Origin: an uncultured Dehalococcoidales bacterium
Lineage (GTDB): Bacteria; Chloroflexota; Dehalococcoidia; E44-bin15
Reading direction: 5' to 3'
Length of the DNA stretch: 64,000 bases
NCBI GenBank assembly: GCA_964428725.1
Contig: CAYRYW010000003.1
Span: forward strand, 2,465-66,464
Shown: positions 1-64,000 of the stretch, one piece after another
Position numbering within the stretch: the first letter of the stretch is position 1
How the letters are laid out: the number at the start of each line of letters is the position of its first letter
The notes under the pieces: generated by a model
Databases searched by the model: none
What the model was told of the DNA's origin: nothing
The model's input: the letters and a program-made list of their open reading frames with translations, nothing else
Program-made: the position numbers and the translations under genes

Positions 1-113
1 GCCGTCGCACCAAGGCGGTGCTGGTGATGGACAGCGGGCATGTTATCCTGGCGGCCATAGCCCCGGAAACGATCGCGGGTAGGATCGCCGCCGATAGAGG
101 GGTGCAGGTCTGA
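1..113 (+). CDS. remA: RemA/DUF370 family protein, C-terminal fragment (5' end outside window)
   Basis: Frame 3 reads ...RRTKAVLVMDSGHVILAAIAPETIAGRIAADRGVQV, stop TGA 111-113. This matches the conserved GRRTRAV..DSDH.ILSA.QPET C-terminus of B. subtilis RemA. The remA-gmk adjacency is the usual one. Confidence 0.7.
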   Translation, partial: RRTKAVLVMDSGHVILAAIAPETIAGRIAADRGVQV

Positions 114-148
114 GCCGTCAGCGTTCGCACAGTCGGCCGCTGCTGCTG

Positions 149-700
149 GTGCTCTCCGGACCGTCGGGTGTGGGCAAGGACTCGGTGCTGGAGCGGCTAA
201 GCCAGACCATGGACTCGGCGCATTTCGTGGTGACGGCGACCACGCGGTCCCCGCGCAGCCAGGAGAGCGACGGCGTCGATTACCATTTCGTCACGTCGGA
301 GCGCTTCAGCCGTATGGTCGAAAATAGTGAGCTGCTGGAATGGGCCGAAGTTTACGGCAATCGCTACGGGGTGCCCCGGTGCCAGGTGGAAGAGGCGCTC
401 GAAAGCGGCCGAGACGTCGTGGTCAGGGTCGATATCCAGGGGGCGATGACCATCAAGCGGGCGATGCCTCAGGCGGTATCGATTTTCCTGGTAGCTCCGT
501 CGATGGAGGAGCTGGAGCGGCGGCTGCGCACCCGTGGCACGGAGTCTGCCGGCGATATCGAGCGGCGCATAAATACGGCCCGTGATGAGATGAAGGCGCA
601 GGATAGCTTCGATTACGTCGTGGTGAACGACACGGTCAATGATGCAGCAGACAGGATAATGGCAATCGTGAAGGCGGAGAAGGGCAGGGCGGATAATTAG
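149..700 (+). CDS. gmk: Guanylate kinase
   Basis: P-loop GPSGVGK near the N-terminus, TTR.PR..E..G.DY.F and E.A.V.GN.YG motifs, about 185 aa. GTG start as in the ORF track; the true start could lie slightly upstream. Confidence 0.9.
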   Translation: MLSGPSGVGKDSVLERLSQTMDSAHFVVTATTRSPRSQESDGVDYHFVTSERFSRMVENSELLEWAEVYGNRYGVPRCQVEEALESGRDVVVRVDIQGAMTIKRAMPQAVSIFLVAPSMEELERRLRTRGTESAGDIERRINTARDEMKAQDSFDYVVVNDTVNDAADRIMAIVKAEKGRADN

Positions 701-796
701 CTCGACACCGGTCGCCGTCAACACCGGCCCGTACCGCTGCGCTCGCGCTGTCTATTCATCTATGTCGCAGCGTCGTCTTCTAAATACCCACACGGT

Positions 797-1633
797 CTAC
801 AGGGCTTTGTAGATGTCCCGCATGAGCAGGGCGTCCTGCTCCAGGTTGGGGCTCTCGCAGATAATACGCCCTTTGACGTCGAGGTCCTTGATCGCTTTCA
901 GCAGGTCCACGTAGCGCAGGTCGGAATCCTTCAGGTTCAGGTGGCTGACCTCCCCTTTAAATGTGTATTCGATCCCTGAGACGTGTACGTGGAGGTTTTC
1001 CAGCGCGTGCCACCCCAGCCTGGTAGCGATGCGGTTGAGTATATAGATGAACTCGCCGTAGCTGTTGGACTCGCCGGTCCTGGCATGCAGGTGAGCGAAA
1101 TCGATGCACGGGGCGAGCCCATCGACATCGACGCACAGGTTCAGCGTCTCCTCCAGGCTGCCGAACTGGCTGGCTTTGCCGGTGGTCTCTGACCGAAGCA
1201 GTATATTGACTCCTTCATCCCTGATGTTGTTTACGGTTTCCTTCAGCACCTTTGTAACCCTGGCGTAGACCTCGTCCGGCGCATCGTTGAGATAGTATGC
1301 GGGATGGAATATGACCGATTCGGCGCGCATGAGCGAGGCGATGCGGGCTGCCTGCATCAGGCGGCGCTGGCTGTCCGCCACCTTCTTCGGCTCGTGGGCG
1401 TTGAGGTTGATGAAGTAGGGCGCATGCGCCGTGAGCTTTACGTTGAGCCTTTCCGCCAGCTTGCCGACCTCTATCGCCATCTTTTCGGTTATGTTGACGC
1501 CGTGGACCAGCTCTACCTCCATGCATCCCAGGCCAAGCTCGGCCACGCGCTCGATGCCCGCTGGCGTGCTCTGCGGGCTGGAGCTTTTCGGCACACCGCC
1601 GGTCCCAAAAAGCAAGTAATCACCCCGGTTCAT
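797..1633 (-). CDS. Xylose-isomerase-like TIM-barrel protein, AP endonuclease family 2 (endonuclease IV-like)
   Basis: Motif series HAPYFINL, VIFHPA, ETTGK..QFGS, CIDFAHLHA, HVHVS parallels the Endo IV metal-ligand blocks. Start moved to the internal ATG (MNRGDY) because a TTGACA-N17-TAAAAT promoter at 1665-1693 lies inside the longer ORF. Confidence 0.7.
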   Translation of the reverse strand: MNRGDYLLFGTGGVPKSSSPQSTPAGIERVAELGLGCMEVELVHGVNITEKMAIEVGKLAERLNVKLTAHAPYFINLNAHEPKKVADSQRRLMQAARIASLMRAESVIFHPAYYLNDAPDEVYARVTKVLKETVNNIRDEGVNILLRSETTGKASQFGSLEETLNLCVDVDGLAPCIDFAHLHARTGESNSYGEFIYILNRIATRLGWHALENLHVHVSGIEYTFKGEVSHLNLKDSDLRYVDLLKAIKDLDVKGRIICESPNLEQDALLMRDIYKAL

Positions 1634-1664
1634 GCTGCTCTGCCTGTGGATGTGGTATACACGA

Positions 1665-1693
1665 ATTTTAGTAGGCGTCGTGGCGCATGTCAA
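1665..1693 (-). promoter_or_regulatory. Sigma70-type promoter for the TIM-barrel gene
   Basis: Minus strand reads TTGACA (1693-1688), a 17-nt spacer, then TAAAAT (1670-1665), about 30 nt upstream of the ATG at 1633. Confidence 0.5.
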
Positions 1694-1813
1694 GAAGTTT
1701 CGGACAGGGTGTTGCCGTCGCAAGATGACTATAATTATTATGGTTTTGTCGCATGTAGTGTCTCTACTCGCTTGACACGGGCATGAGGCTGGCTATATGC
1801 TCCATAGTGACAG

Positions 1814-3091
1814 TTGCCTGACATGTCTAACTCTCAAATACCACCGTCCACCGGGGAGATCTCCCCGGACTCCGCTTTGTTGCGCCGCATAACCACCTTC
1901 ACCTCGCTGAGGACTCCCCACTACCGCTGGTTCTGGCTGGGGATGCTGGCGAACTTCCTGGGGGTACACCTGCAGCTGGTAGCACGCAACTGGCTGGTGT
2001 GGGACATGACCGGCTCGGCGTTGAGCTTGGGCATAGTCATAGCCGCATGGGGTCTGCCCATCCTGCTGCTGTCGTTCTACGGCGGAACCATCGCCGACCG
2101 CGTCAGGAAACGCAACCTGCTCATCTGGACACAGGTGGCCAATGCCTGCATTGCCCTGATAATCGCCGTTCTGATCACCGGCGGCTGGATACAGCTGTGG
2201 CACCTGATTTTCGCTGCGGTGGTGGAGGGCGTCATCTTCGCGTTCCACGTGCCGGCGCGCCTGGCGATAATACCGGAGCTGGTAACCCGACGCGAGGTCA
2301 TGAACGCCATCGCTCTGAACTCCGCCAGCATGAACCTGTCGCGGTTCATGGGGTTCGCCGTCGGCGGCCTGCTGCTGGGCGTCATCGGCATCGCCGGCGT
2401 GTACTACATAGTGGTGCTAGCCTTCTTCCTGTCGGCCGGGCTGCTGTTCATGCTGCCGCGCCTGGACAGGATACGCCGACAGGTGACCACGTCGATACGA
2501 ACAGACCTGATGGACGGTCTGCGTTACATCAACGGCAACGTGGTGGTGCGCTCGCTGCTACTGATGGCTTTCGTGTGCATCGGCTTCGGGCTGCCGCACT
2601 TAAACATCATGCCGGTGTTCGCCGATGTCGTTCATGACGTGGGCGAGTCGGGCTTCGGCTTCATGCTGGGGGCATCCGGTCTGGGGTCGGTGGTCGGCTC
2701 GCTGGCAGTGGCGTCGCTGGGAGACTTCAAGCGTAAGGGCATGCTGATGCTATCCTTCGCCTTCCTGTTCGGGGCCATGGTGGCGATGTTCGCCTTCTCC
2801 GGCAGCTACTACATGGCGCTGGGCATGCTGGTGCTGGTGGGCGGATTCGGCGCGGGTTATCTGGCGACGAACAGCACGCTGGTGCAGAGCCTGGTGCCTC
2901 ACGATATGCTGGGCAGGGTGATGAGCATTTATGTTACCACCTTCTCCCTGATGCCGCTGGCAACGCTGCCGCTGGGGGCCATAACCGATGCCGTGGGGGC
3001 GCCGCTGACCATAGGCTCCGGTGGCATCATACTGGCGCTGTTCGCGCTGGGGATGACGGCGCTCGTGCCGCGTCTCAAACGCCTGGAGTAG
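1814..3091 (+). CDS. MFS transporter (12 predicted TM segments)
   Basis: Hydrophobic throughout, with the loop 2-3 motif GG.IADR..KR typical of MFS. Alternative ATG start at 1823 (MSNSQ). A TTGACA at 1772-1777 with a TATATG -10 candidate lies just upstream. Confidence 0.85.
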   Translation: MPDMSNSQIPPSTGEISPDSALLRRITTFTSLRTPHYRWFWLGMLANFLGVHLQLVARNWLVWDMTGSALSLGIVIAAWGLPILLLSFYGGTIADRVRKRNLLIWTQVANACIALIIAVLITGGWIQLWHLIFAAVVEGVIFAFHVPARLAIIPELVTRREVMNAIALNSASMNLSRFMGFAVGGLLLGVIGIAGVYYIVVLAFFLSAGLLFMLPRLDRIRRQVTTSIRTDLMDGLRYINGNVVVRSLLLMAFVCIGFGLPHLNIMPVFADVVHDVGESGFGFMLGASGLGSVVGSLAVASLGDFKRKGMLMLSFAFLFGAMVAMFAFSGSYYMALGMLVLVGGFGAGYLATNSTLVQSLVPHDMLGRVMSIYVTTFSLMPLATLPLGAITDAVGAPLTIGSGGIILALFALGMTALVPRLKRLE

Positions 3092-3108
3092 CGTCCGCCT
3101 GAGGCGGG

Positions 3109-3843
3109 CTATTCCTCCTCTTCCATATCGATGTCGCTATCGTCGACGACGGGATACGGCAGGGACACGTCCGGCTTCCCGCCCCTCTTCCGGCGCGACG
3201 CAGGCAGCCTGTCGATTGTCTCTTTCAGGCTCACCAGCTTTTTACCAGAATCGCCAGCAATATCCACGGCGATGCCGGAAATTCCGGTCTCCCACAGCTC
3301 CCGCAGCTCATCGTCGGACATGTCCGCGGAGGCGCGGGCTATCAGGGGCTTGCCCACCATGTTCGACATATGCTGGCATACCAGCAGCCGTTTCACCGAC
3401 AGCGCGGGTTCCCCGCCGACCAGGACAGCGTCCACCGGCAGCTGTGATGCTGACCGCGCCAGCCCGTCGGCGATCCCCGGCGTCAGCTCCACCATGCGCC
3501 CCATTCCTTCGTCGCTCAGCAGCGATACGGGTGCGTCGTCGGCGTTGAACACGATGAAGTCGCAGCCTTTGCTTTTAAGCTTGTCGATATTGCCGCCGTC
3601 CGCGCCGATATAGACGCCCCACGGCAGGTCGCCGGCCTCTGACGCTAGCTTGGCGGCGGCTGCGCTGTTGAACAGGATGGCGCTGGCGTGCTCCCGGGCT
3701 TCCTTCACGGCTCCGCCGTCGCTGCCCGCGACCGCGATGAGCAGCAGGGGGGAACTCTTGGTCCTGCCGCTGGCCGCCCTGAACCCGATGGGCTGGGCGC
3801 CGCCTTTTGCTATCTGGTTCAGCCTGTCGATCAGTTTGCTCAC
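3109..3843 (-). CDS. Hypothetical protein, acidic C-terminus
   Basis: Clean 244-aa ORF with coding-like composition. Hydrophobic strand-like segments alternate with helical segments. No family recognised by eye. Confidence 0.55.
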   Translation of the reverse strand: MSKLIDRLNQIAKGGAQPIGFRAASGRTKSSPLLLIAVAGSDGGAVKEAREHASAILFNSAAAAKLASEAGDLPWGVYIGADGGNIDKLKSKGCDFIVFNADDAPVSLLSDEGMGRMVELTPGIADGLARSASQLPVDAVLVGGEPALSVKRLLVCQHMSNMVGKPLIARASADMSDDELRELWETGISGIAVDIAGDSGKKLVSLKETIDRLPASRRKRGGKPDVSLPYPVVDDSDIDMEEEE

Positions 3844-3885
3844 AATCCCTCCTGTGCGCCGACGCTGGTGATCTATGAAAAGGTG

Positions 3886-3960
3886 TGGAGCCAGCGGTCG
3901 GAATTGAACCGACGACCGGCGGTTTACGAAACCGCTGCTCTACCGCTGAGCTACGCTGGC
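3886..3960 (-). tRNA. tRNA-Thr (anticodon CGU)
   Basis: Reverse complement is GCCAGCGTAGCTCAGCGGTAGAGCAGCGGTTTCGTAAACCGCCGGTCGTCGGTTCAATTCCGACCGCTGGCTCCA. It has a 7-bp acceptor stem, D arm GCTC/GAGC, anticodon stem GCGGT/ACCGC with loop TTCGTAA, T arm GTCGG/CCGAC with TTCAATT, and an encoded CCA. Confidence 0.92.
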
Positions 3961-3969
3961 GCAGAAATA

Positions 3970-3998
3970 ATTGTATTGGGTGGATAGTAAGGTGTCAA
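3970..3998 (-). promoter_or_regulatory. Sigma70-type promoter for tRNA-Thr
   Basis: Minus strand reads TTGACA (3998-3993), a 17-nt spacer, then TACAAT (3975-3970), 9 nt before the mature tRNA 5' end. Confidence 0.55.
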
Positions 3999-4052
3999 TG
4001 AGGGGGTTATTGGGGGGGTATCGGGGTCGATAAGTCACTGTTCGAAATACTA

Positions 4053-5180
4053 CTAAACAGATAGGGCAATAGCCACGATTATGGTTATGCCAAGAATAAT
4101 AGCCAGACCGATGAGTATTTTTTGTACTATCGCTTTTCTCTGCAATCTACGATATTCCTGTATCCTATCATGTACCTCAGCTTTGCTCGCTTCCTGATGT
4201 GTAGATTCTGGCCTTTCCGCAGGCCTTTCATTCCTGGCGTAGGTTTTTGGATCTTGTTTATTGGTGATTTCCGCTGAAGTATACACACGTCTACATCTGG
4301 TATTATTACATCTGAATAATTGCGATACTGCATCATAGTACAGAGTGTTGCCACAACTTGGACAGAGTTCCCTGCTCTTGGTGCTCTCACTATCACCTTT
4401 GTGCGGTTTTACAATCGCGAACTTTTTACCGCAGCTTGTCAGAGAACATTTCCAAAAACTTCCCTCAATATGGTAATGCAATAGGGCGCCATCCTTTGGA
4501 CAACGCAGTGTATCTTCGCCACATCGCCAGCAAACAGTCTTCTTGGGATTAGGATTCAAAGCCAAGCACTTGGGATTACGGCACTTGGTCATAGTCCCTT
4601 TTTCTTGAACATTTAACATCCTGTCTATCATTCTCCACCACCACCTCTCAGTAAGCAGAAGCTTTCTTCTTTCATCAGCATCTAACTCGTCAAAACATAT
4701 GCAGTTGGATTGCAGTATCCCGAAGGGGCATAGAAAGGGCTGGGTATAGAACTTTTTACACCATGAGCACTGAGTATCTTGGAATGCATCAATTCTTATC
4801 CTAGCTATTGGGGATAGCTGTGATATCTCAATCTTTTCAATGAATTTGATTACTCTGGAGAACTCAAACATGCAGCGGCACCTGCTGCATATCCATTTCT
4901 TTCCTTTGGATTGTATAACATTATGAGTCCAGCACTCAGGACATTCTGCTGGGCTGTCATCATATCTTTTGCGCTCTTCTATGTCAGAAAGTACTTCATA
5001 TGCTGTGTTGATCTTTGTCATCTTTGTGTGCGCTTCTGGGGTCGGATTAAGATCAGGATGATAAATCTTGGCTAATTTGCGGTATGCTTGCGCAATCTCT
5101 TCCTGTGTCGCTTCTTTTTTAACCTCAAGCACTTCGTAGTACTTATAGGGTCTTTTGTAGCCGTCGCTTGATTTTGCCAT
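4053..5180 (-). CDS. J-domain (DnaJ-like) protein with multiple CxxC zinc-ribbon modules and a C-terminal TM anchor
   Basis: N-terminal YYEVLEV...[15 protein letters not shown]...AYEVLSD..ERKRYD is a J domain with an intact HPD. About ten CxxC/CxxxxC pairs follow (CPEC, CSRCRC, CSWC, CRNPKC, CWRC, CPSC, CNNTRC). The C-terminus [21 protein letters not shown] is a TM helix. The ATG at 5180 has a GAGG 7 nt upstream. Confidence 0.8.
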
Positions 5181-5252
5181 TTGTAGCCTCAATATGAGAA
5201 TGTGCTTGATTTATCTGAGAGAACGATTTAACTACATACTATATATAGTCTC

Positions 5253-5444
5253 CTAGTGCCAGAGCAGCTTTTTGAGGGTGATGATGATGGCTCCGCCTAT
5301 GAGAAGCACTCCTATGATGAAGAATATGATGATCGCCAGCCCGATCCACAGCGGGGAGGTGACCCATACCCAGCTCCAGTCAACAACGCCCACCATCTTG
5401 AGGATGACGAAGATGATGAATATAAAAGATAACGCGCTGAACAT
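5253..5444 (-). CDS. Small integral membrane protein (63 aa, 2 TM)
   Basis: MFSALSFIFIIFVILKMVGVVDWSWVWVTSPLWIGLAIIIFFIIGVLLIGGAIIITLKKLLWH. The longer ORF-track version (to 5837) overlaps the next gene in another frame and is Arg/Pro-rich non-coding-like sequence. Confidence 0.5.
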   Translation of the reverse strand: MFSALSFIFIIFVILKMVGVVDWSWVWVTSPLWIGLAIIIFFIIGVLLIGGAIIITLKKLLWH

Positions 5445-5458
5445 GGCATCACCTCGCT

Positions 5459-6391
5459 TTAAATGAAATTGTACAGCGCAACCACAACTATCACCACCAC
5501 CCACACAGCGCCCAGCGCCAGCGCGGGCAGCAGCCGGCTGGAGGGGCGCACATTGGCGTGGGATTCGTTCCATGCCTCGTGGTGCTTGCCCTGCCACTGC
5601 CACAACAGCCACGCTGCAATAGGATTCACCAGCAGGCTTATGGGCACAAGGGCTATAGCCGGGCCGGACAGAAGTGCGGGCAGCGCCAGCCAGAAGGCAA
5701 AGGCTAGGCACATCACGGCGATGGTGGGGAGTATGAGGAGGGGCCTGCCCAGCTTCTTCCAGTTGAGGCCGGCGACGATGCCGGCGGCGGCGAAGCCGCC
5801 GAGGAAGGACATCAGCAGCAGGGCGCCCCAGCCCCAAGGAGCCCTGGGTCCCGTCGCGGGGACGGCAGCCGGCCTGCGCTCCCTGCGCAGTTTCGCTGCG
5901 ACCTGTGCAAGCGCAGATGCCGGCTCAGGGCTGGCTTCGTCTGCGGGCTCGATTTTCTTACTGACAGGGGGTGGAGGCTCAGGCCTGGCCTGTTTCGGCG
6001 GCTCGGGCTCTTTCGCGACCTCCGCCGGGGGTTCGGGTTTGGCTTCTATCACAGATTCGATTATTTTATCGTCAGGTACAGGTGGCGCGGGCGCAGGTGC
6101 CTCCACCTGCCTCTGCTCTTTCTCGACATCAGCCGTCGGTTCAGGCTTTTTAGCGTCAGGGGGTGGAGGCTCAGGCCTGGCCTGTTTCGGCGGCTCGGGC
6201 GCTTTCTCGGCCTTCGCCGGGGGTTCGGCCTTAGCCTTTTTTGCAGGTGCGGGCCCGGCATCCCGCGGGGGTCGAGCACCCGTTCCGCCGGGCTCGAAGC
6301 AGGCGAAGGAATCGGCGAAATCCAGGTCCTTGCCCGCAGGGTTGTTGCGGCACCCGTCGGTGCGGAACAGCTTGCAGTCGGAACACTTCAT
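5459..6391 (-). CDS. Membrane protein with N-terminal Cys cluster, Pro/Lys/Glu-rich repeat linker and C-terminal multi-TM domain
   Basis: N-terminus MKCSDCKLFRTDGC...FACF. The linker contains EPPKQARPEPPPP twice. The C-terminal 130 aa contain 3-4 hydrophobic helices. Preferred over the opposite-strand 5463-6461 ORF, which is Ser/Gly/Ala low complexity. Confidence 0.6.
   Translation of the reverse strand: MKCSDCKLFRTDGCRNNPAGKDLDFADSFACFEPGGTGARPPRDAGPAPAKKAKAEPPAKAEKAPEPPKQARPEPPPPDAKKPEPTADVEKEQRQVEAPAPAPPVPDDKIIESVIEAKPEPPAEVAKEPEPPKQARPEPPPPVSKKIEPADEASPEPASALAQVAAKLRRERRPAAVPATGPRAPWGWGALLLMSFLGGFAAAGIVAGLNWKKLGRPLLILPTIAVMCLAFAFWLALPALLSGPAIALVPISLLVNPIAAWLLWQWQGKHHEAWNESHANVRPSSRLLPALALGAVWVVVIVVVALYNFI
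5965..6228. repeat. Two copies of a roughly 72-nt direct repeat, 192 nt apart, inside the Pro-rich gene
   Basis: 5965-6036 and 6157-6228 both read CAGGGGGTGGAGGCTCAGGCCTGGCCTGTTTCGGCGGCTCGGGC.CTTTC.CG.CC.TCGCCGGGGGTTCGG with few mismatches. This is an in-frame 64-codon duplication. Confidence 0.8.
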
Positions 6392-6448
6392 ATGGTTAAT
6401 ATTCCTGTCGAGTTACGTTAAGACAGGATACATTCACTGTCGGGGGTT

Positions 6449-6478
6449 TGTCAAACTGTAGAGATAACGTATATAATG
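6449..6478 (+). promoter_or_regulatory. Sigma70-type promoter
   Basis: TTGTCA (6449-6454), an 18-nt spacer, then TATAAT (6473-6478). This places the TSS near 6485 and excludes the TTG start at 6480. Confidence 0.5.
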
Positions 6479-6509
6479 GTTGAACCGATCGACTGTGAGG
6501 GTTGTTGAG

Positions 6510-6824
6510 ATGAAAAATCCGTTAGCTTCTTTGAGACGCAGCGCATCCTCGAAATACTGGGTCATGCTGGGTGCCGGCCTGGTGCTGCTGGTTGCGGGTG
6601 TGGTGTCGGGGAGGGCTTACGATACTCTGAAGCTCGATCTGTTCAGCTCGTTCCTGTTCGCTGTGGGGATAGTGCTGACGGCGGTGGCGCTGAGCAAGAG
6701 CGAGGTTAAACCCGCTGATGCAGTCGATGTCGGCAGCCAGCCGGAAGAATCGGTCAGACCGGCGGAGAGGGCTGACAAAGCGGCGAAGAAAAGGGCGGGG
6801 GGTTCGGTTACGTGGGATATCTAG
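6510..6824 (+). CDS. Small membrane protein (2 TM) with charged C-terminal tail
   Basis: ATG at 6510 preceded by GAGGG. Two hydrophobic helices (YWVMLGAGLVLLVAGVV, LFSSFLFAVGIVLTAVAL). Confidence 0.55.
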   Translation: MKNPLASLRRSASSKYWVMLGAGLVLLVAGVVSGRAYDTLKLDLFSSFLFAVGIVLTAVALSKSEVKPADAVDVGSQPEESVRPAERADKAAKKRAGGSVTWDI

Positions 6825-6845
6825 CTGACGGCGGTCGCCCTCACA

Positions 6846-7343
6846 TCACCATGCGATGGTGAACCTGCGCACGGTGTCGTCATAGGACGGCTCCTTGAAA
6901 CCGTTCTCCTGCGAGTAACGCATACCTTCCTCTAGCGTAACGACCTTGTCGAACTGAGGCTCGATGAAGATCATGCCCCGGTCCACCGTATCGAACGCCA
7001 CTATCGAGTGGCCGAATGAATCGATATATTCGATATATACGTAGGCGCAGCGCAGGCCTTCGGCTTCGGCATTGTTATTGAATTCGGTGGCGAAGTCGGA
7101 GCAGGTGTACGCCGCCTCATGATATTCACGCTTGTTGGTCTGGTCCCGCTCCATGAAATCGAGGGCCTCGTCGTAGGTCGGGTTCCTCAGGTTGTATCCG
7201 GAGCCTGCCCCGTCGATGGCGCCGTGGATGTAGCCCTGTGAATAGCCCTGGTCCCTGCCGTAGGTGTATCCGGAATAGACGCCGATGAAGACGAGTATGC
7301 CTATGGCGAGTATTGCTACGATTCCAGTCAGTATGCGCATCAT
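6846..7343 (-). CDS. Membrane-anchored protein with putative Cys-His-Asp (transglutaminase/papain-like) core
   Basis: N-terminal TM ILTGIVAILAIGILVFIGVY. Then YTCSDFA ... GHSIVAF.T.D.G..FIEPQFD spacing reminiscent of a C/H/D triad. Family assignment is tentative. Confidence 0.55.
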   Translation of the reverse strand: MMRILTGIVAILAIGILVFIGVYSGYTYGRDQGYSQGYIHGAIDGAGSGYNLRNPTYDEALDFMERDQTNKREYHEAAYTCSDFATEFNNNAEAEGLRCAYVYIEYIDSFGHSIVAFDTVDRGMIFIEPQFDKVVTLEEGMRYSQENGFKEPSYDDTVRRFTIAW

Positions 7344-7466
7344 CGGCCCGTCCTCCTGCCGTTGCGTTATCGCTTAATCCAGTTTACCCTTGAACAGCGC
7401 AATGTTCAAGCGGCGGGTTGAATGCCAGATAGGTAAAGAGTATCATATGCTTATATAAGCGCGGGG

Positions 7467-8402
7467 GTGTGCGATTTGAATTTGACGGTCGATATAGCGC
7501 CGCAAAACAAGCGTAAGCTCAGGCTGAAAAATCCGCTGGTAGCGGCATCCGGCACCGTGGGTTACGGCACCGAGTACGCCGAGATGGTGGACATCGAGCG
7601 CTTCGGCGCCATAGTGTCGAAGGGCACGACGCTTGAGCCGCGCGACGGCAACCCGCAGCCGCGCCTGTGCGAGACGGCGTCCGGCCTGTTGAACTCGGTG
7701 GGGCTGCAGAACATCGGCATCGACGCCCTCATAGAGAAGGAGGCGCCGGTATGGGCGAAATGGCAGGTGCCGGTGCTGGTGAACATCGCCGGGGACAGCG
7801 TCGAGGAGTACGCCGAGCTGGCGCGCCGGCTCGACGGCGTCGATGGCGTGAGCGGTATCGAGGTCAACATCAGCTGTCCCAATGTCGCGCGAGGCGGCAT
7901 GGAGTTCGGCACGGATGCGGGCGATGCCGGCAGGGTGACGCAGGCGGTGAAGCAGAACACATCGCTGCCGGTCATCGTCAAGCTGACGCCCAACGTGACC
8001 GATATCGCCGGCATCGCCCGCGCGGCGGAGGGGGCCGGCGCGGACGCGATATCGCTGATCAATACGCTACGCGGCATGGCGATCGACGTTGGCTCGAAGA
8101 GACCGTTCCTCGGCGGGGCGACCGGCGGGCTGTCAGGGCCGGCCATAAAGCCGGTGGCGCTGTACATGGTTTATACGGTGGCGCGGTCGGTTTCGGTACC
8201 GATCATCGGAGGCGGCGGAATCATCAGCGCGCATGACGCCCTCGAGTTCATCATGGCGGGGGCCAGCGCCTTCTGGGTGAGCACCGGCGTGCTGGTGGAC
8301 CCCTGCAGCCCGCTCGATATCCTCGACGGGGTAGTGGATTATATGAAGCGTGAGGGCATCGAGGACATCGCCAGCCTGGTGGGCGTGGCGCAGGCAGCTT
8401 GA
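7467..8402 (+). CDS. pyrD: Dihydroorotate dehydrogenase, class 1B-type catalytic subunit
   Basis: NPLVAASGT.GYG, VSKGTT..PR.GNP.PR, NSVGLQN.G, NISCPNV, KLTPNV, SLINT, GGLSGPAIKP and IGGGGI motifs. The start (GTG 7467 or TTG 7476) is uncertain. Confidence 0.9.
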   Translation: MCDLNLTVDIAPQNKRKLRLKNPLVAASGTVGYGTEYAEMVDIERFGAIVSKGTTLEPRDGNPQPRLCETASGLLNSVGLQNIGIDALIEKEAPVWAKWQVPVLVNIAGDSVEEYAELARRLDGVDGVSGIEVNISCPNVARGGMEFGTDAGDAGRVTQAVKQNTSLPVIVKLTPNVTDIAGIARAAEGAGADAISLINTLRGMAIDVGSKRPFLGGATGGLSGPAIKPVALYMVYTVARSVSVPIIGGGGIISAHDALEFIMAGASAFWVSTGVLVDPCSPLDILDGVVDYMKREGIEDIASLVGVAQAA

Positions 8403-8476
8403 CAATAAGGGGGCGCTGTGATAACTTTTGCGAATAACCTTACATATTGTTACGATTTAATATCGGGAGGCATGAT

Positions 8477-10144
8477 TTGAGGAGCGACATCGCCAAGAAG
8501 GGATCGACACGTGCGCCGCACCGCGCCCTGTTGCGCGCTGTGGGCGTCGGCGATCGAGACTTCGCTCAGCCGTTCGTCGGTGTGGTGAACAGCTTCAGCG
8601 AGGTTATACCCGGACACGTTCACCTGGACGTGATAGCCCGCGCGGTCAAGGACGGCGTGAGAAGCGCCGGCGGCACGCCTTTCGAGGTGAACACCATCGG
8701 AGTGTGCGACGGCATCGCCATGGGGCATGCTGGCATGAAGTACAGCCTGCCCAGCCGCGAGCTCATCGCCGATTCGGTGGAGGTCGTGGTTCAGGCGCAT
8801 GCCTTCGACGCCCTGGTGTTCATCCCCAACTGCGACAAGATAATCCCCGGCATGCTGATGGCGGCAGCCCGGCTCAACATCCCCTCGATATTCGTCAGCG
8901 GGGGCCCCATGCTGGCCGGCCGTCTGGGCGGCAATAAGCTGGATGTGAACAGCGTGTTCATGGCTGTGGGCAGGGTGGCTACAGGCGACATGAGCGAGGC
9001 GGAGCTGGACGAGATGGAGCGGGCGGCCTGCCCCGGCTGCGGGAGCTGCGCCGGCATGTTCACCGCCAACACCATGAACTGCCTGACAGAGGCGCTGGGG
9101 ATGGCGCTTCCGGGCAATGGGACCATACCTGCCGTCGACGCCCGGCGCAGCGTGCTGGCACGCGAGGCGGGGAGACAGATAATGGATCTTCTCAAGGATA
9201 ACGTCTGTCCCCGGGATATCATAACGCACGGAGCCATGCGGAACGCCTTCATGGTGGATATGGCGCTCGGAGGGAGCACCAACTCCGTGCTGCACCTCAT
9301 GGCCATCGCGCGTGAGGCCGGCATCGATTTCTCGCTGGAGGAGATAAACGATATCAGCAGCAGGACTCCGCACCTGTCCAGGCTCAGCCCGGCGGGGGAG
9401 AACCGTATCGAGGATCTGGACCGCGCCGGAGGCATTGGCGCGGTGATGAAGGAGATCGAGGGGTTGCTGGACATGAGCGTCAGGAGGGCTTCCGGCAAGT
9501 CGCTGAAAAGTGAGCTGTCGCATGCCCGCGTGCGCGACCGCGAGGTCATCCGTCCGTTCAAAAAGCCGCACAGCCCCACCGGCGGCCTGACCATACTGTT
9601 CGGCAACCTGGCGCCGGAGGGAGCGGTGGTGAAGAGCGCCGCCGTGTCTCCGGACATGCTGGTTCACCGCGGAGAGGCCAGGGTTTTCGATTCCGAGGAA
9701 GAGGGCACCGATGCCATACTCGCCGGCAAGATAAAACCGGGACAGGTGGTGGTCATACGCTACGAGGGGCCGAAGGGGGGCCCGGGGATGCGGGAGATGC
9801 TGGGGCCGACGTCGATACTGAGCGGCATGGGCATGGGCGACAGCGTGGCGCTGATCACCGACGGGCGTTTCTCGGGCGCTACCAAGGGGGCAGCTATCGG
9901 GCACATATCTCCGGAGGCAGCCGCAAGGGGTCCCATCGCCGTCTTGAAGGATGGCGATATCATCAAGATAGACATACCCAATCATCGGGTAGATGTGGAT
10001 TTGAGCGACGCTGAGCTTAAGAAGCGGATATCGCGGTTGCCTGAGTTCAAGCCGAAGGTAAGGTCGGGTTATCTGCTGAGGTATGCTGAGAAGGTAACCT
10101 CGGCGGGCAGCGGCGCGGTTTTTCAAGATCAGGGGGCAAAATGA
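8477..10144 (+). CDS. ilvD: Dihydroxy-acid dehydratase
   Basis: [18 protein letters not shown]-terminus, [19 protein letters not shown] and [14 protein letters not shown] cluster motifs. TTG start at 8477 with GGGAGG 7 nt upstream; the ORF-track start at 8447 adds 10 non-conserved residues. Confidence 0.93.
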
Positions 10145-11835
10145 AGCTAAGCGGTGCAAAAATAATTTGTGAGAGCCTGATAAAAGAGGGGACGGATGTC
10201 ATGTTCGGGATACCCGGCGGGGTGCTGCTGCCGTTCTATGACACGCTGCCCGAATATCCTCAGATACACCACATACTTTGTCGCCATGAGCAGGGTGCGG
10301 CCCACGCTGCGGAAGGGTTCGCGCGGGCGACGGGCAGGGTTGGCGTTTGCATGGCCACATCCGGACCGGGAGCCACCAACCTGGTCACCGGCATCGCCTC
10401 GGCATATCTGGATTCGACGCCCATGGTCGCAATCACGGGGCAGGTGGCACGGCCCTTTATCGGGAAGGACGCCTTCCAGGAGATCGATATCACCGGGATC
10501 ACATTGCCCATAACCAAGCACAACTATCAGGTGATGGCCGCTGCTGACCTGGCCGCAACGGTTAAGGAAGCGTTCCATATCGCCAGCACCGGCAGGCATG
10601 GGCCGGTGCTCATCGATGTGCCCAGCGATGTGCTGATCGAGGAAGCGGAATTCCGCTATCCGGATAAGGTCAGCCTTCAGGGATACAAGCCTACGGTGCG
10701 CGGTCATCCGGCACAGATAAAGAAGGCCGCCAAGGTTATCAGCGAGGCGCAGCGCCCGCTGATCATCGCCGGCAGGGGTGTGCTCATATCGAACGGCACC
10801 TCCGAGCTCAAGGAACTGGCGGAGAAATGCCAGATACCGGTGGTCAATACGCTGCTGGGGCTTGGCAGCTTCCCGGGGACGCACCCGCTGTGCCTTGGCA
10901 TGCTGGGGATGCATGGCGATGCCCACTGCAATTACGCGGTCAACGCCGCCGACCTGCTCATCGCCATCGGCATGAGGTTCGATGACAGGGCTACCGCCAA
11001 GGTATCGGGGTTCGCCCCCACGGCTTGTGTGATACATATCGATATCGATCCCGCCGAGATCGGCAAGAATGTCAAGGTGGACGTGCCCATCGTGGGTGAG
11101 GTCAGGAACGTGCTCAAGGCGCTGAATGCGGAGGTGGAGCAGAAGACGCACGGCGACTGGCTGAGGCAGATAGATGCCTGGCAGCGTGAATGCCCGCCGC
11201 AGAAGATACGCCGTACTACCAGCCTGCTGCCGCAATATGTGATTCGACAGATATATGATGTCACCAGGGGCGAGTCGATAGTCGTCACAGGCGTGGGGCA
11301 GAACCAGATGTGGGCTGCGCTGTACTATAAATATGATCGCCCGAATACCTTCATATCGTCGGGCGGACTGGGGCCGATGGGTTTCGAGCTGCCGGCTGCC
11401 ATGGGTGCCAAGGTGGGTTGCCCGGATGAGACCGTGTGGTGCATCGCCGGCGACGGCGGGTTCCAGATGACGATCCAGGAGCTGGCCACCATCGTGCAGG
11501 AGAAGCTGGCGGTGAAGATCGCCGTCCTGAATAACGGTTACCTCGGCATGGTGCGCCAGTGGCAGCAACTGTTCTTCGGCCGCCGCTATGTGGCTACGCC
11601 GCTGAGCGGCCCGGACTTTGTGAAGGTGGCGGAGGCCTACGGCATCGCCGGTGAACGTGTGACGGATAAGGCGCTGGCGACCGCTGCCATCGAGAATGCC
11701 ATGGCGCACGACGGGCCATATCTCATCGACTTCCAGGTGGAGCCTGAAGAGAACGTATTGCCGATGGTGAGCAAGGGCGCCACGCTGTGCGATATGATAC
11801 TGGATAAGCCTAAAGAGGAGGCTGTAGCGAGATAA
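10141..11835 (+). CDS. ilvB: Acetolactate synthase (acetohydroxyacid synthase) large subunit
   Basis: ThDP-enzyme motifs ([35 protein letters not shown]). ATGA overlap with the ilvD stop. Confidence 0.93.
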
Positions 11836-12389
11836 TGGCGAAACATACAATAGTCACCCTGGTTGAAGATAAGCCCGGCGTGCTCAACCGCGTCTCGAGC
11901 CTGTTCCGCAGGCGGGGGTTCAACATCGAGAGCATCGCCGTGGGGCATGCTGAGATACCGGGCGTCTCGCGCATGACGATAGTGGTCGATGGCTCTGCTG
12001 TCTCGGTGGAGCAGGTGCGGAAGCAGCTGGACAAGCTCGTCAACGTGATCCGGATTACCGATATCACCGACAGCAGCCTGGTGGCCCGGGAGCTGGCCCT
12101 GATCAAGGTCAGGTCGACGCCGGGAACGAGGGGCGAGATAATCGAGATAGTCGACATATATCGTGCGAAGATCGTGGATGTTTCCATGGACTCGATCGTC
12201 GTCGAGGTCACCGGCGACGAGGACAAGATCGAGTCGCTGATGCGGTTGCTCAAGGGATACGGCATCCGGGAGGTGGCGCGCACCGGCAGGATCGCCATGC
12301 AGCGGGGCATAGCAGCCCCATCGGTGTCGGAGCAGAAGGCTCATACCCGGCCGGCCCGCGCCAAAAAAGCGGCGGAACCTGAGGCATAA
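11835..12389 (+). CDS. ilvN: Acetolactate synthase small (regulatory) subunit
   Basis: ACT-domain start HT....[28 protein letters not shown] overlap with ilvB. Confidence 0.9.
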
Positions 12390-12418
12390 TAGTCGATACA
12401 TATATAAGGAGAGATGTA

Positions 12419-13417
12419 ATGGCAAAGATATACTACGACAAGGACGCCAAGTTGAACCTCATAAAGGACAAGGTTATCGGCATCATAGGCTTCGGCAGCC
12501 AGGGGCATGCCCATGCCCAGAACCTCAGGGACAGCGGCTGCCAGGTGATGGTGGGAGAGCTGAAGGGCAGCGATCCGTGGAAAGCGGCTGCAAGGGCCGG
12601 GTTCAAGGTGGCCTCCGCCAATGTCGTATCGAAGGCGGCTGACATTATCGTAATGCTGGTCCCAGACAACCTGCAGCGCACGATCTATTACAACGATATC
12701 GAGTCGAATCTGGTTAACGGCAACATGCTGATGTTCGCCCACGGTTTCAATATCCACTACAATCAGATCGTGCCATCGCCCAAAGTAGACGTCGCCATGA
12801 TCGCCCCCAAGTGCCCGGGGCACATGCTGCGCCAGCTGTATACCGAGGGCTCCTGCCCTCCAGCGCTGGTGGCTGTCCATCAGGATGCCACCGGCAAGGC
12901 CAGGCAGATAGCGCTGGCGTACGCCAAGGGGCTGGGATGCACGCGGGCAGGGGTGCTGGAGACCACCTTTATCGAGGAGACCGAGACCGACCTTTTCGGC
13001 GAACAGACGGTGCTGTGCGGCGGCGTTACTTCGCTGATCAAGGCCGGCTTCGAGACGCTGGTGGATGCCGGGTACCAGCCGGAGATCGCCTACTTCGAGG
13101 TGTGCCATGAGCTGAAGCTGATCGTCGACCTGATCTATCGCGGAGGCTTCTCGTTCATGCGATATTCGGTGAGCGATACCGCCGAGTACGGGGATTACAC
13201 CCGGGGGCCGCGGGTCATCGATGATTACGTCAGGGAGGAGATGGAGCAGATATTGGCTGAGATACAGGACGGCACCTTCGCCCGAGAGTGGATACTGGAG
13301 AACCAGGCAGGACGCCCGGTGTACAATGCCGCCAGGAGGATGGAAGCGGAACACGAGATCGAAGAGGTGGGTGCCAGGCTGCGGTCCATGATGTCGTGGC
13401 TCAAGGAGAAGAAGTAA
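12419..13417 (+). CDS. ilvC: Ketol-acid reductoisomerase (class I)
   Basis: [27 protein letters not shown], and the [20 protein letters not shown] signature. Confidence 0.95.
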
Positions 13418-13491
13418 TTCGGCATTTGAAATGTCGTCGTTCATGATACTGTCGCATTGCATACAGATAGAACATCGGTGGTGAATGTAAA

Positions 13492-15036
13492 ATGGCTGCC
13501 AGGGTAAAGAAGAGCGATATGGAGAGGGTGATCATATTCGACACCACGCTGCGCGATGGTGAGCAGGCGCCGGGAGCCACGCTCAACCTCGAAGAGAAGC
13601 TGGAGATCGCACGGCAGCTGGAGCACCTGGGCATCGATGTCATCGAGGCAGGCTTCCCCATCGCATCGCGCGGCGATTTCGATGCGGTGAGCATGGTCGC
13701 CAGGGAGCTGAAGCAGTCGATAGTCTGCGCGCTGGCGCACGCCAATCCGGATGCCGTGGACTACGCCTGGGAATCTATAAAGGATGCGAAGCGCGCCCGC
13801 ATTCACGTGTTCCTTTCCAGTTCGGAGATACACCTCACCCATCAACTGAGAAAAGGTCAGGGTGAGGTATTGCAGCTGGCATGCGATATGGTGCGCCGGG
13901 CAAAGAAGTGTGTGGAAGACGTGGAGTTCTCGCCGATGGATGCGACCCGCACCGATCCTGAATTCATCTATCGCATAACTCAGGCGGTTATCGATGCAGG
14001 GGCGACCACAGTGAACATACCGGATACGGTGGGTTACACCACGCCGGGCGAGTTCGCCGGTCTCATCAGGGGCATATTCGAGAATGTGACCAATGTACAT
14101 AAGGCGGTCATCAGTGTCCATTGCCATGATGACCTGGGACTGGCTGTGGCCAACAGCCTGGCAGCGCTGAAGGAAGGCGCCCGGCAGGTGGAGTGCACCA
14201 TAAACGGCATAGGCGAGCGGGCGGGCAACGCCTCCATGGAAGAGATCGTGATGGCGGTGCGCACCCGGCGGGACGTGTTCAGGCTGACGACCAACATAAA
14301 CATATCGCAGATATATAAGACCAGCCGCCTGGTCAGCGAGCTAACGGGTTTCTCCATCCCGCCCAACAAGGCGATAGTGGGCTCAAATGCCTTCCGCCAC
14401 GAGTCGGGGATACACCAAGATGGAGTACTCAAGGAGCGGAGCACATATGAGATAATGGATGCGCGAGATATTGGCTGGCCGTCCAGCGCGCTGGTGCTGG
14501 GTAAGCACAGCGGGCGGCACGCCCTGAGCAAGAAGCTGGAGGGGTTGGGCTACAGCCTGAGCGATGAAGAGCTGGAGCGTGCGTTCCACGCATTCAAGGA
14601 TCTGGCCGACAAGAAGAAGCAGGTTACCAACCGTGACCTTGAATCGCTGGTGGCGCAGGAGAAGCGCACCGTCTCCGAGGCGTATCGTCTGGAGCAGGTG
14701 CAGGTGTCGTGCGGCGATCACAGCGTGCCCACGGCAACGGTGAAGCTTGCGGCGCCGGACGGGAAGGTGCTGGCGGATGCCGCCCTGGGCACGGGCCCGG
14801 TGGATGCCGTATATAAAGCCATCAACCGCCTGGTGGGGATGCCCAACAAGCTCACCGAGTTCAGTGTCACCTCGGTAACCGAGGGCATTGACGCAATCGG
14901 TGAAGTGACCATTCGTATCGAGAGCGAGGGCCACACCTATACCGGGCGCGGCGCGGACACCGATGTCATAGTCGCCTCGGCCAAGGCTTATCTCAACGCG
15001 CTGAACCGGCTGATAGCGGCCAAGAGCATGGAGTGA
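13492..15036 (+). CDS. leuA: 2-isopropylmalate synthase
   Basis: [38 protein letters not shown], and the C-terminal LeuA dimerisation/regulatory domain (GTGPVDA.YKAI). Confidence 0.92.
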
Positions 15037-15044
15037 AGGCATAC

Positions 15045-15185
15045 ATGGAAGACGAAACATATAAAAAACGCGTGGACGGGATCGTAACAACCATTAAGAT
15101 ACTGGTCATCCTGGCTTTCCTCAGCCTGACCTGCAGCCTGGCTGCGCTGGCGATATCACTCGCCGTATTAATCACTAGAGATTAG
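15045..15185 (+). CDS. Possible 46-aa single-TM micro-protein
   Basis: ATG 15045 (GAAGG upstream) to TAG 15183-15185. MEDETYKKRVDGIVTTIKILVILAFLSLTCSLAALAISLAVLITRD. Below the ORF-track size cutoff, found by reading the sequence. Coding status unproven. Confidence 0.3.
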   Translation: MEDETYKKRVDGIVTTIKILVILAFLSLTCSLAALAISLAVLITRD

Positions 15186-15383
15186 CGATTTTTACGATGT
15201 CGAACGTTCGAAAGAATCCCATGCTGGTCTATATTTACCTCCATCGTGGCGGGTGCTCAGGTTCCAGTCGATCGATCAGCTATGTGCTGAAGGACCTTCG
15301 ACTAATGGCTGGCAGTGCATCCAGATGGGCATTTTACAGATCTGCGTTGGGTTCGCAACAGCAGGTGTACTAGGGGGCAGTAT

Positions 15384-15806
15384 ATGGCGCCAGAGTGGTT
15401 ACCAGCTGAGGTAGTTATGATACTGCGGGTCGTTCTGGCTGCAGTGCTGGGAGCGGTCGTTGGCTGGGAGCGGTTTCACGCCGGCAAGATGGCCGGTATC
15501 CGCACCCACATGCTGGTCAGCGTTGGGGCTGCCCTGTTCACCGTGACATCCATGTGGGCCTTCGGTGATAAGGCCGATGCCGCCCGTTTGGCTGCAGGGG
15601 TGGTCGCCGGGATCGGCTTCATCGGTGGTGGCATGATCATCCGCACTTCAGGCGGGGCACTGGAAGGACTGACCACGGCGGCAGGGATATGGGCGGTATC
15701 CGCTATCGGCCTGGCCGCAGGAGCGGGCATGTACATTGTGGCGCCGGTGGTCGCTTTGATTGTGTTCATAATATTACTCATACCCAAGAAAATGGCAGGG
15801 CAGTGA
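15384..15806 (+). CDS. MgtC/SapB family membrane protein
   Basis: RV.LA..LG..VG.ER....K.AG.RTH.LV..G.ALF signature of the MgtC N-terminal domain, 4-5 TM. ATG 15384 preceded by GGGGG. Its stop overlaps the leuC start (GTGATG). Confidence 0.8.
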   Translation: MAPEWLPAEVVMILRVVLAAVLGAVVGWERFHAGKMAGIRTHMLVSVGAALFTVTSMWAFGDKADAARLAAGVVAGIGFIGGGMIIRTSGGALEGLTTAAGIWAVSAIGLAAGAGMYIVAPVVALIVFIILLIPKKMAGQ

Positions 15807-17068
15807 TGGGTTCTACCATGGCCCAGAAGATCCTTGCGGCACACAGCGGCAGGGATAGTGTGAGTCCTGGCGAGTTGCTTAACGTCAGGGTCGATCTGGT
15901 CATGGCCAACGATATCACCTCACCTATAGCCATCAGGGAGTTCTGGCGCATCGGTGTCTCGAAGGTGTTCGACCCGAACAAAGTGGTGCTGGTGGCGGAC
16001 CACTTCGTCCCCAACAAAGATATCCCGTCGGCGGAGCAGGCCAAGGTGATGCGGGAATTTGCTCGCGAACAGGGCGTGGTCTACTTCGAGGTTGGACGCG
16101 GCGGCATCGAGCACGTTTTGCTGCCTGAGCAGGGCCTGGTGCTGCCCGGCGACGTGGTGGTCGGCGCCGATTCGCATACCTGCACGTACGGCGCGCTGGG
16201 GGCCTTCGCCACCGGCATGGGCTCTACCGATGTCGCCTGCGCCATGGCCACGGGTGAGGTGTGGATGAAGGTGCCGCAGACGGTCCGCTTCTTGTACCAC
16301 GGCAGGCTGCGAAAATGGGTCGGCGGCAAGGATCTCATCCTGCACACCATCGGCGATATCGGCGTTGACGGTGCGCGCTATGCGGCGATGGAGTTCTGCG
16401 GCGAGGCGATAGATTCGCTGTCGATGGACGGCCGCTTCACCATGGCCAATATGGCCATCGAGGCCGGCGGTAAGGCGGGCTTATTCCGTGTGGATAAGAA
16501 GACGCGGGCATACCTTCACAAGAAGGCCGAACGTTCCTATACAGTATACGAGCCCGATGAGGATGCCCAGTACGAGAGATCGATCGAATACGACGCGTCG
16601 CAAATCGAGCCGCAGGTGGCCTTTCCGCACCTGCCATCGAATGTCAGGCCGATCAGCCAGGCGGGCGAGGTGCGCATCGATCAGTCCGTCATCGGGAGCT
16701 GCACCAACGGGCGTATAGAGGACATGGAGGTTGCCGCCGAGATACTGAAGTGGAAGCAGGTGCATCCCGACGTGCGCCTGATAATAATACCCGGCTCGCA
16801 GGCTGTATATCGTGAGGCCGTGCACCGCGGGTACATGGATATATTCGTACGCGCCGGCGCAGCGGTGAGCACGCCTACGTGCGGCCCGTGTCTGGGCGGG
16901 CACATGGGCATACTGGCGGCCGGCGAGCGGGCCATATCCACCACCAATCGAAATTTCGTAGGGCGGATGGGCGCTGCCAGCTCCGAGGTGTACCTGTCGG
17001 GGCCGGCGGTGGCTGCCGCCAGCGCCATAGCGGGGAGGATCGCCGGCCCGGATGAGGTGATGCAATGA
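15806..17068 (+). CDS. leuC: 3-isopropylmalate dehydratase large subunit
   Basis: MAQKILA.HSG, aconitase-family GADSHT and GSCTNGR..D cluster motifs. The ORF-track start 15689 lies inside mgtC, so the start is moved to ATG 15806 (or 15818). Confidence 0.92.
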   Translation: MGSTMAQKILAAHSGRDSVSPGELLNVRVDLVMANDITSPIAIREFWRIGVSKVFDPNKVVLVADHFVPNKDIPSAEQAKVMREFAREQGVVYFEVGRGGIEHVLLPEQGLVLPGDVVVGADSHTCTYGALGAFATGMGSTDVACAMATGEVWMKVPQTVRFLYHGRLRKWVGGKDLILHTIGDIGVDGARYAAMEFCGEAIDSLSMDGRFTMANMAIEAGGKAGLFRVDKKTRAYLHKKAERSYTVYEPDEDAQYERSIEYDASQIEPQVAFPHLPSNVRPISQAGEVRIDQSVIGSCTNGRIEDMEVAAEILKWKQVHPDVRLIIIPGSQAVYREAVHRGYMDIFVRAGAAVSTPTCGPCLGGHMGILAAGERAISTTNRNFVGRMGAASSEVYLSGPAVAAASAIAGRIAGPDEVMQ

Positions 17069-17241
17069 AGCGCGACCTGGCGACACGGGTAGCGGTACTG
17101 CTTGTCGGCATATTGATCATAGCCGGTATCGTGATGATATCGAAGGTGTTCTTCAGAGGGATGCTGGTGGGTGTGGCGTTGACGTTCTTTGTGATGATTG
17201 CCCTGTACTGGATTAGTCGGAACTTGCGCAGGCGTAAATAG
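17065..17241 (+). CDS. Possible 58-aa two-TM micro-protein
   Basis: ATGA overlap with the leuC stop. MKRDLATRVAVLLVGILIIAGIVMISKVFFRGMLVGVALTFFVMIALYWISRNLRRRK. Not in the ORF track (under 60 aa). Confidence 0.35.
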   Translation: MKRDLATRVAVLLVGILIIAGIVMISKVFFRGMLVGVALTFFVMIALYWISRNLRRRK

Positions 17242-17265
17242 TTTGCGGGCAGCGGAGGTGTAAAT

Positions 17266-18087
17266 ATGGGTTTCATGGATTGGCTGTTCGGTAAGAAAAA
17301 GAAAAAAAGAAGGCGGGCGGTTCAGGGGAAGCGTCGACCGATGGCAGCCCAGAAGAGGATGGTAAGCGAAAGGAAGGTTGCTGCGGCGAAGACAGCGCAT
17401 CCCGCGGCGAAGGGATCGCAGACATCATCCCGGCCGCAGCCTATCGCCATAAGGCCGCAGGCGTCTGTCCCGTCCATCGATTACTTCGAGTCGCCGCGCC
17501 CCACCGGCGATGTCGCATGCATGCACGGGGAGTGCACCTGCCGGGGAGCGGCCATCGCTCACGGAACGGGTTACTTATACATCAGCGAAGATTTAGTCGA
17601 ATACCGCCGCGATGCCCGCAGCATCGAAGCCGCGGAGACCAAGGCCAGCCGTGAGGTGGAGGGCACTGCGGGTGCTGCGCCGTCGACGCCCGGCGGCATT
17701 TCGGCTGCGCTTATCTGCGAGAGCGCCGCAATTTCCATGAAGTTGGACCTGCACGTGGCGGCTGCGGATGCCAGGCACTGGTGGGAGACGGGCATGGCCC
17801 CGCTGCGGGCGACGCCGGTGATAACGGTCGTTGAGGAGGAAGTCACGGTCGTGGAGTTGCCGGCTGCCCCTGTCGTCGAAAAGCTGGAGGAGGCGGTATC
17901 TGCCGAGCCGGTCGTCGAGGAACCGAAGTCGAAAGCCAGCAAGCCACGGACAAAGAAGTCGACGACGGCGGATACCAAAAAGAAGTCGACGACAGGCACG
18001 AGAAAGAAGTCGACGACGGGTACGAGGAAGAAGAAGGAGAAGGTAGAAGAGGTCAGCGAGGATGAAACTTCAGGGCAAGGCGCATAA
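17266..18087 (+). CDS. Hypothetical protein with poly-basic N-terminus and Lys/Ser/Thr repeat C-terminus
   Basis: [17 protein letters not shown]..., a central Cys/His patch (CMHGECTC), and a C-terminal [28 protein letters not shown]. Overlaps the leuD start by 26 nt. No family recognised. Confidence 0.5.
17953..18030 (+). repeat. Three tandem 24-27-nt repeats (AAGAAGTCGACGAC...)
   Basis: Copies start at 17953, 17980 and 18004. They encode the KKSTT(A/G)(D)T(K/R) units. Confidence 0.8.
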
Positions 18088-18562
18088 GTACGGAGCCAAC
18101 GTCGACACCGACGCCATCATACCGGCGCGTTACCTTAACGTATCGGACTCGCAGGAGCTGGCGGCGCATTGTATGGAGGACATCGATGCCGAGTTCCTCG
18201 GTCGCCTGCAGCCCGGCGATATGATCGTCGCTACCACCAACTTCGGCTGCGGCTCGTCGCGGGAGCATGCGCCTATCGCCATCAAGGCAGCGGGTGTATC
18301 CTGCGTCATCGCCCAGAGCTTCGCCCGCATCTTCTTCCGCAATGCTATCAACATCGGCCTGCCGCTACTCGAGTGCGCGCAGGCGGATGAGATCGAGGCC
18401 GGCGACGAGCTGGTGGTGACGCTGGAGGCAGGGGAGATCTGGAATATTACCAAAAATAAACTATACAAAGCTGAGCCCTACCCCGATTTCATGCTGGGGA
18501 TAATGTCGGCGGGCGGGCTCATCGAATATACCCGTAAAAAGATATCAGATGAGAGGAATTGA
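18062..18562 (+). CDS. leuD: 3-isopropylmalate dehydratase small subunit
   Basis: [27 protein letters not shown] and the short (166 aa) archaeal/Chloroflexi-type length. Confidence 0.92.
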
Positions 18563-19657
18563 ATGAAGTTCGAAATCGCGCTTTTACCCGGCGACGGCAT
18601 CGGACCTGAGGTCGCCGCGGAAGGGGTCAAGGTGCTGAAGGCCGTGTGCCGCAAGTACGGACACGAATTCGTGTTCCACGAGGATCACATAGGCGGCATC
18701 GCCATCGATAATTACGGTGAAGCCCTGGCGAAGAAGACGCTGGCCATGTGCCGCAGGTGCCATGCGGTGCTGCTGGGCGCTGTTGGCGGGCCCAAGTGGG
18801 ATAATTCCGAATCCGACGTGCGTCCTGAGGACGGGCTTCTGGGATTGCGCAAGGGGCTTAAGCTGTTTGCCAATCTGCGGCCGGTGAAGGTGTTCCCCAT
18901 GCTTGAGGATCACACAAACCTTAAACCGGAGGTCGTCCGCGGCGTCGACCTCATCGTCGTGCGGGAGCTTACGGGCGGACTGTACTTTGGCAGGCCCAAG
19001 AAGCGCTGGAAGACGGAGAAGGGGCGCAGGGCCGTAGACTCCATGGTCTACACAGAGCAGGAAATAGAACGCATACTGCGCGTCGGTTTCGAGATAGCGC
19101 GTGGCCGCCGCAGGAAGCTGGCCTCCGTCGATAAACAGAATGTCCTTATGACCTCCCGATTGTGGCGCGAGATTGCCATCGAGATGTCCAGGGAGTATCC
19201 CGATGTGGAGCTGGAGCATCATCTGGTGGATGCCTGCACCATGCGCCTGATACAGAGGCCGTCGCAGTACGACGTGCTGGTTACCGAGAACACCTTTGGC
19301 GATATCATCACCGACGAGGCTTCGATGCTGGCCGGGTCGATGGGCATGCTGCCCTCGGCGAGCCTGTCCGGCATCTCAGCGGATGGCGGTCGTGTGCCTG
19401 GCATGTATGAGCCGATTCACGGCAGCGCGCCCGGCCGGGCGAACCAGAACATCGCCAACCCAATCGCCCAGATACTGAGCGTCGCCATGATGCTGAGGTA
19501 CTCGCTGGGATTGCCTCAGGGTGCCGACGACGTCGAGAGGGCGGTGTCCGCGGTACTGGAACAGGGCTATCGCACCTACGATATCATGGCGGCTGGCAAG
19601 ACCAAGGTTGGAACGAAGGAGATGGGGGATCGGATAGCGGGCGAGGTGGCGAAATAG
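18563..19657 (+). CDS. leuB: 3-isopropylmalate dehydrogenase
   Basis: LPGDGIGPEV, GAVGGPKWD, VRELTGG.YFG, NLFGDI.SDEAS...GS.GMLPSASL and the HGSAP..AG...ANP signature. Abuts the leuD stop. Confidence 0.95.
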   Translation: MKFEIALLPGDGIGPEVAAEGVKVLKAVCRKYGHEFVFHEDHIGGIAIDNYGEALAKKTLAMCRRCHAVLLGAVGGPKWDNSESDVRPEDGLLGLRKGLKLFANLRPVKVFPMLEDHTNLKPEVVRGVDLIVVRELTGGLYFGRPKKRWKTEKGRRAVDSMVYTEQEIERILRVGFEIARGRRRKLASVDKQNVLMTSRLWREIAIEMSREYPDVELEHHLVDACTMRLIQRPSQYDVLVTENTFGDIITDEASMLAGSMGMLPSASLSGISADGGRVPGMYEPIHGSAPGRANQNIANPIAQILSVAMMLRYSLGLPQGADDVERAVSAVLEQGYRTYDIMAAGKTKVGTKEMGDRIAGEVAK

Positions 19658-19660
19658 CAG

Positions 19661-21259
19661 ATGGCTTCGTCGAAGGTTCAACTTTACGATACAACGCTTC
19701 GCGATGGGGCACAGCGCGAGGGCATATCCTTCACCGTGGAGGATAAGCTCCTCATCGCAGGGAAGCTGGACAAGCTGGGCATACATTTCATCGAGGGTGG
19801 CTGGCCGGGGTCCAATCCTAAGGACAGAGAGTTCTTCAAAAGGGCGCGGAAGCTCAAGCTGGCGAAGGCTGTGATCGTCGCTTTCGGCAGCACCAGGCGG
19901 CCTGAGGCGAAGGCGGATAAGGATACCAACCTGCGAGACCTCCTCGATGCTGGTACTGAGGTGGTGGCAGTCGTGGGCAAAAGCTGGGATATGCAGGTGA
20001 CTCAGGTGCTGGAGACCACGCTGGAGGAAAACCTGCGCATGGTGGCTGACTCGGTCGGCTATCTCGTATCCAGCGGTAAACGGGTGTTCTTCGATGCGGA
20101 GCATTTCTTCGACGGCTACAAGTCCAATGCTTCTTATGCGCTGGATGTATTGAAAGCAGCCGCTGATGCCGGCGCCGAATGCGTTATCCTGTGCGATACA
20201 AACGGTGGAGCCATGCCCGGCGAGGTGGCGTCTGCGTGTAAGGCGTCGAGGAAAGCGGTCCGTACGCCGCTGGGCATACATGCCCACAACGACGCCGAGC
20301 TGGCGGTGGCCAACAGCCTTACCGCTGTCGAGGTCGGCATCACGCAGGTCCAGGGAACGATCAACGGCTACGGCGAGCGCTGCGGTAATGCCAACCTGTG
20401 CTCCATCATACCGGCACTCAAGCTCAGGATGGGCATCGATTGCGTGAGCGATAAGCAGCTTGCCAGGCTGACCGAGGCTGCCCATTACGTGAGTGAGATC
20501 GCCAATCTGGCCCTGGATACACATCTGCCTTATGTGGGGGCCAGCGCCTTCGTCCACAAGGGCGGCCAGCACGTGGCAGCGATGATGAAGTGGGATAAGA
20601 GTTATCAGCATATCGATCCTGATGCCGTAGGCAACAGCTGGCGCACTATAGTGTCGGAACTGTCGGGGAAAGCTAATATCATCCATAAAGCTCAGGAGCG
20701 CGGGCTGACATTCGCCCCGGAGGGTGAGGAGGCGCGAGCCATACTGGAGCGGGTCAAGGAGATGGAGAGCCGAGGTTTCCAGTTCGAGGCGGCCGAGGCA
20801 TCATTCGAGCTGCTCATCCGACGTTCGCAGAAGGGTTATCGTGCCCCGTTCGAGCTCGTGGATTTCATGGTGGTTATCGAGAAGCGACGGCGCCAATCTA
20901 CTGTTGAGTCGGAGGAGCTTCTGTCCGAGGTTACAGTGAAGGTGCAGGTCGGGGACGAAGTGATTCATACGGCTGCCGAGGGCAACGGCCCGGTCAACGC
21001 GCTGGATGCCGCCATGCGCAAGGCGCTCATGTTCTTCTACCCGGAAATAGAAGTTGTACGTCTGGTGGACTATAAGGTCCGTGTCATCGAGGGGTTTGGT
21101 GGCACGGATGCCCGCGTGCGTGTGCTCATTGAGTCCAGCGATGGAGAGCAGGAATGGCGCACGGTGGGCAGCTCCACCAACATCATCGAGGCCAGCTGGC
21201 TGGCGCTGGCGGATAGCCTGGAGTACTGGCTGTTGAAGAAGGGCGTTACCCGCGCCTAG
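19661..21259 (+). CDS. cimA: (R)-citramalate synthase (LeuA-family, CimA-type)
   Basis: [43 protein letters not shown] and a C-terminal LeuA_dimer-like domain. The GGWPGSNPKD block is typical of CimA rather than LeuA. Second LeuA paralog in the same operon. Confidence 0.8.
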   Translation: MASSKVQLYDTTLRDGAQREGISFTVEDKLLIAGKLDKLGIHFIEGGWPGSNPKDREFFKRARKLKLAKAVIVAFGSTRRPEAKADKDTNLRDLLDAGTEVVAVVGKSWDMQVTQVLETTLEENLRMVADSVGYLVSSGKRVFFDAEHFFDGYKSNASYALDVLKAAADAGAECVILCDTNGGAMPGEVASACKASRKAVRTPLGIHAHNDAELAVANSLTAVEVGITQVQGTINGYGERCGNANLCSIIPALKLRMGIDCVSDKQLARLTEAAHYVSEIANLALDTHLPYVGASAFVHKGGQHVAAMMKWDKSYQHIDPDAVGNSWRTIVSELSGKANIIHKAQERGLTFAPEGEEARAILERVKEMESRGFQFEAAEASFELLIRRSQKGYRAPFELVDFMVVIEKRRRQSTVESEELLSEVTVKVQVGDEVIHTAAEGNGPVNALDAAMRKALMFFYPEIEVVRLVDYKVRVIEGFGGTDARVRVLIESSDGEQEWRTVGSSTNIIEASWLALADSLEYWLLKKGVTRA

Positions 21260-21730
21260 CTTTTTCCGCTGAAGCGATGCTCTCAACTTCAAGATTGAAG
21301 ACCTGTCGAGTCGATACTCCCTTTGTATAGATATATCTGTCTTCCTGTGCCCGTTGCGTGAGATGGTTAAGCGAGGTGCGATTCGGAAACAGCATATGGA
21401 GATTACACGCTGTAGTTGTCATCGGTTTTCCACCTGGCCGGGTTGTTGATGATGTAGGTGCGGATCCTAGTCATCTCTTCTTCGTTGCGGATTATGTGTT
21501 CGTAGTAGTTGCGTTGCCAGCGAAACGCATCTGATACCTGGTCGTGGATCATCCTGCTAGTCCTCGCTTTGAGGTAGCGAACGATTTTACCCAGGATCAA
21601 CGCATCGTTTTTCATCATGATCCAGTCCGCTGCTACTTGGTCTGGTGATGGGAGCCGATCTGCGTTACTCTTGGATCCAGGGAGGCTAGTCGTAAGGGGT
21701 AGGGGTCTACTCGTAGTGGGGAGTCTACTC

Positions 21731-21758
21731 GTAAGGGTTTGATTAATCAAACCCTTAC
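21731..21758. repeat. Perfect 28-nt palindrome adjacent to the microsatellite
   Basis: gtaagggtttgatt/aatcaaacccttac. It is preceded by three degenerate roughly 18-nt direct repeats (ctagtcgtaagggg, ctactcgtagtgggg, ctactcgtaagggt) from 21686. Confidence 0.9.
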
Positions 21759-21785
21759 TACTACTACTACTACTACTACTACTAC
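21756..21785. repeat. Trinucleotide microsatellite (TAC)10 inside the transposase gene
   Basis: tactactactactactactactactactac on the plus strand. It is read as AGT (Ser) codons on the coding strand. Confidence 0.95.
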
Positions 21786-22109
21786 CCTCGCCCTCACCGC
21801 TACCCATACGTCCACTATCACTCTTATCCCCCGTACCGCCGTCACCGGTGATGGTGATGATGCCGTGGATGTGGTTGGGCATGATGACGAACGCATCCAG
21901 CCCGATGTTGGGGAACTGACGCTGTATAGTATCTAAGGTATCCCTGACAATCTTTCCAGCCGGGGATAACATCATCTCCGAGCCTGTGACTTTACCAAGG
22001 GAGCACTCACGGTTGCGGGTGCACAGAGTGATGAAATACGCGCCCGGCCGGGCATAGTCGTATCCCTTCAGCCGTATCGATCGACGGTGGTGTCGATCCG
22101 GGTCGTACT

Positions 22110-22730
22110 TCACTTTCGTTTGCCTATAGGTATGATATACAGAGGTTTTATATCGTCGGGCAGTCGCAATACCTTGATAACAGAGTCGTCATCGAAAGCT
22201 CCCACCATCACCGTATCCAGTCCCAGCGCCACTGCTTGCAGGGCGATGTTCTCCGCAGCGTGCCCGGTATCCATGTGGACGTACCTGACTCCGCGCTCAC
22301 CGTAGAGATCTGTGGTGCGTTCGTATACGGCGCAGATGACGATATCCAGCGGCACCTGCGCGATGAAGTCCTGGTGGAAGGATGACATGTCGGTTAGCTC
22401 ATGTCGATGGTCTTCTTCCAGGTGCAGGTGCAAGGAATGGCTGGATACATCGTAGCGATAGACACCGGATTTGAGCCCTTCCACACTTCCGGCGAGTACG
22501 AACAGCTCCAGCGGATAGGTTGCGCCTGCGCTGGGTGCCGCCCGGAGACTGTCGCCGTGGGTGATCCCCTGAGCAGCCCACAGGAGCTGTGACAGTTGCT
22601 CCAGCGATATAGGTTCGTCCCTGTAGTCCCTCACCGAGCTTCTCCGCGAGATCGCCTCTTCCACGGATATTTTACCTTTCGTTTCAGGTGCTGGGAGTAT
22701 GATCTCTGTATCACCGACCATTACGGTCAC
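22110..22730 (-). CDS. SagB-type dehydrogenase / nitroreductase-family flavoprotein
   Basis: RRSSVRDY....ISLEQLSQLLWAAQGIT......RAAPSAGATYPLELFV is the SagB/ThcOx signature. 4-nt overlap with the larC stop. Confidence 0.75.
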   Translation of the reverse strand: MTVMVGDTEIILPAPETKGKISVEEAISRRSSVRDYRDEPISLEQLSQLLWAAQGITHGDSLRAAPSAGATYPLELFVLAGSVEGLKSGVYRYDVSSHSLHLHLEEDHRHELTDMSSFHQDFIAQVPLDIVICAVYERTTDLYGERGVRYVHMDTGHAAENIALQAVALGLDTVMVGAFDDDSVIKVLRLPDDIKPLYIIPIGKRK

Positions 22731-23902
22731 CCCTTTGTAAGTTTATCGCCAGCCTCGGCGATTACGATGCGGTAGACCTCCTGTAGAGGCAGTCCACGCT
22801 TCCGGGCGATGCGGCGGCAGTTTTCATATTCTGGAGATATGCCTATTAAACATCCTTCGAGTCGCTTCAACTTAATCGCGACCTGTCCCAGGCTGGAATC
22901 GAACTGCACTATCTCCCTCGCGGCATAGTGGCGACCCACCGTTTGTACCCGCAGGCCCAGCGTAGAAGTCTCCTGTAGTATCGTCTCGACTATAGCCCCC
23001 TGCGATTCGGGGTGGGACAGGACGCTCAGCATGACGGCAGGGCGGTTCTTCTTCATGTGGATGGGGGTGAACCACACGTCCAGAGCGCCGCTCTCGAACA
23101 GGCGTTCCATGGCGTAGCCGCACAACTCCGGGCTCATGTCGTCGATGTTGGTCTCCAGCAGCAGGAGGTCGTTGTGTTCCGGAATCGACTCGCCGATCCA
23201 CAGCGGCAGGACGTTGGGGATGCCCTCCATCTCCCGCGAGCCGATGCCGTAGCCAATGGTATGTAATATCATCGCAGGGCACTCAAAGGATGCCAGCGTG
23301 GTGACGATGGCGGCGCCCGTCGGTGTGACCAGTTCCGCATTGCGGCAGGGCGTTGGACGGATAGGCGCGCCGGCGCTTGCGATGAGCTCCAGCGTCGCCG
23401 GCGCCGGAACGGGGATGGTGCCATGTGCGCATTCGGCAACGCCGCTCCCCGAAGGCAGGGGCGATGAATACAGGGTCTCGATATCCAGCAGTTCGAGTCC
23501 GATGACCGTCCCCACCACATCGACGATAGCATCGACGGCACCCACCTCGTGGAATCGAACCCTGTCGACCGGGACGCGGTGGACCTTTGCCTCCGCCTCG
23601 GCGAGGCGATTGAAGACGGCGGCGCTACGCTCTTTCGCTTTGTGCGATAAGTCGCTTTTATCGATGATGCCGATAATCTCGCTCAGGCTGCGATGCGCGC
23701 GTTGCCTGTCGATAACGATCGTCACCCTGGTACCGCTGATGACACCCCGTTTCGCCGATGTCGCCCTGATCTTGTATCCCTTCAGGTTCAGCTTGCGTAG
23801 CTCCCGCCTCAGCCGTTCGACCGGCAGGCCGCAGCCGACCAGCGCCCCCAGCAGCATGTCGCCGCTGACCCCGGAGACGCAGTCGAGGTACGCTATCTTC
23901 AG
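22727..23902 (-). CDS. larC: Nickel-pincer cofactor biosynthesis protein LarC (nickel insertion/CTP-dependent cyclometallase)
   Basis: The conserved LarC N-terminus (K)IAYLDC.SG.SGDMLLGAL... continues 15 codons upstream of the ORF-track ATG (23857). No ATG/GTG/TTG is available there. The candidate start is CTG 23902-23900, overlapping the larE stop, with GGAGGG just upstream. Confidence 0.8.
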   Translation of the reverse strand: MKIAYLDCVSGVSGDMLLGALVGCGLPVERLRRELRKLNLKGYKIRATSAKRGVISGTRVTIVIDRQRAHRSLSEIIGIIDKSDLSHKAKERSAAVFNRLAEAEAKVHRVPVDRVRFHEVGAVDAIVDVVGTVIGLELLDIETLYSSPLPSGSGVAECAHGTIPVPAPATLELIASAGAPIRPTPCRNAELVTPTGAAIVTTLASFECPAMILHTIGYGIGSREMEGIPNVLPLWIGESIPEHNDLLLLETNIDDMSPELCGYAMERLFESGALDVWFTPIHMKKNRPAVMLSVLSHPESQGAIVETILQETSTLGLRVQTVGRHYAAREIVQFDSSLGQVAIKLKRLEGCLIGISPEYENCRRIARKRGLPLQEVYRIVIAEAGDKLTKG

Positions 23903-24705
23903 GATACCCTCCGAACATCGACCGGCCCGGCTGTATTGCCTGACCGTGTGTCGATGGTGACATGTGTATAGCCGAGTGCGTTGAGCCTCGAGATCGCCGG
24001 CGTTTTTATTCCATTGTCAGCTAACAGCAAGGCGTCTGAAGCGCTGGCCTCGATGCGGGCTGTATCGCCGTGGTGTCGCACCCTGAAGTCCAGCAGCCCC
24101 AGGTCCCGCATGGACTCTTCCGCTTTAGCGACGAGGTCGAGCAGCTCGCGGGTGATCGCTGTCCCATGGGGGATGCGGGTTGCCATGCAGGGGGACGATG
24201 GCTTGTCCCAGTTGGGAAGTCCCAGGTCGCGGGAGAGGTTGCGGATCTCGGCTTTGGTAAGGCCGGCCTCCGCCATCGGGCTGAGTACGCCGTATTCAGC
24301 CAGAGCCCTCATGCCGGGGCGGTGGTCGTATCGGTCATCGCGGTTCGTGCCCTCGATGACGCATGACAGACCGTTATCCCGGGCGATACGCTTCCACGCC
24401 TGGCACAGGTCCCGCTTGCAGTGATAGCAGCGCTGGTGGCCGTTGGCCACAAAATCGGGATTAGCCAGCGGGTCGTATTCTACGATCGTGTGGCTTAGCC
24501 CCAGCTTTCTGGCTGTTTCCTGTGCCCCTTCAACCTCGCTGGCGGGTGTCGCCGGCGACGATATGGTGACCGCCAGCGCCCGGTCGCCGAGCACGCTGTG
24601 AGCAAGGTATGCCAGCAGGGTGCTGTCGACGCCTCCGGAGCAGGCAACCAGGGCTGAGTCCAGCCCCGCGATGCGTGATTTAAGTTGCTCCAGCTTTGTC
24701 TCCAC
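23899..24705 (-). CDS. larE: LarE, ATP-dependent sulfur transferase of the PP-loop family
   Basis: PP-loop ACSGGVDS, a CYHCK motif, and a downstream SSPCMATR Cys. Confidence 0.85.
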   Translation of the reverse strand: METKLEQLKSRIAGLDSALVACSGGVDSTLLAYLAHSVLGDRALAVTISSPATPASEVEGAQETARKLGLSHTIVEYDPLANPDFVANGHQRCYHCKRDLCQAWKRIARDNGLSCVIEGTNRDDRYDHRPGMRALAEYGVLSPMAEAGLTKAEIRNLSRDLGLPNWDKPSSPCMATRIPHGTAITRELLDLVAKAEESMRDLGLLDFRVRHHGDTARIEASASDALLLADNGIKTPAISRLNALGYTHVTIDTRSGNTAGPVDVRRVS

Positions 24706-26062
24706 CTCTGGGTAACGCCATCCTTATCGCTTCCCGTATTGACGTGGCCCCCAGCAGTTCCATGCCGGTGCCGGTGTTAATCGATTTAGATTTGGGCAAC
24801 AGGCAGCGCTTGAAACCCAGGTTCTCCGCCTCGCTGAGCCTCCTGTCGAGTTGCGGCACAGCCCTTAGCTCGCCGGACAGCCCCAGCTCGCCGATGGCGA
24901 CGAGGCCGGGGTCGATGGCAACGTTGCGCAGGCTGGAGGCGATGGCAAGGGCGACGGCGACGTCGGCGGCCGGCTCGTTCACCCTGATGCCGCCGATGAC
25001 GTTGACCAGTATGTCCTGATTTCCCAGTGCCAGCCCCGCCCGCTTGGTGAGGACGGCGGTGATCATCAGCAGGCGGTTGAAGTCGATCCCGTTGGCTATG
25101 CGCCGTGGCGGCCCGAAGGAGGACTGGCTGGCGAGCGCCTGCACTTCAACCAGCAATGGCCTGGTACCCTCCAGCGTGGGCACGACGGCGGAGCCGATGG
25201 CCTCAGCGGAACGCTGGGACAGAAAGACCTGCGAGGGGTTGGCTACCTCTATCAGTCCGCTGTTCTGCATTTCGAACATGCCCACCTCGTTGGTGGAACC
25301 GAAGCGGTTCTTGACCCCGCGCAGCAGACGGTATGAGCTGAACTGCTCGCCCTCAAGGTACAGGACGACATCGACCATGTGCTCCAGGACGCGGGGTCCG
25401 GCTATGGTGCCATCTTTGGTGACGTGGCCGGAGATGAAAACGGGCGTGCCTGACTTTTTAGCCCATTGCGTCAATTGCAGGGTGCATTCGCGTATCTGCC
25501 CTATGCTGCCGGGTGCCCCCTCTGATTCTTCTGAATACACCGTCTGTATGGAATCGACGATAACCAGATGTGGCGGGTCGACTTCCAGCAGTCCCAGGAT
25601 GCTGTTGATATTTGTCTCCGATAGTAGAAAAAGGCCTCCGGCGGTTATGCCCAGGCGCTTCGCCCTCAGCCGGATCTGGGAGGGGGATTCCTCCCCGGAG
25701 ATGTAGAAGGCTCGCCTGTTTTCGCCGGCGAACACGGCGGCAACCTGTAGCAGCAGCGTGGATTTGCCTATGCCGGGGTCGCCGCCTATGAGCACCACTG
25801 AGCCGGGCACGATGCCGCCTCCCAAAACCCGGTTGAACTCGTTTATACCTACGGCAGCGCGCGGGGCATCCTCTTCTATATCCGGGCGAAGCTGTTGCAG
25901 GCTGACGGCAGCGATAGCCTGTTTCCTGCGCGACTCTGTCGCTCTTGCCGTTTCATCGAAGGTGTTCCAGCCGTCGCAATCGGGGCAATGCCCCAGCCAC
26001 TTGATGCTTTCCTTGCCGCACTGGTGGCACACGTACAGCTTTTGCTCTCGTTTTACAGCCAT
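24680..26062 (-). CDS. radA: DNA repair protein RadA/Sms
   Basis: N-terminal zinc finger C.QCG....W.G.C..C..WN, Walker A GGDPGIGKSTL, KNRFG motif and a C-terminal Lon-like domain. Confidence 0.93.
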   Translation of the reverse strand: MAVKREQKLYVCHQCGKESIKWLGHCPDCDGWNTFDETARATESRRKQAIAAVSLQQLRPDIEEDAPRAAVGINEFNRVLGGGIVPGSVVLIGGDPGIGKSTLLLQVAAVFAGENRRAFYISGEESPSQIRLRAKRLGITAGGLFLLSETNINSILGLLEVDPPHLVIVDSIQTVYSEESEGAPGSIGQIRECTLQLTQWAKKSGTPVFISGHVTKDGTIAGPRVLEHMVDVVLYLEGEQFSSYRLLRGVKNRFGSTNEVGMFEMQNSGLIEVANPSQVFLSQRSAEAIGSAVVPTLEGTRPLLVEVQALASQSSFGPPRRIANGIDFNRLLMITAVLTKRAGLALGNQDILVNVIGGIRVNEPAADVAVALAIASSLRNVAIDPGLVAIGELGLSGELRAVPQLDRRLSEAENLGFKRCLLPKSKSINTGTGMELLGATSIREAIRMALPRGGDKAGAT

Positions 26063-26104
26063 GTCGCAGTTTCCTATTATACACCAGCCCTCTGACCTGC
26101 GATA

Positions 26105-26149
26105 GGATTAAAACAAATCAGCCCTGGGGCACCTGGCCCGCGGGCTGAT
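26105..26149 (-). terminator. Intrinsic terminator after clpC
   Basis: Minus-strand RNA AUCAGCCC-(17-nt loop)-GGGCUGAU followed by UUGUUUUAAU. Confidence 0.55.
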
Positions 26150-26171
26150 GTATGACATTGTCAATGCCCAT

Positions 26172-28631
26172 CTACGATGTGGGCTGTTTCACTACATCCA
26201 GCGTATGCAGGATGATCTTATTCTCCTCGCGATCCACCAGCACGGTGTCCCCCGGACCGAACTCCCCGCGCAGCAATCCCTCGGATAACGTGTCCTCCAC
26301 CATGTCCTGTATCACGCGTCGCAGCGGGCGGGCGCCGAACACTGGGTCATAACCCTTCTCGCTGAGAAGCTCCCTGGCGGCATCGGTGACCTCCATCTTT
26401 ATCTGCTTCTCAGCCAGCTCCTTCCACACCTCTCGCAGCATCAGGTCCACTATCAGTTTGATATGGTCCTTGCTCAGGGCGTGGAACACCACAATCCCAT
26501 CGATGCGGTTGAGGAACTCCGGCCGGAAGAAGCGCTTGACCTCCTCCATCACCTTATCCTTCATCCGTTCGTAGACTTGCTCCTGTGTCTTGGACTCGTC
26601 GGTCTTGGTGGCGAAGCCGAGTTGAGAGTCTCGCTTGATCAGCTCCGCGCCGATGTTGCTGGTCATGGCGATGATCGTGTTGCGGAAGTCGACGCGGCGG
26701 CCCTTCGCATCGGTCAGATGGCCGTCATCGAATATCTGCAGCAGGATGTTGAACACATCCGGGTGTGCCTTCTCGATCTCATCCAGCAGTATGACCGAGT
26801 AGCTCTTGCGCCTGACCGCCTCCGTGAGCTGGCCGCCCTCATCGAAGCCGATGTAGCCGGGCGGAGCGCCCACCAGTCGGGCGACGGTGTGCTTCTCCAT
26901 GAACTCGGACATGTCCAGCCGTATCAGGGCGTCCTGGCTGCCGAACATGAATTCCGCCAGCACCCTGACCAGCTCGGTCTTACCGACACCGGTTGGCCCG
27001 AGGAAGATGAAGCTGCCGATGGGTCGGCGCGGGTCCTTGATGCCGGCCCGGGCGCGCCTCACCGCACGGGATATTATCTTGATGGCTTCATCCTGCCCGA
27101 TGATGCGCTGGTGCAGCACCTCTTCCATCTGCAGCAGGCGCGACGTCTCGTCGCTGGCCAGCCGGGTTATGGGTATGCCGGTCCACATGCAGACTACGTG
27201 GGCTATATCCTCTTCGGTTACTACCGGCGTTTCCTGCTCTTCCTTCACATCGCGCTGGATATCTTCCACCTGATCACCAAGCTCGACTTCGCGGGTGCGC
27301 AGCTCGGCGGCACGTTCGTAATCCTGCGAGGCGATGGCCTCCTCTTTGGCCTTGCGGGCTGTATCCAGATCCTGCATGGCGGCCTTGAGGTTGGACGGTG
27401 CCATGAAGTTCCTGATGCGCACCCGCGACGCTGCCTCATCGATAAGGTCTATAGCCTTGTCCGGCATGTGCCTGTCGGGTATATACCTGGCTGCCAGTGA
27501 CGCCGCAGCGTTGACGGCGTCGTCGCTGATGGTGAGCTTGTGGTGTTCCTCATAGCGGCCTCTTATGCCGTGCAGTATATCTATCGTCTCCTCGATGGAC
27601 GGCTCCTCCACCATGACGGGCTGGAACCGGCGCTCGAGCGCAGCGTCCTTCTCCAGGTGCTTGCGGTAGTCGTCAGCGGTGGTGGCCCCGATGCACTGCA
27701 GCTCGCCGCGTGCCAGCGGCGGCTTGAGTATGCTGGACGCGTCCACCGCGCCCTCGGCGGCGCCGGCACCGACGATCGTGTGTATCTCGTCTATGAACAG
27801 CGTGCAGTTGCCGGAGGTCTTTATCTCCTCGATGACCTTCTTCAGCCGTTCCTCGAATTCGCCGCGGTACTTGGTTCCGGCGACCAGCGCGCCGATATCC
27901 AGTGTCAGCAGTCGCCTGTCCTTGAGCGTCTCCGGGACGTCGCCGCCGGATATGCGATGCGCCAGCCCCTCGACGATGGCGGTCTTGCCCACGCCGGGCT
28001 CGCCGATAAGGCACGGGTTGTTCTTGGTGCGCCGGCTCAGAATCTGGGTGACCCTCTCTATCTCCTTGCTGCGGCCGATGACCGGATCCAGCTTGCCGGC
28101 GCGCGCAGCAGCCGTCAGGTCTACGCTGAGCTGGTCCAGCGTTGGCGTGCGTGATGTTGGCCGTACGCTGCTGTGCGCCTGCGACGAGGTCTGGTTGAGT
28201 ATGCGTATGGTTTCAGTGCGCACCTTATCCAGCCCTATGCCCAGGCTTTCCAGAACGCCGGCGGCCATACCTTCGCCCTCGCGGAGCAGGCCCAGCAGGA
28301 GGTGCTCCGTGCCGATATAGTTGTGTCCCAGCCTTCGAGCTTCGTCGACGGCCAGCTCTATCACCCGCTTGGCCCGAGGGGTGAGTCCTATTTCGCCGCT
28401 GACGCTCTTCTCGCCGCGCCCGATGATGTATTCGACGGCGCTGCGAACTTTCTCCAGTTCAACGCCGAGGTTGGCGAGGACCTTGGCGGCAACCCCCTCG
28501 CCCTCGCGTACCAGGCCGAGCAGTATGTGCTCCGTCCCGATGTAGTTGTGATTGAACCGCTGCGCCTCTTCCTGGGACAGCGTGAGCACCCTGCGCGCCC
28601 TTTCGGTAAACTTTTCAAATCGACTCGGCAT
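26172..28631 (-). CDS. clpC: ATP-dependent Clp protease ATP-binding subunit ClpC
   Basis: Two Clp_N repeats ([11 protein letters not shown] twice), AAA+ D1 GEPGVGKT, a UVR-like linker, D2 GPTGVGKTE, and the C-terminal D2-small domain. Confidence 0.93.
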
Positions 28632-28817
28632 CTAACGCTCCACCATAAACTATATTTAAGGTATGCTAGATAATTTTATCATATTTTGGATAAAAACGCA
28701 AAGACATATATTTCGCTTGCTATCGGGCATTGTCCACTGCGCCTCTACCCTAACTCTATATAAGCATATCTCGGCAAATTATTCAAGCATGTCGGCGGAT
28801 ATGTTTTGCATATCGTA

Positions 28818-31800
28818 TTATGCGGGGGCCTTGGACACCGTCCTGCAGAACACCTCCACCAGTTCCGGGTCGAACTGGGTGCCGGCGCACCGGCGTAACT
28901 CCTCGATCGCTTCTTCGCGGGTCACTACTTCGCGGTACAGACGCTTCGTGGTCATCGTATCGTAGGCATCGGCTATGCTGATGATCCTTGCTTCCAGAGG
29001 TATCTCCTCGCCCTTGAGTCCGTCCGGGTAACCGCTACCATCGTACCATTCATGGTGGTGACGTATCATAGGTATGAGTACGGAAAGCTCTTTAACATAT
29101 CCGACTATCCTGGCGCCTTCCACTGGATGCTTCTTGATAATTTCGTACTCATCTCTGTCGAGCCTGCCGGGCTTGGTAAGGATGGCATCCGGAACGCCGA
29201 GCTTTCCTATGTCGTGCAGCAGGGCAGCGGCATACACATTTGCCAGCTTTCTGGCGGTTATGCCCGCCTCTCTGGCGACTGCCTCAGTGATGGTGGCCAC
29301 CCTGCTGGAGTGTCCATAGGTGTACGGGTCTCTGGCATCTACGGTGGCTGCCAGCGCATACACCTGGTCCCTTGTCGCCATGCTCAGCACCTCAGCCGAC
29401 AGGGTATCCAGGTGGGATACCGTAATGGTTTGATTGGCGCTTGTCCTCTTGGCGTGGTAAAGGGCAGCGTCCGCCAGGAATATCAGCCCGTCACTGGTCT
29501 CCGAGTTGTCGGGGAACTGGGCTATGCCGGCACTGAATCCAATCGGCCTTTCCTGGGAAAATTGTTTGGAAATGGGGGTCTTGAGCCATTTCCCTCTCAC
29601 CCGGTCCAGCACTGCAGCAGCCCTGTCGGACTCTGTGCCCGGAAAGATTACGGCAAATTCATCCCCGCCGTAGCGAAAAACCGTATCGCTTTTGCGCAGT
29701 GACGATTTCAGTATCTGGGCGATGGATCGCAGCACGGCATCGCCGCTGGTATGGCCGAACTGGTCGTTATACTCCTTGAACCCGTCGAGGTCCAGCATGG
29801 CTATGGAGAAGCATTTGCCGTAGCGCCTCATGCGGTGCATCTCGGTCTCAAGCTCATCGTAGAAGTGGCGGCGGTTGTACACGCCGGTGAGCTCATCGGT
29901 AACCGATAGCTCCCTTGTCCTTTGCATCAGTTCTGCATTCTCGATGCCGACTGCTATCTCGCTGGATGTTGCGCTGAGGAGACTCCTGTCGTCGTAGTCG
30001 AAATCACGCCGACTGTCAGTGGATACTGCGATTATGCCGCGCACTTCCCCCTTTATCACGATGGGGTTATCGATAAACCTTCTCTTTAGGCCTTTCGATG
30101 ATTCTATTTTAGTGTAGCCTGAGAGTGCCTCCCATTGATCTTCACTCGTCAGTTTGTGCAGCACACTCTGGAATTCAGAATCGGTCAATTTGATGGTTGA
30201 GAATTGCTCCTGGTATTCCCGGGACATCCCTACATGTGCTTCAAGCACAAGCTCCTGTCTTTCCATATCCAACAGGTAGATGTAACCCCGCTCTGTGCCC
30301 ATGACATCGCATACCTTTCTGATAGCGCTGTTCAGCATCTCGGATAAGTCCAATGACTGGCTCACTGCCTGTGCCACAGCATACAGCGCCCCCGTACGCT
30401 CGGCGTTACGCTTGATTTCTTCCTGTACGCGCTTGCGATCAGTGATGTCTCTGGTGATTACCGCCATGCCTATGGGCTCTCCGTTGGCATCGCGCAGCAC
30501 GGTAACCTTGCCCTCGCCCTCGGCGGTGCTACCATCCCTTCTCAGTATCTTATATTCCAGGGAAGCGCTGCGTCCTTCCCCCAGCGCCTGCATTATGGCT
30601 TCTATGGCGCCGGCACGGGATTCACTGGTGATGAGGTCGAGGCCTTTAAGCCCGATCATCTGCTCTTTGCTGTCGTAACCATGCAGGCGGGCCGTTGCCT
30701 CGTTGACTTCAATGATGGTTCCTGTGAGGTCGGTAATGACGATGCCATCGTCGATGGAGGCGAACGCAATCTGCAATTTTCGCTCCATTTCCTGAAATGC
30801 CTTCTGCGTCTGCTTCTCCACAGTGACGTCCCTGAATGAGACCAGTCCCGCCGGCTTTCCCTGATAGTCGATCACCGCCCCGACGGCGCTTATCCATTTC
30901 TCCTCGCCGTCCTTCGTCAGCGTGCGGAACTCGTTTGCCTGCCGCAGATCCTTCAGGAACATATCCTCTATCATGATACGGCGAACCTGTTCCCTGTCGC
31001 TTGCTGGAACGAAGTCGAGCGGGTCCAGGCCTATCGTCTGTTCCGGCGAATCGAACCTATAGATCTGCGCGGCGCGCCTGTTGCACAGCGCTATCTTCAT
31101 CGTTTCAGCATCGATAACGAAGACCCCGTCGATGCTGCCTTCGAACAGGTCCCTGTATCTCTCCTCGCTCTCGCGCAGTATCACATCTGCCAGCTTGGAG
31201 TCGGTGATGTCAGCGGCATAAACCTGGATACCGATGGCCTCATCGCCCGTCTTTAGCAGGGAGCTTCTGACTCTGATCCATCGCCGCTCACCATCCCTCC
31301 TGATTATCTCAAGGTCAAAGGGTTCGACCTTACCCCCACTCATAATTTTTTTGAACTGTTGCGCTAATTCGGGCTTGTCCCTCGCATCCAACGTCATAAG
31401 CTCGTCAAGGCGCTTCCCGATTATTTGAGCCCTGTCGTATCCTGTCAATTCCTCAGTGCTCTGGTTGCAATCGATAACCTTTCCTGTTAGGTCGATAACC
31501 GAAACGGAGATCGGCGCCTCATCGAATAGACTTCGATATCTCTCCTCGCTCACTGCTAATGCTTGCTCCGCTCGCTTGCGCTCGGTGATGTCGCGGGCTA
31601 TGCCCAGCTCGCCGATGACCTGACCGCCTGCCAAGATCGGGCTGCTGGTGAATTCACCGAATATGTAATCCCCCGACTTGGACTGAATCCGCATCTCGTA
31701 GGGCGGCGGATGTTCGCCACGGAGGGAGATTTCGAATGACTGCATGGCCCCGAGCAGGTCATCGGGGTGAACGATTCCAGCGAAGGACTTACCTATCCAT

Positions 31801-34800
31801 TCGTCACGAGACCAGCCGGTGACCTTATCAAAGGCCGGGTTCAACGAGGATATGGTGCCATCCGTCGCCAGTGTGTAGATCACGTCCGGCGCCATTTCGA
31901 TGAGTCCCCGGTATCTTTCCTCGCTCTCACGCAGGGCGTCCCTCGCGCGCTTGCGCTCGATTGCCCCTCCCAGACGATCTGAGACAGCGTTAATCAAATC
32001 CCACTCCTCCTTCAGGAAAGGCCCTTCATCGCCTGCCGACATCTCTTCCGTGTAGTACACCTCTACAGTGCCGACAGGCTCACCTCGAACGCGGATATCG
32101 CTGGACAGCTTCCACGGGGTTTCCCTGAAGTTACCCGTCCTGTACTCGGTCCCCTCGGAGAAGATACGGGCGCATACGCTGTCCGGGTGCTGAAATGCAG
32201 ACACGATAGCTTCAAGGATGTCATTGAACAGCTGTTCGGGTGTATCGTACTTGTGCGCCAGGACGGTGGATATCCCGTAGAGGCAATTCAGCTCTCTTAC
32301 ACGCTCATCGAGATCATGTATGAGATGTTCCCTCTCCATCTCCGCCAGTTTTCGTTCGGTTATATCCTGCACCGTCCCGAATAACTTAACAACGCGCCCG
32401 CTCTCGTCTCTGATCGGATGCATCGAGGCCGAGAATGAAGCTATTCTCCCACCCGGCAACTTCGCCTGCAGGTCGTACTCCAATTCTTCCCCGGTTTCCA
32501 TCGCCCGCCGCACGTATTCCCGCAGTATCGCCGCCTGCTCTTCGGAATAGTAGGTCGCCTCTTCCTCCGGCGTGGGTGGACCGAGTGACGGGTCTCGCTC
32601 GTATAGTTTATACACTTCGTCAGACCATTCGATCGTCCCGCGATCAACATCGAATTCCCAGTTGCCGATTCGCCCCAGCGCCTGTGCCTCCTTCAGCCTT
32701 CGCTCGCTCTCGCGCAGCGCCTCATCAGCCAGTTTGCGTTCGGTGATATCACGTATAATCGTGATAATCCCCACTGGCTTCCCTGAGGCATCGCGCAATA
32801 GAGCGGGGCGTAATTCACAATCGAACAGTTCACCATCCGCCTTTTTGAATTTATATTCGATCCCCTGTTCACTCGTGCCTTCTTTGATCATTTCCAGCGA
32901 ATCTTTGACCAATCTCTCCCGGTCTACATACGACACGAGCTCAAACGCATCTTTGTCCAGCAATTCGTCCTTGCTGTGCCGCGTTATACTGCACAGCGCA
33001 TCGTTCATGCTGATGATCTCTCCTTCCATATCAGTTACGATCACGCCATCCACCATAGATGCGAATATCAGGCGCAGTTTCTCCTCATTCTCGCGGATTG
33101 CCTCCTCCGCCAGTTTGCGCTCGGTGACGCTCGATATGATCCTCGAGATTGCGAGGAGAAGGTCAACATCTTCAGTGGGCCAGTCGCGATGCTGGCGGCA
33201 CTCGTCAAACCCGATGAAGCCATGATAATGTCCACCGACAAAAAGTGGGACCACCAGGATTGAACGGACTCCCTGGGGCCGCAGGATCTCCTTTGCCCCT
33301 TCATCCGGGATGTCCTCTATGTCTCGGAAACAGATATTCTGTCCCTTCCGGAGTGTTTCCACCCACCATGGAGCGTTGCTGACTGGTATCCCCTGCAGGC
33401 CCTGTTTTTGAGGGAGGATGCCTTCGGCGCACCACTCCTGAGTGTTGACCATGGTATCTGTCTCAGGGTGATGCTCAAAGAGGTAAGCGCGGCTTACTGC
33501 CATTGTCTGTCCCATGGCGGCGATGCATGTGTCCTGGAACTGCTGCAGGTCCTCCGCGTCTACCGCCAGCGAGGAGATGCGGGAAAGCAGTTGTTCGTAT
33601 CCCAGCCTTCTCTGTATGGTCTCCTGCGCCAGCTTTTGCTCGGTGATGTCAGTTAAGATGCCACGTGTGCCGATAACCAGTTCCCCTTCGTATATTGGCC
33701 GGTTGGAGGCGCGTATCCAGTGGATCGCACCTGACTTCGCGATAACCCGATATTCGCCTATAGTTGACTCTCCGGAGAGGACCCTCTGGTGGCTTTCAGC
33801 AGCAGTTCTCAGATCATCTGGGTGAATGTACCCGGCAAAGTTCTGCCCGATTATTTCCGCAGGCGTGTATCCTATCAGCGATTCCACAGCCGGGCTAATA
33901 TATGTGAATGTTCCATCTGTATCGATGGTGTAAAGAACGTCGTTTATGTTCTCTACGAGGTCGCGGTATTTCTCCTCGCTGGCTCTGAGCGCCTCCTGCG
34001 CCCGCTTCTGCTCCGTGATGTCCCGCATGGCGCCGATGTAGCCGGTCGCGTTGCCTGAAGCATCGTGCAGCATGGCTATGCTGAACTCACCATCCAACTC
34101 CGTACCGTCTGCAGTCAGCATGGGGAGCTGAATACGGTTGATGAATATACTGCCTTCTGCCGCCTTCGCCATGAGCTTTGCTGCTCTATCACGGTCCCTT
34201 GTGGCGACGAAATTGAGCGCGCTTTTTCCTATGAGGTTCTCTTTACTGTAGCCTGTTATGCGGAGGGTAGCCTCATTTACCTCCAGGACATTGCCGCTCA
34301 GGTCCACCACTATCAGCCCCTCGGTGGTGGAGTCGAAGATGGTCTGCAGCTTTTCCGCTGTCTCCCGCAGCGCATTCTCAGCCTCCCAGCGGTCGGTATC
34401 ATCACGGATGTTCATGATGAAGCCTTCAATGGATGGATGGTCTAAGAGATTCTTCCCCAGTCCATCGAAGAAGCGCACCGAGCCGTCTTTGTGCAGTATG
34501 CGGAATGCATTGGGGATCGCTGTATCTTTGGTCAGGATAGCTTTGCCGAAATCGACAATAGCGCGTGGGATATCATCCGGGTGGATAAACTCAAAACCGC
34601 TTCTACCCATTATTTCTTCAGGCTTGTATCCAGTAAAACGCTGGATGGAAGGGCTGCAGTATGTAATGATTCCATCTTTGTCAGTGACGATTATGATATC
34701 AGAAGAGTTCTCGGTAATTTCCTTGAAATACTCTTCGCTCTCTCGCAGCGCCTCTTCCATCTTAGTGCTCTCGGTAATGTCCTTAACAGTGCCAATCATC

Positions 34801-35579
34801 TTATACGCTTTCCCATCCTTATCAAGAAGCGCTGTCCCCCTATCTGCCCAGAAAGCGATACTGCCGTCTTTCTTGGTAACTCGATATGTGACGTCATAAG
34901 GAGTTTGATCTAAAATGTGTTTATCAAGCAAAGCCATAACCCTATCGTGGTCTTCCGGATGAATGATATTTGCCCATGCGTCGATCGTTCTGGGGAATTT
35001 ACCCTGTGGGTATCCCAATAACGAGTCAATGTCGCCAAACCAATCCAGGGAAGCCTTCTCGATGTTCCATTCCCAGATACAGTCGCTTGTGCTTGATGCA
35101 GCTACGTGGAAGCGTTCCTCGCTCTCCCGCAGCGTCTCCTCTGCTTCTGCCAGCCTCCTCTCCGTGTCCAGTTCCTGTAATACGCGCTCCACCGCCTGCG
35201 GCAGCCGGTCGAGGAAGGTGGCATCCTTCACCAGATAATCGCGCGCGCCGAGCTTCATCAGCTCTACCGCTATCTTCTCATCCCCCAGCCCGGTGGTTAC
35301 GATGAAGGGGATTGTATGTTTCTGTTCGGCTAAGGTTTCGATAACACTGATGCCGGTCATATCGGGCAGGCGGTAGTCCAGCAGAGCCAGGTCGAAACGG
35401 CCACCAGCCACGCGGTCTATGGCATCGGCGCCGGTGAGCGCTATCTCCACCCCGAGGCCGAGGCGGCGGAGGTTTCTGTGGAGCAGCTTGGACAGAGCCT
35501 GATCGTCCTCTATGATCATAACTGTTTGGGACTGCTGCGGCTCGCCCGTGCTGCTATTTCTTAGTTTCTTCTTCTCCAT
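28818..35579 (-). CDS. Giant multidomain response regulator: REC - 4xPAS - GAF - 2xPAS - GAF-like - 4xPAS - GAF - GGDEF - HD-GYP (2253 aa)
   Basis: REC with acceptor Asp in LALLDYRLPDM. Ten roughly 125-aa PAS units each begin with an LRESEE(R/K)(Y/F)-type linker and end in DIT(E/D)RK. GGDEF domain RYGGDEF has an RKSD I-site 5 residues upstream. HD-GYP domain has HDIGK ... HHHEWYDGSGYP. Confidence 0.9.
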   Translation of the reverse strand: MEKKKLRNSSTGEPQQSQTVMIIEDDQALSKLLHRNLRRLGLGVEIALTGADAIDRVAGGRFDLALLDYRLPDMTGISVIETLAEQKHTIPFIVTTGLGDEKIAVELMKLGARDYLVKDATFLDRLPQAVERVLQELDTERRLAEAEETLRESEERFHVAASSTSDCIWEWNIEKASLDWFGDIDSLLGYPQGKFPRTIDAWANIIHPEDHDRVMALLDKHILDQTPYDVTYRVTKKDGSIAFWADRGTALLDKDGKAYKMIGTVKDITESTKMEEALRESEEYFKEITENSSDIIIVTDKDGIITYCSPSIQRFTGYKPEEIMGRSGFEFIHPDDIPRAIVDFGKAILTKDTAIPNAFRILHKDGSVRFFDGLGKNLLDHPSIEGFIMNIRDDTDRWEAENALRETAEKLQTIFDSTTEGLIVVDLSGNVLEVNEATLRITGYSKENLIGKSALNFVATRDRDRAAKLMAKAAEGSIFINRIQLPMLTADGTELDGEFSIAMLHDASGNATGYIGAMRDITEQKRAQEALRASEEKYRDLVENINDVLYTIDTDGTFTYISPAVESLIGYTPAEIIGQNFAGYIHPDDLRTAAESHQRVLSGESTIGEYRVIAKSGAIHWIRASNRPIYEGELVIGTRGILTDITEQKLAQETIQRRLGYEQLLSRISSLAVDAEDLQQFQDTCIAAMGQTMAVSRAYLFEHHPETDTMVNTQEWCAEGILPQKQGLQGIPVSNAPWWVETLRKGQNICFRDIEDIPDEGAKEILRPQGVRSILVVPLFVGGHYHGFIGFDECRQHRDWPTEDVDLLLAISRIISSVTERKLAEEAIRENEEKLRLIFASMVDGVIVTDMEGEIISMNDALCSITRHSKDELLDKDAFELVSYVDRERLVKDSLEMIKEGTSEQGIEYKFKKADGELFDCELRPALLRDASGKPVGIITIIRDITERKLADEALRESERRLKEAQALGRIGNWEFDVDRGTIEWSDEVYKLYERDPSLGPPTPEEEATYYSEEQAAILREYVRRAMETGEELEYDLQAKLPGGRIASFSASMHPIRDESGRVVKLFGTVQDITERKLAEMEREHLIHDLDERVRELNCLYGISTVLAHKYDTPEQLFNDILEAIVSAFQHPDSVCARIFSEGTEYRTGNFRETPWKLSSDIRVRGEPVGTVEVYYTEEMSAGDEGPFLKEEWDLINAVSDRLGGAIERKRARDALRESEERYRGLIEMAPDVIYTLATDGTISSLNPAFDKVTGWSRDEWIGKSFAGIVHPDDLLGAMQSFEISLRGEHPPPYEMRIQSKSGDYIFGEFTSSPILAGGQVIGELGIARDITERKRAEQALAVSEERYRSLFDEAPISVSVIDLTGKVIDCNQSTEELTGYDRAQIIGKRLDELMTLDARDKPELAQQFKKIMSGGKVEPFDLEIIRRDGERRWIRVRSSLLKTGDEAIGIQVYAADITDSKLADVILRESEERYRDLFEGSIDGVFVIDAETMKIALCNRRAAQIYRFDSPEQTIGLDPLDFVPASDREQVRRIMIEDMFLKDLRQANEFRTLTKDGEEKWISAVGAVIDYQGKPAGLVSFRDVTVEKQTQKAFQEMERKLQIAFASIDDGIVITDLTGTIIEVNEATARLHGYDSKEQMIGLKGLDLITSESRAGAIEAIMQALGEGRSASLEYKILRRDGSTAEGEGKVTVLRDANGEPIGMAVITRDITDRKRVQEEIKRNAERTGALYAVAQAVSQSLDLSEMLNSAIRKVCDVMGTERGYIYLLDMERQELVLEAHVGMSREYQEQFSTIKLTDSEFQSVLHKLTSEDQWEALSGYTKIESSKGLKRRFIDNPIVIKGEVRGIIAVSTDSRRDFDYDDRSLLSATSSEIAVGIENAELMQRTRELSVTDELTGVYNRRHFYDELETEMHRMRRYGKCFSIAMLDLDGFKEYNDQFGHTSGDAVLRSIAQILKSSLRKSDTVFRYGGDEFAVIFPGTESDRAAAVLDRVRGKWLKTPISKQFSQERPIGFSAGIAQFPDNSETSDGLIFLADAALYHAKRTSANQTITVSHLDTLSAEVLSMATRDQVYALAATVDARDPYTYGHSSRVATITEAVAREAGITARKLANVYAAALLHDIGKLGVPDAILTKPGRLDRDEYEIIKKHPVEGARIVGYVKELSVLIPMIRHHHEWYDGSGYPDGLKGEEIPLEARIISIADAYDTMTTKRLYREVVTREEAIEELRRCAGTQFDPELVEVFCRTVSKAPA

Positions 35580-36033
35580 GGGCGGTTTCCCCGTATATCT
35601 TCGGTACCTTCACTACAAGCAGATAGAGGCCTAGTTTCTTGATAACCTCTATGAACTTCTCGTAGTCGAAAGGCTTGGTAATGTAAGAGCTGCAGCCCAG
35701 CTTATAGCACTGATCAACTTCACGCGGATCGTCCGTAGTCGTGATTATGATTACGGGCAGTTTGCGCAGTTCTTCATCCTTCTTTAGCTGTCTCAGGACC
35801 TCGATGCCATCAACCCTGGGCATGCGGATATCCAGCAATAGAAGATACTGAGTGCCTCGCAAGCGATGTGGTGCATCTCCCCTGTACATCAGGAAATCTA
35901 GTATTTCACTGCCGTCTTTGAAAGCGATTATGGGGTTAGCCAGGCCGGCGCGCTTCAGATTCTTAGTGATGAGAGCCGTGTGCCCCTCATTGTCCTCGGC
36001 GATAAGTATCACCACTCCTTCGCTATCAGCCAT
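35554..36033 (-). CDS. Single-domain response regulator (CheY-like receiver)
   Basis: VILIAEDNEGH...LLLLDIRMP..DG...L......P.I..T...D......G..SYI.KP. Preferred start is ATG 36033 (AAGGAG 7 nt upstream; the ORF-track start is 36051). The 3' end overlaps the giant gene start by 26 nt. Confidence 0.85.
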   Translation of the reverse strand: MADSEGVVILIAEDNEGHTALITKNLKRAGLANPIIAFKDGSEILDFLMYRGDAPHRLRGTQYLLLLDIRMPRVDGIEVLRQLKKDEELRKLPVIIITTTDDPREVDQCYKLGCSSYITKPFDYEKFIEVIKKLGLYLLVVKVPKIYGETAHGEEETKK

Positions 36034-36057
36034 CTTCATGCTCCTTTTCATGATTTC

Positions 36058-37296
36058 CTAAGCGGCGGGCAGGGACACGAAGAACCTGCACCCTTTACCC
36101 GGTTCAGAATGAAGCCATATCCTCCCATTGTGGCGATCGACAATCATTCTCACTATAGTGAGTCCCAATCCTTCTCCGCTGCCGGCAGTGGGGTTGAGGC
36201 GCTCGAATATCTCGAATATCTTCTCATGATACTCCGGCGCAATGCCGATGCCGTTATCCTCCACGCAATAGACGGCTTGTTTATCTTCTTTCGTGCCGTT
36301 GATCTTGATTATGCCTGGCCTGTTGGAGTCAAGGAATTTGAGCGCGTTATCAATAAGGTTGGAGAAGAGCTGGTTTATCCGCGTCTCGTTCCCCAGGCAT
36401 GGGGGCAAGTCCACTACCTCCAGCTTTACGCCCTTCTCTCTAATACTGTATTCGAAGGTGTGGATCACGCTCTCCATAAGCTTGTTCATATTAAGGCGTT
36501 TGGTATCGAGTTCATCGCGTCCCAACCGGGAAAGCTGCAGCAGCCCTTCCAGCAGCGAGTTTATCTTGTATGCGCTGGCGTGTATGTATTGGAGTGCGCT
36601 AGGGATATCCTCATTCAGAGGCGCGGAGAGCTGTTCACGTACTGTGTTGGGGATGTCTTCGATCTTAAGCACTGATTGCATTTGTTCTACGGATTGACCC
36701 ATCTCTCTGGCGAAGCCCTCGATGTTGACCAGCGGCGACCTCAGGTCGTGTGAGGCAGCATACAGTACCTGTTCCAGCTCTTTCGTTTTCTCTTCCAGCG
36801 ATTTAAGCAGGCGCTCGCGCTCCTCCTCAGCCTGCTTGCGCTCGGTGATATCGCGCTCGGTGGAGACGATTCCGATTGGTTTTCCGTCGTCCACCAGTTT
36901 CGTCACCGTCAGCCACACATCAAGAATGCGCCCGTCTTTGGTCACCCGCTGTGTCTCAAACGACGTTACCGCTTCGCCCGCTATCAGACGGCGGGTAAAC
37001 TCCTTTTGCTCTGACACCTTGTCCGGAGGCGAAAGTTGATCAATGTTCATCCCAAGCGCTTCCGCCTCGCTATAGCCAAACATCAGTTCAGCGCCGCGGT
37101 TCCAGGTGGTGATCCGGCCATCAATGTCCTGTATGATAATCGCATCGTTCGAGTCTCTGACCACCGTCGCCAGGCGTCTTGAAGTCTCCTCCGCCCGATT
37201 GCGCTCGGCGGTGTCCTCTTTTGGCCTGGCTGCACTCTGTTTCACATTTTGCAGCTCGGCGCCGAGTGTCCGTTTCGCTTTTGCCTTTTCCTTCAT
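36058..37296 (-). CDS. PAS-domain sensor histidine kinase (cytoplasmic)
   Basis: One PAS (DAIIIQDIDGRITTWNRGAE..FGY), coiled coil, H-box ASHDLRSPL, N-box and G1/G2 blocks (VEDNGIGI, GSGEGLGL). No TM segments. Confidence 0.9.
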   Translation of the reverse strand: MKEKAKAKRTLGAELQNVKQSAARPKEDTAERNRAEETSRRLATVVRDSNDAIIIQDIDGRITTWNRGAELMFGYSEAEALGMNIDQLSPPDKVSEQKEFTRRLIAGEAVTSFETQRVTKDGRILDVWLTVTKLVDDGKPIGIVSTERDITERKQAEEERERLLKSLEEKTKELEQVLYAASHDLRSPLVNIEGFAREMGQSVEQMQSVLKIEDIPNTVREQLSAPLNEDIPSALQYIHASAYKINSLLEGLLQLSRLGRDELDTKRLNMNKLMESVIHTFEYSIREKGVKLEVVDLPPCLGNETRINQLFSNLIDNALKFLDSNRPGIIKINGTKEDKQAVYCVEDNGIGIAPEYHEKIFEIFERLNPTAGSGEGLGLTIVRMIVDRHNGRIWLHSEPGKGCRFFVSLPAA

Positions 37297-37306
37297 CTCA
37301 CGAACA

Positions 37307-37510
37307 CTACCGGTTGATCCTACCCGCCTCGTTCATTATCCTGTCGATATCCTTCAGCGTAAAAAGCCGCCAGCCGCGCCTGTCCTTGTGCGCCACATCC
37401 TCGATGACGCCTTCGCTGAGCCAGCGGAAAAAGGTAGCTTTGCTTATACCCGCCTTGCGGCAGGCTTCCGACGTTCGGTAATAGGTCTGACCGTTAAGTT
37501 TTACTGTCAT
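37307..37510 (-). CDS. Small MerR/excisionase-type helix-turn-helix DNA-binding protein (67 aa)
   Basis: YYRTSEACRKAGISKATFFRWLSEG.I pattern. 10 nt upstream of the kinase gene. Confidence 0.65.
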   Translation of the reverse strand: MTVKLNGQTYYRTSEACRKAGISKATFFRWLSEGVIEDVAHKDRRGWRLFTLKDIDRIMNEAGRINR

Positions 37511-37707
37511 CTTTCACCGCTCTTGAGAATACTTGAGACGACTTACATGGATGATAATATAACCATACAAATAGTTGAGTGGGGGTACTTATGTACACAA
37601 CCTGTCTGTCGTGCGTTATCGCCCGGTGTTCTGTAGTTTTGAGTCACCACCTTTCGGCGGTTTTAGCTTTTTATATATTTATCGAAAATATATAGTTAGA
37701 GTGGTGT

Positions 37708-37736
37708 ATATTATCACTGCAGAATCTGTATGTCAA
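37708..37736 (-). promoter_or_regulatory. Sigma70-type promoter for the HTH-kinase-REC-giant RR unit
   Basis: Minus strand reads TTGACA (37736-37731), a 17-nt spacer, then TAATAT (37713-37708). This predicts a roughly 190-nt leader before ATG 37510. Confidence 0.5.
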
Positions 37737-37751
37737 GTGCCCTGAACAGGC

Positions 37752-38450
37752 CTAGTCTTCATCTTCCCCGGAGGCACCGCAGGCCCGGCAGAACGCCTCC
37801 ACCAGCACAGGGTCGAACTGCTTCTCTGAGCACCACCTCAGCTCCTCAAGCGCATCCTCCTGTGACAGCACCTCACGATAGCCACGCGGCGTGGTCATGG
37901 TATCGTAGGCGTCGGCTATGCACAGTACCCTGGCGCCGAGGGGTATGGCCTCGCCTTTCAGTCCGTCGGGGTACCCCGTGCCGTCGTACCGCTCGTGGTG
38001 GTGCCGTATCAGGGGCACCAGCGGCGACAGTTCCTTCACGAAACCGACTATCCGTGCCCCTTCAGCAGCATGTGTCTGCATTATCTTCCACTCTTCGCCC
38101 GATAGATTATCGGGCTTGGTCAAGATGGCATCGGGTACGCCTACCTTGCCGATGTCGTGCAGCAGGGCGGCGTCGCGTAAATCGGACAGCTGTTTCTCGG
38201 AAAGGCCTGCGGCTTCGCCGATCGTCTCCGCTATCTCGGCAACACCCTTCGAGTGGGTGAGGGTATACGGGTCTTTGGCATCCACCGTTGCCGCCAGGGC
38301 GATTATCTGGTTCCGGGTCGCGGTGGCCAGCACCTCCGCCGGTATCATCTCCACATGACCGGCGACAGCCGAATCCACCTCGGCGACACGCCTGCGCATC
38401 TCCACCAGCTCAGCTATAAGTTGCTCTTTGGTCTTATCCTCATCTTTCAT
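37752..38450 (-). CDS. Stand-alone HD-GYP domain protein (c-di-GMP phosphodiesterase family) with N-terminal coiled coil
   Basis: HDIGKVGVPDAILTKP ... RHHHERYDGTGYPDGLKGE.IP ... ADAYD.M. Aligns nearly colinearly with the C-terminal 200 aa of the giant protein. Confidence 0.88.
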   Translation of the reverse strand: MKDEDKTKEQLIAELVEMRRRVAEVDSAVAGHVEMIPAEVLATATRNQIIALAATVDAKDPYTLTHSKGVAEIAETIGEAAGLSEKQLSDLRDAALLHDIGKVGVPDAILTKPDNLSGEEWKIMQTHAAEGARIVGFVKELSPLVPLIRHHHERYDGTGYPDGLKGEAIPLGARVLCIADAYDTMTTPRGYREVLSQEDALEELRWCSEKQFDPVLVEAFCRACGASGEDED

Positions 38451-38604
38451 TTAATGGGCTACCTTTCATGAAATTGATGATTGCTCTGGGATATCCACTT
38501 CTTTAACGGATGTAGCTCTTCTTTTACTACTTATTCTGTGACATGTCAAGCCCGCGTTCCATTCATTTGTGCATTCATCACCCGTTATGTTTAAACTCCT
38601 AGTG

Positions 38605-38973
38605 TTACCTTTCCAGCACCACCTCCAGAGTTTCCAGAAGATCCCCTGTATTTATCGGCTTGGTGAGGTAAGCCGCTGCCCCGCAGTTCATGGCGCGTAT
38701 TGTATCCTCTGTAGACGTGTGGCTAGAGAAAACCACCACCAGCGTTTCCGGGTAAGCTTTTTTCATGCGTGCTACCAGCTTCAAGCACTCGTCTTTATGT
38801 TTGTCAATATCGACCAGGGCAAGCTTAAAGCGTCCGGCACGCGCCTTCTCCATCGCTTCTTTACTGTCCCTGACTGCCTCTACCTGATATCCTTTACTGG
38901 AAAGTGCCAGCGCCAGGCTGCGTCTTAAGCCTTCATCGTGTTCAACAATTAGAATGCCTTCTATCTTAACCAT
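38605..38973 (-). CDS. Single-domain response regulator (receiver)
   Basis: ILIVEHDEG ... LALVDID ... VVVFSS ... YLTKP. Start moved to ATG 38973 to avoid a 44-nt overlap with the upstream cyclase gene. Confidence 0.8.
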   Translation of the reverse strand: MVKIEGILIVEHDEGLRRSLALALSSKGYQVEAVRDSKEAMEKARAGRFKLALVDIDKHKDECLKLVARMKKAYPETLVVVFSSHTSTEDTIRAMNCGAAAYLTKPINTGDLLETLEVVLER

Positions 38974-39001
38974 CTCCAACACCCCCTTCACAAGCCTTTC
39001 T

Positions 39002-41614
39002 TCAATCGCTGAATCCGGCAATATCATGCTGAGGTTCACTCTCATGTTGCTCCAGCCTTGAAGCCAGCTCCGTCCTGTATTTACCTCCCCTTTTCGCCTT
39101 CATCAGGGCGGCATCGGCCATGAATATCAAACCGTCAATGGTGTCTATATCCTCGGGGAACTGAGCGATACCGGCGCTGAACCCCAGAGGGGTTTCCAGT
39201 GTGAACGAAATATCTTTCGATGTGGAGGGCCATTGTGCCCTGACCCGTTCGATAATCTTTTCCGCCCTTTCGACATTTGTTGATGGGAAGATAATGGCGA
39301 ACTCGTCACCTCCGTAACGGAAGACCGGGTCGGTTTTCCGCAGCATTGATTTGAGGGTCCGGGCGAAATCTTTCAGCACTTCATCACCGCTGATGTGCCC
39401 ATATATATCGTTGTACAGTTTGAACCCGTCGAGGTCGACCATCACCAGACAGAACGTATGTCTGTAGCGACGCGAGCGGTTCATTTCAGACTCGAGCACT
39501 TCGTAGAAATGGCGGCGATTGTACGAGCCGGTCAGCTTATCGGTTATGGATAGCTCGCTCAGCTTTTCCATAAGCTGGGCGTTCTCGATAGCGACCCCTA
39601 TCTGCCCCCCTATCGTTTCCAGCAGACGGATGTCTTTTTCAGTGAAATCCCTGGGTTCGCGGTCGAAGATATTCATAACTCCCAGGGTTTTGCCTTTTGA
39701 CCTGAGTGGCACGCTGACAAGTGCCCTGAGGTCGCCGAGGCGATAAACCGATTTGAGAGCATGCGGGATCCTCACATCGTCCAGCATATTTGTAGACATT
39801 GTCACCTTGCCTGTTTTCGTAGCCTCACCGGTGACGCCTGCACCCAGGGGAATCTCCCTGGCAGCCGTTGCGACTCTCTCACATACTCCCTTGTGAACGG
39901 TGAGCGTCAGCTTCTGGCTCTCCTCATCGATCAGCCATATGCCTCCGGCAGGCAAGTCCATAACTTCAAGGGTGGAATCCAGTGCAGACTGCAATAAGTC
40001 ATCCAACCTCGACTGCTGGCTGAGCGATTGCGAGATGGTATTCATGGCGATCAGTTCCCTGTTGCGCTGTCTCACTACTTCCTCTGCCTGTCTGCGTTTG
40101 GTAACATCGCGGGCGATGGTAACGAACTCTGACACATCGCCAGATTCATTCATCAGCGGCGATGAGCTGAATTCAGCTTCTATCTCTGTGCCGTCGGCCC
40201 GTACAAAGCTGCACTGGAACTGTTTTAAACCAGACTTATCCTCAAGGTTTTTACGCATCTGCTGTATGATCATGTCATGATCCCGGGGTGCTATAAGCGA
40301 GATGGCATTCCGCCCTACCAGTTCCTGCTTAGAATAGCCTGATAGTTCAGGTGCTACGTCGTTGACCTCCAATATATTGCCAGCCGAATCTGTAACAATG
40401 ATAGCCTCGCCTACTGACTCGAACATGGTGCGCAGCTTTCCCTCCGATTCTCGCAGTGCCTGCTCCTGGCGCTTGCGCTCAGTGATGTCGCGGGCGATGC
40501 CCAGCACGCCCATGACGCTGCCGGCGGCATCGCGTATCAGATTGATCCCATATTCTACTTCCAAATCACCGCCACTTGCCGTTCGCAGATGCAGATACTG
40601 GTACTCCGGCCCGTCCGCATGCAGTCCCTTCTTGATCGCCTCAACTGCCATCTTTACAGCATCATCGCGGTATGCCTCAACCACGAGCTCCGCGCTGCTT
40701 CGCCCGATAAGCTCCCCCTCATTCTTATATCCCAGCGTGCGCACTGTTGATTCATTCACATCTACAACGTCACCCTTCAGATCCATTGCCACGATCATGT
40801 CGCCCATCGATTGGAACATGAAGCGCAGCTTTTCTTCTTTCTCCCTTATCTCCTGCTCCATCCGCTTGCGCTCAGTGATATTGGCTACAATTGCCCTGAT
40901 GCCTATAATATTGCCCTCGTCATCTATGACATGGCTTCCATGGATGGTGATGGGAAATCTGCTGCCGTCCTTCCGCAGTGCGGTGGCTTCAATTATGCGC
41001 GGAAGCTCTCCGGACATGGCTCGGTGCATCTCAGCTAAGATTTTGTCCCCGTCCTCAGGTGCGACCATCTGAACGGCGTTAAGGCCAGCGTTGAATTCCT
41101 CATGCGTGTACCCGAAGGTCTGGAATGCGATTTCATTGGCATATGAAATGTTCCCTTGCCCGTCAATCTCGATGACTATCTCCGGCAGGGACTCGAGCAG
41201 ATTTCTGAATTTCTCCTCTTTTCCCCGTAGCGCTTCTTCTACACCCTGGCGCTCGATGGCATATCGCAGGGCGCGCACCAGCAGGCCGCTGTTTGTTTGG
41301 CCCTTGGCGAGATAATCTTGTGCCCCGTGTCGCACAGCTTCCAGTGCGAACGCCTCATCGGCGAATCCGCTCAATACTACAACGGGGGTTGCAGGTGACT
41401 GGTCACGTATTTTTACGAACGTGTCCAGCCCGTGGCTGTCCGGTAACGAGAGGTCCAGCAGGACAACGTCTACAATCGTCTCGCCGAGGCATTTGAGGGC
41501 TGCTTCCAGGCTCTCCGCGTGCAACAACTCGAACTGCCCGGTCGCCACTTCGCTGAGCATTTCCTTGATCAGCCTGGCGTCCCCCCGATTGTCCTCTACC
41601 ATCAGAACTTTCAT
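39002..41614 (-). CDS. Response-regulator diguanylate cyclase: REC - 3xPAS - GAF - GGDEF (870 aa)
   Basis: REC (VLMVEDN.GD...VVLLDLSLPD), three PAS units, GAF, and GGDEF (RYGGDEF) with an RKTD I-site 5 residues upstream. Confidence 0.9.
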   Translation of the reverse strand: MKVLMVEDNRGDARLIKEMLSEVATGQFELLHAESLEAALKCLGETIVDVVLLDLSLPDSHGLDTFVKIRDQSPATPVVVLSGFADEAFALEAVRHGAQDYLAKGQTNSGLLVRALRYAIERQGVEEALRGKEEKFRNLLESLPEIVIEIDGQGNISYANEIAFQTFGYTHEEFNAGLNAVQMVAPEDGDKILAEMHRAMSGELPRIIEATALRKDGSRFPITIHGSHVIDDEGNIIGIRAIVANITERKRMEQEIREKEEKLRFMFQSMGDMIVAMDLKGDVVDVNESTVRTLGYKNEGELIGRSSAELVVEAYRDDAVKMAVEAIKKGLHADGPEYQYLHLRTASGGDLEVEYGINLIRDAAGSVMGVLGIARDITERKRQEQALRESEGKLRTMFESVGEAIIVTDSAGNILEVNDVAPELSGYSKQELVGRNAISLIAPRDHDMIIQQMRKNLEDKSGLKQFQCSFVRADGTEIEAEFSSSPLMNESGDVSEFVTIARDVTKRRQAEEVVRQRNRELIAMNTISQSLSQQSRLDDLLQSALDSTLEVMDLPAGGIWLIDEESQKLTLTVHKGVCERVATAAREIPLGAGVTGEATKTGKVTMSTNMLDDVRIPHALKSVYRLGDLRALVSVPLRSKGKTLGVMNIFDREPRDFTEKDIRLLETIGGQIGVAIENAQLMEKLSELSITDKLTGSYNRRHFYEVLESEMNRSRRYRHTFCLVMVDLDGFKLYNDIYGHISGDEVLKDFARTLKSMLRKTDPVFRYGGDEFAIIFPSTNVERAEKIIERVRAQWPSTSKDISFTLETPLGFSAGIAQFPEDIDTIDGLIFMADAALMKAKRGGKYRTELASRLEQHESEPQHDIAGFSD

Positions 41615-41627
41615 GTGATTCTCCTTC

Positions 41628-42104
41628 TTATTTTGATGGGAGCTTTACCATGGTCAGCCAGAAATTATCAATGGCAGTAATAACATTTACGAAATCCTCG
41701 AAATCTATCGGCTTTTTGATATAGCAGTTGGCATGACGCTGATACATGTTGAACACATCCTCCGCCGCGCTCGATGTCGTCAGTACCACCACCGGGATGC
41801 GCCTCAGCGCCTTATCGTTCTTAATCTCCTCCAGCACCTCACGCCCATCCTTCTTCGGCAGATTCAGGTCCAGCAGTATGAGGTCCGGGGTTGGTGCATT
41901 GTTGTACTTGCCCTGATGATTTAGGAAAGCCAGAGCTTCAGCGCCGTCTTCAACGACGTTCAAACTGTTGGTGCCCCTGCTCTCTTTGAACGCCTCGCGT
42001 GTCAGCCGCACGTCGCCGGGGTTATCCTCCACCAGCAGGATATCGATAGCGTTGTCCGGATGGTGGGGCCTCATTCTGCAGTTCGTAGTTTGCGTAGCGT
42101 TCAT
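41628..42104 (-). CDS. Single-domain response regulator (Rcp1-like receiver)
   Basis: ILLVEDNPGD..L..EAF, LILLDLNLPKKDG.EVL..IK......IPVVVLT.S......YIKKP. GAGGAGG upstream of ATG 42104. Confidence 0.85.
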   Translation of the reverse strand: MNATQTTNCRMRPHHPDNAIDILLVEDNPGDVRLTREAFKESRGTNSLNVVEDGAEALAFLNHQGKYNNAPTPDLILLDLNLPKKDGREVLEEIKNDKALRRIPVVVLTTSSAAEDVFNMYQRHANCYIKKPIDFEDFVNVITAIDNFWLTMVKLPSK

Positions 42105-42163
42105 TGTCCTTTGCCTCCTCTATCTCTTCCCTGAAACCCTGTTATTAAAATCCGATTAATCCT

Positions 42164-42466
42164 TTATTTTCTGCGATCACTGCTTCGTCTCTCCCCCAGC
42201 CTCTTCCACTGGAGTGCGAAGACGGTGGCGGAATATATTATTACAGCAGCTGTCGCTATGATTTCTATGTATAAGATTGCCGAATTAGGTTCCTCGAAAC
42301 ACACCTCTCCATGTATCAGGATCAGTATCATATGAATACACCAGGCTATGGCTGTTGCGATCAGGAGCAGTTGGGCTGCCAGCACCGACATGGAAAACCT
42401 GAACCTTCTATTGAATCGCCTGCTATCAGCCGAACTGCCTTGCTGGTCACCCCTTCTGTCGTTCAT
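42164..42466 (-). CDS. Small two-TM membrane protein
   Basis: ATG 42466 with GGAGG 7 nt upstream. Basic N- and C-termini flank two hydrophobic helices. The ORF-track start 42526 lacks an RBS. Confidence 0.5.
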   Translation of the reverse strand: MNDRRGDQQGSSADSRRFNRRFRFSMSVLAAQLLLIATAIAWCIHMILILIHGEVCFEEPNSAILYIEIIATAAVIIYSATVFALQWKRLGERRSSDRRK

Positions 42467-42550
42467 GTTCAGATCCTCCAGATTTTTTTGTTCTGTGGGT
42501 GGGGTCCCCGGGTGGGGACCCCACATGCCACAGCGTCGGTGAATCGTGGA

Positions 42551-43972
42551 CTACTTATACCATCTCCTTTGAACCATTCGCCTTGCCAGCAGATAGGATA
42601 CTGCTACCAGGCCAAGGGCTTCAGCAGTTATAGCGCCAAGGACCCACCAGCTCACACGCGTAGCGGTGTCCGCTTCGACTGTCCCCTCGCCATCTTCGGT
42701 AGCATCTTCAGCTCCATTGCTTATCCCGGCCTCACCGCTGGTCGGCTCACCGACTTCTTCGGCGGCCTCCTCGGCGGCTTCTTCGGTGACATCAGACGCT
42801 TCTTCTTCAGCATCATCTGCCACATCTTCGGTGTCGCTGCTGCCACTTGGAACATAACCACCGCCACCGCCACCGCCACCAACATATGCTATCCGCGTCG
42901 CAGTCGGCGTGGGTGTTGGTGTCGGCTCGATAACGATGGTCAACGTCGGCGTCGGCTCAACGACAACGGTCTCGGTAGGCGTTGGCGTCGGCTCAACGAC
43001 AATGGTCTCCGTTGGAGTGGGCGTTGGCTCAGGCGGGAAGCCGTAATGCAGTATGGTGCCAGCATCGCCTACAACGAAGATATCGGTTTCAGAGGTTCCA
43101 TGGATGCCCAGCAGGTCCACGCCGGTGGAGGTGTCAATAGATGACAGTTTGCTGCCATCATAGTGAACTATAATACCTCCATCTGCCACACCAAACATGT
43201 TGGATATAGAATCTCCCCATACATCGTAGATCACTGCTGTTTCTCCGATCATTAGCGTTTCACACTCTCTACCATCGTAGTATATTACGATGGCGACTTC
43301 ACCTGCGGCGACTTCACCTACAGCAACAACGCTGATAGGTGAAAAGCCCCAAACGCCATACAGGTTGTCGCTAGTTCCACTGTCGATAAGCTCTATGCTT
43401 GACCCATCGAATGCAGCGAACAAACCATTATAACCAACTGCAAAGACGTCGTATGGGGAGTATCCCCAAACATCATAGAAGCACACCATGCCGCCCTCGC
43501 CCATTTGCCAGTCGCTGCCATCGTAGTGCGCTAGAAAAGTGTGACCTACTACGAATACCTGTGATGAATGGCACCAGACGCCATACAGCGCCTTCGTGGT
43601 GCCCAGGTCGATAGCGTTCCACGAGCTGCCGTCATAGTGCAGGACAACGCCATTGATGCCGACGGCGTAGACGTCAGTGGATGAGGACCCCCAGATGCCA
43701 TGGAGGTCGCTGGTAGTGCCGCTGTCCATCTGACTCCAGCTGTTGCCATTGTAGTGAAGGATGGTACCCTCCTCACCAACGGCGAAGACGTCGGTGGGTG
43801 AAGCCGCCCACACGTTTGTGAGGGCATTCGTTGTGCCGCTGTCCATGGTGCACCATTGCGGTGGTGCAACGGCTGCTTCGGCACCGGTCATGGGTGCCAC
43901 CATCGCCATGGAAACCGCTACTATTACAGCGGCTACAATAATACCTAATTTAATTTTTGTCTTAGCGAACAT
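42551..43972 (-). CDS. Secreted/cell-surface beta-propeller repeat protein with Thr/Pro-rich stalk, poly-Gly, acidic segment and C-terminal TM anchor
   Basis: Signal-like N-terminus MFAKTKIKLGIIVAAVIVAVSMAMVAPMTGAEA. About 8 repeats of W...DSGTT..L.G(V/I)WG.S..DV(F/Y)AVG..G.(I/V).HYDGS.W. Stalk EPTPTPTETIVV x3, then GGGGGGGG, a D/E-rich segment, and a terminal TM plus RRMVQRRWYK. Start set at ATG 43972 (GGAGAAGGAGG 7 nt upstream). The 14 extra codons of the ORF-track start lie in the riboswitch. Confidence 0.8.
   Translation of the reverse strand: MFAKTKIKLGIIVAAVIVAVSMAMVAPMTGAEAAVAPPQWCTMDSGTTNALTNVWAASPTDVFAVGEEGTILHYNGNSWSQMDSGTTSDLHGIWGSSSTDVYAVGINGVVLHYDGSSWNAIDLGTTKALYGVWCHSSQVFVVGHTFLAHYDGSDWQMGEGGMVCFYDVWGYSPYDVFAVGYNGLFAAFDGSSIELIDSGTSDNLYGVWGFSPISVVAVGEVAAGEVAIVIYYDGRECETLMIGETAVIYDVWGDSISNMFGVADGGIIVHYDGSKLSSIDTSTGVDLLGIHGTSETDIFVVGDAGTILHYGFPPEPTPTPTETIVVEPTPTPTETVVVEPTPTLTIVIEPTPTPTPTATRIAYVGGGGGGGGYVPSGSSDTEDVADDAEEEASDVTEEAAEEAAEEVGEPTSGEAGISNGAEDATEDGEGTVEADTATRVSWWVLGAITAEALGLVAVSYLLARRMVQRRWYK
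42921..43032. repeat. Tandem 30-45-nt repeats encoding the (V)EPTPTPTET(I/V)V stalk
   Basis: GTCGGCTC(G/A)A(T/C)(A/G)ACGA... units start at 42921, 42951 and 42987. The adjacent (GGTGGC)n at 42858-42881 encodes poly-Gly. Confidence 0.8.
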
Positions 43973-43991
43973 TGTAGTTCCTCCTTCTCCT

Positions 43992-44073
43992 GATTTCGGT
44001 AACCCATCCGCCATAGTTTTGCTATGGAGTACAGGCTTTGCGCACCCGCTTTTCAGCAGGTTTGCCTTTGTCG
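43992..44073 (-). promoter_or_regulatory. c-di-GMP-I (GEMM-I) riboswitch aptamer, copy 3 (abuts the SD of the propeller gene)
   Basis: Minus-strand RNA CGACAAAGGCAAACCUGCUGAAAAGCGGGUGCGCAAAGCCUGUACUCCAUAGCAAAACUAUGGCGGAUGGGUUACCGAAAUC. It has GGCAAACC, a GAAA-capped hairpin (CCUGCU/AGCGGG), GCGCAAAGCC, a second hairpin (CCAUAG/CUAUGG) and GGGUUACCGA, in the same order as V. cholerae Vc2. It ends 1 nt before GGAGAAGGAGG. Confidence 0.8.
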
Positions 44074-44120
44074 ACTCAATTGTGCTATCCTACCACCTCC
44101 TTTGATGTCGATCCGTTTTT

Positions 44121-44157
44121 TAATAAGAACGCCTTCAAGGGTCCACATGAAGGCGTT
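44121..44157 (-). terminator. Hairpin terminator following aptamer 2
   Basis: RNA AACGCCUUCA-UGUGGACCCU-UGAAGGCGUU (10-bp perfect stem) followed by CUUAUUA. The U-tract is weak. Confidence 0.5.
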
Positions 44158-44173
44158 AAATAATAGCTCGTAT

Positions 44174-44257
44174 GATTCGGTAGCCTGGGCCCACAGTCAT
44201 AATAGCTGTGGGTCACAGCTTTGCGTCACCACCTTCAAAGTGGATTTGCCTTTGTCG
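44174..44257 (-). promoter_or_regulatory. c-di-GMP-I (GEMM-I) riboswitch aptamer, copy 2
   Basis: RNA CGACAAAGGCAAAUCCACUUUGAAGGUGGUGACGCAAAGCUGUGACCCACAGCUAUUAUGACUGUGGGCCCAGGCUACCGAAUC. Contains GGCAAAUCC, hairpin CCAC../..GUGG, GACGCAAAGC, the 7-bp hairpin CCCACAG/CUGUGGG, and CUACCGAA. Confidence 0.8.
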
Positions 44258-44280
44258 TTCCTAATTATTTTTTAAGGTAC

Positions 44281-44319
44281 AAAAAAGCGCCCTTCAGCAG
44301 AATTCTGCTAAAAGGCGCC
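44281..44319 (-). terminator. Strong intrinsic terminator following aptamer 1
   Basis: RNA GCGCCUUUUAGCAG-AAUU-CUGCUGAAGGGCGC (14-bp stem including G-U pairs) followed by UUUUUUG. Confidence 0.8.
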
Positions 44320-44337
44320 ATAACTAACTTCTCGAGT

Positions 44338-44418
44338 CTTCGGGAGCCCGGCTTTTCCACGTATATCTGGATGTCCGTGGCTTTGCGCCACTGCCTTCTA
44401 GCAGATTTGCCTTTATCG
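44338..44418 (-). promoter_or_regulatory. c-di-GMP-I (GEMM-I) riboswitch aptamer, copy 1 (promoter-proximal)
   Basis: RNA CGAUAAAGGCAAAUCUGCUAGAAGGCAGUGGCGCAAAGCCACGGACAUCCAGAUAUACGUGGAAAAGCCGGGCUCCCGAAG. Contains GGCAAAUC, hairpin CUGC/GCAG, GGCGCAAAGCC, hairpin CCACG/CGUGG, and a CUCCCGAAG tail. This is the most divergent of the three at the 3' end. Confidence 0.7.
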
Positions 44419-44473
44419 ATGCCTTTATTTGTTTTTAAGGAGCTTTATAATATTCAATCTTTAGTATGCTCTA

Positions 44474-44502
44474 ATTATACACCTTAATTGCTGTTTTGTC
44501 AA
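44474..44502 (-). promoter_or_regulatory. Consensus sigma70-type promoter driving the riboswitch leader
   Basis: Minus strand reads TTGACA (44502-44497), a 17-nt spacer, then TATAAT (44479-44474). Both hexamers are perfect consensus. Predicted TSS is near 44467, about 50 nt before aptamer 1. Confidence 0.65.
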
Positions 44503-44623
44503 CATCGCGTATCCCGCATCCTTTATGGTGTCCAAATCGGTTGCATGTCCCTGGGTTACACGTCCAAGCGAAGTGGCAATGTGAACCTTTTTGCATGTGT
44601 CAAAATTCTTCAGTCTCACCAGG

Positions 44624-45073
44624 CTACCGAAAAACAATCTGGCTCAACACCAGGAAAACAATGGCCATGGCAGCTAGGAAGTAGTAAATGCTCGGGGCAG
44701 GACCCCACCAGGAACCGTGCCACCAGATCTCCGACTTTCTGAATTTCCTTATCCCATAATTCGGATTAAATATGAACCAGGCGAAATCTTCCGCGAGGAA
44801 GAAGGTGTACAGCAACCCCCAGATCAACAGTTCCAACTTTGGAGACCATTCGACGAAAAGGAGGGGGAAATGGAACATCAGGATCAGGAAGATGGTCATC
44901 CATGTATGATAGCCCGTCAGTGGCCGCCCGCCGAGGAGCCTCACCACCCACCCCTTGGTCTTGCGCCAGCACGGCAGGTCGGCGGCCCAGCCACGCTTGC
45001 CCTCGATCTGGATCTCCAGGTTGGCGAAAACTATGCCCAGTAAAATCGCAGACAGGATCTGGATGGCTAACAA
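44624..45073 (-). CDS. Hypothetical integral membrane protein (4 TM, Trp-rich)
   Basis: Four hydrophobic helices. 27 nt downstream of acxC on the same strand. No family recognised. Confidence 0.6.
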   Translation of the reverse strand: MLAIQILSAILLGIVFANLEIQIEGKRGWAADLPCWRKTKGWVVRLLGGRPLTGYHTWMTIFLILMFHFPLLFVEWSPKLELLIWGLLYTFFLAEDFAWFIFNPNYGIRKFRKSEIWWHGSWWGPAPSIYYFLAAMAIVFLVLSQIVFR

Positions 45074-45100
45074 CGTCGCGCTCTCTTAATGTGTCTGAGT

Positions 45101-45661
45101 TTATTTGCTCTTGAGTTCCCTACCCCACTCCCGTGTCGTCTCGCAGGTCATATCCCTGAACTCCTTCTGGTCGGGGAGGGGTCGCTTCAGCCAGTCAAGG
45201 TAGAAGGCATCGATATCGGGCAAGACGTCGAAGATAATAGGACAACCTACCGGCACTGCCTCCACCATGAGCAGGCTGGCGCACCCGGGGCAATAATACT
45301 CCCGGACTTCACACAGGTCGGGATTTGGGCAGCGCAGGCCGGGGTATACCTCTTCCAGCTTGTCGACCGTATTGCGAACGAATATGAGCGCGCTGAGCTT
45401 CCAGTTGCGGCGCCAGTCGCCAAACTCGTGCCCACAGTCGCACTTAACCACACGCTCATCGCCCTTCTGCACAATGTAGAGATGTTCTCCCAGTGGTAAG
45501 AGAATACGCTCTGTGAAACCGACACGCTCCTGAAGTATATCGACATATTTATCGAAGCGATCGTCGTCCTTGGGATTGCTCATAATCTCCTTGACCTTGT
45601 TCCAGGGCAGCCTGCCGTCGAACATATCTTTAAGGTCTTCTTTGTTATACGAGATAGACAT
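45101..45661 (-). CDS. acxC: Acetone/acetophenone carboxylase gamma subunit family protein
   Basis: G.LPW.KV..I ... V.KCDCGHEFGDWR.NWK ... REYYCPGC..LL.VE, the zinc-binding Cys pattern of Acetone_carb_G. Follows the two hydantoinase-type subunits. Confidence 0.8.
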   Translation of the reverse strand: MSISYNKEDLKDMFDGRLPWNKVKEIMSNPKDDDRFDKYVDILQERVGFTERILLPLGEHLYIVQKGDERVVKCDCGHEFGDWRRNWKLSALIFVRNTVDKLEEVYPGLRCPNPDLCEVREYYCPGCASLLMVEAVPVGCPIIFDVLPDIDAFYLDWLKRPLPDQKEFRDMTCETTREWGRELKSK

Positions 45662-45670
45662 TTTAACACC

Positions 45671-47860
45671 TCATAGTGCGAAATCGTCGGGAAGGGCCCA
45701 GAAATCCCGGTAGCTCTGAGTGAACGCCCCGCTCATCTTCATACTGCTGCGGTACATCTCCAGCATCAATGGATGCATGTCCCGCGAGACTATCCTGTCG
45801 CGGTTTTCCCTCCACCAATCTTTGACCGGTACGGCGCGCGACAGTCGCTGCTTGCGCCTGGATTGGCGCAGCTGGGCGGTCTCCGTCTCATCCACCGTCC
45901 ATTCCTTCGACACCTCATCGTAGCTGGCCTTGACACAGTAGATATTGCTGGCCTGCCACTCGGTGGTAAGCCCGTTATCCATGTCTGCCTTGATCCAAGC
46001 CGGGTCCCTCTCTATAGGGTCGCCCAGTCCTCCACCAGAAGCGGAGCAGGAAATGAGGAGGTCGCCCTCGAATATCTCCGCAGGGACCGGGAGAAGGCCG
46101 CAGTCGGTGACCTGGCCGGGGAACCGTTCCGCCAGGTCCCTGGGGTCGCCGATATTGTGGAGCAACGGCTGCCTCTTCCCGATTAGTTCTGTGAGGTTCT
46201 CATGGCGCAGCAGCAGGGTGTTTCGCCGCCCGCCAGGGTATCCGCCGAACTGGCCCAGGTTGGGGATGATGAAATCTGAAGCGGTTCCGACGACACCGCA
46301 GCCAACCAGCTGCTGGGAGCGGTGAGCCATGGATATCTGCGGCACTGCCAGGCCAGCGCGGAACCGGCCGTAACCCACGGAGTAGGGTTCGAGCCGTCGC
46401 GTCATCTCCATCTGGGGAACGAACATCTCCCACACCTCTATATTGCCCATATCAACCTCAGGGGTTGCCAGCCACCCGCCGCAATCGACACCATCGCACA
46501 CCCCGCATGCCCCGGGGCCGAAGTTGCCTGTGCCCGCCGCCATCAGCGGGCGCTTAACACCCATCTGATCGTATCCGGCCACCATCCAGCCACCTGAGGA
46601 ACGGTAGTTGAACGTCTCCTCCCTGAAGCCGCGAAGGTAATATGCTATGCCCAGCATGTGCGTCCACATCCCGAATATATCCAACAGTGGTGCCCATGGG
46701 GTAGAGGTGGCGAGCTTCCGGATCTGGGTCGGGTTGAGCAGCGAGTCCGGGGCCAGGCCTACTACATCTATGGGAAGAAGCGATCCCAGATTGCCGCGCC
46801 CGTCGTAGGAAAGTGTCTGCACAGTAGCGACGGAGACGCCGCCCCAGACTGCCTTGGGGGTGCCGTTGAACGCATGCCAGCCCCATTCGCCGGTCCCCTC
46901 GAAATCGATCACCAGATGACCCGAGGGCAGGATATCCATTTGTATGGGAATGAGGCGAATCGTATCACGCTTGGCGGGAATCCACGCCACCGGCTGATTC
47001 GCCATGGGGAACTCGGCGGTCACCACGTTGCGATATCGGCCGGGGACCATCCGCTGACGGATGCGGGCGATCTGGTTGCGCCGTTCCTCCTCTATCAGTT
47101 CCCTCGTTGCCCGCTTGTAGTAGTCGATGCCGAATTCACGTATTATGCGCTTGATCTCTTCCCGTACGCGGATGTTAGCCGCCATCGCCCCCTTGCGATC
47201 CAGCAGGAAGATATCCGCCATATCCAGGCTGAGCTCTATCTTATGCTCGAAATCACGGTTAAGCTTATCGTTAGAGCCTATTCGCTCGCAGCAGAACTTC
47301 AGCCCGTCCGTGCCCCGTTCTACATTAGCCGTAGGCATCATGCCGGGGGTGACGGCGCCGATATCCATCTCCATGATTACCGTGGACACCCAGCCGACCA
47401 GCTCCCCCTCCCAGAAGATGGGCAGCATATCGTAGACGTCCGCGGCGTGCATGCCGGCTATAACCGGGTCGTTGGCGATGAAGAAATCACCGTCGTTTAT
47501 CCCCATCTCCTCCTCGTAATTCTTATTGATCATCCACTGTATATTGTCACCCATGAGCCTGATGTGTACCTGAATGCCGGTAGACTGGGCGACGTTATCC
47601 CCCTCGGGGGTATACAGGCCAAGGCACAGCTCGGCCACCTCACGAACGAAAGGGGAGCCGGAGACCATGCGGGTGGTCTCTCTGCCGGCTATCAGCGATG
47701 CCATTATCCGCGAGTGAAACAGCTCGCTCCTGATGGGGTCCTGCTTCAGCAGATGGGGCTCGGTGATGCCGGCATAGCAGCCCGTTTCGCGGTACAGCCG
47801 CTCACTCTCCTCCAGCATCTGCTTGAGGGTCTTACCATTCTCTCCAATGCCTTTATGCAT
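45671..47860 (-). CDS. acxB: Hydantoinase B/oxoprolinase-family subunit (acetone carboxylase alpha-like)
   Basis: Hydantoinase_B blocks (DP...E.F..R..., NDP..G..H..D......F..GELVGW). Start set at ATG 47860 (GGAGG 5 nt upstream), 15 nt after the acxA stop. The ORF-track start 47899 overlaps acxA. Confidence 0.85.
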   Translation of the reverse strand: MHKGIGENGKTLKQMLEESERLYRETGCYAGITEPHLLKQDPIRSELFHSRIMASLIAGRETTRMVSGSPFVREVAELCLGLYTPEGDNVAQSTGIQVHIRLMGDNIQWMINKNYEEEMGINDGDFFIANDPVIAGMHAADVYDMLPIFWEGELVGWVSTVIMEMDIGAVTPGMMPTANVERGTDGLKFCCERIGSNDKLNRDFEHKIELSLDMADIFLLDRKGAMAANIRVREEIKRIIREFGIDYYKRATRELIEEERRNQIARIRQRMVPGRYRNVVTAEFPMANQPVAWIPAKRDTIRLIPIQMDILPSGHLVIDFEGTGEWGWHAFNGTPKAVWGGVSVATVQTLSYDGRGNLGSLLPIDVVGLAPDSLLNPTQIRKLATSTPWAPLLDIFGMWTHMLGIAYYLRGFREETFNYRSSGGWMVAGYDQMGVKRPLMAAGTGNFGPGACGVCDGVDCGGWLATPEVDMGNIEVWEMFVPQMEMTRRLEPYSVGYGRFRAGLAVPQISMAHRSQQLVGCGVVGTASDFIIPNLGQFGGYPGGRRNTLLLRHENLTELIGKRQPLLHNIGDPRDLAERFPGQVTDCGLLPVPAEIFEGDLLISCSASGGGLGDPIERDPAWIKADMDNGLTTEWQASNIYCVKASYDEVSKEWTVDETETAQLRQSRRKQRLSRAVPVKDWWRENRDRIVSRDMHPLMLEMYRSSMKMSGAFTQSYRDFWALPDDFAL

Positions 47861-47874
47861 GCCCGCCTCCATTA

Positions 47875-50019
47875 TCAGGTGAGCCACAGCATCGACCACT
47901 CGTCCATCCGCGTTCGTCTTCGCGGCGGGATGAAGAAGGTGGTTGCTGGAGCTTCGATTACCGCTATCCCCTCGATCTCGTTCCCCGGCCTGATGCGGTC
48001 CATGTCATATATAACAGCCTTATGCCACTTATCTTCGAAGTACACTTCCCTCTCCCCTTTAATGGCCTCCTCGGGCGGCACCTTGCCCTCCAGTGGCCGC
48101 TTGACCAGCTTGGGCTTGACCTTGGGAATGGTGGCGGTAAGCCCCAGCTCCATTATCTGATACCCCGCCTGGCGGTGCTTGGCTACCCCGGCATACACCC
48201 TCTCATAGAGGTCCTCAAACGCTGCCAGCAGCTTATCCATATCCGCGGCACTGTCTATGCGGGATACCGGCGACTGTACCTCGATGTCATCCATCTGGCT
48301 GCCGTATCGCACATAGGCGATACGGCGCACCTTGGCCTGCTCCCAGGGCAGGCCTTCCTCAACGAACTCAGCCTGGGCCAGTCGCTCCAGCTCATCCCAG
48401 CCGGGATTAAGCATCAGCTGTCCCATCATCAGTTTCCAACTGTCGTCGGCCCCCGCCTGGATCACCACGGCGGTGGACTTCTGGTAGCGATGGCTGATGT
48501 CTACCGCAGCGCAGCCAAAGGACGAGAAGGCCGCGGCCCACGGCATGGTGGCCACCCCTTTGAAGGGCAGGCCTTCGGTATAGCCGGCAACGTGCATCGG
48601 GCCAGCTCCGCCGTAACACAGGAGGTGATAGTCCGCCGGGGAAAAGCCCCGGGCATAGAGCACCGCCCTGATATGCTCCTTCATAGTGCTGTTAATGAGC
48701 CTGTACACCCCTTCTGCCAGGTAGTAGGGGTCAACGCCGAGGACATCGGCGCACTTCTCCTTTATGGCTTTCAGGGCTTTTTCCTTGTTTAACTTAAGCT
48801 TGCCGCCGAGGTAATTATCCGGATTCAGGATCCCCATGATGACGCAGCAGTCCATCACGGTGGGCACCTCGTTGCCCATGTCGTAGCACACCGGCCCCGG
48901 GTCTGCCCCTGCGCTCTCCGGGCCGACCTTTATTCGCCTGGTGATGGGGTCTATAGTGACGAACATCCCCGTGCCCGCCCCTATGGTATCCATTAGCAGG
49001 GTGGGGATATTATATATTCTGCGGTTGATGACCACCTCCCGCACCATGACCGGCTCGCCGCCCATGATGAGGCCGACATCGAAGCTTGTGCCGCCCATAT
49101 CGGAGCACACCCAGTTGCCTATTCCCATCTCGTGTACCAGATATCGGGCGCCGAGCAGCCCGCCTATGGGCCCGGAGAAGCAACCTTCGTGGATCCGGGG
49201 GTAGCGGATATTGGTCACACCTCCATGCGCCAGCACGATCTGGAGGGGATAGCGATAACCCCTGTCGTGGAGCCTGCTCTCGATCTTGAACAACTGCTCG
49301 CGGCCGGGCTCGGCAGCGTAGGCGTGGAGCACCAGCGTGTTAAGCCGCGGCTGCTCCCTGGTGATGGGGCAAAGCTGGTGAGAAAGATACACCGGCACCT
49401 GGCGGCCGCGCTTCTGCATTATCTCAGCGGCGATCTCAGCTACCTTCAGCTCATGCGCCGGGTTCATCCACGAGTACCACAGGCAGACGGCAATGGCATC
49501 CACCTGCTCATCCAGCAGCTCCTCCACGCTCTGAATAACCTCGTGTTCATACAGTGGTACAGCCTCCATGGAGAACATATCTATGCGGCCGGTTACACCC
49601 TTGACCAGACGGCGGGGCACCAGCGGGAGGTTGTGGTGGTGGGTTACGTGGTGCAGGACGTCCTGATAGGCATAGCCCGCCCAGGTCTGCTTGCTGCGCT
49701 CATGGATGAAAACGTCCTCATCGCCCCGCTGGGTAATGACCCCCACCTTCCTGCCGGTTGCAGTGAGCAGCGCATTCAACATGGAAGTGCCGCTGTAAAC
49801 AATGGCCTCAACGCCGGGGAGGATATTCCCGGCCTCTTTCTCGAAATCGACACTCCAGTGCTCGAAGGCATCTATCAGGGATTCGTGGAAGCCCAGCGAT
49901 TGGTCGTGCGGGGTGGTAGCCGCCTTGCCGATGGCGAAATTCCCCTCGCCGTCTACCACAATCATGTCGGTCATGGTGCCGCCGGCGTCACTGGCGATGA
50001 TTTGAACCTGTCTCTGCAT
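47875..50019 (-). CDS. acxA: Hydantoinase A/oxoprolinase-family subunit (acetone carboxylase beta-like)
   Basis: N-terminal I.SDAGGT.TD..VVD, a central DMGGTSFDV ATPase motif (ASKHA fold), 714 aa. Confidence 0.85.
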   Translation of the reverse strand: MQRQVQIIASDAGGTMTDMIVVDGEGNFAIGKAATTPHDQSLGFHESLIDAFEHWSVDFEKEAGNILPGVEAIVYSGTSMLNALLTATGRKVGVITQRGDEDVFIHERSKQTWAGYAYQDVLHHVTHHHNLPLVPRRLVKGVTGRIDMFSMEAVPLYEHEVIQSVEELLDEQVDAIAVCLWYSWMNPAHELKVAEIAAEIMQKRGRQVPVYLSHQLCPITREQPRLNTLVLHAYAAEPGREQLFKIESRLHDRGYRYPLQIVLAHGGVTNIRYPRIHEGCFSGPIGGLLGARYLVHEMGIGNWVCSDMGGTSFDVGLIMGGEPVMVREVVINRRIYNIPTLLMDTIGAGTGMFVTIDPITRRIKVGPESAGADPGPVCYDMGNEVPTVMDCCVIMGILNPDNYLGGKLKLNKEKALKAIKEKCADVLGVDPYYLAEGVYRLINSTMKEHIRAVLYARGFSPADYHLLCYGGAGPMHVAGYTEGLPFKGVATMPWAAAFSSFGCAAVDISHRYQKSTAVVIQAGADDSWKLMMGQLMLNPGWDELERLAQAEFVEEGLPWEQAKVRRIAYVRYGSQMDDIEVQSPVSRIDSAADMDKLLAAFEDLYERVYAGVAKHRQAGYQIMELGLTATIPKVKPKLVKRPLEGKVPPEEAIKGEREVYFEDKWHKAVIYDMDRIRPGNEIEGIAVIEAPATTFFIPPRRRTRMDEWSMLWLT

Positions 50020-50228
50020 GGCGTGCTCGGGGGTACCGGTGTAGAGTATGATAAATGATTTTGAACCGGCAAGTCAAACCGCCTTGTGACTTCGCTCATT
50101 AGATTTTACCCGGCGTCTTTTTTCAGTGCGATGATGCCGATTTAATTATACGATTGGGTCGGTTTAACACCGATCCTGAATATGCTATAATCCAGCCTGA
50201 ACATTCGCTACGGAAAGGAAAATCGATA

Positions 50229-50969
50229 ATGGGCAAAGTGGATATAAAGATACTGGGACTTTCGGCGACGCCGGTCAAGGACGGCAACTGCGATACCTAT
50301 GTGCGCGAGAGCCTCAAGGCGGCCGCAGAGATGTCGGGCCCGCTGGGCAAGGTGGAAACCGAGTTCATATCGCTGGCGGATAAGAAGATCGCCATGTGCG
50401 TCAACTGCCAGTGGTGCATCAAGAACAAGAAACCGTGCAAGGTGAAGGACGATGCGCAGGAAATATTCGAACGCATCATCGCCGCCGACGGGATCATCTT
50501 CGGCGCGCCGGCGTGGGGGCTGACCCTGTCGCCGCCGCTGACCATACTGTGGTCGCGGGTGCGTTACTACGCCATATTCACGCAGTCGTTGAAGAACAAG
50601 GTGACCGGTTACCTGACCGTCGGCTTCTTCGGGCTGGGCTTCGACGCCTGCCTCGACCAGATGGAGAACCTGATGAAGCGCATGATGATACCGGTGGCTC
50701 GCGGGTGGGCGGTGACCAGCACCATATACACCGGAGAACGCCCCAGCTACCTGGAGCACGGCGTGCTGGACGATAAGCGCGGCATGATCATGGGACAGCA
50801 GGCGGGGGTTCGCGTCGTCGAGATAACGCGGATGATCAAGTATGCCACCGAGCACGGCATCGTGCTGCCCGACGAGTACAAAACCACCGTTTTCGGCGGA
50901 CACTGGGAGCGCAAGCGCAAGAAGGTCTTCGTGGATGGCGTATGGCGGGAGGCCGGGGATGGCGACTAA
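50229..50969 (+). CDS. Iron-sulfur flavoprotein (Isf) / NADPH-dependent FMN reductase-like protein
   Basis: Flavodoxin-like I.ILGLSATP.K.GN plus a compact CVNCQWCIKNKKPC motif (C-x2-C-x2-C-x6-C) like the Isf [4Fe-4S] site. ATG 50229 preceded by AAGGAAA. Confidence 0.7.
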   Translation: MGKVDIKILGLSATPVKDGNCDTYVRESLKAAAEMSGPLGKVETEFISLADKKIAMCVNCQWCIKNKKPCKVKDDAQEIFERIIAADGIIFGAPAWGLTLSPPLTILWSRVRYYAIFTQSLKNKVTGYLTVGFFGLGFDACLDQMENLMKRMMIPVARGWAVTSTIYTGERPSYLEHGVLDDKRGMIMGQQAGVRVVEITRMIKYATEHGIVLPDEYKTTVFGGHWERKRKKVFVDGVWREAGDGD

Positions 50970-52236
50970 GAAGCCGCGCAAGGTCAGTGCCGAGGAGGCT
51001 ATCGCCGCCATAAAGCCCGGCGACAGAGTGTTCATAGAAGGGACGTGCGGCGAGCCGCGGACGCTGGTGGATGCGCTGGTCACGGATAGGAAGCGGCTCG
51101 AGGGCACACATCTGCTGGACAGCCGGGTTATCGCCGGCTCACCCTACGCTGCGCTCACCGATTACTTCCACATCATCACCATGCACGTCAGCCCCGACCT
51201 GCGCGACGGTGTGAAGGATGGCACCATCGATTTCATACCCGTGAGCCTGACGCAGACACCGATGCTGTTTAAAACGACTTTTCCCCCGGACGTGGCGCTG
51301 GTACACCTGTCGCCACCCGACAATGAAGGCTATCTGAGCTTCGGTGCAGTGCCGGGATTTAACCGCGACGCGGCGCGCTGTGCCAGGAAGGTCATCGCTC
51401 AGGTGAACGACCAGATGCCGTACACCTACGGGGACAGCCTGATACACAAAAGCGATATCGACTACGTTGTCGAAGTGTCGCGCCCGGTGCAGCCCTGGCC
51501 TGATCCCAAGATAGGCGTGGAAGAGGAGGCGGTCGCCAGCGTGGTCTGCGAGCGAATCAACGATGGCGACACCATATGCATCGGAGTCGGCGCGATCCCT
51601 GAGGCGCTGGTCAAGTTGCTCAAGGATCGAAGGCATCTGGGGATGCACACCGGCATGATCACCGACGGCACGGTTGACCTGATGCAGAGCGGAGTGGTAA
51701 CCAACGAGCGCAAGGCGATGGATAAGGGCAAGACGGTTAGCGGGGCGGCCGCCGGCACCGACAAACTGTTCCGCTTTATCGACAAGAACCCGCAGGTGGC
51801 GATGCACCCCTACACCTACACCCACGACGCCAACAACATCTGCAGGTTCGATAACTTCATCACCATCGTGTCAGCCATCGAGGTCGACCTGTCGGGGCAG
51901 GTGAATGCGGAGACCGTCAGGGGAGTGCAGATAAGCGCTGTCGGTGGTCAGGCGGAGTGGCTGCGCGGGGCTGCGCAGTCCCCCAACGGGCGGTCGATTA
52001 TCGCCTTCACCTCCTCGATACGGGGCAAGACCTCACATGTTTCCCGCATCGTGCCGCACCTCAGCGAGGGGACGGCGGTCAGCGTGCCGCGCTACGACAT
52101 CGACTGCGTGGCCACCGAGTACGGCATCGCTGAGCTTAAGGGCAGGACGCTGAACGAGCGCGCACGGGCACTGATCGCGATCGCACACCCCGAGTTCCGC
52201 GAAGGGCTGGAAAAGGCCTGGCGCGGGATAAGCTAG
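50959..52236 (+). CDS. Acetyl-CoA hydrolase/transferase family protein (4-hydroxybutyrate CoA-transferase-like)
   Basis: S.EEA...IK.GD.V ... GEP..L...L, G.QIS..GGQ.... and HP.FR..L C-terminus typical of the family. Start at ATG 50959 overlaps the Isf stop. Confidence 0.85.
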   Translation: MATKKPRKVSAEEAIAAIKPGDRVFIEGTCGEPRTLVDALVTDRKRLEGTHLLDSRVIAGSPYAALTDYFHIITMHVSPDLRDGVKDGTIDFIPVSLTQTPMLFKTTFPPDVALVHLSPPDNEGYLSFGAVPGFNRDAARCARKVIAQVNDQMPYTYGDSLIHKSDIDYVVEVSRPVQPWPDPKIGVEEEAVASVVCERINDGDTICIGVGAIPEALVKLLKDRRHLGMHTGMITDGTVDLMQSGVVTNERKAMDKGKTVSGAAAGTDKLFRFIDKNPQVAMHPYTYTHDANNICRFDNFITIVSAIEVDLSGQVNAETVRGVQISAVGGQAEWLRGAAQSPNGRSIIAFTSSIRGKTSHVSRIVPHLSEGTAVSVPRYDIDCVATEYGIAELKGRTLNERARALIAIAHPEFREGLEKAWRGIS

Positions 52237-53666
52237 GACTCGGGCCGTCGTCTCACGGCGAAGAGGGATGTGATCGCGGCGATGCCCGCCATCATAGCCC
52301 CCGATGTGTATGCCCAGCGCAGACCGTTAACAAACTCGTCTACCTCTGAGCCAGTAAGTTGGCCTATGTGCCCAGAGGCTGCCACCGGCGCAAGGTTATA
52401 CAGCACAGCCCCCGCTATCGCGATCCCCAGGACCATGCCCACGTTGCGCATGGCAGCCAGCACCCCCGAGGCGATGCCCAGGCGCATCGGCGGGACGCTG
52501 CCCATGACCGCGCTGTTGTTCGGGCTCTGAAACATGCCACTGCCTATGCCGCATACGGCCAGTCGCCAGGCGACATCGAAGCTGTTCGAATTTGCGTCCA
52601 GACCGCCCAATAAGAACATGCCGATAGAGCAGACAATCATGCCACTAACCGCTAGGCTCCTGCTACCAATGCGATCCGATAGCATCCCACTCAACGGTGC
52701 TACAATAAGCGTGGCGACCGGAGAAGCAACCATCACCAGCCCCACTTTGAGGATGCTGTATTTCAGCACGAAAGCAAGGTAAAAAGGTGTTATGAATACA
52801 AGGGCATAAAGCGCCATGAAGTTGATCAGGGCGCTGAGGCTGGCGAAGCTGAACACGCGGCTGTGGAACAGCTCCAGGTTGAGCATGGGCTGTTTCGCCC
52901 TTCGTTCGATTTGTATGAACGCAGTGGCTGATATCACAGAGACTGCTATCAGGCTAATGGAGGCGGCGGACAGCCATCCCCAGTCGCCGCCCCGGTTGGC
53001 AAACAGCAGGAAGCTGGTCAGAAAGGCGAAGGCGGCAATGGCGCCCGGCACGTCCAGTCGCTGTCCTGGCTTCACGTCGCCCTTGGGTATCACGTGCGAC
53101 CCTAGTGCGACAGCGCAGATCCCGATTGGCACATTGACAAAGAACACATAGCGCCAATTTAAGTATTCAGCGATCGCGCCGCCCAGCGTCGGCCCGATGC
53201 CTAAGCCGATAGCAATACTGATAGCATATATGCCCAGAGCCCTGCCTCTCTCGCGAGGCGGGAAAGTCGAAGTGATGATGGCGAAGCTCACCGACATCAT
53301 CATGCCTGCCGCCAGCCCCTGCAGTGCCCGGAACGCTATCAGCATCCATACGCTCTGCGAGAACCCACACAGTATCGATGTAACGGTGAAAGCAGTCAGC
53401 CCACATATGAAAATCTTCTTGTACCCGAGCATATCGCCCAGCCGCCCGTAAAGCAGGATTAGGCAGCTTATCGTTAGCAGGTATACGGTCGGTACCCACT
53501 GGGTGATGGATACATCGGTCTGGAAGAAATCGGTAATTTCCGGCAGGATGGTATTAACGATACTGGCATCGAGGGGGCCCATGAGGCTCCCCAACATCAC
53601 CGCTCCCAGGACAAGCCACTTGGGATCGAGACCCTTATTCATAGCTTGCGCATTGTCATTGGCCAC
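52233..53666 (-). CDS. MFS transporter, DHA2 (EmrB/QacA-like, 14 TM) family
   Basis: LD.SIVN..LP.I, GRLGD..G.KK.F and 14 hydrophobic segments. Convergent with the CoA-transferase gene; the stop codons overlap in CTAG. Confidence 0.85.
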   Translation of the reverse strand: MANDNAQAMNKGLDPKWLVLGAVMLGSLMGPLDASIVNTILPEITDFFQTDVSITQWVPTVYLLTISCLILLYGRLGDMLGYKKIFICGLTAFTVTSILCGFSQSVWMLIAFRALQGLAAGMMMSVSFAIITSTFPPRERGRALGIYAISIAIGLGIGPTLGGAIAEYLNWRYVFFVNVPIGICAVALGSHVIPKGDVKPGQRLDVPGAIAAFAFLTSFLLFANRGGDWGWLSAASISLIAVSVISATAFIQIERRAKQPMLNLELFHSRVFSFASLSALINFMALYALVFITPFYLAFVLKYSILKVGLVMVASPVATLIVAPLSGMLSDRIGSRSLAVSGMIVCSIGMFLLGGLDANSNSFDVAWRLAVCGIGSGMFQSPNNSAVMGSVPPMRLGIASGVLAAMRNVGMVLGIAIAGAVLYNLAPVAASGHIGQLTGSEVDEFVNGLRWAYTSGAMMAGIAAITSLFAVRRRPES

Positions 53667-53730
53667 GTATTACCTCGATAGCGGAAGGGCCCTATTTGTT
53701 TCATCGGCTTGATACGAGCCTATCTCTTTC

Positions 53731-54075
53731 TTAGCCGCGGGATAGCTTGGCGCTGACAAGCCGGTTCAAGCTTACGTGAGACTCGGCAGCCTCTATCACC
53801 AGCTTGCGGTGCACCTCTGGCGGCACGCGCACCTGGAACTTGCCGCTATATTTCCCCAGCGCTATCGGAGTCGGGATATTTTCATTTAAGGCTTTCATAT
53901 CCGCGATTACATCGGCTACCAGCTTCCTGATGCCTTTTAGCGCCGTTTCAGGCTCATCGTCCAGCCAGCTCAGGCCAGGGAACTCGGCGCACAGTCCCAC
54001 ATACTCCTGATCCTCCTCCGACCAGATAACACGATATGTATATTTATCGTTTATTGCTGATGTTTTAGTTGTCAT
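53731..54075 (-). CDS. hicB: HicB-family antitoxin (N-terminal HicB fold plus C-terminal RHH-like DNA-binding segment)
   Basis: YTYRV.WSEED.EYVG.CAEFP.LS.....PE.AL.GI and C-terminal SGKF.VR.P.E.HR.L...A....VSLN.L...KL. Confidence 0.75.
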   Translation of the reverse strand: MTTKTSAINDKYTYRVIWSEEDQEYVGLCAEFPGLSWLDDEPETALKGIRKLVADVIADMKALNENIPTPIALGKYSGKFQVRVPPEVHRKLVIEAAESHVSLNRLVSAKLSRG

Positions 54076-54316
54076 CTACCGCCTCCAATCTCTCAATAGT
54101 TCTGAGCACCTGTCTCACCTGATACGCCTTAGCCATTCCCTTATCATCCTGAATGTTCAAACGCGGGTCATCCTTTAACGGAGTCTTGTAGATGCGATGG
54201 CTGGAAGCCTTATGCCTAGGCTCGCCAAAGTAATGGTCGCAGACCTTGCACAGATCATCGAATCTCACCCCTTTCGCATTCTGCCGCATCAGGGCCAGGG
54301 TTTTGTCGATTTTCAC
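54065..54316 (-). CDS. hicA: HicA-family mRNA interferase toxin
   Basis: 83 aa, ...SSHRIYKTP......LNIQ...G.AK.YQV.QV...I pattern. 11-nt overlap with hicB. GTG start. Confidence 0.65.
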   Translation of the reverse strand: MKIDKTLALMRQNAKGVRFDDLCKVCDHYFGEPRHKASSHRIYKTPLKDDPRLNIQDDKGMAKAYQVRQVLRTIERLEAVDDN

Positions 54317-54322
54317 GATTTC

Positions 54323-54351
54323 ATGGTATCATTATTGATATCATTTGTCAA
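54323..54351 (-). promoter_or_regulatory. hicAB promoter with embedded palindromic operator candidate; likely leaderless transcript
   Basis: TTGACA (54351-54346), a 17-nt spacer containing TGATATCA, then TACCAT (54328-54323). Only 6 nt separate the -10 from the GTG start at 54316. Confidence 0.45.
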
Positions 54352-54367
54352 TACATTCATGTCATCG

Positions 54368-54397
54368 GTAGCAGGCACAGCATGCTGTGCCTGCTAC
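54368..54397. repeat. Perfect 30-nt palindrome (14-bp arms)
   Basis: gtagcaggcacagc-at-gctgtgcctgctac, between the hicA promoter and the crotonase terminator. Confidence 0.9.
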
Positions 54398-54413
54398 GTG
54401 GATTATCATAAAC

Positions 54414-54444
54414 AAAAAAGCCCTCCATTGCAGAGGGCTTTTTC
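54414..54444 (-). terminator. Intrinsic (bidirectional-looking) terminator after the crotonase gene
   Basis: AAAAAAG-CCCTC-cattgca-GAGGG-CTTTTTC. On the minus strand the stem is followed by UUUUUUG. Confidence 0.7.
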
Positions 54445-54463
54445 TATATCTGTCGACCTTAAA

Positions 54464-55405
54464 TTATTTCTTCTTGGCAGCAGCATTCTTAGCCGCTGGT
54501 TTCTTAGCAGCAGCCTTCTTAGTCGCACCTGCCTTTTTAATCTCCGCAGGGCGCCAGTCCTGGTCCTTGTAGGTCTTGTCTCTGTCGGCATACATGCCCT
54601 TGCGGCCTTTAGTCTTGAGCTCCTTCATCAGGTTGAACTCGTTCTCCCCGAACTTGAGGTTGCTCAGGAGGGTGTGGGACAGGCTGGCCATGTCGTAGCC
54701 GGCGGAGAAGCCCATCATATCCATCGACATGAGGAAGTGCTTTTTGCCCATCACTATGCCGTCCAGTGGGCGCGTGGCGATGAGATTGGCGATCCTGGTG
54801 ACCTCATCGTCGAGCCTGTCATGTGGAACCACCTTGTTGACCAGGCCCATGTTGCAGGCCTCATCCGCCTTCAGCGGGTTGCCCAGGAGCATCATCTCCT
54901 TCACCTTGCGCCACCCGATCATGTAGACATACAGCGGTATCGGTCCCTCGATGCCGAGGTAGGTGTAGCCGGGGTGCGTGTAAATGGCGTTATCGCTGGA
55001 GATGGCCAGGTCGCAGGCGCACATGATCTCGAAATGCCCGCCGTAACAGTAGCCGTGCACCTGAGCGATGGTTACCTTGTCGCAGGTGAGTATCGCCTGC
55101 AGTATGCCGCGGCGGCCCCACCACTCGTCGACACCCCAGTAGCGCCGGCGCTGCGGAGGGCGCTTTGGCTCATCCAGGCCGCGTCTCGATCGAACCTGGT
55201 CGATATCGTACCCTGCGCCGAACGCTCGTCCTGAGCCCTTCATCACGACTACAGCCACGTTGTCGTCGCGGCTGGCGTCGTACAGGCGGGCGATAACCTC
55301 CTCCAGATCCGCCATCGGGACCAGCGCATGCAGCTTCTCCGGACGATTGAAGGTCAGGGTGGCTACCCTGGTCTTCTTGTTCACTTCATATTTGCAGTAA
55401 CTCAA
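54464..55405 (-). CDS. Enoyl-CoA hydratase/isomerase (crotonase) family protein with Lys/Ala-rich C-terminal tail
   Basis: TLTFNRPEKLHA, KGSGRAFGAGYD, AQVHGYC.GG..E......D. The last 30 aa are KKAGATKKAAAKKPAAKNAAAKKK. Confidence 0.85.
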   Translation of the reverse strand: MSYCKYEVNKKTRVATLTFNRPEKLHALVPMADLEEVIARLYDASRDDNVAVVVMKGSGRAFGAGYDIDQVRSRRGLDEPKRPPQRRRYWGVDEWWGRRGILQAILTCDKVTIAQVHGYCYGGHFEIMCACDLAISSDNAIYTHPGYTYLGIEGPIPLYVYMIGWRKVKEMMLLGNPLKADEACNMGLVNKVVPHDRLDDEVTRIANLIATRPLDGIVMGKKHFLMSMDMMGFSAGYDMASLSHTLLSNLKFGENEFNLMKELKTKGRKGMYADRDKTYKDQDWRPAEIKKAGATKKAAAKKPAAKNAAAKKK

Positions 55406-55442
55406 AACTCCATCTCCTTTCCATATTTAAAACGCTTTAGCG

Positions 55443-56789
55443 TTAAGGCCAGAACATTTTATTGGCCGTCGCCCTCAAGTCATCGCGGAAGTCGGGATGC
55501 GCCACGTTAATCAGGGCCTCCGCCTTCTCACGTATGCTGCGCCCCCTGAGCTCCGCGACGCCGAATTCCGTTACTATGCGGTCGGTGCAGTTCTTGTGTA
55601 TGGTGAAAGTCGTTCCTTCTGGCAGCGACGGCATGATCCGTGACACCCTGCCCTGGGGCGTATCCGCCGTCGATGGCAGCACCGTGATAGCGCGACCACC
55701 TTTCGAAAGGATGGCACCGAGCTGGAACGGCACCTGCCCGCCCGCGCCGCTGAACAGCTTGGGTCCCAGGCTCTCCGCCGTCGTCTGTCCCAGCAGGTCG
55801 ATGGCCAGCGCCTGGTTTATGGTGACCATGTTATCCATGGCGGCGATGGTGCGGATATCCTCCAGATAATCGACGTCCACCAGCTCGAACAGAGGGTTCA
55901 TGTGAACCCACTGCATCTCCTCGCGGGTGTCGCCACCGACTGAGGTTACCACAACTTTATTGGGACGAACCGTCTTACACTTCCCGTTGATGACACCCTC
56001 GCGTACCAGGCGGATGATGCCGGGTACGGTGGCCTCAGATTGGTAACCGATATCGTTCCTGCCATCGAGTATGCCCAGCTGCACCAGCGGCTCAGTCGCT
56101 CTGCCGACTCCTATTTGCAGACAGTCGCCGTCCTTTATGATCGAGCCCACGTGTCGGGCGATCTCCTTCTGGGCGCTGTCCACCTCTTTTCGGGATTTCT
56201 TGCCCAGAAGGCTGCCGCTGCCCATGGAGCTGCCGGACGACTGGTGCTCCACGAAAAAGTCGACCTCGGATATGTGAATGTAATTGTCACCATACGTGCG
56301 GATTAACCTGTCGTTCAACTCGGCGATGACCAGCCCGCCGCGGCCCCTGACATCCCTGACCTGGCGCCGCTTGTTCCACAGCGAGGCTCCGAAGCTGCAG
56401 AACCCCTTTTCGTCAGGTCCGGAGAGCTCGGTGAGCAGTATATCGAGCCCTTCCTTGAAATACTGCATATCGAAAGGGAACAGGGCACCGAAGGCGATAT
56501 CGCACCGTTTCTCCGACACCATCTGCTCGTTGATGCCCAGCGGGAAGGAGCAGGTTATCTTGAATGACTCGTCCCACCCGGGATCGTACCACCCGAAGTC
56601 ATAGCCCGGCGTTGGCACGTAGACCTGCACGTCCTTCAGCTCGCCCAGCCTGGCGGCTATGGCCAGGCCTACAGTGTATGCCTCCCTGCCTACGGTGAAG
56701 GCAATGCGGTCACCGGATTTGACTTTCTGGGCCGCCTCCTCCGCCGAGATCGTCTTTCGCTTTAAATCTTCCTGCCAGTCCGATTTCAA
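55443..56789 (-). CDS. Acetyl-CoA hydrolase/transferase family protein (4-hydroxybutyrate CoA-transferase-like), second copy
   Basis: S.EEAA..VKSGD.I, SGAGGQV.F..GA, HPDFR..L. TTG start 56789 with AAGGAGG 8 nt upstream. Confidence 0.85.
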   Translation of the reverse strand: MKSDWQEDLKRKTISAEEAAQKVKSGDRIAFTVGREAYTVGLAIAARLGELKDVQVYVPTPGYDFGWYDPGWDESFKITCSFPLGINEQMVSEKRCDIAFGALFPFDMQYFKEGLDILLTELSGPDEKGFCSFGASLWNKRRQVRDVRGRGGLVIAELNDRLIRTYGDNYIHISEVDFFVEHQSSGSSMGSGSLLGKKSRKEVDSAQKEIARHVGSIIKDGDCLQIGVGRATEPLVQLGILDGRNDIGYQSEATVPGIIRLVREGVINGKCKTVRPNKVVVTSVGGDTREEMQWVHMNPLFELVDVDYLEDIRTIAAMDNMVTINQALAIDLLGQTTAESLGPKLFSGAGGQVPFQLGAILSKGGRAITVLPSTADTPQGRVSRIMPSLPEGTTFTIHKNCTDRIVTEFGVAELRGRSIREKAEALINVAHPDFRDDLRATANKMFWP

Positions 56790-57013
56790 ATAGGGTACCT
56801 CCTTAATTGCAAGCCAAGCTAAATTATCCCGTCAGCAGAGGGGTTTGTCAAGGATAGAGCCCTGCGCTCAAACGTGTTCGCTGCTGCCAAATAGCTCTAA
56901 GAATGGCTATAATATGTTTGCACAAATCAGCCGTGCTATGGTATATTTTTAATCGGCACTTTGTGAAATATTCTAACAATATTAACAACAGTAAAGGAGG
57001 TTAACCTGACGAC

Positions 57014-57943
57014 ATGAGTGAGCATCTTAAAGGAAAGAATGCAGTCGTTACCGGCGCCGCCGGGGGGATCGGGCGGGAGGTATGCCTGGCGCTGGCGAGG
57101 GAGGGCGCTAATATAGTGGCCAACGATCTCGGTGCGGATAGAGGCGGATCCGGCGCTTCGGGGGCACCGGTGGACAAGGTGGTCGATGAGGTTAAAGAGA
57201 TCGGTGTCAAGGCTATAGCCAATTACGATTCGGTAGTCGACTTCAACGCTGCCGAGAAGCTGATAAAGGCCTGCGTGGAGGAGTTCGGCAAGTTGGATAT
57301 ACTGGTCAACTGCCACGGCAATCTGCGTGACAGGATGATCTGGAACATGAACGAGGAAGAGTGGGATTCGGTGATGTTCGTCCACCTCAAGGGGACGTTC
57401 AACACCTGCCGCCATGCCTGCGTGCTCATGCGCGAACAGAAGAGCGGCCGCATCATCAATGTAACCTCGGATGCGTGGCGGGGCACCATGGGACATGTCA
57501 ACTACGGGGCGGTCAAGGGAGGCGTCGTCAGCCTCACTCGCTCCATCGCACGCGAGTTGGGGCGCTACGGTGTGACATGCAACGCCTTCGCTCCCATAGC
57601 CGCGACGAGGATGACCATGAACGACGAGGTTATCAAGGGGACGTGGAAGAGGGTTGAGGCCGGCGTAATGACCAAGGAGCAGGCGGAGCAGATGCTGGCG
57701 ATGCCCGGCCCCGAACACATACCGCCCATCATCGTCTATCTGGCGACCGACCATTCCGCCAATGTCAACGGCCAGGTGTTCCATGCCGAGGCCGGCAGGG
57801 TGGGCATCTATTCTGAGCCGATAGAGGTAAGGGCTGTCTACAAGACGGAAGGCATTTTCACCACCGATGAGCTGATAAACGCTGTGCCCAAGACGCTGTT
57901 AACCGGGTATGTTAACCCTGCGCCTCCGCAGCCGGACAGGTAA
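57014..57943 (+). CDS. Short-chain dehydrogenase/reductase (SDR) family oxidoreductase
   Basis: TGAAGGIG Rossmann motif, NCHG, and Y....K (NYGAVKGG) catalytic motif. AAAGGAGG upstream. Confidence 0.88.
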   Translation: MSEHLKGKNAVVTGAAGGIGREVCLALAREGANIVANDLGADRGGSGASGAPVDKVVDEVKEIGVKAIANYDSVVDFNAAEKLIKACVEEFGKLDILVNCHGNLRDRMIWNMNEEEWDSVMFVHLKGTFNTCRHACVLMREQKSGRIINVTSDAWRGTMGHVNYGAVKGGVVSLTRSIARELGRYGVTCNAFAPIAATRMTMNDEVIKGTWKRVEAGVMTKEQAEQMLAMPGPEHIPPIIVYLATDHSANVNGQVFHAEAGRVGIYSEPIEVRAVYKTEGIFTTDELINAVPKTLLTGYVNPAPPQPDR

Positions 57944-57980
57944 TCGGTGAGCTGCGATATCACTATGAGATGAGGGTTAC

Positions 57981-59426
57981 ATGGCCGGAATAGTTTCGTA
58001 TGGTGGATATGTCCCTGTTTACCGCCTCAAGCGAGAAGAGATAGCGCGTGCCTGGGGGCGCGGTTCCAGCGGGGGGGAGCGGTCGGTCGCCAACTTCGAT
58101 GAGGACAGTGCCACAATGGCGGTGGAGGCGGTTGTCGACTGCCTCAGCGGATTCGAACGGGATTCTGTAGACTGCCTCTATTTGGCCACCACTACACCGC
58201 CTTATCGCGAGAAGCAAAGCGCAAGCCTTGTTGCCCAGGCCACCGATCTGCGCCGCCGTCTGCTGGCTGCGGACTACACCGACTCGCTCAGGTCGGCGAC
58301 CATAGCGCTGCATGCCGCCCTGAATGCGGTGGACAGCAGTGCGGCTAAACGCGTCATGGTAGCCGCCGCCGACATGCGGCTGGGGCAGCCGCAGTCGGGA
58401 AATGAGCAGGAATTCGGGGATGGAGCTGCTGCACTGCTGATCGGCAGCGAGGATATTATCTGCGAGGTCGAGGCAACTTACTTCCATGCAGACGACATGC
58501 TGGACACGTGGCGCACCGAGGGCGATGCGTTCACCAGGTCGTGGGAGGACCGGTTCGTCCTCGCTGAGGGTTACACCAGGAATATCTCCGAGGCGATAAA
58601 AGGTATCATGCAGCAGCAGGGATTGAAGCCGCAGGATATCTCAAAAGCGGTGTTCTATGCCCCGGACGCCCGGAGACATTCTGAGATAGCTCGTGCGATG
58701 GGGTTCGATGCCAAGACGCAGGTGCAGGATCCCATGTTCAGCGCGCTGGGCAATTGCGGGGCAGCATTCGCCTGCATGATGCTGGTCGCCGCACTGGAGG
58801 GGGCCAAACCTGGCGATCGGATACTTTTCGCCAGCTACGGTGACGGAGCCGACGCATTCATATTACGGGTAACGGACGGCATAACCTATCTGACTAAACG
58901 TCGCGGGGTGAGCGGCTATCTGGCATCCAAACAATACTTGAAGAGCTATGAAAAGTACGTGCGTTTCCGCAAGCTCATGCCGCTGGAATCGCAGGCGCGA
59001 GAGGGCGCTAACGCCTTCCCGCCGGTGGCATGGCGCGAGCGTGAGCAGCTCACCAGCCTGCACGGTTCGCGGTGCAATAACTGCAGGCGGACCTTCCACC
59101 CCATGCAGCGGGTGTGCATCTATTGCGGTGCAAAGGATGATTTCGCCAGCGTGCCGCTGTCCCACAAGAAAGGCATTCTCTACACTTACTGTATCGACAA
59201 TCTGGCGCTCAGTGACGATCCCCCTACCGTCGTGAGCAAGGTGCACTTGGAGGACGAGGCAGGGCCGGTCGGTGTCTACTGCCAGATGACCGATCGCGAC
59301 GTCGATAAGGTCGCGCCGGAGATGCCGGTGGAGATGACGTTCCGCAAGATGCACGACGCCGGCGGGATGCACACGTATTACTGGAAGTGCCGCCCGCTGC
59401 GGGAGACACAGGAAATCGAGGGTTAG
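57981..59426 (+). CDS. HMG-CoA synthase-like (thiolase-fold condensing enzyme) fused to a C-terminal DUF35 zinc-ribbon/OB-fold domain
   Basis: N-terminus GIVSYGGYVP.YRL...I..AWG resembles archaeal-type HMGCS. C-terminus GSRCNNCRRTFHPMQRVCIYCGA ... V.MTFRK is the DUF35 rubredoxin-like Zn ribbon plus OB fold. Confidence 0.75.
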   Translation: MAGIVSYGGYVPVYRLKREEIARAWGRGSSGGERSVANFDEDSATMAVEAVVDCLSGFERDSVDCLYLATTTPPYREKQSASLVAQATDLRRRLLAADYTDSLRSATIALHAALNAVDSSAAKRVMVAAADMRLGQPQSGNEQEFGDGAAALLIGSEDIICEVEATYFHADDMLDTWRTEGDAFTRSWEDRFVLAEGYTRNISEAIKGIMQQQGLKPQDISKAVFYAPDARRHSEIARAMGFDAKTQVQDPMFSALGNCGAAFACMMLVAALEGAKPGDRILFASYGDGADAFILRVTDGITYLTKRRGVSGYLASKQYLKSYEKYVRFRKLMPLESQAREGANAFPPVAWREREQLTSLHGSRCNNCRRTFHPMQRVCIYCGAKDDFASVPLSHKKGILYTYCIDNLALSDDPPTVVSKVHLEDEAGPVGVYCQMTDRDVDKVAPEMPVEMTFRKMHDAGGMHTYYWKCRPLRETQEIEG

Positions 59427-59429
59427 CCA

Positions 59430-60608
59430 ATGGGTAGCATAAAGGATAAGGTAGCCATCGTCGGCATGGGGTGCTGCCAGTTCGGCGAGAACTGGGACAG
59501 GGGTGCCGACGACATGATAATCGACGCGGTGTACGAGGCCTACGAGGACGCCGGCGTGGAGCGCAAGGATATTCAGGCGGCGTGGGTCGGCACCGCATTC
59601 TCCGGCATTGGGGGTATCAGCTTGGCCGGGCCTCTCAAGCTCGACCGCATACCGGTCACCCGGCTGGAGAACTTCTGCGCCACCGGCATGGAAACCATAC
59701 GCAATGCGTCCTATGCCATCGCTGCCGGCGTATACGATCTGGTATTATGCGTCGGCTTCGAGAAGCTTAAGGATAGTGGACTGGCAGGTCTTCCTGCTGG
59801 TTATATACACCCCGTTCTGGGGGTGAATGTGACAGCACCGGGCAGGTGGGCCATGGGCGCCACCAGGTATTTCCGCACCTACGGCATATCGCCGCAGGAG
59901 GGGCGCGAGACCCTAGCCCGGATCTCAGTCAAGAGCCATTACAACGGGGCGCGTCATCCCAAGGCGCACCTGCGCCGGGAGGTGACGCTGGAGCAGGCGC
60001 TTAATGCCCCCATCATCGCCTGGCCACTGGGGCTGTTCGATTGTTGCGGCAATACAGATGGGGCCGCCGCCGCTATACTGACACGGGCGGACCTGGCTAA
60101 AAAATTTCGCGACGACTATGTGCTGATCAAGGGTATCGGCTTGGCGATTGGCCCGGGTCTGGGCAAAGAGGACGCTGACTACGATTATATACACTTGCCT
60201 GAGACGCAGGCTGCCGCCGGTCAGGCGTACGCTGAGGCCGGGATAAAAAACCCGCGCAAGGAACTGGACATACTCGAGCTGCACGACTGCTTTACCATCA
60301 GCGAGCTGATGACGTTGGAGGCCATCGGCATCTGCAAGCAGGGGCGTGCCAAGGAGGATATCGATGCCGGCGTCTTCACGCTGAAGGGTGAACTGCCGGT
60401 GAATGCCGACGGCGGATTGAAATCGTTCGGGCATCCCATAGGTGCCAGTGGGCTGCGCGAGTGCTATGAGGTGTACAAGCAGGTTCAGGGCAAAGCCGAT
60501 CTGCCCGAGCGACAGATTAAGGATGTGAAGCTGGGATTGTCTCACAACCAGGGAGGGCATCCCGGCAGTCTCCTTCCGATCATAACAATCCTGGGTAAAG
60601 CTGGATAG
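59430..60608 (+). CDS. Thiolase, SCP-x/archaeal type (acetyl-CoA C-acyltransferase)
   Basis: V.IVGMG...FG, NFCATG (active-site Cys), HDCF and GHP.GASG motifs. 3 nt after the preceding gene. Confidence 0.88.
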   Translation: MGSIKDKVAIVGMGCCQFGENWDRGADDMIIDAVYEAYEDAGVERKDIQAAWVGTAFSGIGGISLAGPLKLDRIPVTRLENFCATGMETIRNASYAIAAGVYDLVLCVGFEKLKDSGLAGLPAGYIHPVLGVNVTAPGRWAMGATRYFRTYGISPQEGRETLARISVKSHYNGARHPKAHLRREVTLEQALNAPIIAWPLGLFDCCGNTDGAAAAILTRADLAKKFRDDYVLIKGIGLAIGPGLGKEDADYDYIHLPETQAAAGQAYAEAGIKNPRKELDILELHDCFTISELMTLEAIGICKQGRAKEDIDAGVFTLKGELPVNADGGLKSFGHPIGASGLRECYEVYKQVQGKADLPERQIKDVKLGLSHNQGGHPGSLLPIITILGKAG

Positions 60609-60613
60609 GATTA

Positions 60614-61822
60614 ATGACTGAGACCGCGCTTGGCGGAGTCAGAGTCCTCGAACTGTGTAAGCTGGTAGCCGGACCCTACTGCACCAAACTGCTGGCGGAC
60701 CTCGGAGCCGAGGTCGTCAAGGTCGAGCCCCCGGGCAGCGGTGACCCTGCGAGGCACCTGCCGCCGTTCTACCACGATGAACCCGATCCAGAAAAGAGCG
60801 GCCTGTTCCTCTACCTCAACACCAACAAGCTGGGCATCACCCTCGATGTCGCTACGGCAACGGGCAGGGAGATACTGCTCAGGCTTGCCAAAGATGTCGA
60901 TGTCATCGTCGAGGACAACGAGCCGGGATGGATGTCTCGGCACAGCATCGGGTATGACGACCTCAAGGCGATAAACCCCGGCATCATCATGGCCTCTATT
61001 GCCCCGTTCGGGCAGACGGGCCCGTATCGCGATTACAGGGCGCATCACCTGAACGTCTTTCACAGTGGGGGCGAGGGCTACCTGACGCCGGGCGGAATCG
61101 ATAATATGGAGCGCCCGCCGCTCAAGGTGGGCAACCTGGTAGGTGAGTACGACAGCGGGCTTAATGCCGCCATCGCCATACTCGGCGCCCTGTACCGGCG
61201 CAAGCGGTCGAAGCAGGGGCAGTATATCGATATCTCCAAACAGGAGTCGGTGATGTCCCTGAACCGGCTGGACCTGCCGCGCTGGGCCAATGAGGGTGAG
61301 ATCATCAACCGCTCAAAGCTGGGCGTCCCCTACGGCGGCGCTTTGCCCTGCAGGGATGGCTACACGGTGCTGGTCACGTGGGAGGGAGAGCAGTGGGACA
61401 GTCTGGTGGGATTCATGGGTGAGCCGGAATGGGCCCGCGACGAGAGATTCGGCAGCTACGCCAGCCGCTACCGCAACGGCGAGCTGATCAATGCCCTGCT
61501 CACCGAGTGGACGGTGAACCACAGCAAGGATGAGCTGTACCATGGTGGGCAGGCCGCCGGCGTACCGTTCGCCACGGCGGCTGACGCCAGGGACCTGGTC
61601 GAATCCGAGCAACTTAAGGCACGGGGGTTTTTCGTCGAAATCGATCACCCTAAGACCGGTAAAGTGAAATATCTCTCCGCCCCGTACGCCTTTTCCGAGA
61701 CCCCCTGGCGGGTGGAGCGGCCGGCGCCACTGCTGGGCCAGCACAACGAGGAGATATTCGTCGATCGCCTGGGGATTCTCCGGGAGGAGCTTTCCCGGAT
61801 GGGGATGGCCGGAGTGATCTAG
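60614..61822 (+). CDS. Family III CoA-transferase (CaiB/BaiF-like)
   Basis: L.G.RVLEL....AGPYC.K.LADLGAEV.KVEPP..GD and the central Asp-containing Y.D.S..E block. Confidence 0.88.
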   Translation: MTETALGGVRVLELCKLVAGPYCTKLLADLGAEVVKVEPPGSGDPARHLPPFYHDEPDPEKSGLFLYLNTNKLGITLDVATATGREILLRLAKDVDVIVEDNEPGWMSRHSIGYDDLKAINPGIIMASIAPFGQTGPYRDYRAHHLNVFHSGGEGYLTPGGIDNMERPPLKVGNLVGEYDSGLNAAIAILGALYRRKRSKQGQYIDISKQESVMSLNRLDLPRWANEGEIINRSKLGVPYGGALPCRDGYTVLVTWEGEQWDSLVGFMGEPEWARDERFGSYASRYRNGELINALLTEWTVNHSKDELYHGGQAAGVPFATAADARDLVESEQLKARGFFVEIDHPKTGKVKYLSAPYAFSETPWRVERPAPLLGQHNEEIFVDRLGILREELSRMGMAGVI

Positions 61823-61851
61823 GTCGATGGACATGGAGCTATAGGTCGATT

Positions 61852-63084
61852 ATGACGAAACGAGAAAAGGATAAAGTCGCGGGCTGCCTTGAGGGGGTGC
61901 GTATTCTGGATTTCACGCGCTACGCTGCGGGCCCGCAGATCACGCTCCTGCTGGGTTTCATGGGGGCGGAGGTTATCAAGGTAGAAAGCTTGATGGATAT
62001 CGACCACTTCCGCCGGGCGGAATCCGCCGTCGTCTTCGGCTCTGCCAGGGCGGCCGCTGACTGCTTCAACAGCCTGAACGTCAACAAGCTGAGCATCACG
62101 CTCAACCTCAAGACCGTCGAGGGTGTCGCGCTAGCCAAGCGGCTGGTGCGCATCTCAGATGTTGTGGTGGATAATTTCAAGGCGGGGATAATGGATCGTT
62201 TGGGACTGGGATATACGGTGCTCAGGGAGATCAAGCCTGACATAATCATGCTGTCAGCGTCCAGCCACGGCGCCACGGGCCCGGAGAGGGGCTACATCGG
62301 CTACGCTGTCACCATGGGAGCGCTGGGTGGGATGTCCGAGGTGACCGGTAACGAGGGTGGGCCGCCATCGGTGATACGCAGCAGCGCGGACTTCAGGCCA
62401 GGCACCGCTGCCGCGTTCGCCATACTTGCGGCGCTCAACTATCGCGAGGACACGGGCGAAGGGCAGTTCATCGATTTCTCTGCCAGGGAAGCCCTGAGTT
62501 GCCCAATAGGCGAGCTGATCATGGATTACACTATGAACGGCAGGGTGCGCACGCGTTGCGGGAACCGCGACGACATCATGGCGCCGCATAACTGCTACCG
62601 CTGCAGCGGCGAGGACAAATGGGTCAGCATAGCGGTCGCCACCGACGCGGAATGGCACGGCCTGTGCCGCGCTATGGATAAACCTGAGATGGCAAATGAC
62701 ATTCGTTTCGCCGACCAGCTCGAACGCTGGAAACACCAGGGGGAAATCGATCGTATTATCGAGGAATGGACTGTGAAACACACTCACTACAAGGTGACGG
62801 AGATGCTACAGCGGGAGGGGGTCGCCGCGTCGCCCTCGTTCAGCAATGAGGACATGTTCAACGATCCCCACTGCCGGGCTCGCGAGTGCTTCGTGCCGGT
62901 GGAGCACCCTGAGGAGGGCAGGATGTACGTCGTCGCCCCGCCGTGGAAGTTGTCGGATACGCCGGCACGGGCGGTTAAAGCGGCGCCGCTGCTCGGGGAG
63001 CACAACGGGTATGTGCTCGGCGAGTTGCTGGGCATGTCACAACAGGAGATATCGCGGCTGGGACAGGAGAATGTGTTATATTAA
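61852..63084 (+). CDS. Family III CoA-transferase (CaiB/BaiF-like), second copy
   Basis: L.GVRILDFT...AGP......GFMGAEVIKVES. A paralog adjacent to the first, suggesting a heteromeric pair. Confidence 0.88.
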   Translation: MTKREKDKVAGCLEGVRILDFTRYAAGPQITLLLGFMGAEVIKVESLMDIDHFRRAESAVVFGSARAAADCFNSLNVNKLSITLNLKTVEGVALAKRLVRISDVVVDNFKAGIMDRLGLGYTVLREIKPDIIMLSASSHGATGPERGYIGYAVTMGALGGMSEVTGNEGGPPSVIRSSADFRPGTAAAFAILAALNYREDTGEGQFIDFSAREALSCPIGELIMDYTMNGRVRTRCGNRDDIMAPHNCYRCSGEDKWVSIAVATDAEWHGLCRAMDKPEMANDIRFADQLERWKHQGEIDRIIEEWTVKHTHYKVTEMLQREGVAASPSFSNEDMFNDPHCRARECFVPVEHPEEGRMYVVAPPWKLSDTPARAVKAAPLLGEHNGYVLGELLGMSQQEISRLGQENVLY

Positions 63085-63151
63085 CGGTTGTCACGCATTC
63101 GCCATATACGATACAATAAATCGGTGTGATGCACTGTAGAAAGAAGGTCGG

Positions 63152-64000
63152 ATGAAATATAAAAACATAACACTCAAGCTCGATGGCAAGATTGCCACCA
63201 TAACCCTCAACCGCCCGGACAAGCTGAACGCCATGAACGATGAGATGTTTCGCGACCTGCGCAAGGCGCTGGACAAGGTCAAGCGTGACTTCGAATCGAT
63301 CGTGGTGGTGATCAAGGGCGCCGGCACGTCTTTCTGCGCCGGGCAGGACCTCAGCGGTGCAGGAACGGAACAGGTGGCGCCCCCCAATCCGCGGGACAAG
63401 ACCTACATGGCCGAGCTGTTTTCCATGTCGCTGCAGAACCAGAGCGTGTGGCAGTACTTCTTCGAGTTCCCCAAGATAACCGTGGCGCAGGTGCACGGAT
63501 ACTGCCTGGGCATGGGGCTGGACCTGGCAATGTCCTGCCGCGCTATCATCTGCACTGATGATGCCGTGTTCGGAGACCCGTCGGTGCGTATGGGCATCGC
63601 CTCGCCCAACCCGCTGTGGACCTTCCGCGTCGGACTGAAGAAGTCCAAGGAGCTGCTGCTCACCGGAAAATATATAGACGGCAGGGAGGCGGAGAAGATC
63701 GGTCTGGCGATGAAGTCCGTCCCCGCCGACAAGCTGGAGGAGACCATGGCCGTCGAGGTCGAGTCATTCTCCAAGTCGACGGGCATTGGAGGCTGGGACC
63801 AGATGGCGGACTTCTGGTGCTACAACATGGCGGTGATGGACCTGGCAGGGCTGGCAGCCGGGCGGCGCATGGCTGGCAATGTCAACGTCCTCAGCGCCGT
63901 GCAGCGCCCGGGGCGCAGCCTGATCGACCGGGGCGGCCTCGACTTCTGCAAGACGCGCGATGAGAAGGGGCTCAAGGCAGCCATAGAAGAGCGGGACGCC
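63152..64000 (+). CDS. Enoyl-CoA hydratase/isomerase family protein (3' end outside window)
   Basis: Read by hand (absent from the ORF track because no stop lies in the window). MKYKNITLKLDGKIATITLNRPDKLNAM ... KGAGTSFCAGQDL ... AQVHGYCLGMGLDLAM. 283 codons are open to the window end. Confidence 0.8.
   Translation, partial: MKYKNITLKLDGKIATITLNRPDKLNAMNDEMFRDLRKALDKVKRDFESIVVVIKGAGTSFCAGQDLSGAGTEQVAPPNPRDKTYMAELFSMSLQNQSVWQYFFEFPKITVAQVHGYCLGMGLDLAMSCRAIICTDDAVFGDPSVRMGIASPNPLWTFRVGLKKSKELLLTGKYIDGREAEKIGLAMKSVPADKLEETMAVEVESFSKSTGIGGWDQMADFWCYNMAVMDLAGLAAGRRMAGNVNVLSAVQRPGRSLIDRGGLDFCKTRDEKGLKAAIEERDA

Follow-up and report, generated by a model that had tools for sequence, protein, structure and literature searches.

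A triple c-di-GMP-I riboswitch leader ahead of a conserved signalling gene cluster in an uncultured Dehalococcoidales bacterium

Three c-di-GMP-I (GEMM-I) aptamers precede a series of genes for c-di-GMP-metabolising enzymes in an uncultured Dehalococcoidales bacterium, which raises the question whether the messenger gates transcription of the enzymes that make and degrade it. We analysed a 64,000-nt stretch of DNA (the window) together with related contigs (L numbers). The region is a conserved unit, yet assembled from known parts; we consider the unit real because its layout recurs in related uncultivated bacteria. We assign a probability of roughly 55% to the reading that it is a c-di-GMP signalling island of at least two transcription units, in the first of which an array of OFF switches would place a diguanylate cyclase under negative autoregulation.

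Gene order in the window and in related contigs

The cluster covers 15.7 kb of the minus strand, from position 44502 down to 28818, and comprises the RNA leader and ten co-oriented ORFs; a preliminary description of this DNA had counted 11 genes.

42551..43990, minus: SD and gene of a 473-aa surface-anchored 7-bladed beta-propeller protein (AlphaFold2, PDB match, orthologues)
42164..42466, minus: small 2-TM protein, 100 aa, of a narrowly distributed family
41628..42104, minus: stand-alone receiver (REC), 158 aa (Pfam; 54% identity to REC169 of L169)
39002..41614, minus: REC-3xPAS-GAF-GGDEF diguanylate cyclase, 870 aa (Pfam; I-site RKTD...GGDEF)
38605..38973, minus: stand-alone REC, 122 aa (ATG 38973) or 146 aa (start 39045) (Pfam)
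37752..38450, minus: stand-alone HD-GYP phosphodiesterase (HD_5), 232 aa (Pfam and motifs)
37307..37510, minus: MerR/excisionase-type (HTH_17-like) HTH protein, 67 aa (profile match)
36058..37296, minus: cytoplasmic PAS-HisKA-HATPase histidine kinase, 412 aa (Pfam)
35554..36051, minus: stand-alone receiver (REC), 165 aa (Pfam)
28818..35579, minus: giant 2253-aa REC-10xPAS-2xGAF(+1 unassigned module)-GGDEF(I-site)-HD-GYP (HD_5) protein (Pfam and motifs)

Profile matches and motif inspection reproduce the earlier domain census for 14 PAS and five REC domains, one kinase, two GGDEF domains with I-sites and two HD-GYP domains. Three of the four GAF domains claimed are found by Pfam; the fourth, a module of about 130 aa at residues 1077–1205 of the giant protein, has no match in Pfam or NCBIfam. 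Catalytic motifs are intact on inspection in all cyclase, HD-GYP and kinase domains: both the 870-aa and the 2253-aa cyclase carry an RxxD I-site and a GGDEF motif, both HD-GYP domains carry HD...HHExxDGxGYP, and the kinase carries H, N, G1 and G2 boxes. The enzymes are putatively active.

The propeller gene starts at 43972, behind the SD GGAGAAGGAGG at 43990–43980, and an independent assembly calls the same start; an ATG at 44014 was rejected, as it sits within aptamer 3. Its product combines an N-terminal signal helix, the propeller, a PT-rich/acidic linker and a C-terminal TM anchor (VSWWVLG...RRWYK), and the AlphaFold2 model (pLDDT >90 for residues 39–311) has Ycf48 as its best PDB match. 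The 2-TM protein has no family match in Pfam or NCBIfam; 48 homologues occur among 5.8 billion proteins, and the family has invariant residues.

Could this arrangement be a chance juxtaposition, given how abundant PAS, GGDEF and REC genes are in the genome, with the riboswitch belonging to the first gene alone? All cluster genes do lie on the minus strand, as had been described, but the minus-strand run goes from about 21.4 to about 50 kb, and ClpC lies downstream of the cluster and acetone-carboxylase-like genes upstream; because the run extends so far past the cluster, orientation alone is uninformative. PAS-GAF-GGDEF-HD-GYP homologues exist as orphans elsewhere, in other genomes the giant protein has close homologues in unrelated gene contexts, and only 2 of 80 propeller-family loci have a GEMM-I element. 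Against chance, the order recurs with 42–84% identical orthologues in L169, L170 and L089, and five distinct loci place a member of the rare 2-TM family (48 members) beside genes of REC-HD-GYP or GGDEF type. Synteny has thus largely refuted this explanation, which we regard as highly improbable.

The 13-kb metagenome contig L169 has a cluster-like order and 42–79% protein identity, which makes it unlikely that the related contigs come from assemblies of one strain. Its aptamer array (three tandem copies scored by Rfam and a fourth found by a custom model only) is followed by the propeller (53% identity), 2-TM (78%), cyclase (42%), HD-GYP (79%) and HTH (73%) genes and a PAS-rich gene. Propeller orthologues also occur in L089 and L090, and cyclase orthologues in L170 and, with the N-terminus only, in L089. 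L170 retains the cyclase and HD-GYP (84%) genes, and in both L169 and L170 the HD-GYP orthologue (79–84% identical) immediately follows the cyclase gene. The match is looser in L173 and L175, where the 2-TM gene adjoins REC-HD-GYP and PAS genes, with a GEMM-I variant (RF03167) upstream in L175; further kinases occupy the equivalent neighbourhood in relatives. The preliminary description had proposed a search for synteny, and the outcome is positive in L169, L089 and L170. Judged by these sequence comparisons, the linkage of riboswitch array, surface protein, 2-TM protein and c-di-GMP enzymes is not due to chance, because the gene order recurs in related contigs.

The RNA leader and the predicted sign of the switch

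44474..44502, minus: sigma-70 promoter, TTGACA-17 nt-TATAAT, 12/12 consensus match
44339..44421, minus: c-di-GMP-I aptamer 1 (Rfam RF01051, 51.4 bits)
44280..44319, minus: intrinsic terminator 1, 15-bp stem and U6 (sequence scan and folding)
44176..44260, minus: c-di-GMP-I aptamer 2 (Rfam RF01051, 40.3 bits)
44122..44157, minus: terminator-like hairpin 2, AACGCCUUCA...UGAAGGCGUU, weak U tail CUUAUU (folding)
44091..44104, minus: purine-rich SD-like spacer CAAAGGAGGUGGUA, which separates terminator 2 from aptamer 3, kept in L090 and L169
43995..44076, minus: c-di-GMP-I aptamer 3 (Rfam RF01051, 50.5 bits)

The promoter and three GEMM-I aptamers recognised earlier are confirmed by the 12/12 promoter match and by RF01051 scores that all exceed the gathering score of 35 (E-values 4e-7 to 2e-4 in the 64-kb window). 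Each aptamer has a G at the G20-equivalent position, which bears on ligand selectivity (PMC9481103). Compensatory changes occur among 13 related aptamers: 13 pairs show double changes, compared to 7.9±1.7 in shuffles, and the covariation score is 0.335 versus 0.194, with slid controls at ≤0.11.

The 5′ strands of terminator 1 and of the first aptamer 1 hairpin can base-pair, yielding a predicted antiterminator with a duplex energy of −24.5 kcal/mol versus −12.2±2.2 in shuffles (z −5.5). Terminator and antiterminator states of aptamer 1 are nearly isoenergetic in folding (−52.1 vs −50.6 kcal/mol). Hairpin 2 shows similar complementarity between its 5′ strand and the first aptamer 2 hairpin (z −3.6 vs shuffles), and its homologue in L169 carries a better U tract; within Rfam aptamer bounds, antiterminator complementarity is not significant in three of the four L169 units. 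This pairing pattern suggests an OFF function for aptamers 1 and 2. In the absence of ligand, the terminator 5′ strand would pair with the first aptamer hairpin to form the antiterminator; with c-di-GMP bound, the locked aptamers 1 and 2 would release their terminators, so that rising c-di-GMP would terminate transcription twice in series in a steep, ‘digital’ OFF response. The preliminary description gave no sign for the loop; folding points to OFF.

Aptamer 3 ends 4 nt before the ribosome-binding site and has no terminator; predicted folding leaves the SD free, and the aptamer-SD-ATG spacing is identical in L089, L090 and L169. The SD-like spacer CAAAGGAGGUGGUA is possibly a relic of a duplicated aptamer-SD unit.

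The same operon could instead carry ON switches, with c-di-GMP inducing both surface protein and cyclase in a positive-feedback commitment switch. Many GEMM-I representatives are predicted to be ON switches (PMC1950547), the Bacillus thuringiensis triplet gives digital expression control (PMC4759541), surface and adhesion factors are usually induced by high c-di-GMP, and the best anti-SD candidate of aptamer 3 lies in the second aptamer hairpin, from which ligand would free the SD. In ON-type GEMM-I elements, the 5′ strand of the terminator overlaps the 3′ side of the aptamer (PMC1950547). Terminators 1 and 2, however, begin about 20 nt past the aptamer without overlap, and therefore a ligand-locked aptamer cannot prevent the terminator; their 5′ strands are complementary to aptamer-internal strands instead. 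We consider the ON sign unlikely, though well ahead of chance juxtaposition.

Reach of the leader and a second transcription unit

42493..42533, minus: GC-rich intercistronic hairpin GUGGGGUCCCC/GGGGACCCCAC, no U tract, compensatory changes in L169 and L089
37708..37736, minus: second promoter-like site, TTGACA-17-TAATAT, extended TG, 10/12 consensus match
37629..37677, minus: degenerate half-aptamer (custom model 24.5 bits; Rfam 25.3 bits against a gathering score of 35)

The gaps from the propeller gene through the second REC gene measure 84, 59, 13 and 28 nt. From 43972 to 37752 the minus strand contains no canonical terminator, and the stretch from the leader to the REC-PAS-GAF-GGDEF gene also leaves no space for a promoter. 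To this extent the earlier proposal that the leader gates downstream genes holds, but the hairpin that follows the propeller gene may reduce read-through. We regard this hairpin as a candidate mRNA stabiliser or partial attenuator; it could also terminate or process the transcript, weakening control of downstream genes.

If it did so, the array would control the propeller gene only, perhaps with the 2-TM gene, and there would be no closed loop. Consistent with this, the window, L169 and L089 all have a strong 11–15 bp hairpin immediately past the stop codon of the propeller gene; in L090 a further aptamer and propeller gene, not signalling genes, come after a propeller-2-TM cassette; and surface and adhesin genes are common GEMM riboswitch targets (PMC1950547, PMC9481103). 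The hairpin lacks a U tract, however, unlike the leader terminators at the same locus, and lies only about 27 nt from the 2-TM start; the gaps from the 2-TM gene to the cyclase gene are 18–59 nt (36 nt in L089 and 18 nt in L169) and hold no promoter-like site, and the order 2-TM then REC-GGDEF is kept in three loci. Such restricted control is, in our estimation, about as doubtful as the ON sign.

In the preferred reading, unit 1 would extend from about 44502 to 37752, with the consensus promoter driving a leader of ~500 nt that contains three independent c-di-GMP-I riboswitches. Read-through RNA would encode the propeller protein, its 2-TM partner, a receiver, the cyclase, a receiver and probably the sensor-less HD-GYP protein. 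The 870-aa cyclase, gated by phosphorylation and PAS/GAF input, would be subject to negative autoregulation because its own product shuts off its mRNA, an RNA-level control added to allosteric I-site inhibition. The HD-GYP gene may also be expressed on its own, since the 154-nt gap with a TTGACA noted previously does precede it (box at 38549–38544).

The single 15.7-kb riboswitch-headed unit initially envisaged does not hold up: the promoter noted ahead of the small HTH gene is present as a 10/12 promoter-like site (37736–37708) heading the HTH, kinase, REC and giant genes, with only a half-aptamer there. Of the GEMM-I structure, this element keeps the first hairpin and both tails, but its junction pairs are mutated and its second hairpin is deleted; it is probably a non-functional relic. 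In L171, an intact GEMM-I element precedes the HTH_17 gene (HTH orthologue 67% identical), and L169 has a second array in which two aptamers and their terminators immediately precede genes for a kinase, a REC protein and a REC-GAF-HD-GYP protein; a perfect TTGACA-17-TATAAT promoter precedes each of the two L169 arrays. Unit 2 (37736 to 28818) would have its own promoter and have lost riboswitch control in this genome, leaving the half-aptamer behind. Encoding the HTH protein, a receiver, the giant GGDEF-HD-GYP enzyme and the cluster's only kinase, it would supply the phosphorylation input, the kinase putatively pairing with receivers of the cluster in a candidate fan-out from one kinase to five receivers.

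Comparison with known systems

PleD and WspR are REC-GGDEF proteins with an I-site and RpfG is a REC-HD-GYP protein, each controlled by a partner kinase; the RxxD I-site gives product inhibition. The cluster shares the fusion of REC to GGDEF or HD-GYP and differs in its added PAS and GAF sensor arrays, in joining GGDEF and HD-GYP in one 2253-aa protein, in its three stand-alone receivers and in the putative RNA-level layer on the cyclase gene.

The claim that this architecture is undescribed was overstated: tandem and triple GEMM-I elements have been published, as have GEMM-I elements that precede genes for GGDEF, HD-GYP, PAS and kinase proteins (PMC1950547, PMC9481103, PMC4759541). In Clostridioides difficile, a promoter and a c-di-GMP riboswitch head the CmrRST operon of two response regulators and a kinase, which has extra internal promoters (PMC8844915). 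The two systems share an own-promoter c-di-GMP riboswitch heading a two-component-type operon. Unlike the present cluster, CmrRST has a single class-II ON riboswitch with an invertible element and encodes DNA-binding regulators but no c-di-GMP-metabolising enzymes, and therefore lacks direct messenger feedback (PMC8844915).

B. thuringiensis Bc3-5 is a triple-tandem c-di-GMP-I riboswitch in the cspABCDE 5′ UTR (PMC4759541), and 12 triplets and 347 doublets have been catalogued (PMC9481103). As in these triplets, three complete class-I aptamers here share one 5′ UTR and one promoter; separate expression platforms are likewise present, here for aptamers 1 and 2, and a more stringent, digital response is expected. 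The present array differs in its uncultivated host lineage, in the propeller surface protein, 2-TM protein and c-di-GMP enzymes encoded downstream, in a third aptamer that abuts the ribosome-binding site without a terminator, in its predicted OFF sign and in the fourth aptamer-like copy of its relative L169.

The GEMM discovery survey of Weinberg et al. (2007) located the motif upstream of PAS, histidine-kinase, HD-GYP, GGDEF and membrane or surface genes, with one third of delta-proteobacterial copies in tandem (PMC1950547). GEMM likewise stands ahead of signalling-enzyme and surface-protein genes here; whereas the survey reports gene-by-gene associations (PMC1950547), the whole order of array, surface protein, 2-TM protein, cyclase, HD-GYP, HTH and kinase is kept across loci.

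Aptamers and expression platforms of the leader

We scanned the whole window against Rfam and obtained exactly three matches to the c-di-GMP-I family (RF01051), each located on the minus strand and scoring higher than the gathering threshold of 35 bits that is curated for the covariance model. The three GEMM-I aptamers of the preliminary description are thereby recovered. The promoter that it placed ahead of them is present as well.

44502-44474, minus strand: sigma-70-type promoter, perfect sequence match to TTGACA-17-TATAAT
44421-44339, minus strand: c-di-GMP-I aptamer 1 (RF01051), Rfam score 51.4 bits
44319-44280, minus strand: terminator 1, predicted; 15-bp hairpin and UUUUUU, 20 nt past aptamer 1
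44260-44176, minus strand: c-di-GMP-I aptamer 2 (RF01051), Rfam score 40.3 bits
44157-44122, minus strand: terminator 2, putative; 10-bp hairpin with a weak CUUAUU tail, after aptamer 2
44076-43995, minus strand: c-di-GMP-I aptamer 3 (RF01051), Rfam score 50.5 bits

All three aptamers lie in sense orientation in the 5′ UTR, with the promoter 53 nt upstream. In an alignment of 13 aptamers from the window and related loci, 81% of the cells are paired in the two-hairpin fold and double changes occur in 13 pairs, compared to 7.9 ± 1.7 in shuffles and far lower values in slid controls; the alignment was fitted to the covariance model and therefore favours structure. Covariation over these 13 aptamers supports the GEMM-I fold. 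The G20-equivalent position (alignment column 11) is G in all three window aptamers, in which the GCAAAG junction and the ACCGA tail are conserved as well. At the selectivity position of the aptamer, G selects c-di-GMP and A 3′,3′-cGAMP. In relatives, this position is A in L090 (1131-1215) and L169 (1080-1163) and C in L169 (5841-5924), two related loci on other contigs, so that some of their arrays may sense more than one cyclic dinucleotide. The nucleotides regarded as contacting the ligand are those given in PMC9481103 and known from the Vc2 structure.

Aptamers 1 and 2 each have an expression platform of their own in the form of a terminator, as tandem independent ('pseudo-cooperative') riboswitches should, and aptamer 3 is followed by the ribosome-binding site. 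Terminators 1 and 2 do not overlap their own aptamers, and a ligand-locked aptamer can therefore not block terminator formation. In both units, the first aptamer hairpin offers, in its 5′ strand and loop, a complement to the 5′ strand of the terminator. The resulting antiterminator pairing is the minimum-free-energy fold in unit 2, lies within 1.5 kcal/mol of it in unit 1, and is the predicted fold of transcripts ending before the terminator 3′ strand. Compared to shuffled strands, the duplex scores z = −5.5 in unit 1 and −3.6 in unit 2, with 0 and 2 of 500 shuffles being as good. The separation of the terminators from the aptamers and the complementarity of their 5′ strands to the first aptamer hairpin argue, with some preference, for aptamers 1 and 2 acting as OFF switches. 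When duplex energies were compared to shuffles in L169, significant antiterminator complementarity was not found in three of four terminator units.

Aptamer 3 ends 4 nt before the Shine–Dalgarno (SD) sequence and 22 nt before the ATG of the propeller gene, whose start codon is located at 43972 behind GGAGAAGGAGG; an alternative start at 44014 falls inside aptamer 3 and was discarded. Folding predicted no SD-sequestering helix for this aptamer, the SD being unpaired in all predicted states, and the only anti-SD candidate is CCUGUACUCC in the second hairpin, a weak one at −9.6 kcal/mol. A purine-rich, SD-like element (AAAGGAGGUGG, 44091-44104, minus strand) is kept ~25 nt upstream of RBS-proximal aptamers, as seen in L090 (about 1095-1110) and L169 (about 5686-5700 and 5816-5830). 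It is followed by an ATG in L169 and L090 and by none in the window, for which reason a leader peptide starting at this spacer was considered and dropped. The element may be a relic of duplicated aptamer–SD units.

Transcription units and signalling proteins

The cluster had been described as 11 genes, all on the minus strand. We count ten open reading frames, and since minus-strand genes extend beyond the cluster, from about 21.4 to 50 kb, orientation is uninformative. No canonical terminator was predicted on the minus strand between 43972 and 28818, apart from one weak intragenic match. The genes for the propeller protein, the small protein with two transmembrane (TM) helices (2TM), the first receiver, the 870-aa REC-PAS-GAF-GGDEF cyclase and the next receiver are separated by 84, 59, 13 and about 28 nt, respectively. 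The 154-nt gap with a TTGACA box reported ahead of the HD-GYP gene is present, with the box at 38549-38544, and a gap of 241 nt between the HD-GYP and HTH genes holds a promoter-like site. Beyond it, spacing is tight, with 10 nt between the HTH and kinase genes, 6 nt between the kinase and receiver genes, and an overlap of 26 nt between the latter and the gene of the 2253-aa protein (the giant).

42533-42493, minus strand: strong GC-rich hairpin GGUGGGG...CCCCACC without U tract, directly past the propeller stop, with compensatory changes
37736-37708, minus strand: second promoter-like site, 10/12 sequence match, extended TG
37677-37629, minus strand: half-aptamer just past the second promoter-like site, upstream of the HTH–kinase unit; 24.5 bits with our own model and 25.3 bits with Rfam, below 35

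A riboswitch-headed operon is plausible for the genes from the propeller to the third REC gene, which are co-directional with short gaps and contain no predicted internal terminator or promoter apart from the hairpin at 42533-42493, but it does not extend to the whole cluster. Given the promoter-like site within the 241-nt gap, the cluster is composed of at least two transcription units. The hairpin is conserved with compensatory changes in L169 (7325-7360) and in the related locus L089 (1707-1740); it may stabilise the part of the mRNA that precedes it or dampen read-through, and among the structural features it is the main reservation about control of the genes that follow.

In the second unit, the half-aptamer keeps the first hairpin with its GAAA loop and both tails, while the junction G–C pairs are mutated and the second hairpin is missing. 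Intact aptamers are found ahead of the kinase operon in L169 and ahead of the HTH gene in the related locus L171. We read the half-aptamer as a decayed riboswitch, and the kinase unit of this genome is probably no longer gated by c-di-GMP.

The flanking genes (44624-50019 and 26172-28631, both minus strand) have no relation to signalling. On the upstream side there is an acetone-carboxylase/hydantoinase-like operon, whose last gene encodes a 149-aa membrane protein; a terminator-like hairpin is located at 44653-44639. ClpC (26172-28631) is encoded on the downstream side. A tRNA gene is located at 3889-3960 on the minus strand.

Pfam detects all domains previously listed for the encoded proteins with the exception of the fourth GAF. 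The estimate of about 14 PAS domains holds, the giant contributing ten, the 870-aa protein three and the kinase one; the ten were confirmed by a module-wise Pfam search together with a PAS_7 match at residues 1607-1719 from a separate Pfam search. Three of the four GAF domains are found by Pfam, whereas the fourth (giant residues 1077-1205) has no Pfam or NCBIfam match. This 130-aa stretch (window 31965-32351, minus strand; motif RELNCLYGIS) is an uncharacterised sensor module that is also conserved in L169, where it forms part of the PAS-rich gene that follows the HTH gene.

Both proteins described as I-site-bearing cyclases contain an intact GGDEF domain and RxxD I-site (RKTDPVFRYGGDEF in the 870-aa protein, Pfam E-value 1.7e-41; RKSDTVFRYGGDEF in the giant, 1.8e-45). 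With an active site of the form GG[DE]EF, a metal/GTP motif DxDxFKxxND and RxxD five residues upstream present in each, both are predicted diguanylate cyclases. Assignment to the cGAMP-making Hypr class was dropped, as both carry Glu at the selectivity position, nine residues after NRR, where Hypr enzymes have Ser/Thr. The two HD-GYP phosphodiesterases can likewise be predicted from HD and HHExxDGxGYP motifs in their HD_5 domains: HDIGK and HHERYDGTGYP in the 232-aa protein (Pfam E-value 6.6e-37), HDIGK and HHEWYDGSGYP in the giant (2.7e-39). The kinase contains the H, N, G1 and G2 boxes (HDLRSP, NLIDNA, DNGIG and GSGEGL), and the phospho-acceptor Asp and conserved Lys are kept in all five REC domains, the Lys in the context K[PDG] (KP in each of the three stand-alone receivers, KG in that of the 870-aa cyclase and KD in that of the giant). 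The stand-alone HD-GYP protein (37752-38450) and the HD-GYP domain of the giant (28818-29500, minus strand) are 60% identical and the two GGDEF regions are also paralogous; it would seem that the island expanded as modules were duplicated and shuffled.

Surface module and related loci

Neither the propeller protein nor the 2TM protein belongs to a named family in NCBIfam or Pfam. An AlphaFold2 model of the propeller protein built with 22 homologues has pLDDT >90 at residues 39-311 and comprises 28 strands in seven blades; its best PDB match is Ycf48 (TM-score 0.70 on target). The protein consists of a signal helix, the propeller, a disordered PT-rich and acidic linker, and a C-terminal TM helix. 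The 2TM family comprises 48 proteins among 5.8 billion and has invariant Cys, Gln and Trp residues.

Synteny, proposed earlier as a check, was found in relatives by three routes: (i) a metagenome scan for propeller loci with a 5-sequence propeller alignment, (ii) the genomic contexts of cyclase homologues and (iii) the 2TM family. The two best loci of the propeller scan, L089 and L090, are true orthologous loci. In L089, a GEMM-I aptamer (58.4 bits) abuts the SD of a propeller gene whose product shares the signal peptide and C-terminal anchor of the window protein; a 2TM gene follows and, 36 nt on, an open reading frame beginning with MKVLLVQDNQGDARLIREML, which matches the N-terminus of the window cyclase. 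In L090, a propeller fragment and a truncated 2TM gene are followed by a degenerate aptamer and a terminator-like hairpin, and these by an intact aptamer with another propeller gene behind it. Among 80 propeller-family loci, GEMM-I was found only at these two and is thus not a general feature of the family.

L169 (13.4 kb) was reached through the context of the cyclase homologue P0124. Past a second perfect promoter, three aptamers above the Rfam threshold and a fourth found by our own model, it encodes a propeller, 2TM, REC-PAS-GAF-GGDEF, HD-GYP, MerR-type HTH and PAS-rich protein, with identities to the window of 53% (propeller), 78% (2TM), 42% (cyclase), 79% (HD-GYP) and 73% (HTH). The stretch 1015-1550 of L169 holds a perfect promoter followed by two GEMM-I aptamers with a terminator each, immediately ahead of an operon of kinase, REC and REC-GAF-HD-GYP genes; this is a more direct riboswitch–phosphodiesterase link than in the window. 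In L170, found via the homologue P0122, a cyclase gene is followed by an HD-GYP gene whose product is 84% identical to that of the window. The 2TM gene adjoins REC-HD-GYP and PAS-rich genes in L173 and L175, and in L171 its neighbours are kinase genes and an HTH_17 gene that has an intact GEMM-I ahead of it. L175 carries a c-di-GMP-I-GGC variant (RF03167, 77 bits, 8300-8390) with a terminator upstream of a different surface protein, followed by the 2TM gene and a REC-HD-GYP-REC gene.

An exact-match query with the HD-GYP protein gave no result, and a genome-collection scan with the 870-aa cyclase, by a method that needs exact 8-mers, gave GGDEF-level paralogues only. The contexts of the best propeller matches (P0008, P0040) are not syntenic, nor are those of the best PAS-GAF-GGDEF-HD-GYP homologues (P0123, P0127, P0128), which lie among methyltransferase and oxidative-stress genes. 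The protein collection contains the source genome as an exact copy, on contigs reaching 136 kb. Named homologues of the window proteins are mostly annotated as 'Chloroflexota bacterium', a weak taxonomic hint.

In L171, L173 and L175, the gene ahead of 2TM encodes other secreted proteins instead of a propeller, which end in the same VSWW-x-LG/TM/Arg-rich anchor as the window propeller. Over these unrelated proteins, the anchor takes the form VSWW/VNWW-x-(L/W)G, a TM helix and an Arg-rich tail.

Window 42551-42700, minus strand: anchor-bearing C-terminus of the propeller protein
L171 8585-9814: anchored secreted-protein gene before the 2TM gene
L173 8773-9945: anchored secreted-protein gene before the 2TM gene
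L175 8947-9987: anchored secreted-protein gene before the 2TM gene

With the common anchor in unrelated proteins encoded ahead of 2TM genes, the 2TM protein may well serve as a dedicated partner, in sorting, anchoring or signalling, for the VSWW-type C-terminal signal. Conserved synteny links two uncharacterised families, the anchored propeller and the rare 2TM protein, to c-di-GMP and provides a functional handle in an uncultivated lineage.

Regulatory model and known systems

In our overall model, to which we assign a probability of roughly 55%, serial riboswitches establish negative autoregulation of the cyclase. At low c-di-GMP, transcription would read through two serial terminators, and the surface propeller, its 2TM partner, the receivers, the cyclase and probably the HD-GYP enzyme would be made. 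Phosphorylation of the cyclase, by the kinase of the second unit or another kinase, together with PAS/GAF inputs would raise c-di-GMP to a point where the switches close. The cyclase would thus be autoregulated negatively, and the threshold would be as steep as independent tandem switches are expected to make it (PMC9481103, PMC4759541). Shut-off of the HD-GYP enzyme would add a positive component if its gene is co-transcribed.

A wider reading, which we consider unlikely, regards this type of locus as a lineage-wide modular cyclic-dinucleotide homeostat with arrays, a surface module, mixed-ligand relatives and a band-pass. Two to four GEMM-I switches per array would gate messenger-setting enzymes together with an unrecognised surface-protein module, composed of VSWW-x-LG/TM/Arg-rich-anchored proteins and their dedicated 100-aa 2TM partner, which could be a new sorting/anchoring factor or a membrane effector. 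Arrays of relatives that mix G, A and C aptamers may compute on more than one cyclic dinucleotide, and the OFF transcription switches of the window, combined with a differently acting RBS-proximal aptamer, could generate a band-pass response.

If the negative autoregulatory loop works as inferred, it would be a clear example from nature of a second messenger that turns off, via serial RNA switches, the transcription of the gene for its own synthase. It would add an RNA layer to the control exerted by phosphorylation, PAS/GAF sensing and I-site inhibition, and would offer a compact system to study threshold setting of bacterial c-di-GMP.

Taken one by one, the components are all known, and no long-standing question is settled by them. 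GEMM upstream of PAS, kinase, HD-GYP, GGDEF and surface-protein genes, often in tandem, has been known since its discovery (PMC1950547); class I tandems have been catalogued, with 347 doublets and 12 triplets (PMC9481103), and one GEMM-I triplet has been characterised (PMC4759541). The two-component operon CmrRST is headed by a class-II riboswitch (PMC8844915). New are the multi-gene order, conserved within an uncultivated lineage, its association with two uncharacterised protein families and the autoregulatory topology that is predicted for it.

Follow-up and report, generated by a model that had tools for sequence, protein, structure and literature searches.

The stretch of DNA analysed here (64,000 nucleotides; the window) carries on its minus strand an operon of five genes headed by an array of c-di-GMP-I aptamers. 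Gene 1 (43972-42551, minus strand) encodes a 473-residue beta-propeller-repeat protein whose homologues are named WD40, YVTN or BNR-like repeat proteins. The product, for which no Pfam match was found, possesses proline/threonine-rich linkers and a C-terminal membrane anchor and is secreted or anchored. Pfam and motif searches of genes 2 to 5 (42526-38605, minus strand) revealed, in order, a small membrane protein, a REC protein, a cyclase with the architecture REC-PASx3-GAF-GGDEF and a further REC protein. Both the GGDEF motif of the cyclase (41614-39002, minus strand; residue 768) and its RKTD I-site (residue 759) are intact. The intergenic gaps range from -44 to 59 nt and no terminator was called between these genes; genes 2 to 5 are presumably co-transcribed with gene 1. 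An HD-GYP protein is encoded further downstream (38450-37752, minus strand; Pfam HD_5, 1e-37; HD at residue 98 and GYP at residue 159) by a gene that is syntenic at the locus L206 of a related uncultured bacterium. Since a 154-nt gap precedes this gene its membership of the operon is uncertain; the phosphodiesterase is probably co-transcribed with the others. An earlier note on this DNA had proposed that the array heads an operon of c-di-GMP enzymes, and the cyclase and HD-GYP protein bear this out. The proteins of the operon are singletons at 90% identity. The ClpC protein of the same genome shares 79-81% identity with proteins whose names refer to Dehalococcoidia or Chloroflexota, in keeping with the Chloroflexota-like genome suggested previously.

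Comparison of the entire window with Rfam 15 by cmscan returned exactly three matches to the c-di-GMP-I family (RF01051; GEMM-I), each of them on the minus strand and with a score that exceeds the gathering threshold of 35. Aptamer 1 lies at 44421-44339 (51.4 bits, E = 3.9e-07), aptamer 2 at 44260-44176 (40.3 bits, E = 2e-04) and aptamer 3 at 44076-43995 (50.5 bits, E = 6.7e-07), and each match covers the full length of the model (positions 1 to 87). The earlier note had placed three GEMM-I aptamers on this strand, at most 3 nt away from these positions, and had expected three above-cutoff matches from the RF01051 covariance model, as were obtained. In the 128 kb of strand searched, no match to RF01051 above threshold was found outside the 430-nt array. 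A degenerate GEMM-I-like relic is present elsewhere in the window.

The conserved junctions AAAGGCAAA, (G/A)CGCAAAGC and CCGAA can be read in the sequence of all three copies together with two hairpins and a short closing helix, and the two-hairpin fold of the family is the single-sequence minimum free energy (MFE) structure of each. Aptamer 1 has a non-GNRA loop (AGAA) and the junction GGC-GC-AAAGCC. Aptamer 2 also has a non-GNRA loop, with the junction GAC-GC-AAAGCU and an MFE z-score of -1.96. In aptamer 3, whose MFE structure is that of the family (z = -2.6), the GAAA tetraloop reported previously is present without a recognisable 11-nt receptor. The tetraloop-receptor positions of the model (CUAA) are gapped in every copy and a GNRA loop occurs in copy 3 only; by the GNRA-receptor criterion, which distinguishes subtypes and not the family, the copies are not of type 1 and look type-2-like.

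The bases G20, A47 and C92 (Vc2 numbering), whose roles in ligand contact have been described (PMC5888326, PMC11218506), are kept in all three copies. They were identified as the G before the GC pair, the first A of the AAA that follows CGC, and the C before the closing CG. We take Vc2, from the Vibrio cholerae VC1722 leader, to be the structural reference for GEMM-I and compare it by way of the Rfam consensus. On this footing, the copies share with Vc2 the junction sequences and the G20/A47/C92 pocket, while copy 3 has the same GAAA tetraloop and likewise abuts a ribosome-binding site without a terminator. Unlike Vc2, which is of type 1, all three copies are missing the CUAA/UAUG tetraloop-receptor motif.

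When the three copies were aligned, 93% of cells were paired compared with 27-49% in slid controls; mean column identity among them is 76% and the distal helices differ. Extending the alignment to 10 aptamers from the window and L206 gave 92% of cells paired, against 23-44% in slid controls and with none of 500 shuffles reaching this value. Across these 10 aptamers, compensatory change on both sides was observed in 6 of 15 pairs in an alignment fitted to the model; the stems proposed earlier are compatible with covariation at a homologous locus. We regard the array of three class-I c-di-GMP aptamers as confirmed, and infer that they bind this ligand.

All three aptamers stand behind a single promoter, and units 1 and 2 are provided with terminators. 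The promoter is of the sigma-70 type (TTGACA-N17-TATAAT; 44502-44474, minus strand) and matches the consensus at 12 of 12 positions, as previously claimed; the window holds 5 such elements with no more than one mismatch, where 0.07 would be expected. Transcription would begin near 44467. Terminator 1 (44319-44281; hairpin 44319-44286, minus strand) was found by a terminator scan and consists of a 15-bp stem followed by U6 (-26.1 kcal/mol, z = -6.7). Terminator-like hairpin 2 (AACGCCUUCA...UGAAGGCGUU; 44157-44122, hairpin 44157-44128, minus strand; -14.5 kcal/mol, z = -3.5) has a poor U-tract with a weak tail, CUUAUU, and was missed by the consensus terminator scan. A stem-loop terminator of its own behind each of copies 1 and 2, as proposed in the earlier note, is therefore seen, the second in this weaker form. 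Between terminator 2 and aptamer 3 lies a Shine-Dalgarno-like element, AAAGGAGGUG (44103-44094, minus strand), which is perfectly complementary to the 16S 3′ end observed in L206. The ribosome-binding site of gene 1 was read in the sequence as GGAGAAGGAGG (43990-43980, minus strand), 4 nt beyond the CCGAA tail of copy 3, which ends at 43995. The AUG of gene 1 is at 43972-43970 (minus strand), the position at which the gene call of a public assembly also starts.

L206 is the only orthologous locus found. It is syntenic with the window, keeping the promoter (5305-5333; identical -35 element, spacing and GTGTATAAT), the aptamer-terminator-aptamer-terminator-aptamer order and the gene order of the operon, and the product of its first gene is 55% identical to that of gene 1. 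The sequence of hairpin 2 is conserved in L206 and is followed there by a better U-tract, UUUUCAUUUUUU. The 10-mer AAAGGAGGUG is also identical at the equivalent site (5686-5695), between poorly conserved flanks. A search of GTDB species genomes for orthologues by means of the cyclase reached 41% identity at best. The beta-propeller protein has homologues of up to 48% identity; in four loci of these homologues (L082-L085) the context differs and Rfam gave no match. No GEMM-I is present at L210 or L211, nor at L207-L209, which carry fused GGDEF-HD-GYP homologues. Metagenomes were also scanned for AAAGGCAAA motifs in spaced sets of three, with mostly chance matches; the only real one, L127, is an unrelated canonical doublet.

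The terminator stems of units 1 and 2 begin 20 and 18 nt, respectively, beyond their aptamers and have no nucleotide in common with them; aptamer and terminator folds can therefore coexist in both units. When the 511-nt leader was folded in one piece, long-range pairings without clear meaning resulted, and nascent-transcript folds were instead computed unit by unit. RNAduplex comparison of the aptamers with downstream segments was too permissive to interpret. In unit 1, the antiterminator strand UCUGCUAGAAGGC (44405-44393, minus strand), comprising the 5′ strand of hairpin 1, its loop and the start of its 3′ strand, pairs contiguously over 13 base pairs with 44316-44304, and the 5′ arm of terminator 1 (44319-44302) thus doubles as the antiterminator partner. 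In the nascent-transcript folds this antiterminator becomes the MFE structure after transcription of the 5′ arm, and along the MFE path the unit is first an aptamer, next an antiterminator and finally aptamer plus terminator, a last state that is the MFE even without ligand. In unit 2, the first hairpin of aptamer 2 is the pairing partner of the 5′ arm of the terminator, and the antiterminated fold remains the MFE at full length (-47.5 versus about -41 kcal/mol).

The gain from pairing of arm and aptamer was -15.4 kcal/mol in unit 1, a value reached by none of 500 shuffles, with the same result (0 of 500) on a second measure. For unit 2 the gain was -9.3 kcal/mol, reached by 1 of 500 shuffles and, on the second measure, by 5 of 500. 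Unit 2 of L206 follows the same folding trajectory (1 of 500 shuffles on the second measure), and in unit 1 of L206 it is the CCGAA tail of the aptamer that pairs with the terminator arm. The shuffle test was not significant for L206 unit 1 (382 of 500) or for the two aptamers of the other array of L206 (108 and 84 of 500).

These folds suggest that units 1 and 2 are serial transcriptional OFF switches that place negative feedback on c-di-GMP synthesis, a reading that we consider likely. The leader from the 44502-44474 promoter would span 511 nt and hold three independent class-I c-di-GMP aptamers. At low c-di-GMP, the nascent 5′ arm of each terminator would invade the unliganded aptamer to form an antiterminator, permitting read-through. 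In unit 1 the arm would pair with the 5′ strand and loop of the first hairpin plus part of the 3′ strand of the second; in unit 2 it would pair with the first hairpin, the 3′ arm of the terminator additionally pairing with the AAAGG region. Binding of c-di-GMP would lock the aptamer and leave the 5′ arm free to form the terminator, such that transcription would stop some 187 or 346 nt from the start near 44467; the terminated species of roughly 150 and 320 nt anticipated in the earlier note are to be corrected to these lengths. As both gates would have to be ligand-free for read-through, repression is expected to be steeper than a single switch would give. Aptamer 3 would form a third checkpoint, with translation, RNA stability or Rho as its possible targets.

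The operon is thus predicted to be switched off, probably, at high c-di-GMP, and, with a cyclase and probably a phosphodiesterase among its products, would on balance feed back negatively on the production of c-di-GMP. It is this predicted direction of control, on which the earlier note is silent, that is new here. The OFF direction rests on thermodynamic folding of nascent RNAs, and since unit 1 without ligand is most stable with aptamer and terminator both formed, read-through would depend on kinetics. Surface and adhesin-like genes are more often turned on by c-di-GMP, which counts against an OFF switch. Were the prediction true, the leader and its operon would constitute a compact RNA-based second-messenger homeostat, and a natural test case for the sharpening of repression by tandem OFF switches.

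A counterpart for this logic is Cd1, the c-di-GMP-I transcriptional OFF switch of the Clostridioides difficile flgB leader (Sudarsan 2008; Landgraf 2022, PMC9262584). In Cd1 the aptamer can form alongside the terminator, and the two compete with an antiterminator built from an aptamer strand and the 5′ arm of the terminator, so that ligand favours termination (PMC9262584). By computation, units 1 and 2 share this combination of a compatible aptamer and terminator with an arm-aptamer antiterminator. Cd1, however, is a single unit, and function here is predicted. The antiterminator of Cd1 moreover uses the 3′ stabilising strand of its aptamer, whereas units 1 and 2 of the window use mainly the first hairpin (5′ strand and loop); Cd1-like use of the 3′ tail is seen in unit 1 of L206 only.

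The opposite direction is exemplified by Bc3-5 of Bacillus thuringiensis CT-43 (Zhou et al. 2016, PMC4759541), the triple tandem to which the earlier note had correctly referred. All three of its units are ON switches, in which the terminator overlaps C92, P1 and the P3 strand of the aptamer (PMC4759541). Like Bc3-5, the present leader holds three complete Vc2-type class-I aptamers with the same pocket bases in one 5′ UTR, arranged in series with their own terminators ahead of a surface-protein operon, and a more digital response is expected. Its copies are diverged where those of Bc3-5 are near-identical, its third unit is without a terminator, its host is Chloroflexota-like and not a member of the Bacillota, and its operon includes c-di-GMP enzymes. 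An ON device of the Bc3-5 kind, in which c-di-GMP prevents default terminators and so induces the surface protein and cyclase, would amount to positive feedback and bistable commitment. Bc3-5 is the sole characterised triplet and is ON (PMC4759541), gene 1 resembles a surface protein, a typical c-di-GMP-induced function, and termination could be the default in unit 1, where aptamer plus terminator is most stable at full length. We nevertheless judge this reading unlikely. Under it, the bound aptamer and the terminator would have to exclude each other, and the terminator of Bc3-5 and pilM-type ON switches shares the 3′ strand of the aptamer; the stems of units 1 and 2, lying 18-20 nt beyond, are separate from their aptamers. 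No linker sequence was found with the capacity for ligand-dependent antitermination. Significant complementarity exists instead between the 5′ arm of the terminator and the aptamer strands, a pairing that ligand would remove in favour of termination, as the predicted OFF logic supposes.

It is also possible that only one or two of the copies are functional and that the rest are decaying duplicates without regulatory effect. Copy 2 scores just 40.3 bits, the canonical tetraloop receptor is absent throughout, aptamer 3 has no recognisable expression platform, and the relic elsewhere in the window implies that decay does happen in this genome. The pocket bases and conserved junctions are nevertheless intact in every copy, the helices are held by compensatory changes, and L206 retains above-threshold aptamers at all three positions, although the identity of the leaders over aligned columns is only 74%. 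We therefore think decay improbable.

For unit 3, folding with aptamer 3 free or enforced revealed neither an expression platform nor any helix that would occlude the gene 1 ribosome-binding site. This site was predicted to be unpaired whether the aptamer was folded or not, with no ligand-dependent change in accessibility. A 4-bp CUCC/GGAG option for the same site is not conserved in L206. A mixed logic, combining the two OFF terminators with a translational platform activated by ligand through aptamer 3, appears doubtful. Closure of the terminal helix of aptamer 3 would here bring together AAAGGAGGUG upstream and the true ribosome-binding site downstream. Such a translational platform would be undescribed and, if unit 3 were indeed ligand-activated, would act as a band-pass filter that confines expression of the cyclase/phosphodiesterase operon to a limited range of c-di-GMP concentration.

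That at least one aptamer senses another ligand, be it 3′,3′-cGAMP as in GEMM-Ib or through the GGC and UAU variants, would make the array a multi-input logic gate. Copy 3 also matches the GGC-variant model (RF03167) at 46.9 bits, and position 20 varies among relatives, being C in a fourth, marginal aptamer of L206 and A in the first aptamer of its other array. The score of copy 3 is, however, below the RF03167 gathering score of 59, and copy 3 carries A47 and not the diagnostic G47. G20 in all three copies argues against a cGAMP-type GEMM-Ib, with A at position 20, and with G20, A47 and C92 present throughout the window array a different ligand is highly improbable. Chance resemblance in an AT-rich spacer is effectively refuted by three full-length matches above a curated threshold within 430 nt and by an orthologous locus that keeps the array with covariation.

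More tandem examples are known for c-di-GMP-I than for any of the other classes of riboswitch, with 347 doublets and 12 triplets (Sherlock et al. 2022, PMC9481103). Given these 12 triplets, the array is one more instance of an arrangement already on record; the triple organisation that the earlier note thought unusual stands, its rarity less so, and no new class of regulator is opened. It adds a well-supported triple c-di-GMP-I riboswitch, with one conserved orthologue, from a Dehalococcoidia/Chloroflexota-like uncultured bacterium, in control of an operon encoding a cyclase and probably a phosphodiesterase. Its architecture predicts serial OFF gates, whereas the sole characterised triplet is ON. 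The array probably belongs with the pseudo-cooperative tandems with multiple expression platforms of the survey (PMC9481103), in which no quadruplet is reported; L206 has a possible, marginal fourth aptamer.

We compared the entire window with the families of Rfam 15, in which c-di-GMP-I (RF01051) has a gathering score of 35. Exactly three RF01051 matches exceeded that score, all full length and on the minus strand: aptamer 1 at 44421-44339 (51.4 bits), aptamer 2 at 44260-44176 (40.3 bits) and aptamer 3 at 44076-43995 (50.5 bits). The only further match to any family was a tRNA. The triple array that the earlier note placed at 43992-44502 is thus confirmed, with coordinates right within 3 nt, and the interpretation given there is supported. 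The TTGACA-N17-TATAAT promoter that it proposed ahead of the array was also found, matching the consensus at 12 of 12 positions (44502-44474, minus). Allowing up to one mismatch, the window contains five copies of this consensus where 0.07 would be expected, so the organism evidently uses such promoters. The other four sites, each with one mismatch, all lie on the minus strand (1665-1693, 3970-3998, 31420-31448 and 56823-56851), one of them directly upstream of the tRNA (3889-3960); near-perfect sites of this kind are useful promoter markers for this genome.

Copies 1 and 2 had each been assigned their own stem-loop terminator. The first is strong (44319-44286, minus; 15-bp stem, -26.1 kcal/mol, z -6.7, followed by a U6 run). 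After copy 2 the hairpin is present (44157-44128, minus; 10-bp stem, -14.5 kcal/mol, z -3.5), but it ends in a weak tail (CUUAUU) and escaped the consensus terminator scan. The sequence GGAGAAGGAGG (43990-43980) begins 4 nt past the end of copy 3, and the start codon of the first gene is at 43972, where a public gene call also starts.

Model alignments showed that the ligand-contact bases G20, A47 and C92 of Vc2, the V. cholerae reference aptamer (PMC5888326, PMC11218506), are kept in all three copies, as the unpaired G ahead of the GC pair, the first A of the AAA following CGC, and the C ahead of the closing CG, respectively. The cGAMP signature, A at position 20, is absent from every window copy. 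GGC-variant identity was considered for copy 3 and rejected, since the variant model scored 46.9 against a threshold of 59 and position 47 is A where the variant has G. Single-sequence folding, without family information, recovered the two-hairpin fold for each copy. As paralogues the three copies have diverged, sharing 76% mean column identity and differing in their distal helices; of the cells in those helices that can be aligned, 93% are paired, versus 27-49% in slid controls. A GNRA loop is present in copy 3 alone and a CUAA/UAUG receptor in none of the three, so that they resemble type-2 members.

Five genes come after the leader. The product of the first, 473 aa long, has beta-propeller-like repeats and Pro/Thr-rich linkers, together with a signal/anchor sequence and a membrane anchor at its C-terminus. 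The second encodes a small membrane protein, the third and fifth REC proteins, and the fourth an 870-aa REC-PASx3-GAF-GGDEF protein whose GGDEF motif is intact and which has an RKTD I-site. Gaps between these five genes range from -44 to 59 nt, and an HD-GYP protein is encoded after a 154-nt gap 3' of the second REC gene. Among these genes, the sole terminator call on their strand is a weak 5-bp consensus match within the cyclase gene (39310-39296), and we infer that the operon genes are co-transcribed. Farther downstream are genes for a histidine kinase, a REC protein and a 2253-aa protein (28818-35579, minus) with REC, about eight PAS, GAF, GGDEF and HD-GYP domains. The last of these closes a c-di-GMP signalling gene cluster of about 15 kb (28.8-44 kb), adjoined by ClpC and RadA-like genes. 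With proteins named from Dehalococcoidia or Chloroflexota MAGs the window ClpC shares 79-81% identity, which supports the Chloroflexota-like affiliation guessed earlier.

Most routes taken to orthologues of the locus found none. The exception was a cyclase homologue (P0143, 42% identity) on a syntenic 13.4-kb metagenomic scaffold, L206, where the gene order is beta-propeller gene, small protein, REC-PAS-GAF-GGDEF, HD-GYP and MerR-like. The beta-propeller protein is 55% identical to that of the window, with the same architecture. Upstream of this operon lie three RF01051 aptamers (5378-5455, 53.2 bits; 5544-5622, 45.7 bits; 5712-5797, 54.2 bits), preceded by the same TTGACA-N17-TATAAT promoter. 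The two leaders share 74% column identity, with conservation of the aptamers, the terminator arms, ACCGAAAUCAG...AAGGAGG after aptamer 3, and the 10-mer AAAGGAGGUG between terminator 2 and aptamer 3 (window 44094-44103, minus; L206 5686-5695). This 10-mer complements the 16S rRNA 3' end without mismatch; in L206 an AUG-UGA start-stop lies 7 nt past it, at a place where the window lacks an AUG. With a model derived from the three window copies, 10 elements were found in the window and L206. In their alignment, which was fitted to the model and so favours the structure, 92% of cells pair versus 23-44% when slid, six pairs have changed on both sides, and none of 500 shuffles matches.

The characterised B. 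thuringiensis triplet, Bc3-5, is an ON system because each terminator overlaps the aptamer 3' strand (PMC4759541). In contrast, the window terminators are separate from the aptamers, their stems starting 20 nt (unit 1) and 18 nt (unit 2) downstream, so that aptamer and terminator are able to coexist. This layout is like that of Cd1, a single-unit OFF switch of C. difficile, in which an antiterminator formed by an aptamer strand and the terminator 5' arm competes with both aptamer and terminator. Nascent transcripts of growing length were folded unit by unit. For unit 1, the minimum free energy (MFE) structure was the aptamer fold in the transcript to 44339, the antiterminator once the 5' arm was out (to 44302), and aptamer plus terminator once the 3' arm was transcribed. 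The antiterminator joins UCUGCUAGAAGGC (44405-44393) to GCCUUUUAGCAGA (44316-44304) over 13 bp, and the second-hairpin GCCG also pairs with UGGC. Unit 2 followed the same course up to the antiterminator; at full length the antiterminated fold, in which the terminator 3' arm pairs with the AAAGG region as well, was still the MFE (-47.5 versus about -41 kcal/mol).

Pairing between arm and aptamer gained -15.4 kcal/mol in unit 1 and -9.3 kcal/mol in unit 2, values reached by 0 and 1 of 500 shuffled 5' arms, respectively; a second complementarity measure gave 0/500 and 5/500. Such complementarity is unlikely to have arisen by chance. Unit 2 of L206 has the same design (1/500 shuffles). In its unit 1 the aptamer CCGAA tail pairs with the arm instead, which was not significant in the partition test (382/500), and neither unit of the other L206 array was significant in the shuffle test. 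Taken together, the Cd1-like separation of terminators from aptamers, the nascent folds and the shuffle tests lead us to predict that units 1 and 2 are probably OFF switches in series.

For unit 3, searches for a terminator, for a ligand-dependent change in ribosome-binding-site accessibility and for a conserved helix sequestering that site found none. The 5' leader contains CUCCUUAAAAA (44432-44442, minus), a complement of the ribosome-binding site (AAGGAG) farther downstream, and in each locus terminator 1 is followed by a related CCUUAAAAA motif (window 44267-44279, minus; L206 about 5524-5534). The full-leader MFE pairs CUCCUUAAAAA with the ribosome-binding site across 450 nt, a modelled contact of uncertain significance.

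Among tandem riboswitches the c-di-GMP-I class is the commonest, with 347 doublets and 12 triplets (PMC9481103), and one triplet has been characterised (PMC4759541). The window array is therefore a further example of a known arrangement, and its novelty is modest. It is distinguished by its predicted OFF-OFF logic, its Chloroflexota-like host and its control of an operon encoding c-di-GMP enzymes, which is rare for c-di-GMP-I riboswitches according to a review (PMC6366702).

Several other elements were observed. A fourth aptamer in the L206 leader (5840-5924) scores 35.0 bits, exactly the gathering value, and has C at the G20 position; it lies within a 126-nt insertion flanked by in-frame AUGs at 5831 and 5957. 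The 2022 survey of tandem arrays (PMC9481103) lists no four-aptamer c-di-GMP-I array. The second L206 array, a doublet (1080-1163 and 1375-1453), precedes an operon with a PAS histidine kinase. The first aptamer of the doublet has the sequence AAUAGCAAA, which places A, the mark of cGAMP-sensing GEMM-Ib, at the G20 position; the doublet could be a two-ligand gate. In the window, a degenerate GEMM-I-like element (37589-37681, minus) is preceded by a promoter-like TTGACA-17-TAATAT (37708-37736, minus) and followed by a small MerR-like ORF and a PAS histidine kinase gene. Its first hairpin, with GAAA loop and flanks, is recognisable, and the GC/GC closing pairs are broken (GCUAAA...GACUCAAA). Rfam aligned the second hairpin as deleted (37677-37629; 25.3 bits, below 35, E 0.021 in a local search), while the model from the window copies aligned the whole stretch 37681-37589 at full length (25.3 bits, E 8e-05); either a riboswitch that has decayed or a divergent variant could explain the element. 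Finally, scaffold L207, which carries a fused GGDEF-HD-GYP homologue, has a match to PYLIS_3, the pyrrolysine insertion sequence, inside an mttB-like gene (3860-3959), unrelated to the array.

What the first reader, a model, noticed from the sequence alone, without database searches (positions are those of the whole stretch)
44121..44420. Aptamer segments are complementary to the 5' arms of their own terminators, giving two transcriptional gates plus one translational gate
In copy 1, the aptamer hairpin segment CUGCUAGAAGG can pair over 11 positions (one G-U) with CCUUUUAGCAG. That sequence is the 5' arm of the downstream terminator, whose normal partner is the near-identical CUGCUGAAGGG.

In copy 2, aptamer UGAAGGUG can pair with CGCCUUCA, the 5' arm of its terminator, whose normal partner is UGAAGGCG.

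So each terminator's 3' arm mimics a piece of the aptamer. This is the classic layout for mutually exclusive antiterminator and terminator folds. If ligand binding locks the aptamer hairpin, the terminator is free to form, which suggests OFF switches. High c-di-GMP would then shut down an operon that itself encodes a diguanylate cyclase. Copy 3 has no terminator and instead abuts the SD, suggesting a third, translational checkpoint. The direction of regulation is inference only.
Basis: inference. Interest (0 to 1): 0.6.

Follow-up and report, generated by a model that had tools for sequence, protein, structure and literature searches.

The report
Tandem c-di-GMP riboswitches with hairpin-invading antiterminators
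Three c-di-GMP-sensing RNA switches sit in a row ahead of a surface-protein and c-di-GMP-signalling operon; the first two each carry a terminator whose first arm can instead pair with the sensor's own small hairpin, so they most likely stop transcription when c-di-GMP is high, a known kind of device with an unusual wiring detail.

Summary
Three c-di-GMP-I (RF01051) aptamers lie on the minus strand behind a perfect sigma-70 promoter.

- **Copy 1:** the 5' arm of its terminator pairs over 13 bp with the aptamer's P2 hairpin, not just the 11 bp reported.
- **Copy 2:** 8 + 5 bp pair the P2 hairpin with the terminator's 5' arm and loop.

Both pairings beat shuffled arms and beat real terminator arms taken from relatives. 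In folding by transcript length, both dominate the ensemble in the interval before the terminator's 3' arm is made. Across nine homologous units from related genomes the pairing is kept in register, with compensatory changes.

The OFF-switch reading for copies 1 and 2 is therefore well supported by computation, at about 0.65. It is untested experimentally.

The proposed translational gate at copy 3 has no support beyond position. No sequestering helix was found, and the Shine-Dalgarno sequence is predicted to be open.

Tandem and triple c-di-GMP-I riboswitches and OFF switches are already known, and this scan has reported similar OFF-OFF tandems on other DNA. The modest novelty is the antiterminator's partner. 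It is the P2 hairpin in the 5' half of the aptamer, not the aptamer's 3' strand as in Cd1.

The parts
44474..44502 (-). Sigma-70-type promoter, TTGACA-17 nt-TATAAT (12 of 12 matches). The transcript is expected to start near 44467.
   Evidence: It is the only promoter-like site found in 43800-44700.
44339..44421 (-). c-di-GMP-I aptamer, copy 1
   Evidence: RF01051, 51.4 bits (gathering score 35). The AAAGGCAAA, CGCAAAGC and CCGAA cores are present.
44393..44405 (-). P2 hairpin segment of copy 1 (UCUGCUAGAAGGC). This is the 5' partner of antiterminator 1.
44280..44319 (-). Intrinsic terminator 1. It has a 15-bp stem, loop AAUU and a UUUUUG tail. Its 5' arm (44316-44304) is the 3' partner of antiterminator 1.
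   Evidence: (hairpin -25.6 kcal/mol)
44176..44260 (-). c-di-GMP-I aptamer, copy 2
   Evidence: RF01051, 40.3 bits
44230..44244 (-). P2 hairpin segment of copy 2 (UCCACUUUGAAGGUG). This is the 5' partner of antiterminator 2.
44120..44157 (-). Terminator-like hairpin 2. It has a 10-bp stem, AACGCCUUCA/UGAAGGCGUU, and an interrupted U-tract, CUUAUUA. Its 5' arm and loop (44155-44142) are the 3' partner of antiterminator 2.
   Evidence: hairpin -13 to -14 kcal/mol. The simple scan missed it because the loop is longer than 8 nt.
43995..44076 (-). c-di-GMP-I aptamer, copy 3. Its P2 loop is a GAAA tetraloop. No terminator follows it.
   Evidence: RF01051, 50.5 bits
43970..43990 (-). Ribosome-binding region. 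GGAG lies at 43990-43987 and GGAGG at 43984-43980. The ATG at 43972-43970 begins the first gene.
   Evidence: Predicted mostly unpaired.
42551..43972 (-). First controlled gene. It encodes a 473-aa protein with a signal-like N-terminus, repeats, a Pro/Thr-rich stretch and a C-terminal hydrophobic segment. It has no Pfam match.
39002..41614 (-). REC-PAS x3-GAF-GGDEF protein (diguanylate cyclase type). It lies downstream in the same orientation. No terminator-like hairpin of 6 bp or more was detected on the minus strand between it and the leader.

Best explanation
The leader carries three c-di-GMP-I riboswitch aptamers in series. Units 1 and 2 are complete transcriptional OFF switches of the strand-exchange type.

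**Without ligand.** The nascent 5' arm of each terminator nucleates on the loop of the aptamer's own P2 hairpin. It then displaces the P2 stem and forms a 13-bp antiterminator. The terminator cannot form, and RNA polymerase reads through.

**With c-di-GMP bound.** The P2 hairpin is locked into the folded aptamer. The terminator's 5' arm stays free, pairs with its 3' arm (which mimics the P2 sequence), and transcription stops.

**The two units differ.**
- Unit 1 behaves as a kinetic switch. The antiterminator wins only during the transcription interval.
- Unit 2 behaves as a thermodynamic switch with a weaker terminator.

**In series.** Read-through of the two gates multiplies. This should give tighter and steeper repression at high c-di-GMP of an operon encoding a surface protein, response regulators and a GGDEF cyclase. 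That would be negative feedback.

**Copy 3.** It is a genuine aptamer, but no expression platform was recognisable and its output is unknown.

**What is shown and what is inferred.**
- Shown: the sequences, the pairings, their statistics, their conservation and the predicted energetics.
- Inferred: ligand binding, the direction of control, loop-nucleated invasion and the feedback.
For: - **Identity.** Three RF01051 hits lie above the gathering score, with the conserved junction motifs. A single perfect promoter lies upstream.
- **Position of the terminators.** Both start 19 nt after their aptamers, so they cannot compete directly with the aptamer's 3' side as ON-type terminators do.
- **Significance.** The antiterminator duplexes are -24.6 and -20.7 kcal/mol. 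They beat shuffles (3/2000 and 0/2000 for unit 1; 12/2000 and 35/2000 for unit 2). They beat non-cognate pairings (T1 with aptamer 2, -12.4 kcal/mol; T2 with aptamer 1, -15.9 kcal/mol). They also beat natural arms from relatives (0/37 and 1/37).
- **Same site twice.** Both units use the P2 hairpin, although the P2 sequences differ.
- **Folding by transcript length.** Antiterminator probability is >= 0.97 from the emergence of the 5' arm until the 3' arm is made. In unit 1 the terminator then takes over at full length. In unit 2 the antiterminator persists.
- **Ligand proxy.** Enforcing the P2 hairpin moves terminator-2 probability from 0.00 to 0.88, at a cost of about 5 kcal/mol in ensemble energy.
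- **Persistence.** The findpath barrier out of the antiterminator is about 20 kcal/mol, against 9-12 kcal/mol into it.
- **Conservation.** Window units 1 and 2 align end to end with seven units from relatives. In that alignment 77.8% of antiterminator cells pair in register, against 37-51% when the partner is slid. Six of 14 pairs change on both sides, which 0 of 500 shuffles reached.
- **Recurrence.** Other riboswitches of the same lineage show the same logic with a different 5' partner, CCGAGAAAGGC, in L030, L034 and L062.
Against: - No experiment or transcript data were available.
- The three aptamers score 40-51 bits, against about 48-91 bits for those of relatives. They lack the CUAA half of the tetraloop receptor, and copies 1 and 2 have non-GNRA P2 loops. 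Binding and tertiary locking of P2 are therefore assumed, not shown.
- In unit 1 the antiterminator is about 15 kcal/mol more stable than the aptamer-intact state before the 3' arm appears. Ligand control must therefore be kinetic.
- Terminator 2 has a poor U-tract.
- The alignment comprises nine related sequences, and the tested structure was derived from one of them. This inflates the percentage of cells paired.
- No orthologous leader was found for an independent test.
Confidence: 0.65

Rival explanations
1. The full reading of the first reader: two transcriptional OFF gates plus a third, translational gate. In the third, ligand binding to copy 3 controls access to the adjacent Shine-Dalgarno sequence.
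For: Copy 3 ends at 43995, which is 4 nt before a GGAG and 10 nt before the GGAGG. It has no terminator. In relatives L021 and L022, a terminator-bearing unit is likewise followed by a terminator-less aptamer with a purine-rich tract directly after CCGAA.
Against: The best duplex between aptamer 3 or its spacer and the ribosome-binding region is -15.0 kcal/mol, and 537 of 1000 shuffles do as well. The SD is mostly unpaired in the ensemble. Only 19 of 968 suboptimal folds within 3 kcal/mol pair the whole GGAGG. A possible extension of P1 stops before the main SD.
Confidence: 0.25
2. The complementarity is a by-product of how the units arose, for example by copying of P2-like sequence into the terminator during tandem duplication or gene conversion. 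The terminators then act constitutively as attenuators or insulators, or the aptamers act through some other output. In this view the antiterminator has no regulatory role.
For: The 3' arm of terminator 1 resembles the P2 region of copy 3 as well as that of copy 1. Its 5' arm also pairs with aptamer 3 at -20.0 kcal/mol. The units are clearly homologous repeats. At full-length equilibrium unit 1 forms the terminator regardless.
Against: The P2 sequences of units 1 and 2 and of relatives differ, and the terminator arms differ in step with them: 6 of 14 pairs have double-sided changes. Neither the aptamer constraint nor the terminator constraint alone requires this. Cognate arms pair much better than non-cognate ones. 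A constitutive terminator with a 15-bp stem and U6 directly behind a perfect promoter would silence the operon.
Confidence: 0.1
3. Unit 2 is not a terminator-based switch. Its hairpin, with the interrupted U-tract, is part of a long-range helix that encloses aptamer 2. That helix would control RNA processing or stability, or the folding of the next unit, rather than termination.
For: The full-length minimum-energy fold of unit 2 pairs the 5' flank UAGGAACG...AAGG with CCUU...CGUUCUUA, in addition to the antiterminator. This gives about 25 bp of long-range pairing, and terminator probability is 0.00. The tail UCUUAUUA is poor for an intrinsic terminator.
Against: The hairpin and tail align with the strong terminators (U7-U9) of homologous units in relatives. 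With P2 locked, the hairpin forms with probability 0.88.
Confidence: 0.1
4. The switches are ON switches: c-di-GMP promotes read-through.
For: The experimentally studied triple-tandem c-di-GMP-I riboswitch (Bc3-5) is predicted to switch transcription ON (PMC4759541). The original GEMM survey proposed ON for the terminators that overlap the aptamer (PMC1950547).
Against: Here the terminators start 19 nt beyond the aptamers and share no nucleotides with them. The only strong alternative partner of the terminator's 5' arm is a helix that must be intact for ligand binding. A bound aptamer therefore frees the arm rather than sequestering it.
Confidence: 0.05

Closest known systems
Cd1 c-di-GMP-I riboswitch of Clostridioides difficile, a transcriptional OFF switch (Landgraf et al. 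2022, PMC9262584)
   Same: The aptamer class is the same. The terminator lies downstream of the aptamer, is separate from it and can coexist with it. An antiterminator that competes with both decides the outcome during transcription, and ligand binding favours termination.
   Different: In Cd1 the antiterminator pairs the terminator's 5' strand with the aptamer's 3' strand. G147/C148 pair with C87/G86 and unfold the binding pocket. Here the partner is the P2 hairpin (5' strand, loop and start of the 3' strand) in the 5' half of the aptamer, and the whole P3 domain is enclosed by the long-range helix. Cd1 is a single unit; this leader has three aptamers.
Bc3-5 triple-tandem c-di-GMP-I riboswitch of Bacillus thuringiensis (Zhou et al. 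2016, PMC4759541)
   Same: Three c-di-GMP-I aptamers lie in one 5' leader. The serial arrangement gave more stringent, more digital control there.
   Different: Bc3, Bc4 and Bc5 are predicted ON switches whose terminators use the binding-site C, P1 and part of P3, and all three have terminators. Here two units are predicted OFF with non-overlapping terminators. The third has no terminator, and the three copies have diverged from one another.
Catalogue of tandem ('pseudo-cooperative') c-di-GMP-I riboswitches (Sherlock et al. 2022, PMC9481103: 347 doublets and 12 triplets)
   Same: Riboswitches of one class, each with its own expression platform, lie in series in one leader.
   Different: The catalogue does not describe which aptamer element the expression platform competes with. 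Whether this locus is among the 12 triplets is unknown.
Strand-exchange riboswitches in general, for example ZTP and purine riboswitches (review PMC10907184)
   Same: An invading strand nucleates on a single-stranded toehold and displaces an aptamer helix unless the ligand stabilises that helix.
   Different: Here the inferred toehold is the apical loop of an internal aptamer hairpin, and the invader is the terminator's 5' arm acting from about 90 nt downstream. This is inferred, not measured.

Membership tests
c-di-GMP-I (GEMM-I) riboswitch aptamer, Rfam RF01051 | Covariance-model score at or above the curated gathering score (35 bits) | tested here: met
   51.4, 40.3 and 50.5 bits, all full length (model positions 1-87).
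c-di-GMP-I (GEMM-I) riboswitch aptamer, Rfam RF01051 | Conserved junction nucleotides that contact the ligand. By Vc2 numbering, recalled from memory, these are G20 in AAAGGCAAA, A47 in CGCAAAG and C92 in CCGAA. A G at the first site marks c-di-GMP rather than cGAMP selectivity (PMC9481103). | tested here: met
   The alignments show AAAGGCAAA, (G/A/U)(C/G)CGCAAAGC and (C/A)CCGAA in all three copies. This is by alignment only.
c-di-GMP-I (GEMM-I) riboswitch aptamer, Rfam RF01051 | GNRA tetraloop on the first hairpin with a tetraloop receptor in the second. This is present in about half of members (PMC1950547), so it is not strictly defining. | tested here: inconclusive
   copy 3 has GAAA, while copies 1 and 2 have AGAA- and UUGAA-type loops. 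The CUAA half of the receptor is deleted in all three alignments.
c-di-GMP-I (GEMM-I) riboswitch aptamer, Rfam RF01051 | Selective binding of c-di-GMP | not testable with these tools
   Needs in-line probing or ITC.
Transcriptional OFF riboswitch of the Cd1 type | An intrinsic terminator downstream of the aptamer that does not overlap it | tested here: met
   the gap is 19 nt in both units. Terminator 1 is strong and terminator 2 is weak.
Transcriptional OFF riboswitch of the Cd1 type | An antiterminator that is mutually exclusive with both the terminator and the binding-competent aptamer | tested here: met
Transcriptional OFF riboswitch of the Cd1 type | The antiterminator is formed with the aptamer's 3' (P1/P3) strand | tested here: not met
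   all 13 pairs in unit 2, and the 13 contiguous pairs in unit 1, fall in the P2 hairpin. Unit 1 adds only 3 pairs in P3.
Transcriptional OFF riboswitch of the Cd1 type | More termination with ligand | not testable with these tools
   Needs single-round transcription.
Tandem same-class riboswitches with separate expression platforms | Two or more complete riboswitches (aptamer plus own platform) in one leader with no gene between them | tested here: met
   for units 1 and 2. There is one promoter and no credible ORF in 44467-43973.
Tandem same-class riboswitches with separate expression platforms | The third member also has its own expression platform | tested here: inconclusive
   no terminator and no sequestering helix were found for copy 3.

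The most novel reading that the evidence does not exclude
A lineage-specific family of c-di-GMP-I OFF switches in which the genetic decision is gated at the P2 hairpin rather than at P1 or P3. The terminator's 5' arm would invade P2 from its apical loop, the loop that makes the tertiary contact in the bound aptamer. Ligand-dependent docking would therefore hide the toehold. Two such units with different energetics, one kinetic and one thermodynamic, would be chained with a third, platform-less aptamer to shape the response of a c-di-GMP-making operon.
Probability: 0.3. Interest if true: 0.55.

Novelty: new variant of a known kind. Interest (0 to 1): 0.4.

Why it matters
If the model holds, it gives a second, structurally distinct way for c-di-GMP-I riboswitches to turn genes off. 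It couples the decision to the tetraloop arm instead of the closing helix. It also supplies a natural family of about ten sequence variants with built-in compensatory changes for studying co-transcriptional strand exchange.

Biologically, it would place a surface protein and a GGDEF cyclase under steep negative feedback by c-di-GMP in an uncultured bacterium. This is an incremental advance. The riboswitch class, the tandem arrangement and the OFF logic are all established.

Tried and rejected
- **Leader DNA against relatives.** A search of 60 relatives found only the conserved aptamer cores and a 75-76% match to the L011/L012/L017 units. No orthologous leader turned up.
- **Orthologues through the first gene's protein.** The genome collection gave two relatives at 30-34% identity. 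The metagenome collection gave three at 29-35%. None has a riboswitch upstream, so there was no independent covariation test on true orthologues.
- **A sequestering or anti-sequestering helix for copy 3.** The search found nothing above shuffles.
- **A regular expression for aptamers.** It was too rough and was replaced by cmscan.
- **ON-switch reading.** Rejected because the terminators do not overlap the aptamers.
- **Literature.** Full-text searches found no description of a P2-directed antiterminator in c-di-GMP-I. The library is incomplete, so absence is not proven.
- **Barriers.** The findpath values are rough upper bounds and are used only qualitatively.

Full report
**What is there**

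cmscan finds three full-length c-di-GMP-I (RF01051) aptamers on the minus strand:
- copy 1 at 44421-44339, 51.4 bits;
- copy 2 at 44260-44176, 40.3 bits;
- copy 3 at 44076-43995, 50.5 bits.

All three keep the conserved AAAGGCAAA, CGCAAAGC and CCGAA cores. A perfect TTGACA-17-TATAAT promoter lies at 44502-44474 and is the only promoter-like site in the leader.

Copy 1 is followed, 19 nt later, by a strong intrinsic terminator at 44319-44286. It has a 15-bp stem and then UUUUUG.

Copy 2 is followed, again 19 nt later, by a weaker hairpin, AACGCCUUCA...UGAAGGCGUU at 44157-44128. Its tail is the interrupted CUUAUUA.

Copy 3 has no terminator. It ends 10 nt before the GGAGG at 43984-43980 and 23 nt before the ATG at 43972.

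The genes behind the leader, all on the minus strand, are:
- a 473-aa signal-peptide and repeat protein with no Pfam match;
- a small membrane protein;
- a receiver protein;
- a REC-PAS-PAS-PAS-GAF-GGDEF protein;
- another receiver protein;
- after a 154-nt gap, an HD-GYP protein.

On the minus strand the scan found only one terminator-like site within this run of genes, a 5-bp hairpin inside the GGDEF gene.

**Check of the observation**

They also extend.
- In unit 1, UCUGCUAGAAGGC (44405-44393) pairs with GCCUUUUAGCAGA (44316-44304) over 13 bp with one G-U.
- In unit 2, UCCAC-UU-UGAAGGUG (44244-44230) pairs with CGCCUUCA-U-GUGGA (44155-44142). This uses the terminator loop as well as its 5' arm.

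In both units the aptamer partner is the same element, the P2 hairpin: its 5' strand, its loop and the start of its 3' strand. This holds even though the two P2 sequences differ.

**Is it more than chance?**

| Test | Unit 1 | Unit 2 |
|---|---|---|
| Duplex energy, aptamer vs 5' arm plus loop | -24.6 kcal/mol | -20.7 kcal/mol |
| Dinucleotide shuffles of the arm that reach it | 3/2000 | 12/2000 |
| Shuffles of the aptamer that reach it | 0/2000 | 35/2000 |
| Non-cognate pairing | T1 with aptamer 2: -12.4 kcal/mol | T2 with aptamer 1: -15.9 kcal/mol |
| Natural arms from relatives that match or beat the cognate arm | 0/37 | 1/37 |

**Energetics**

I folded the transcript at increasing lengths as a crude stand-in for co-transcriptional folding.
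- The native P2 hairpin is populated until the terminator's 5' arm appears (mean pair probability about 0.7 in unit 1 and 0.4-0.8 in unit 2).
- The antiterminator then takes over, with probability >= 0.97, until the 3' arm is made.
- In unit 1 the terminator wins once it is complete (0.97-0.99). The antiterminator therefore matters only kinetically.
- In unit 2 the antiterminator remains the equilibrium fold at full length.

Enforcing the P2 hairpin, as a proxy for the ligand-locked aptamer, raises terminator-2 probability from 0.00 to 0.88. The cost is about 5 kcal/mol in ensemble energy. That is within the binding energy expected of a nanomolar ligand, which is an inference from general thermodynamics.

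Rough findpath barriers are 9-12 kcal/mol into the antiterminator and about 20 kcal/mol out of it. This fits a fold that persists while the polymerase crosses the U-tract.

**Comparative evidence**

The window's assembly is an incomplete genome of 2.6 Mb in 141 contigs, about 70% complete. It has five candidate c-di-GMP-I sites: the three in this leader plus two marginal hits at 35.1 and 34.6 bits. Among the 150 relatives searched (151 genomes counting the window's own), 62 genomes have RF01051 hits, often in tandem.

I examined about 50 of these aptamers together with their downstream sequence. Four layouts recur:
- (i) terminators that overlap the aptamer's 3' side, the ON type (L055, L057, L061);
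- (ii) separate terminators whose 5' arm or loop pairs with the aptamer's 3' strand GGGUUGCC, as in Cd1 (L023, L032, L039, L040, L044, L049, L042);
- (iii) separate terminators whose 5' arm is complementary to the 5' P1 strand plus junction, CCGAGAAAGGC. This is 11 bp perfect in L030 and L034. L062 (CCGGGAAAGGC) shows the same layout, and L036, L048 and L026 show it more weakly;
- (iv) separate terminators whose 5' arm pairs with the P2 hairpin (L021, L022, L017, L035, L027, L015b, and the window's two units).

MAFFT aligns window units 1 and 2 end to end with seven type-(iv) units. The alignment includes a CCUUAAAAA box 5' of the aptamer and the terminator itself, so these are homologous modules.

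On that alignment, which was not fitted to any structure, the antiterminator helix behaves as follows:
- it pairs in 77.8% of cells, against 37-51% when the 3' partner is slid by 1-3 columns;
- six of 14 pairs show changes on both sides, for example U-A, C-G and G-C, A-U, G-U;
- no shuffle out of 500 reached the observed covariation.

The aptamer constrains only P2's two strands, and the terminator constrains only its two arms. Covariation between P2's 5' strand and the terminator's 5' arm is therefore best explained by selection on the antiterminator.

Two caveats apply. There are only nine sequences and they are related. The structure tested was read from one of them.

**Mechanism proposed**

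These are strand-exchange OFF switches.
1. The arm's UUUU or UUC segment can nucleate on the unpaired P2 loop (AGAA or UGAA).
2. The flanking GCC then displaces the top of the stem.
3. The later-transcribed AGCAGA or GUGGA captures the freed 5' strand.

Invasion thus runs in the order of transcription. This sequence of events is an inference.

When c-di-GMP is bound, P2 is part of the compact aptamer and its loop is expected to be engaged. The arm stays free and pairs with its 3' arm, which is a near copy of the P2 sequence. Two OFF gates in series multiply read-through fractions and sharpen the response, as discussed for tandem riboswitches in PMC9481103.

With a GGDEF cyclase downstream, the circuit would be negative feedback. 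The HD-GYP genes further downstream may have their own promoters, so their inclusion is uncertain.

**Copy 3**

It is a good aptamer with a GAAA loop, but I found no expression platform.
- The ribosome-binding region shows no complementarity to the aptamer or its upstream spacer beyond shuffles: -15.0 kcal/mol, with 537 of 1000 shuffles as good.
- The SD is largely unpaired in the ensemble.

The translational-checkpoint idea therefore rests on position alone. Relatives L021 and L022 show the same order, a terminator-bearing unit followed by a terminator-less aptamer with a purine-rich tract. The arrangement may therefore be meaningful, but its output is unknown.

**Comparison with what is known**

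- Tandem c-di-GMP-I riboswitches are common. Sherlock et al. report 347 doublets and 12 triplets (PMC9481103).
- One triplet, Bc3-5, has been studied. It is predicted to be ON, with terminators that use the aptamer's 3' part (PMC4759541).
- The original GEMM paper noted that 78 of 322 instances have terminators overlapping the 3' hairpin, which is again ON logic (PMC1950547).
- The best-studied OFF member, Cd1, forms its antiterminator with the aptamer's 3' strand and unfolds the pocket at C87/G86 (PMC9262584).

The present units share the OFF logic and the coexistence of aptamer and terminator. They differ in the invaded element, which is P2 in the 5' half.

My full-text searches found no description of this layout for c-di-GMP-I. 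That does not prove it is unreported.

Earlier notes of this scan describe tandem c-di-GMP-I units, each with its own terminator and predicted to switch off, on other genomes. One lies before a beta-propeller gene in an Anaerolineales genome. The general arrangement has therefore been seen before in this scan. I did not test those notes.

**Verdict**

- Observation: confirmed.
- Interpretation: partly supported. The two transcriptional OFF gates are well supported by computation and comparison. The third gate is unsupported.
- Novelty: a new variant of a known kind, of moderate interest.

Noticed in passing
window 44440-44432, 44277-44268 and 44125-44114 (minus strand); also L021, L022, L017, L015 and L037 in alignment A1, columns about 26-35: A CCUUAAAAA(A) box, UUAUUAAAAAAC before copy 3, sits about 20-40 nt upstream of each aptamer in the window. 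It is conserved at the same place in homologous units of relatives. In unit 1 it can form a small hairpin with AAGG. Its function is unknown.
   Followed up: partly
window 44264-44230 with 44155-44120 (minus strand): In unit 2 the complementarity goes beyond the antiterminator. The aptamer's 5' flank UAGGAACG...AAGG also pairs with the terminator's 3' arm and tail, CCUU...CGUUCUUA. The full-length minimum-energy fold is therefore one interrupted long-range helix of about 25 bp that encloses the aptamer.
   Followed up: partly
window 44319-44301 versus 44062-44043 (minus strand): The 5' arm of terminator 1 is also complementary to the P2 region of aptamer 3 (-20.0 kcal/mol). The 3' arm of terminator 1, CUGCUGAAGGGCGC, resembles copy 3's CUGCUGAAAAGCGGGUGCGC. 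This may be a trace of how the units arose, or a cross-unit interaction.
   Followed up: no
window 44113-44077 (minus strand): The spacer before copy 3 holds a degenerate partial copy of an aptamer 5' end (AUCGACAUCAAAGGAGG) with an SD-like AAAGGAGGUG but no credible ORF. Its UCGAC can pair with the GUCGA that should form the 5' strand of copy 3's P1.
   Followed up: no
relatives: L030, L034, L062, L036, L048, L026: These show another recurrent OFF-type layout. The terminator's 5' arm, GCCUUUCUCGG, is complementary (11 bp perfect in L030 and L034) to the aptamer's 5' P1 strand plus junction, CCGAGAAAGGC. That junction contains the ligand-contacting G.
   Followed up: partly
relatives: for example L029, L031, L033, L038, L046-L048, L052-L055, L068, L070: Many aptamers in related genomes score best as the c-di-GMP-I-GGC variant (RF03167) rather than RF01051. 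The window's three copies score best as RF01051.
   Followed up: no
window 39002-41614 (minus strand): The GGDEF protein reads RYGGDEF with an RKTD motif five residues upstream, an RxxD I-site pattern. The cyclase itself may therefore also be product-inhibited (read from the translation).
   Followed up: no
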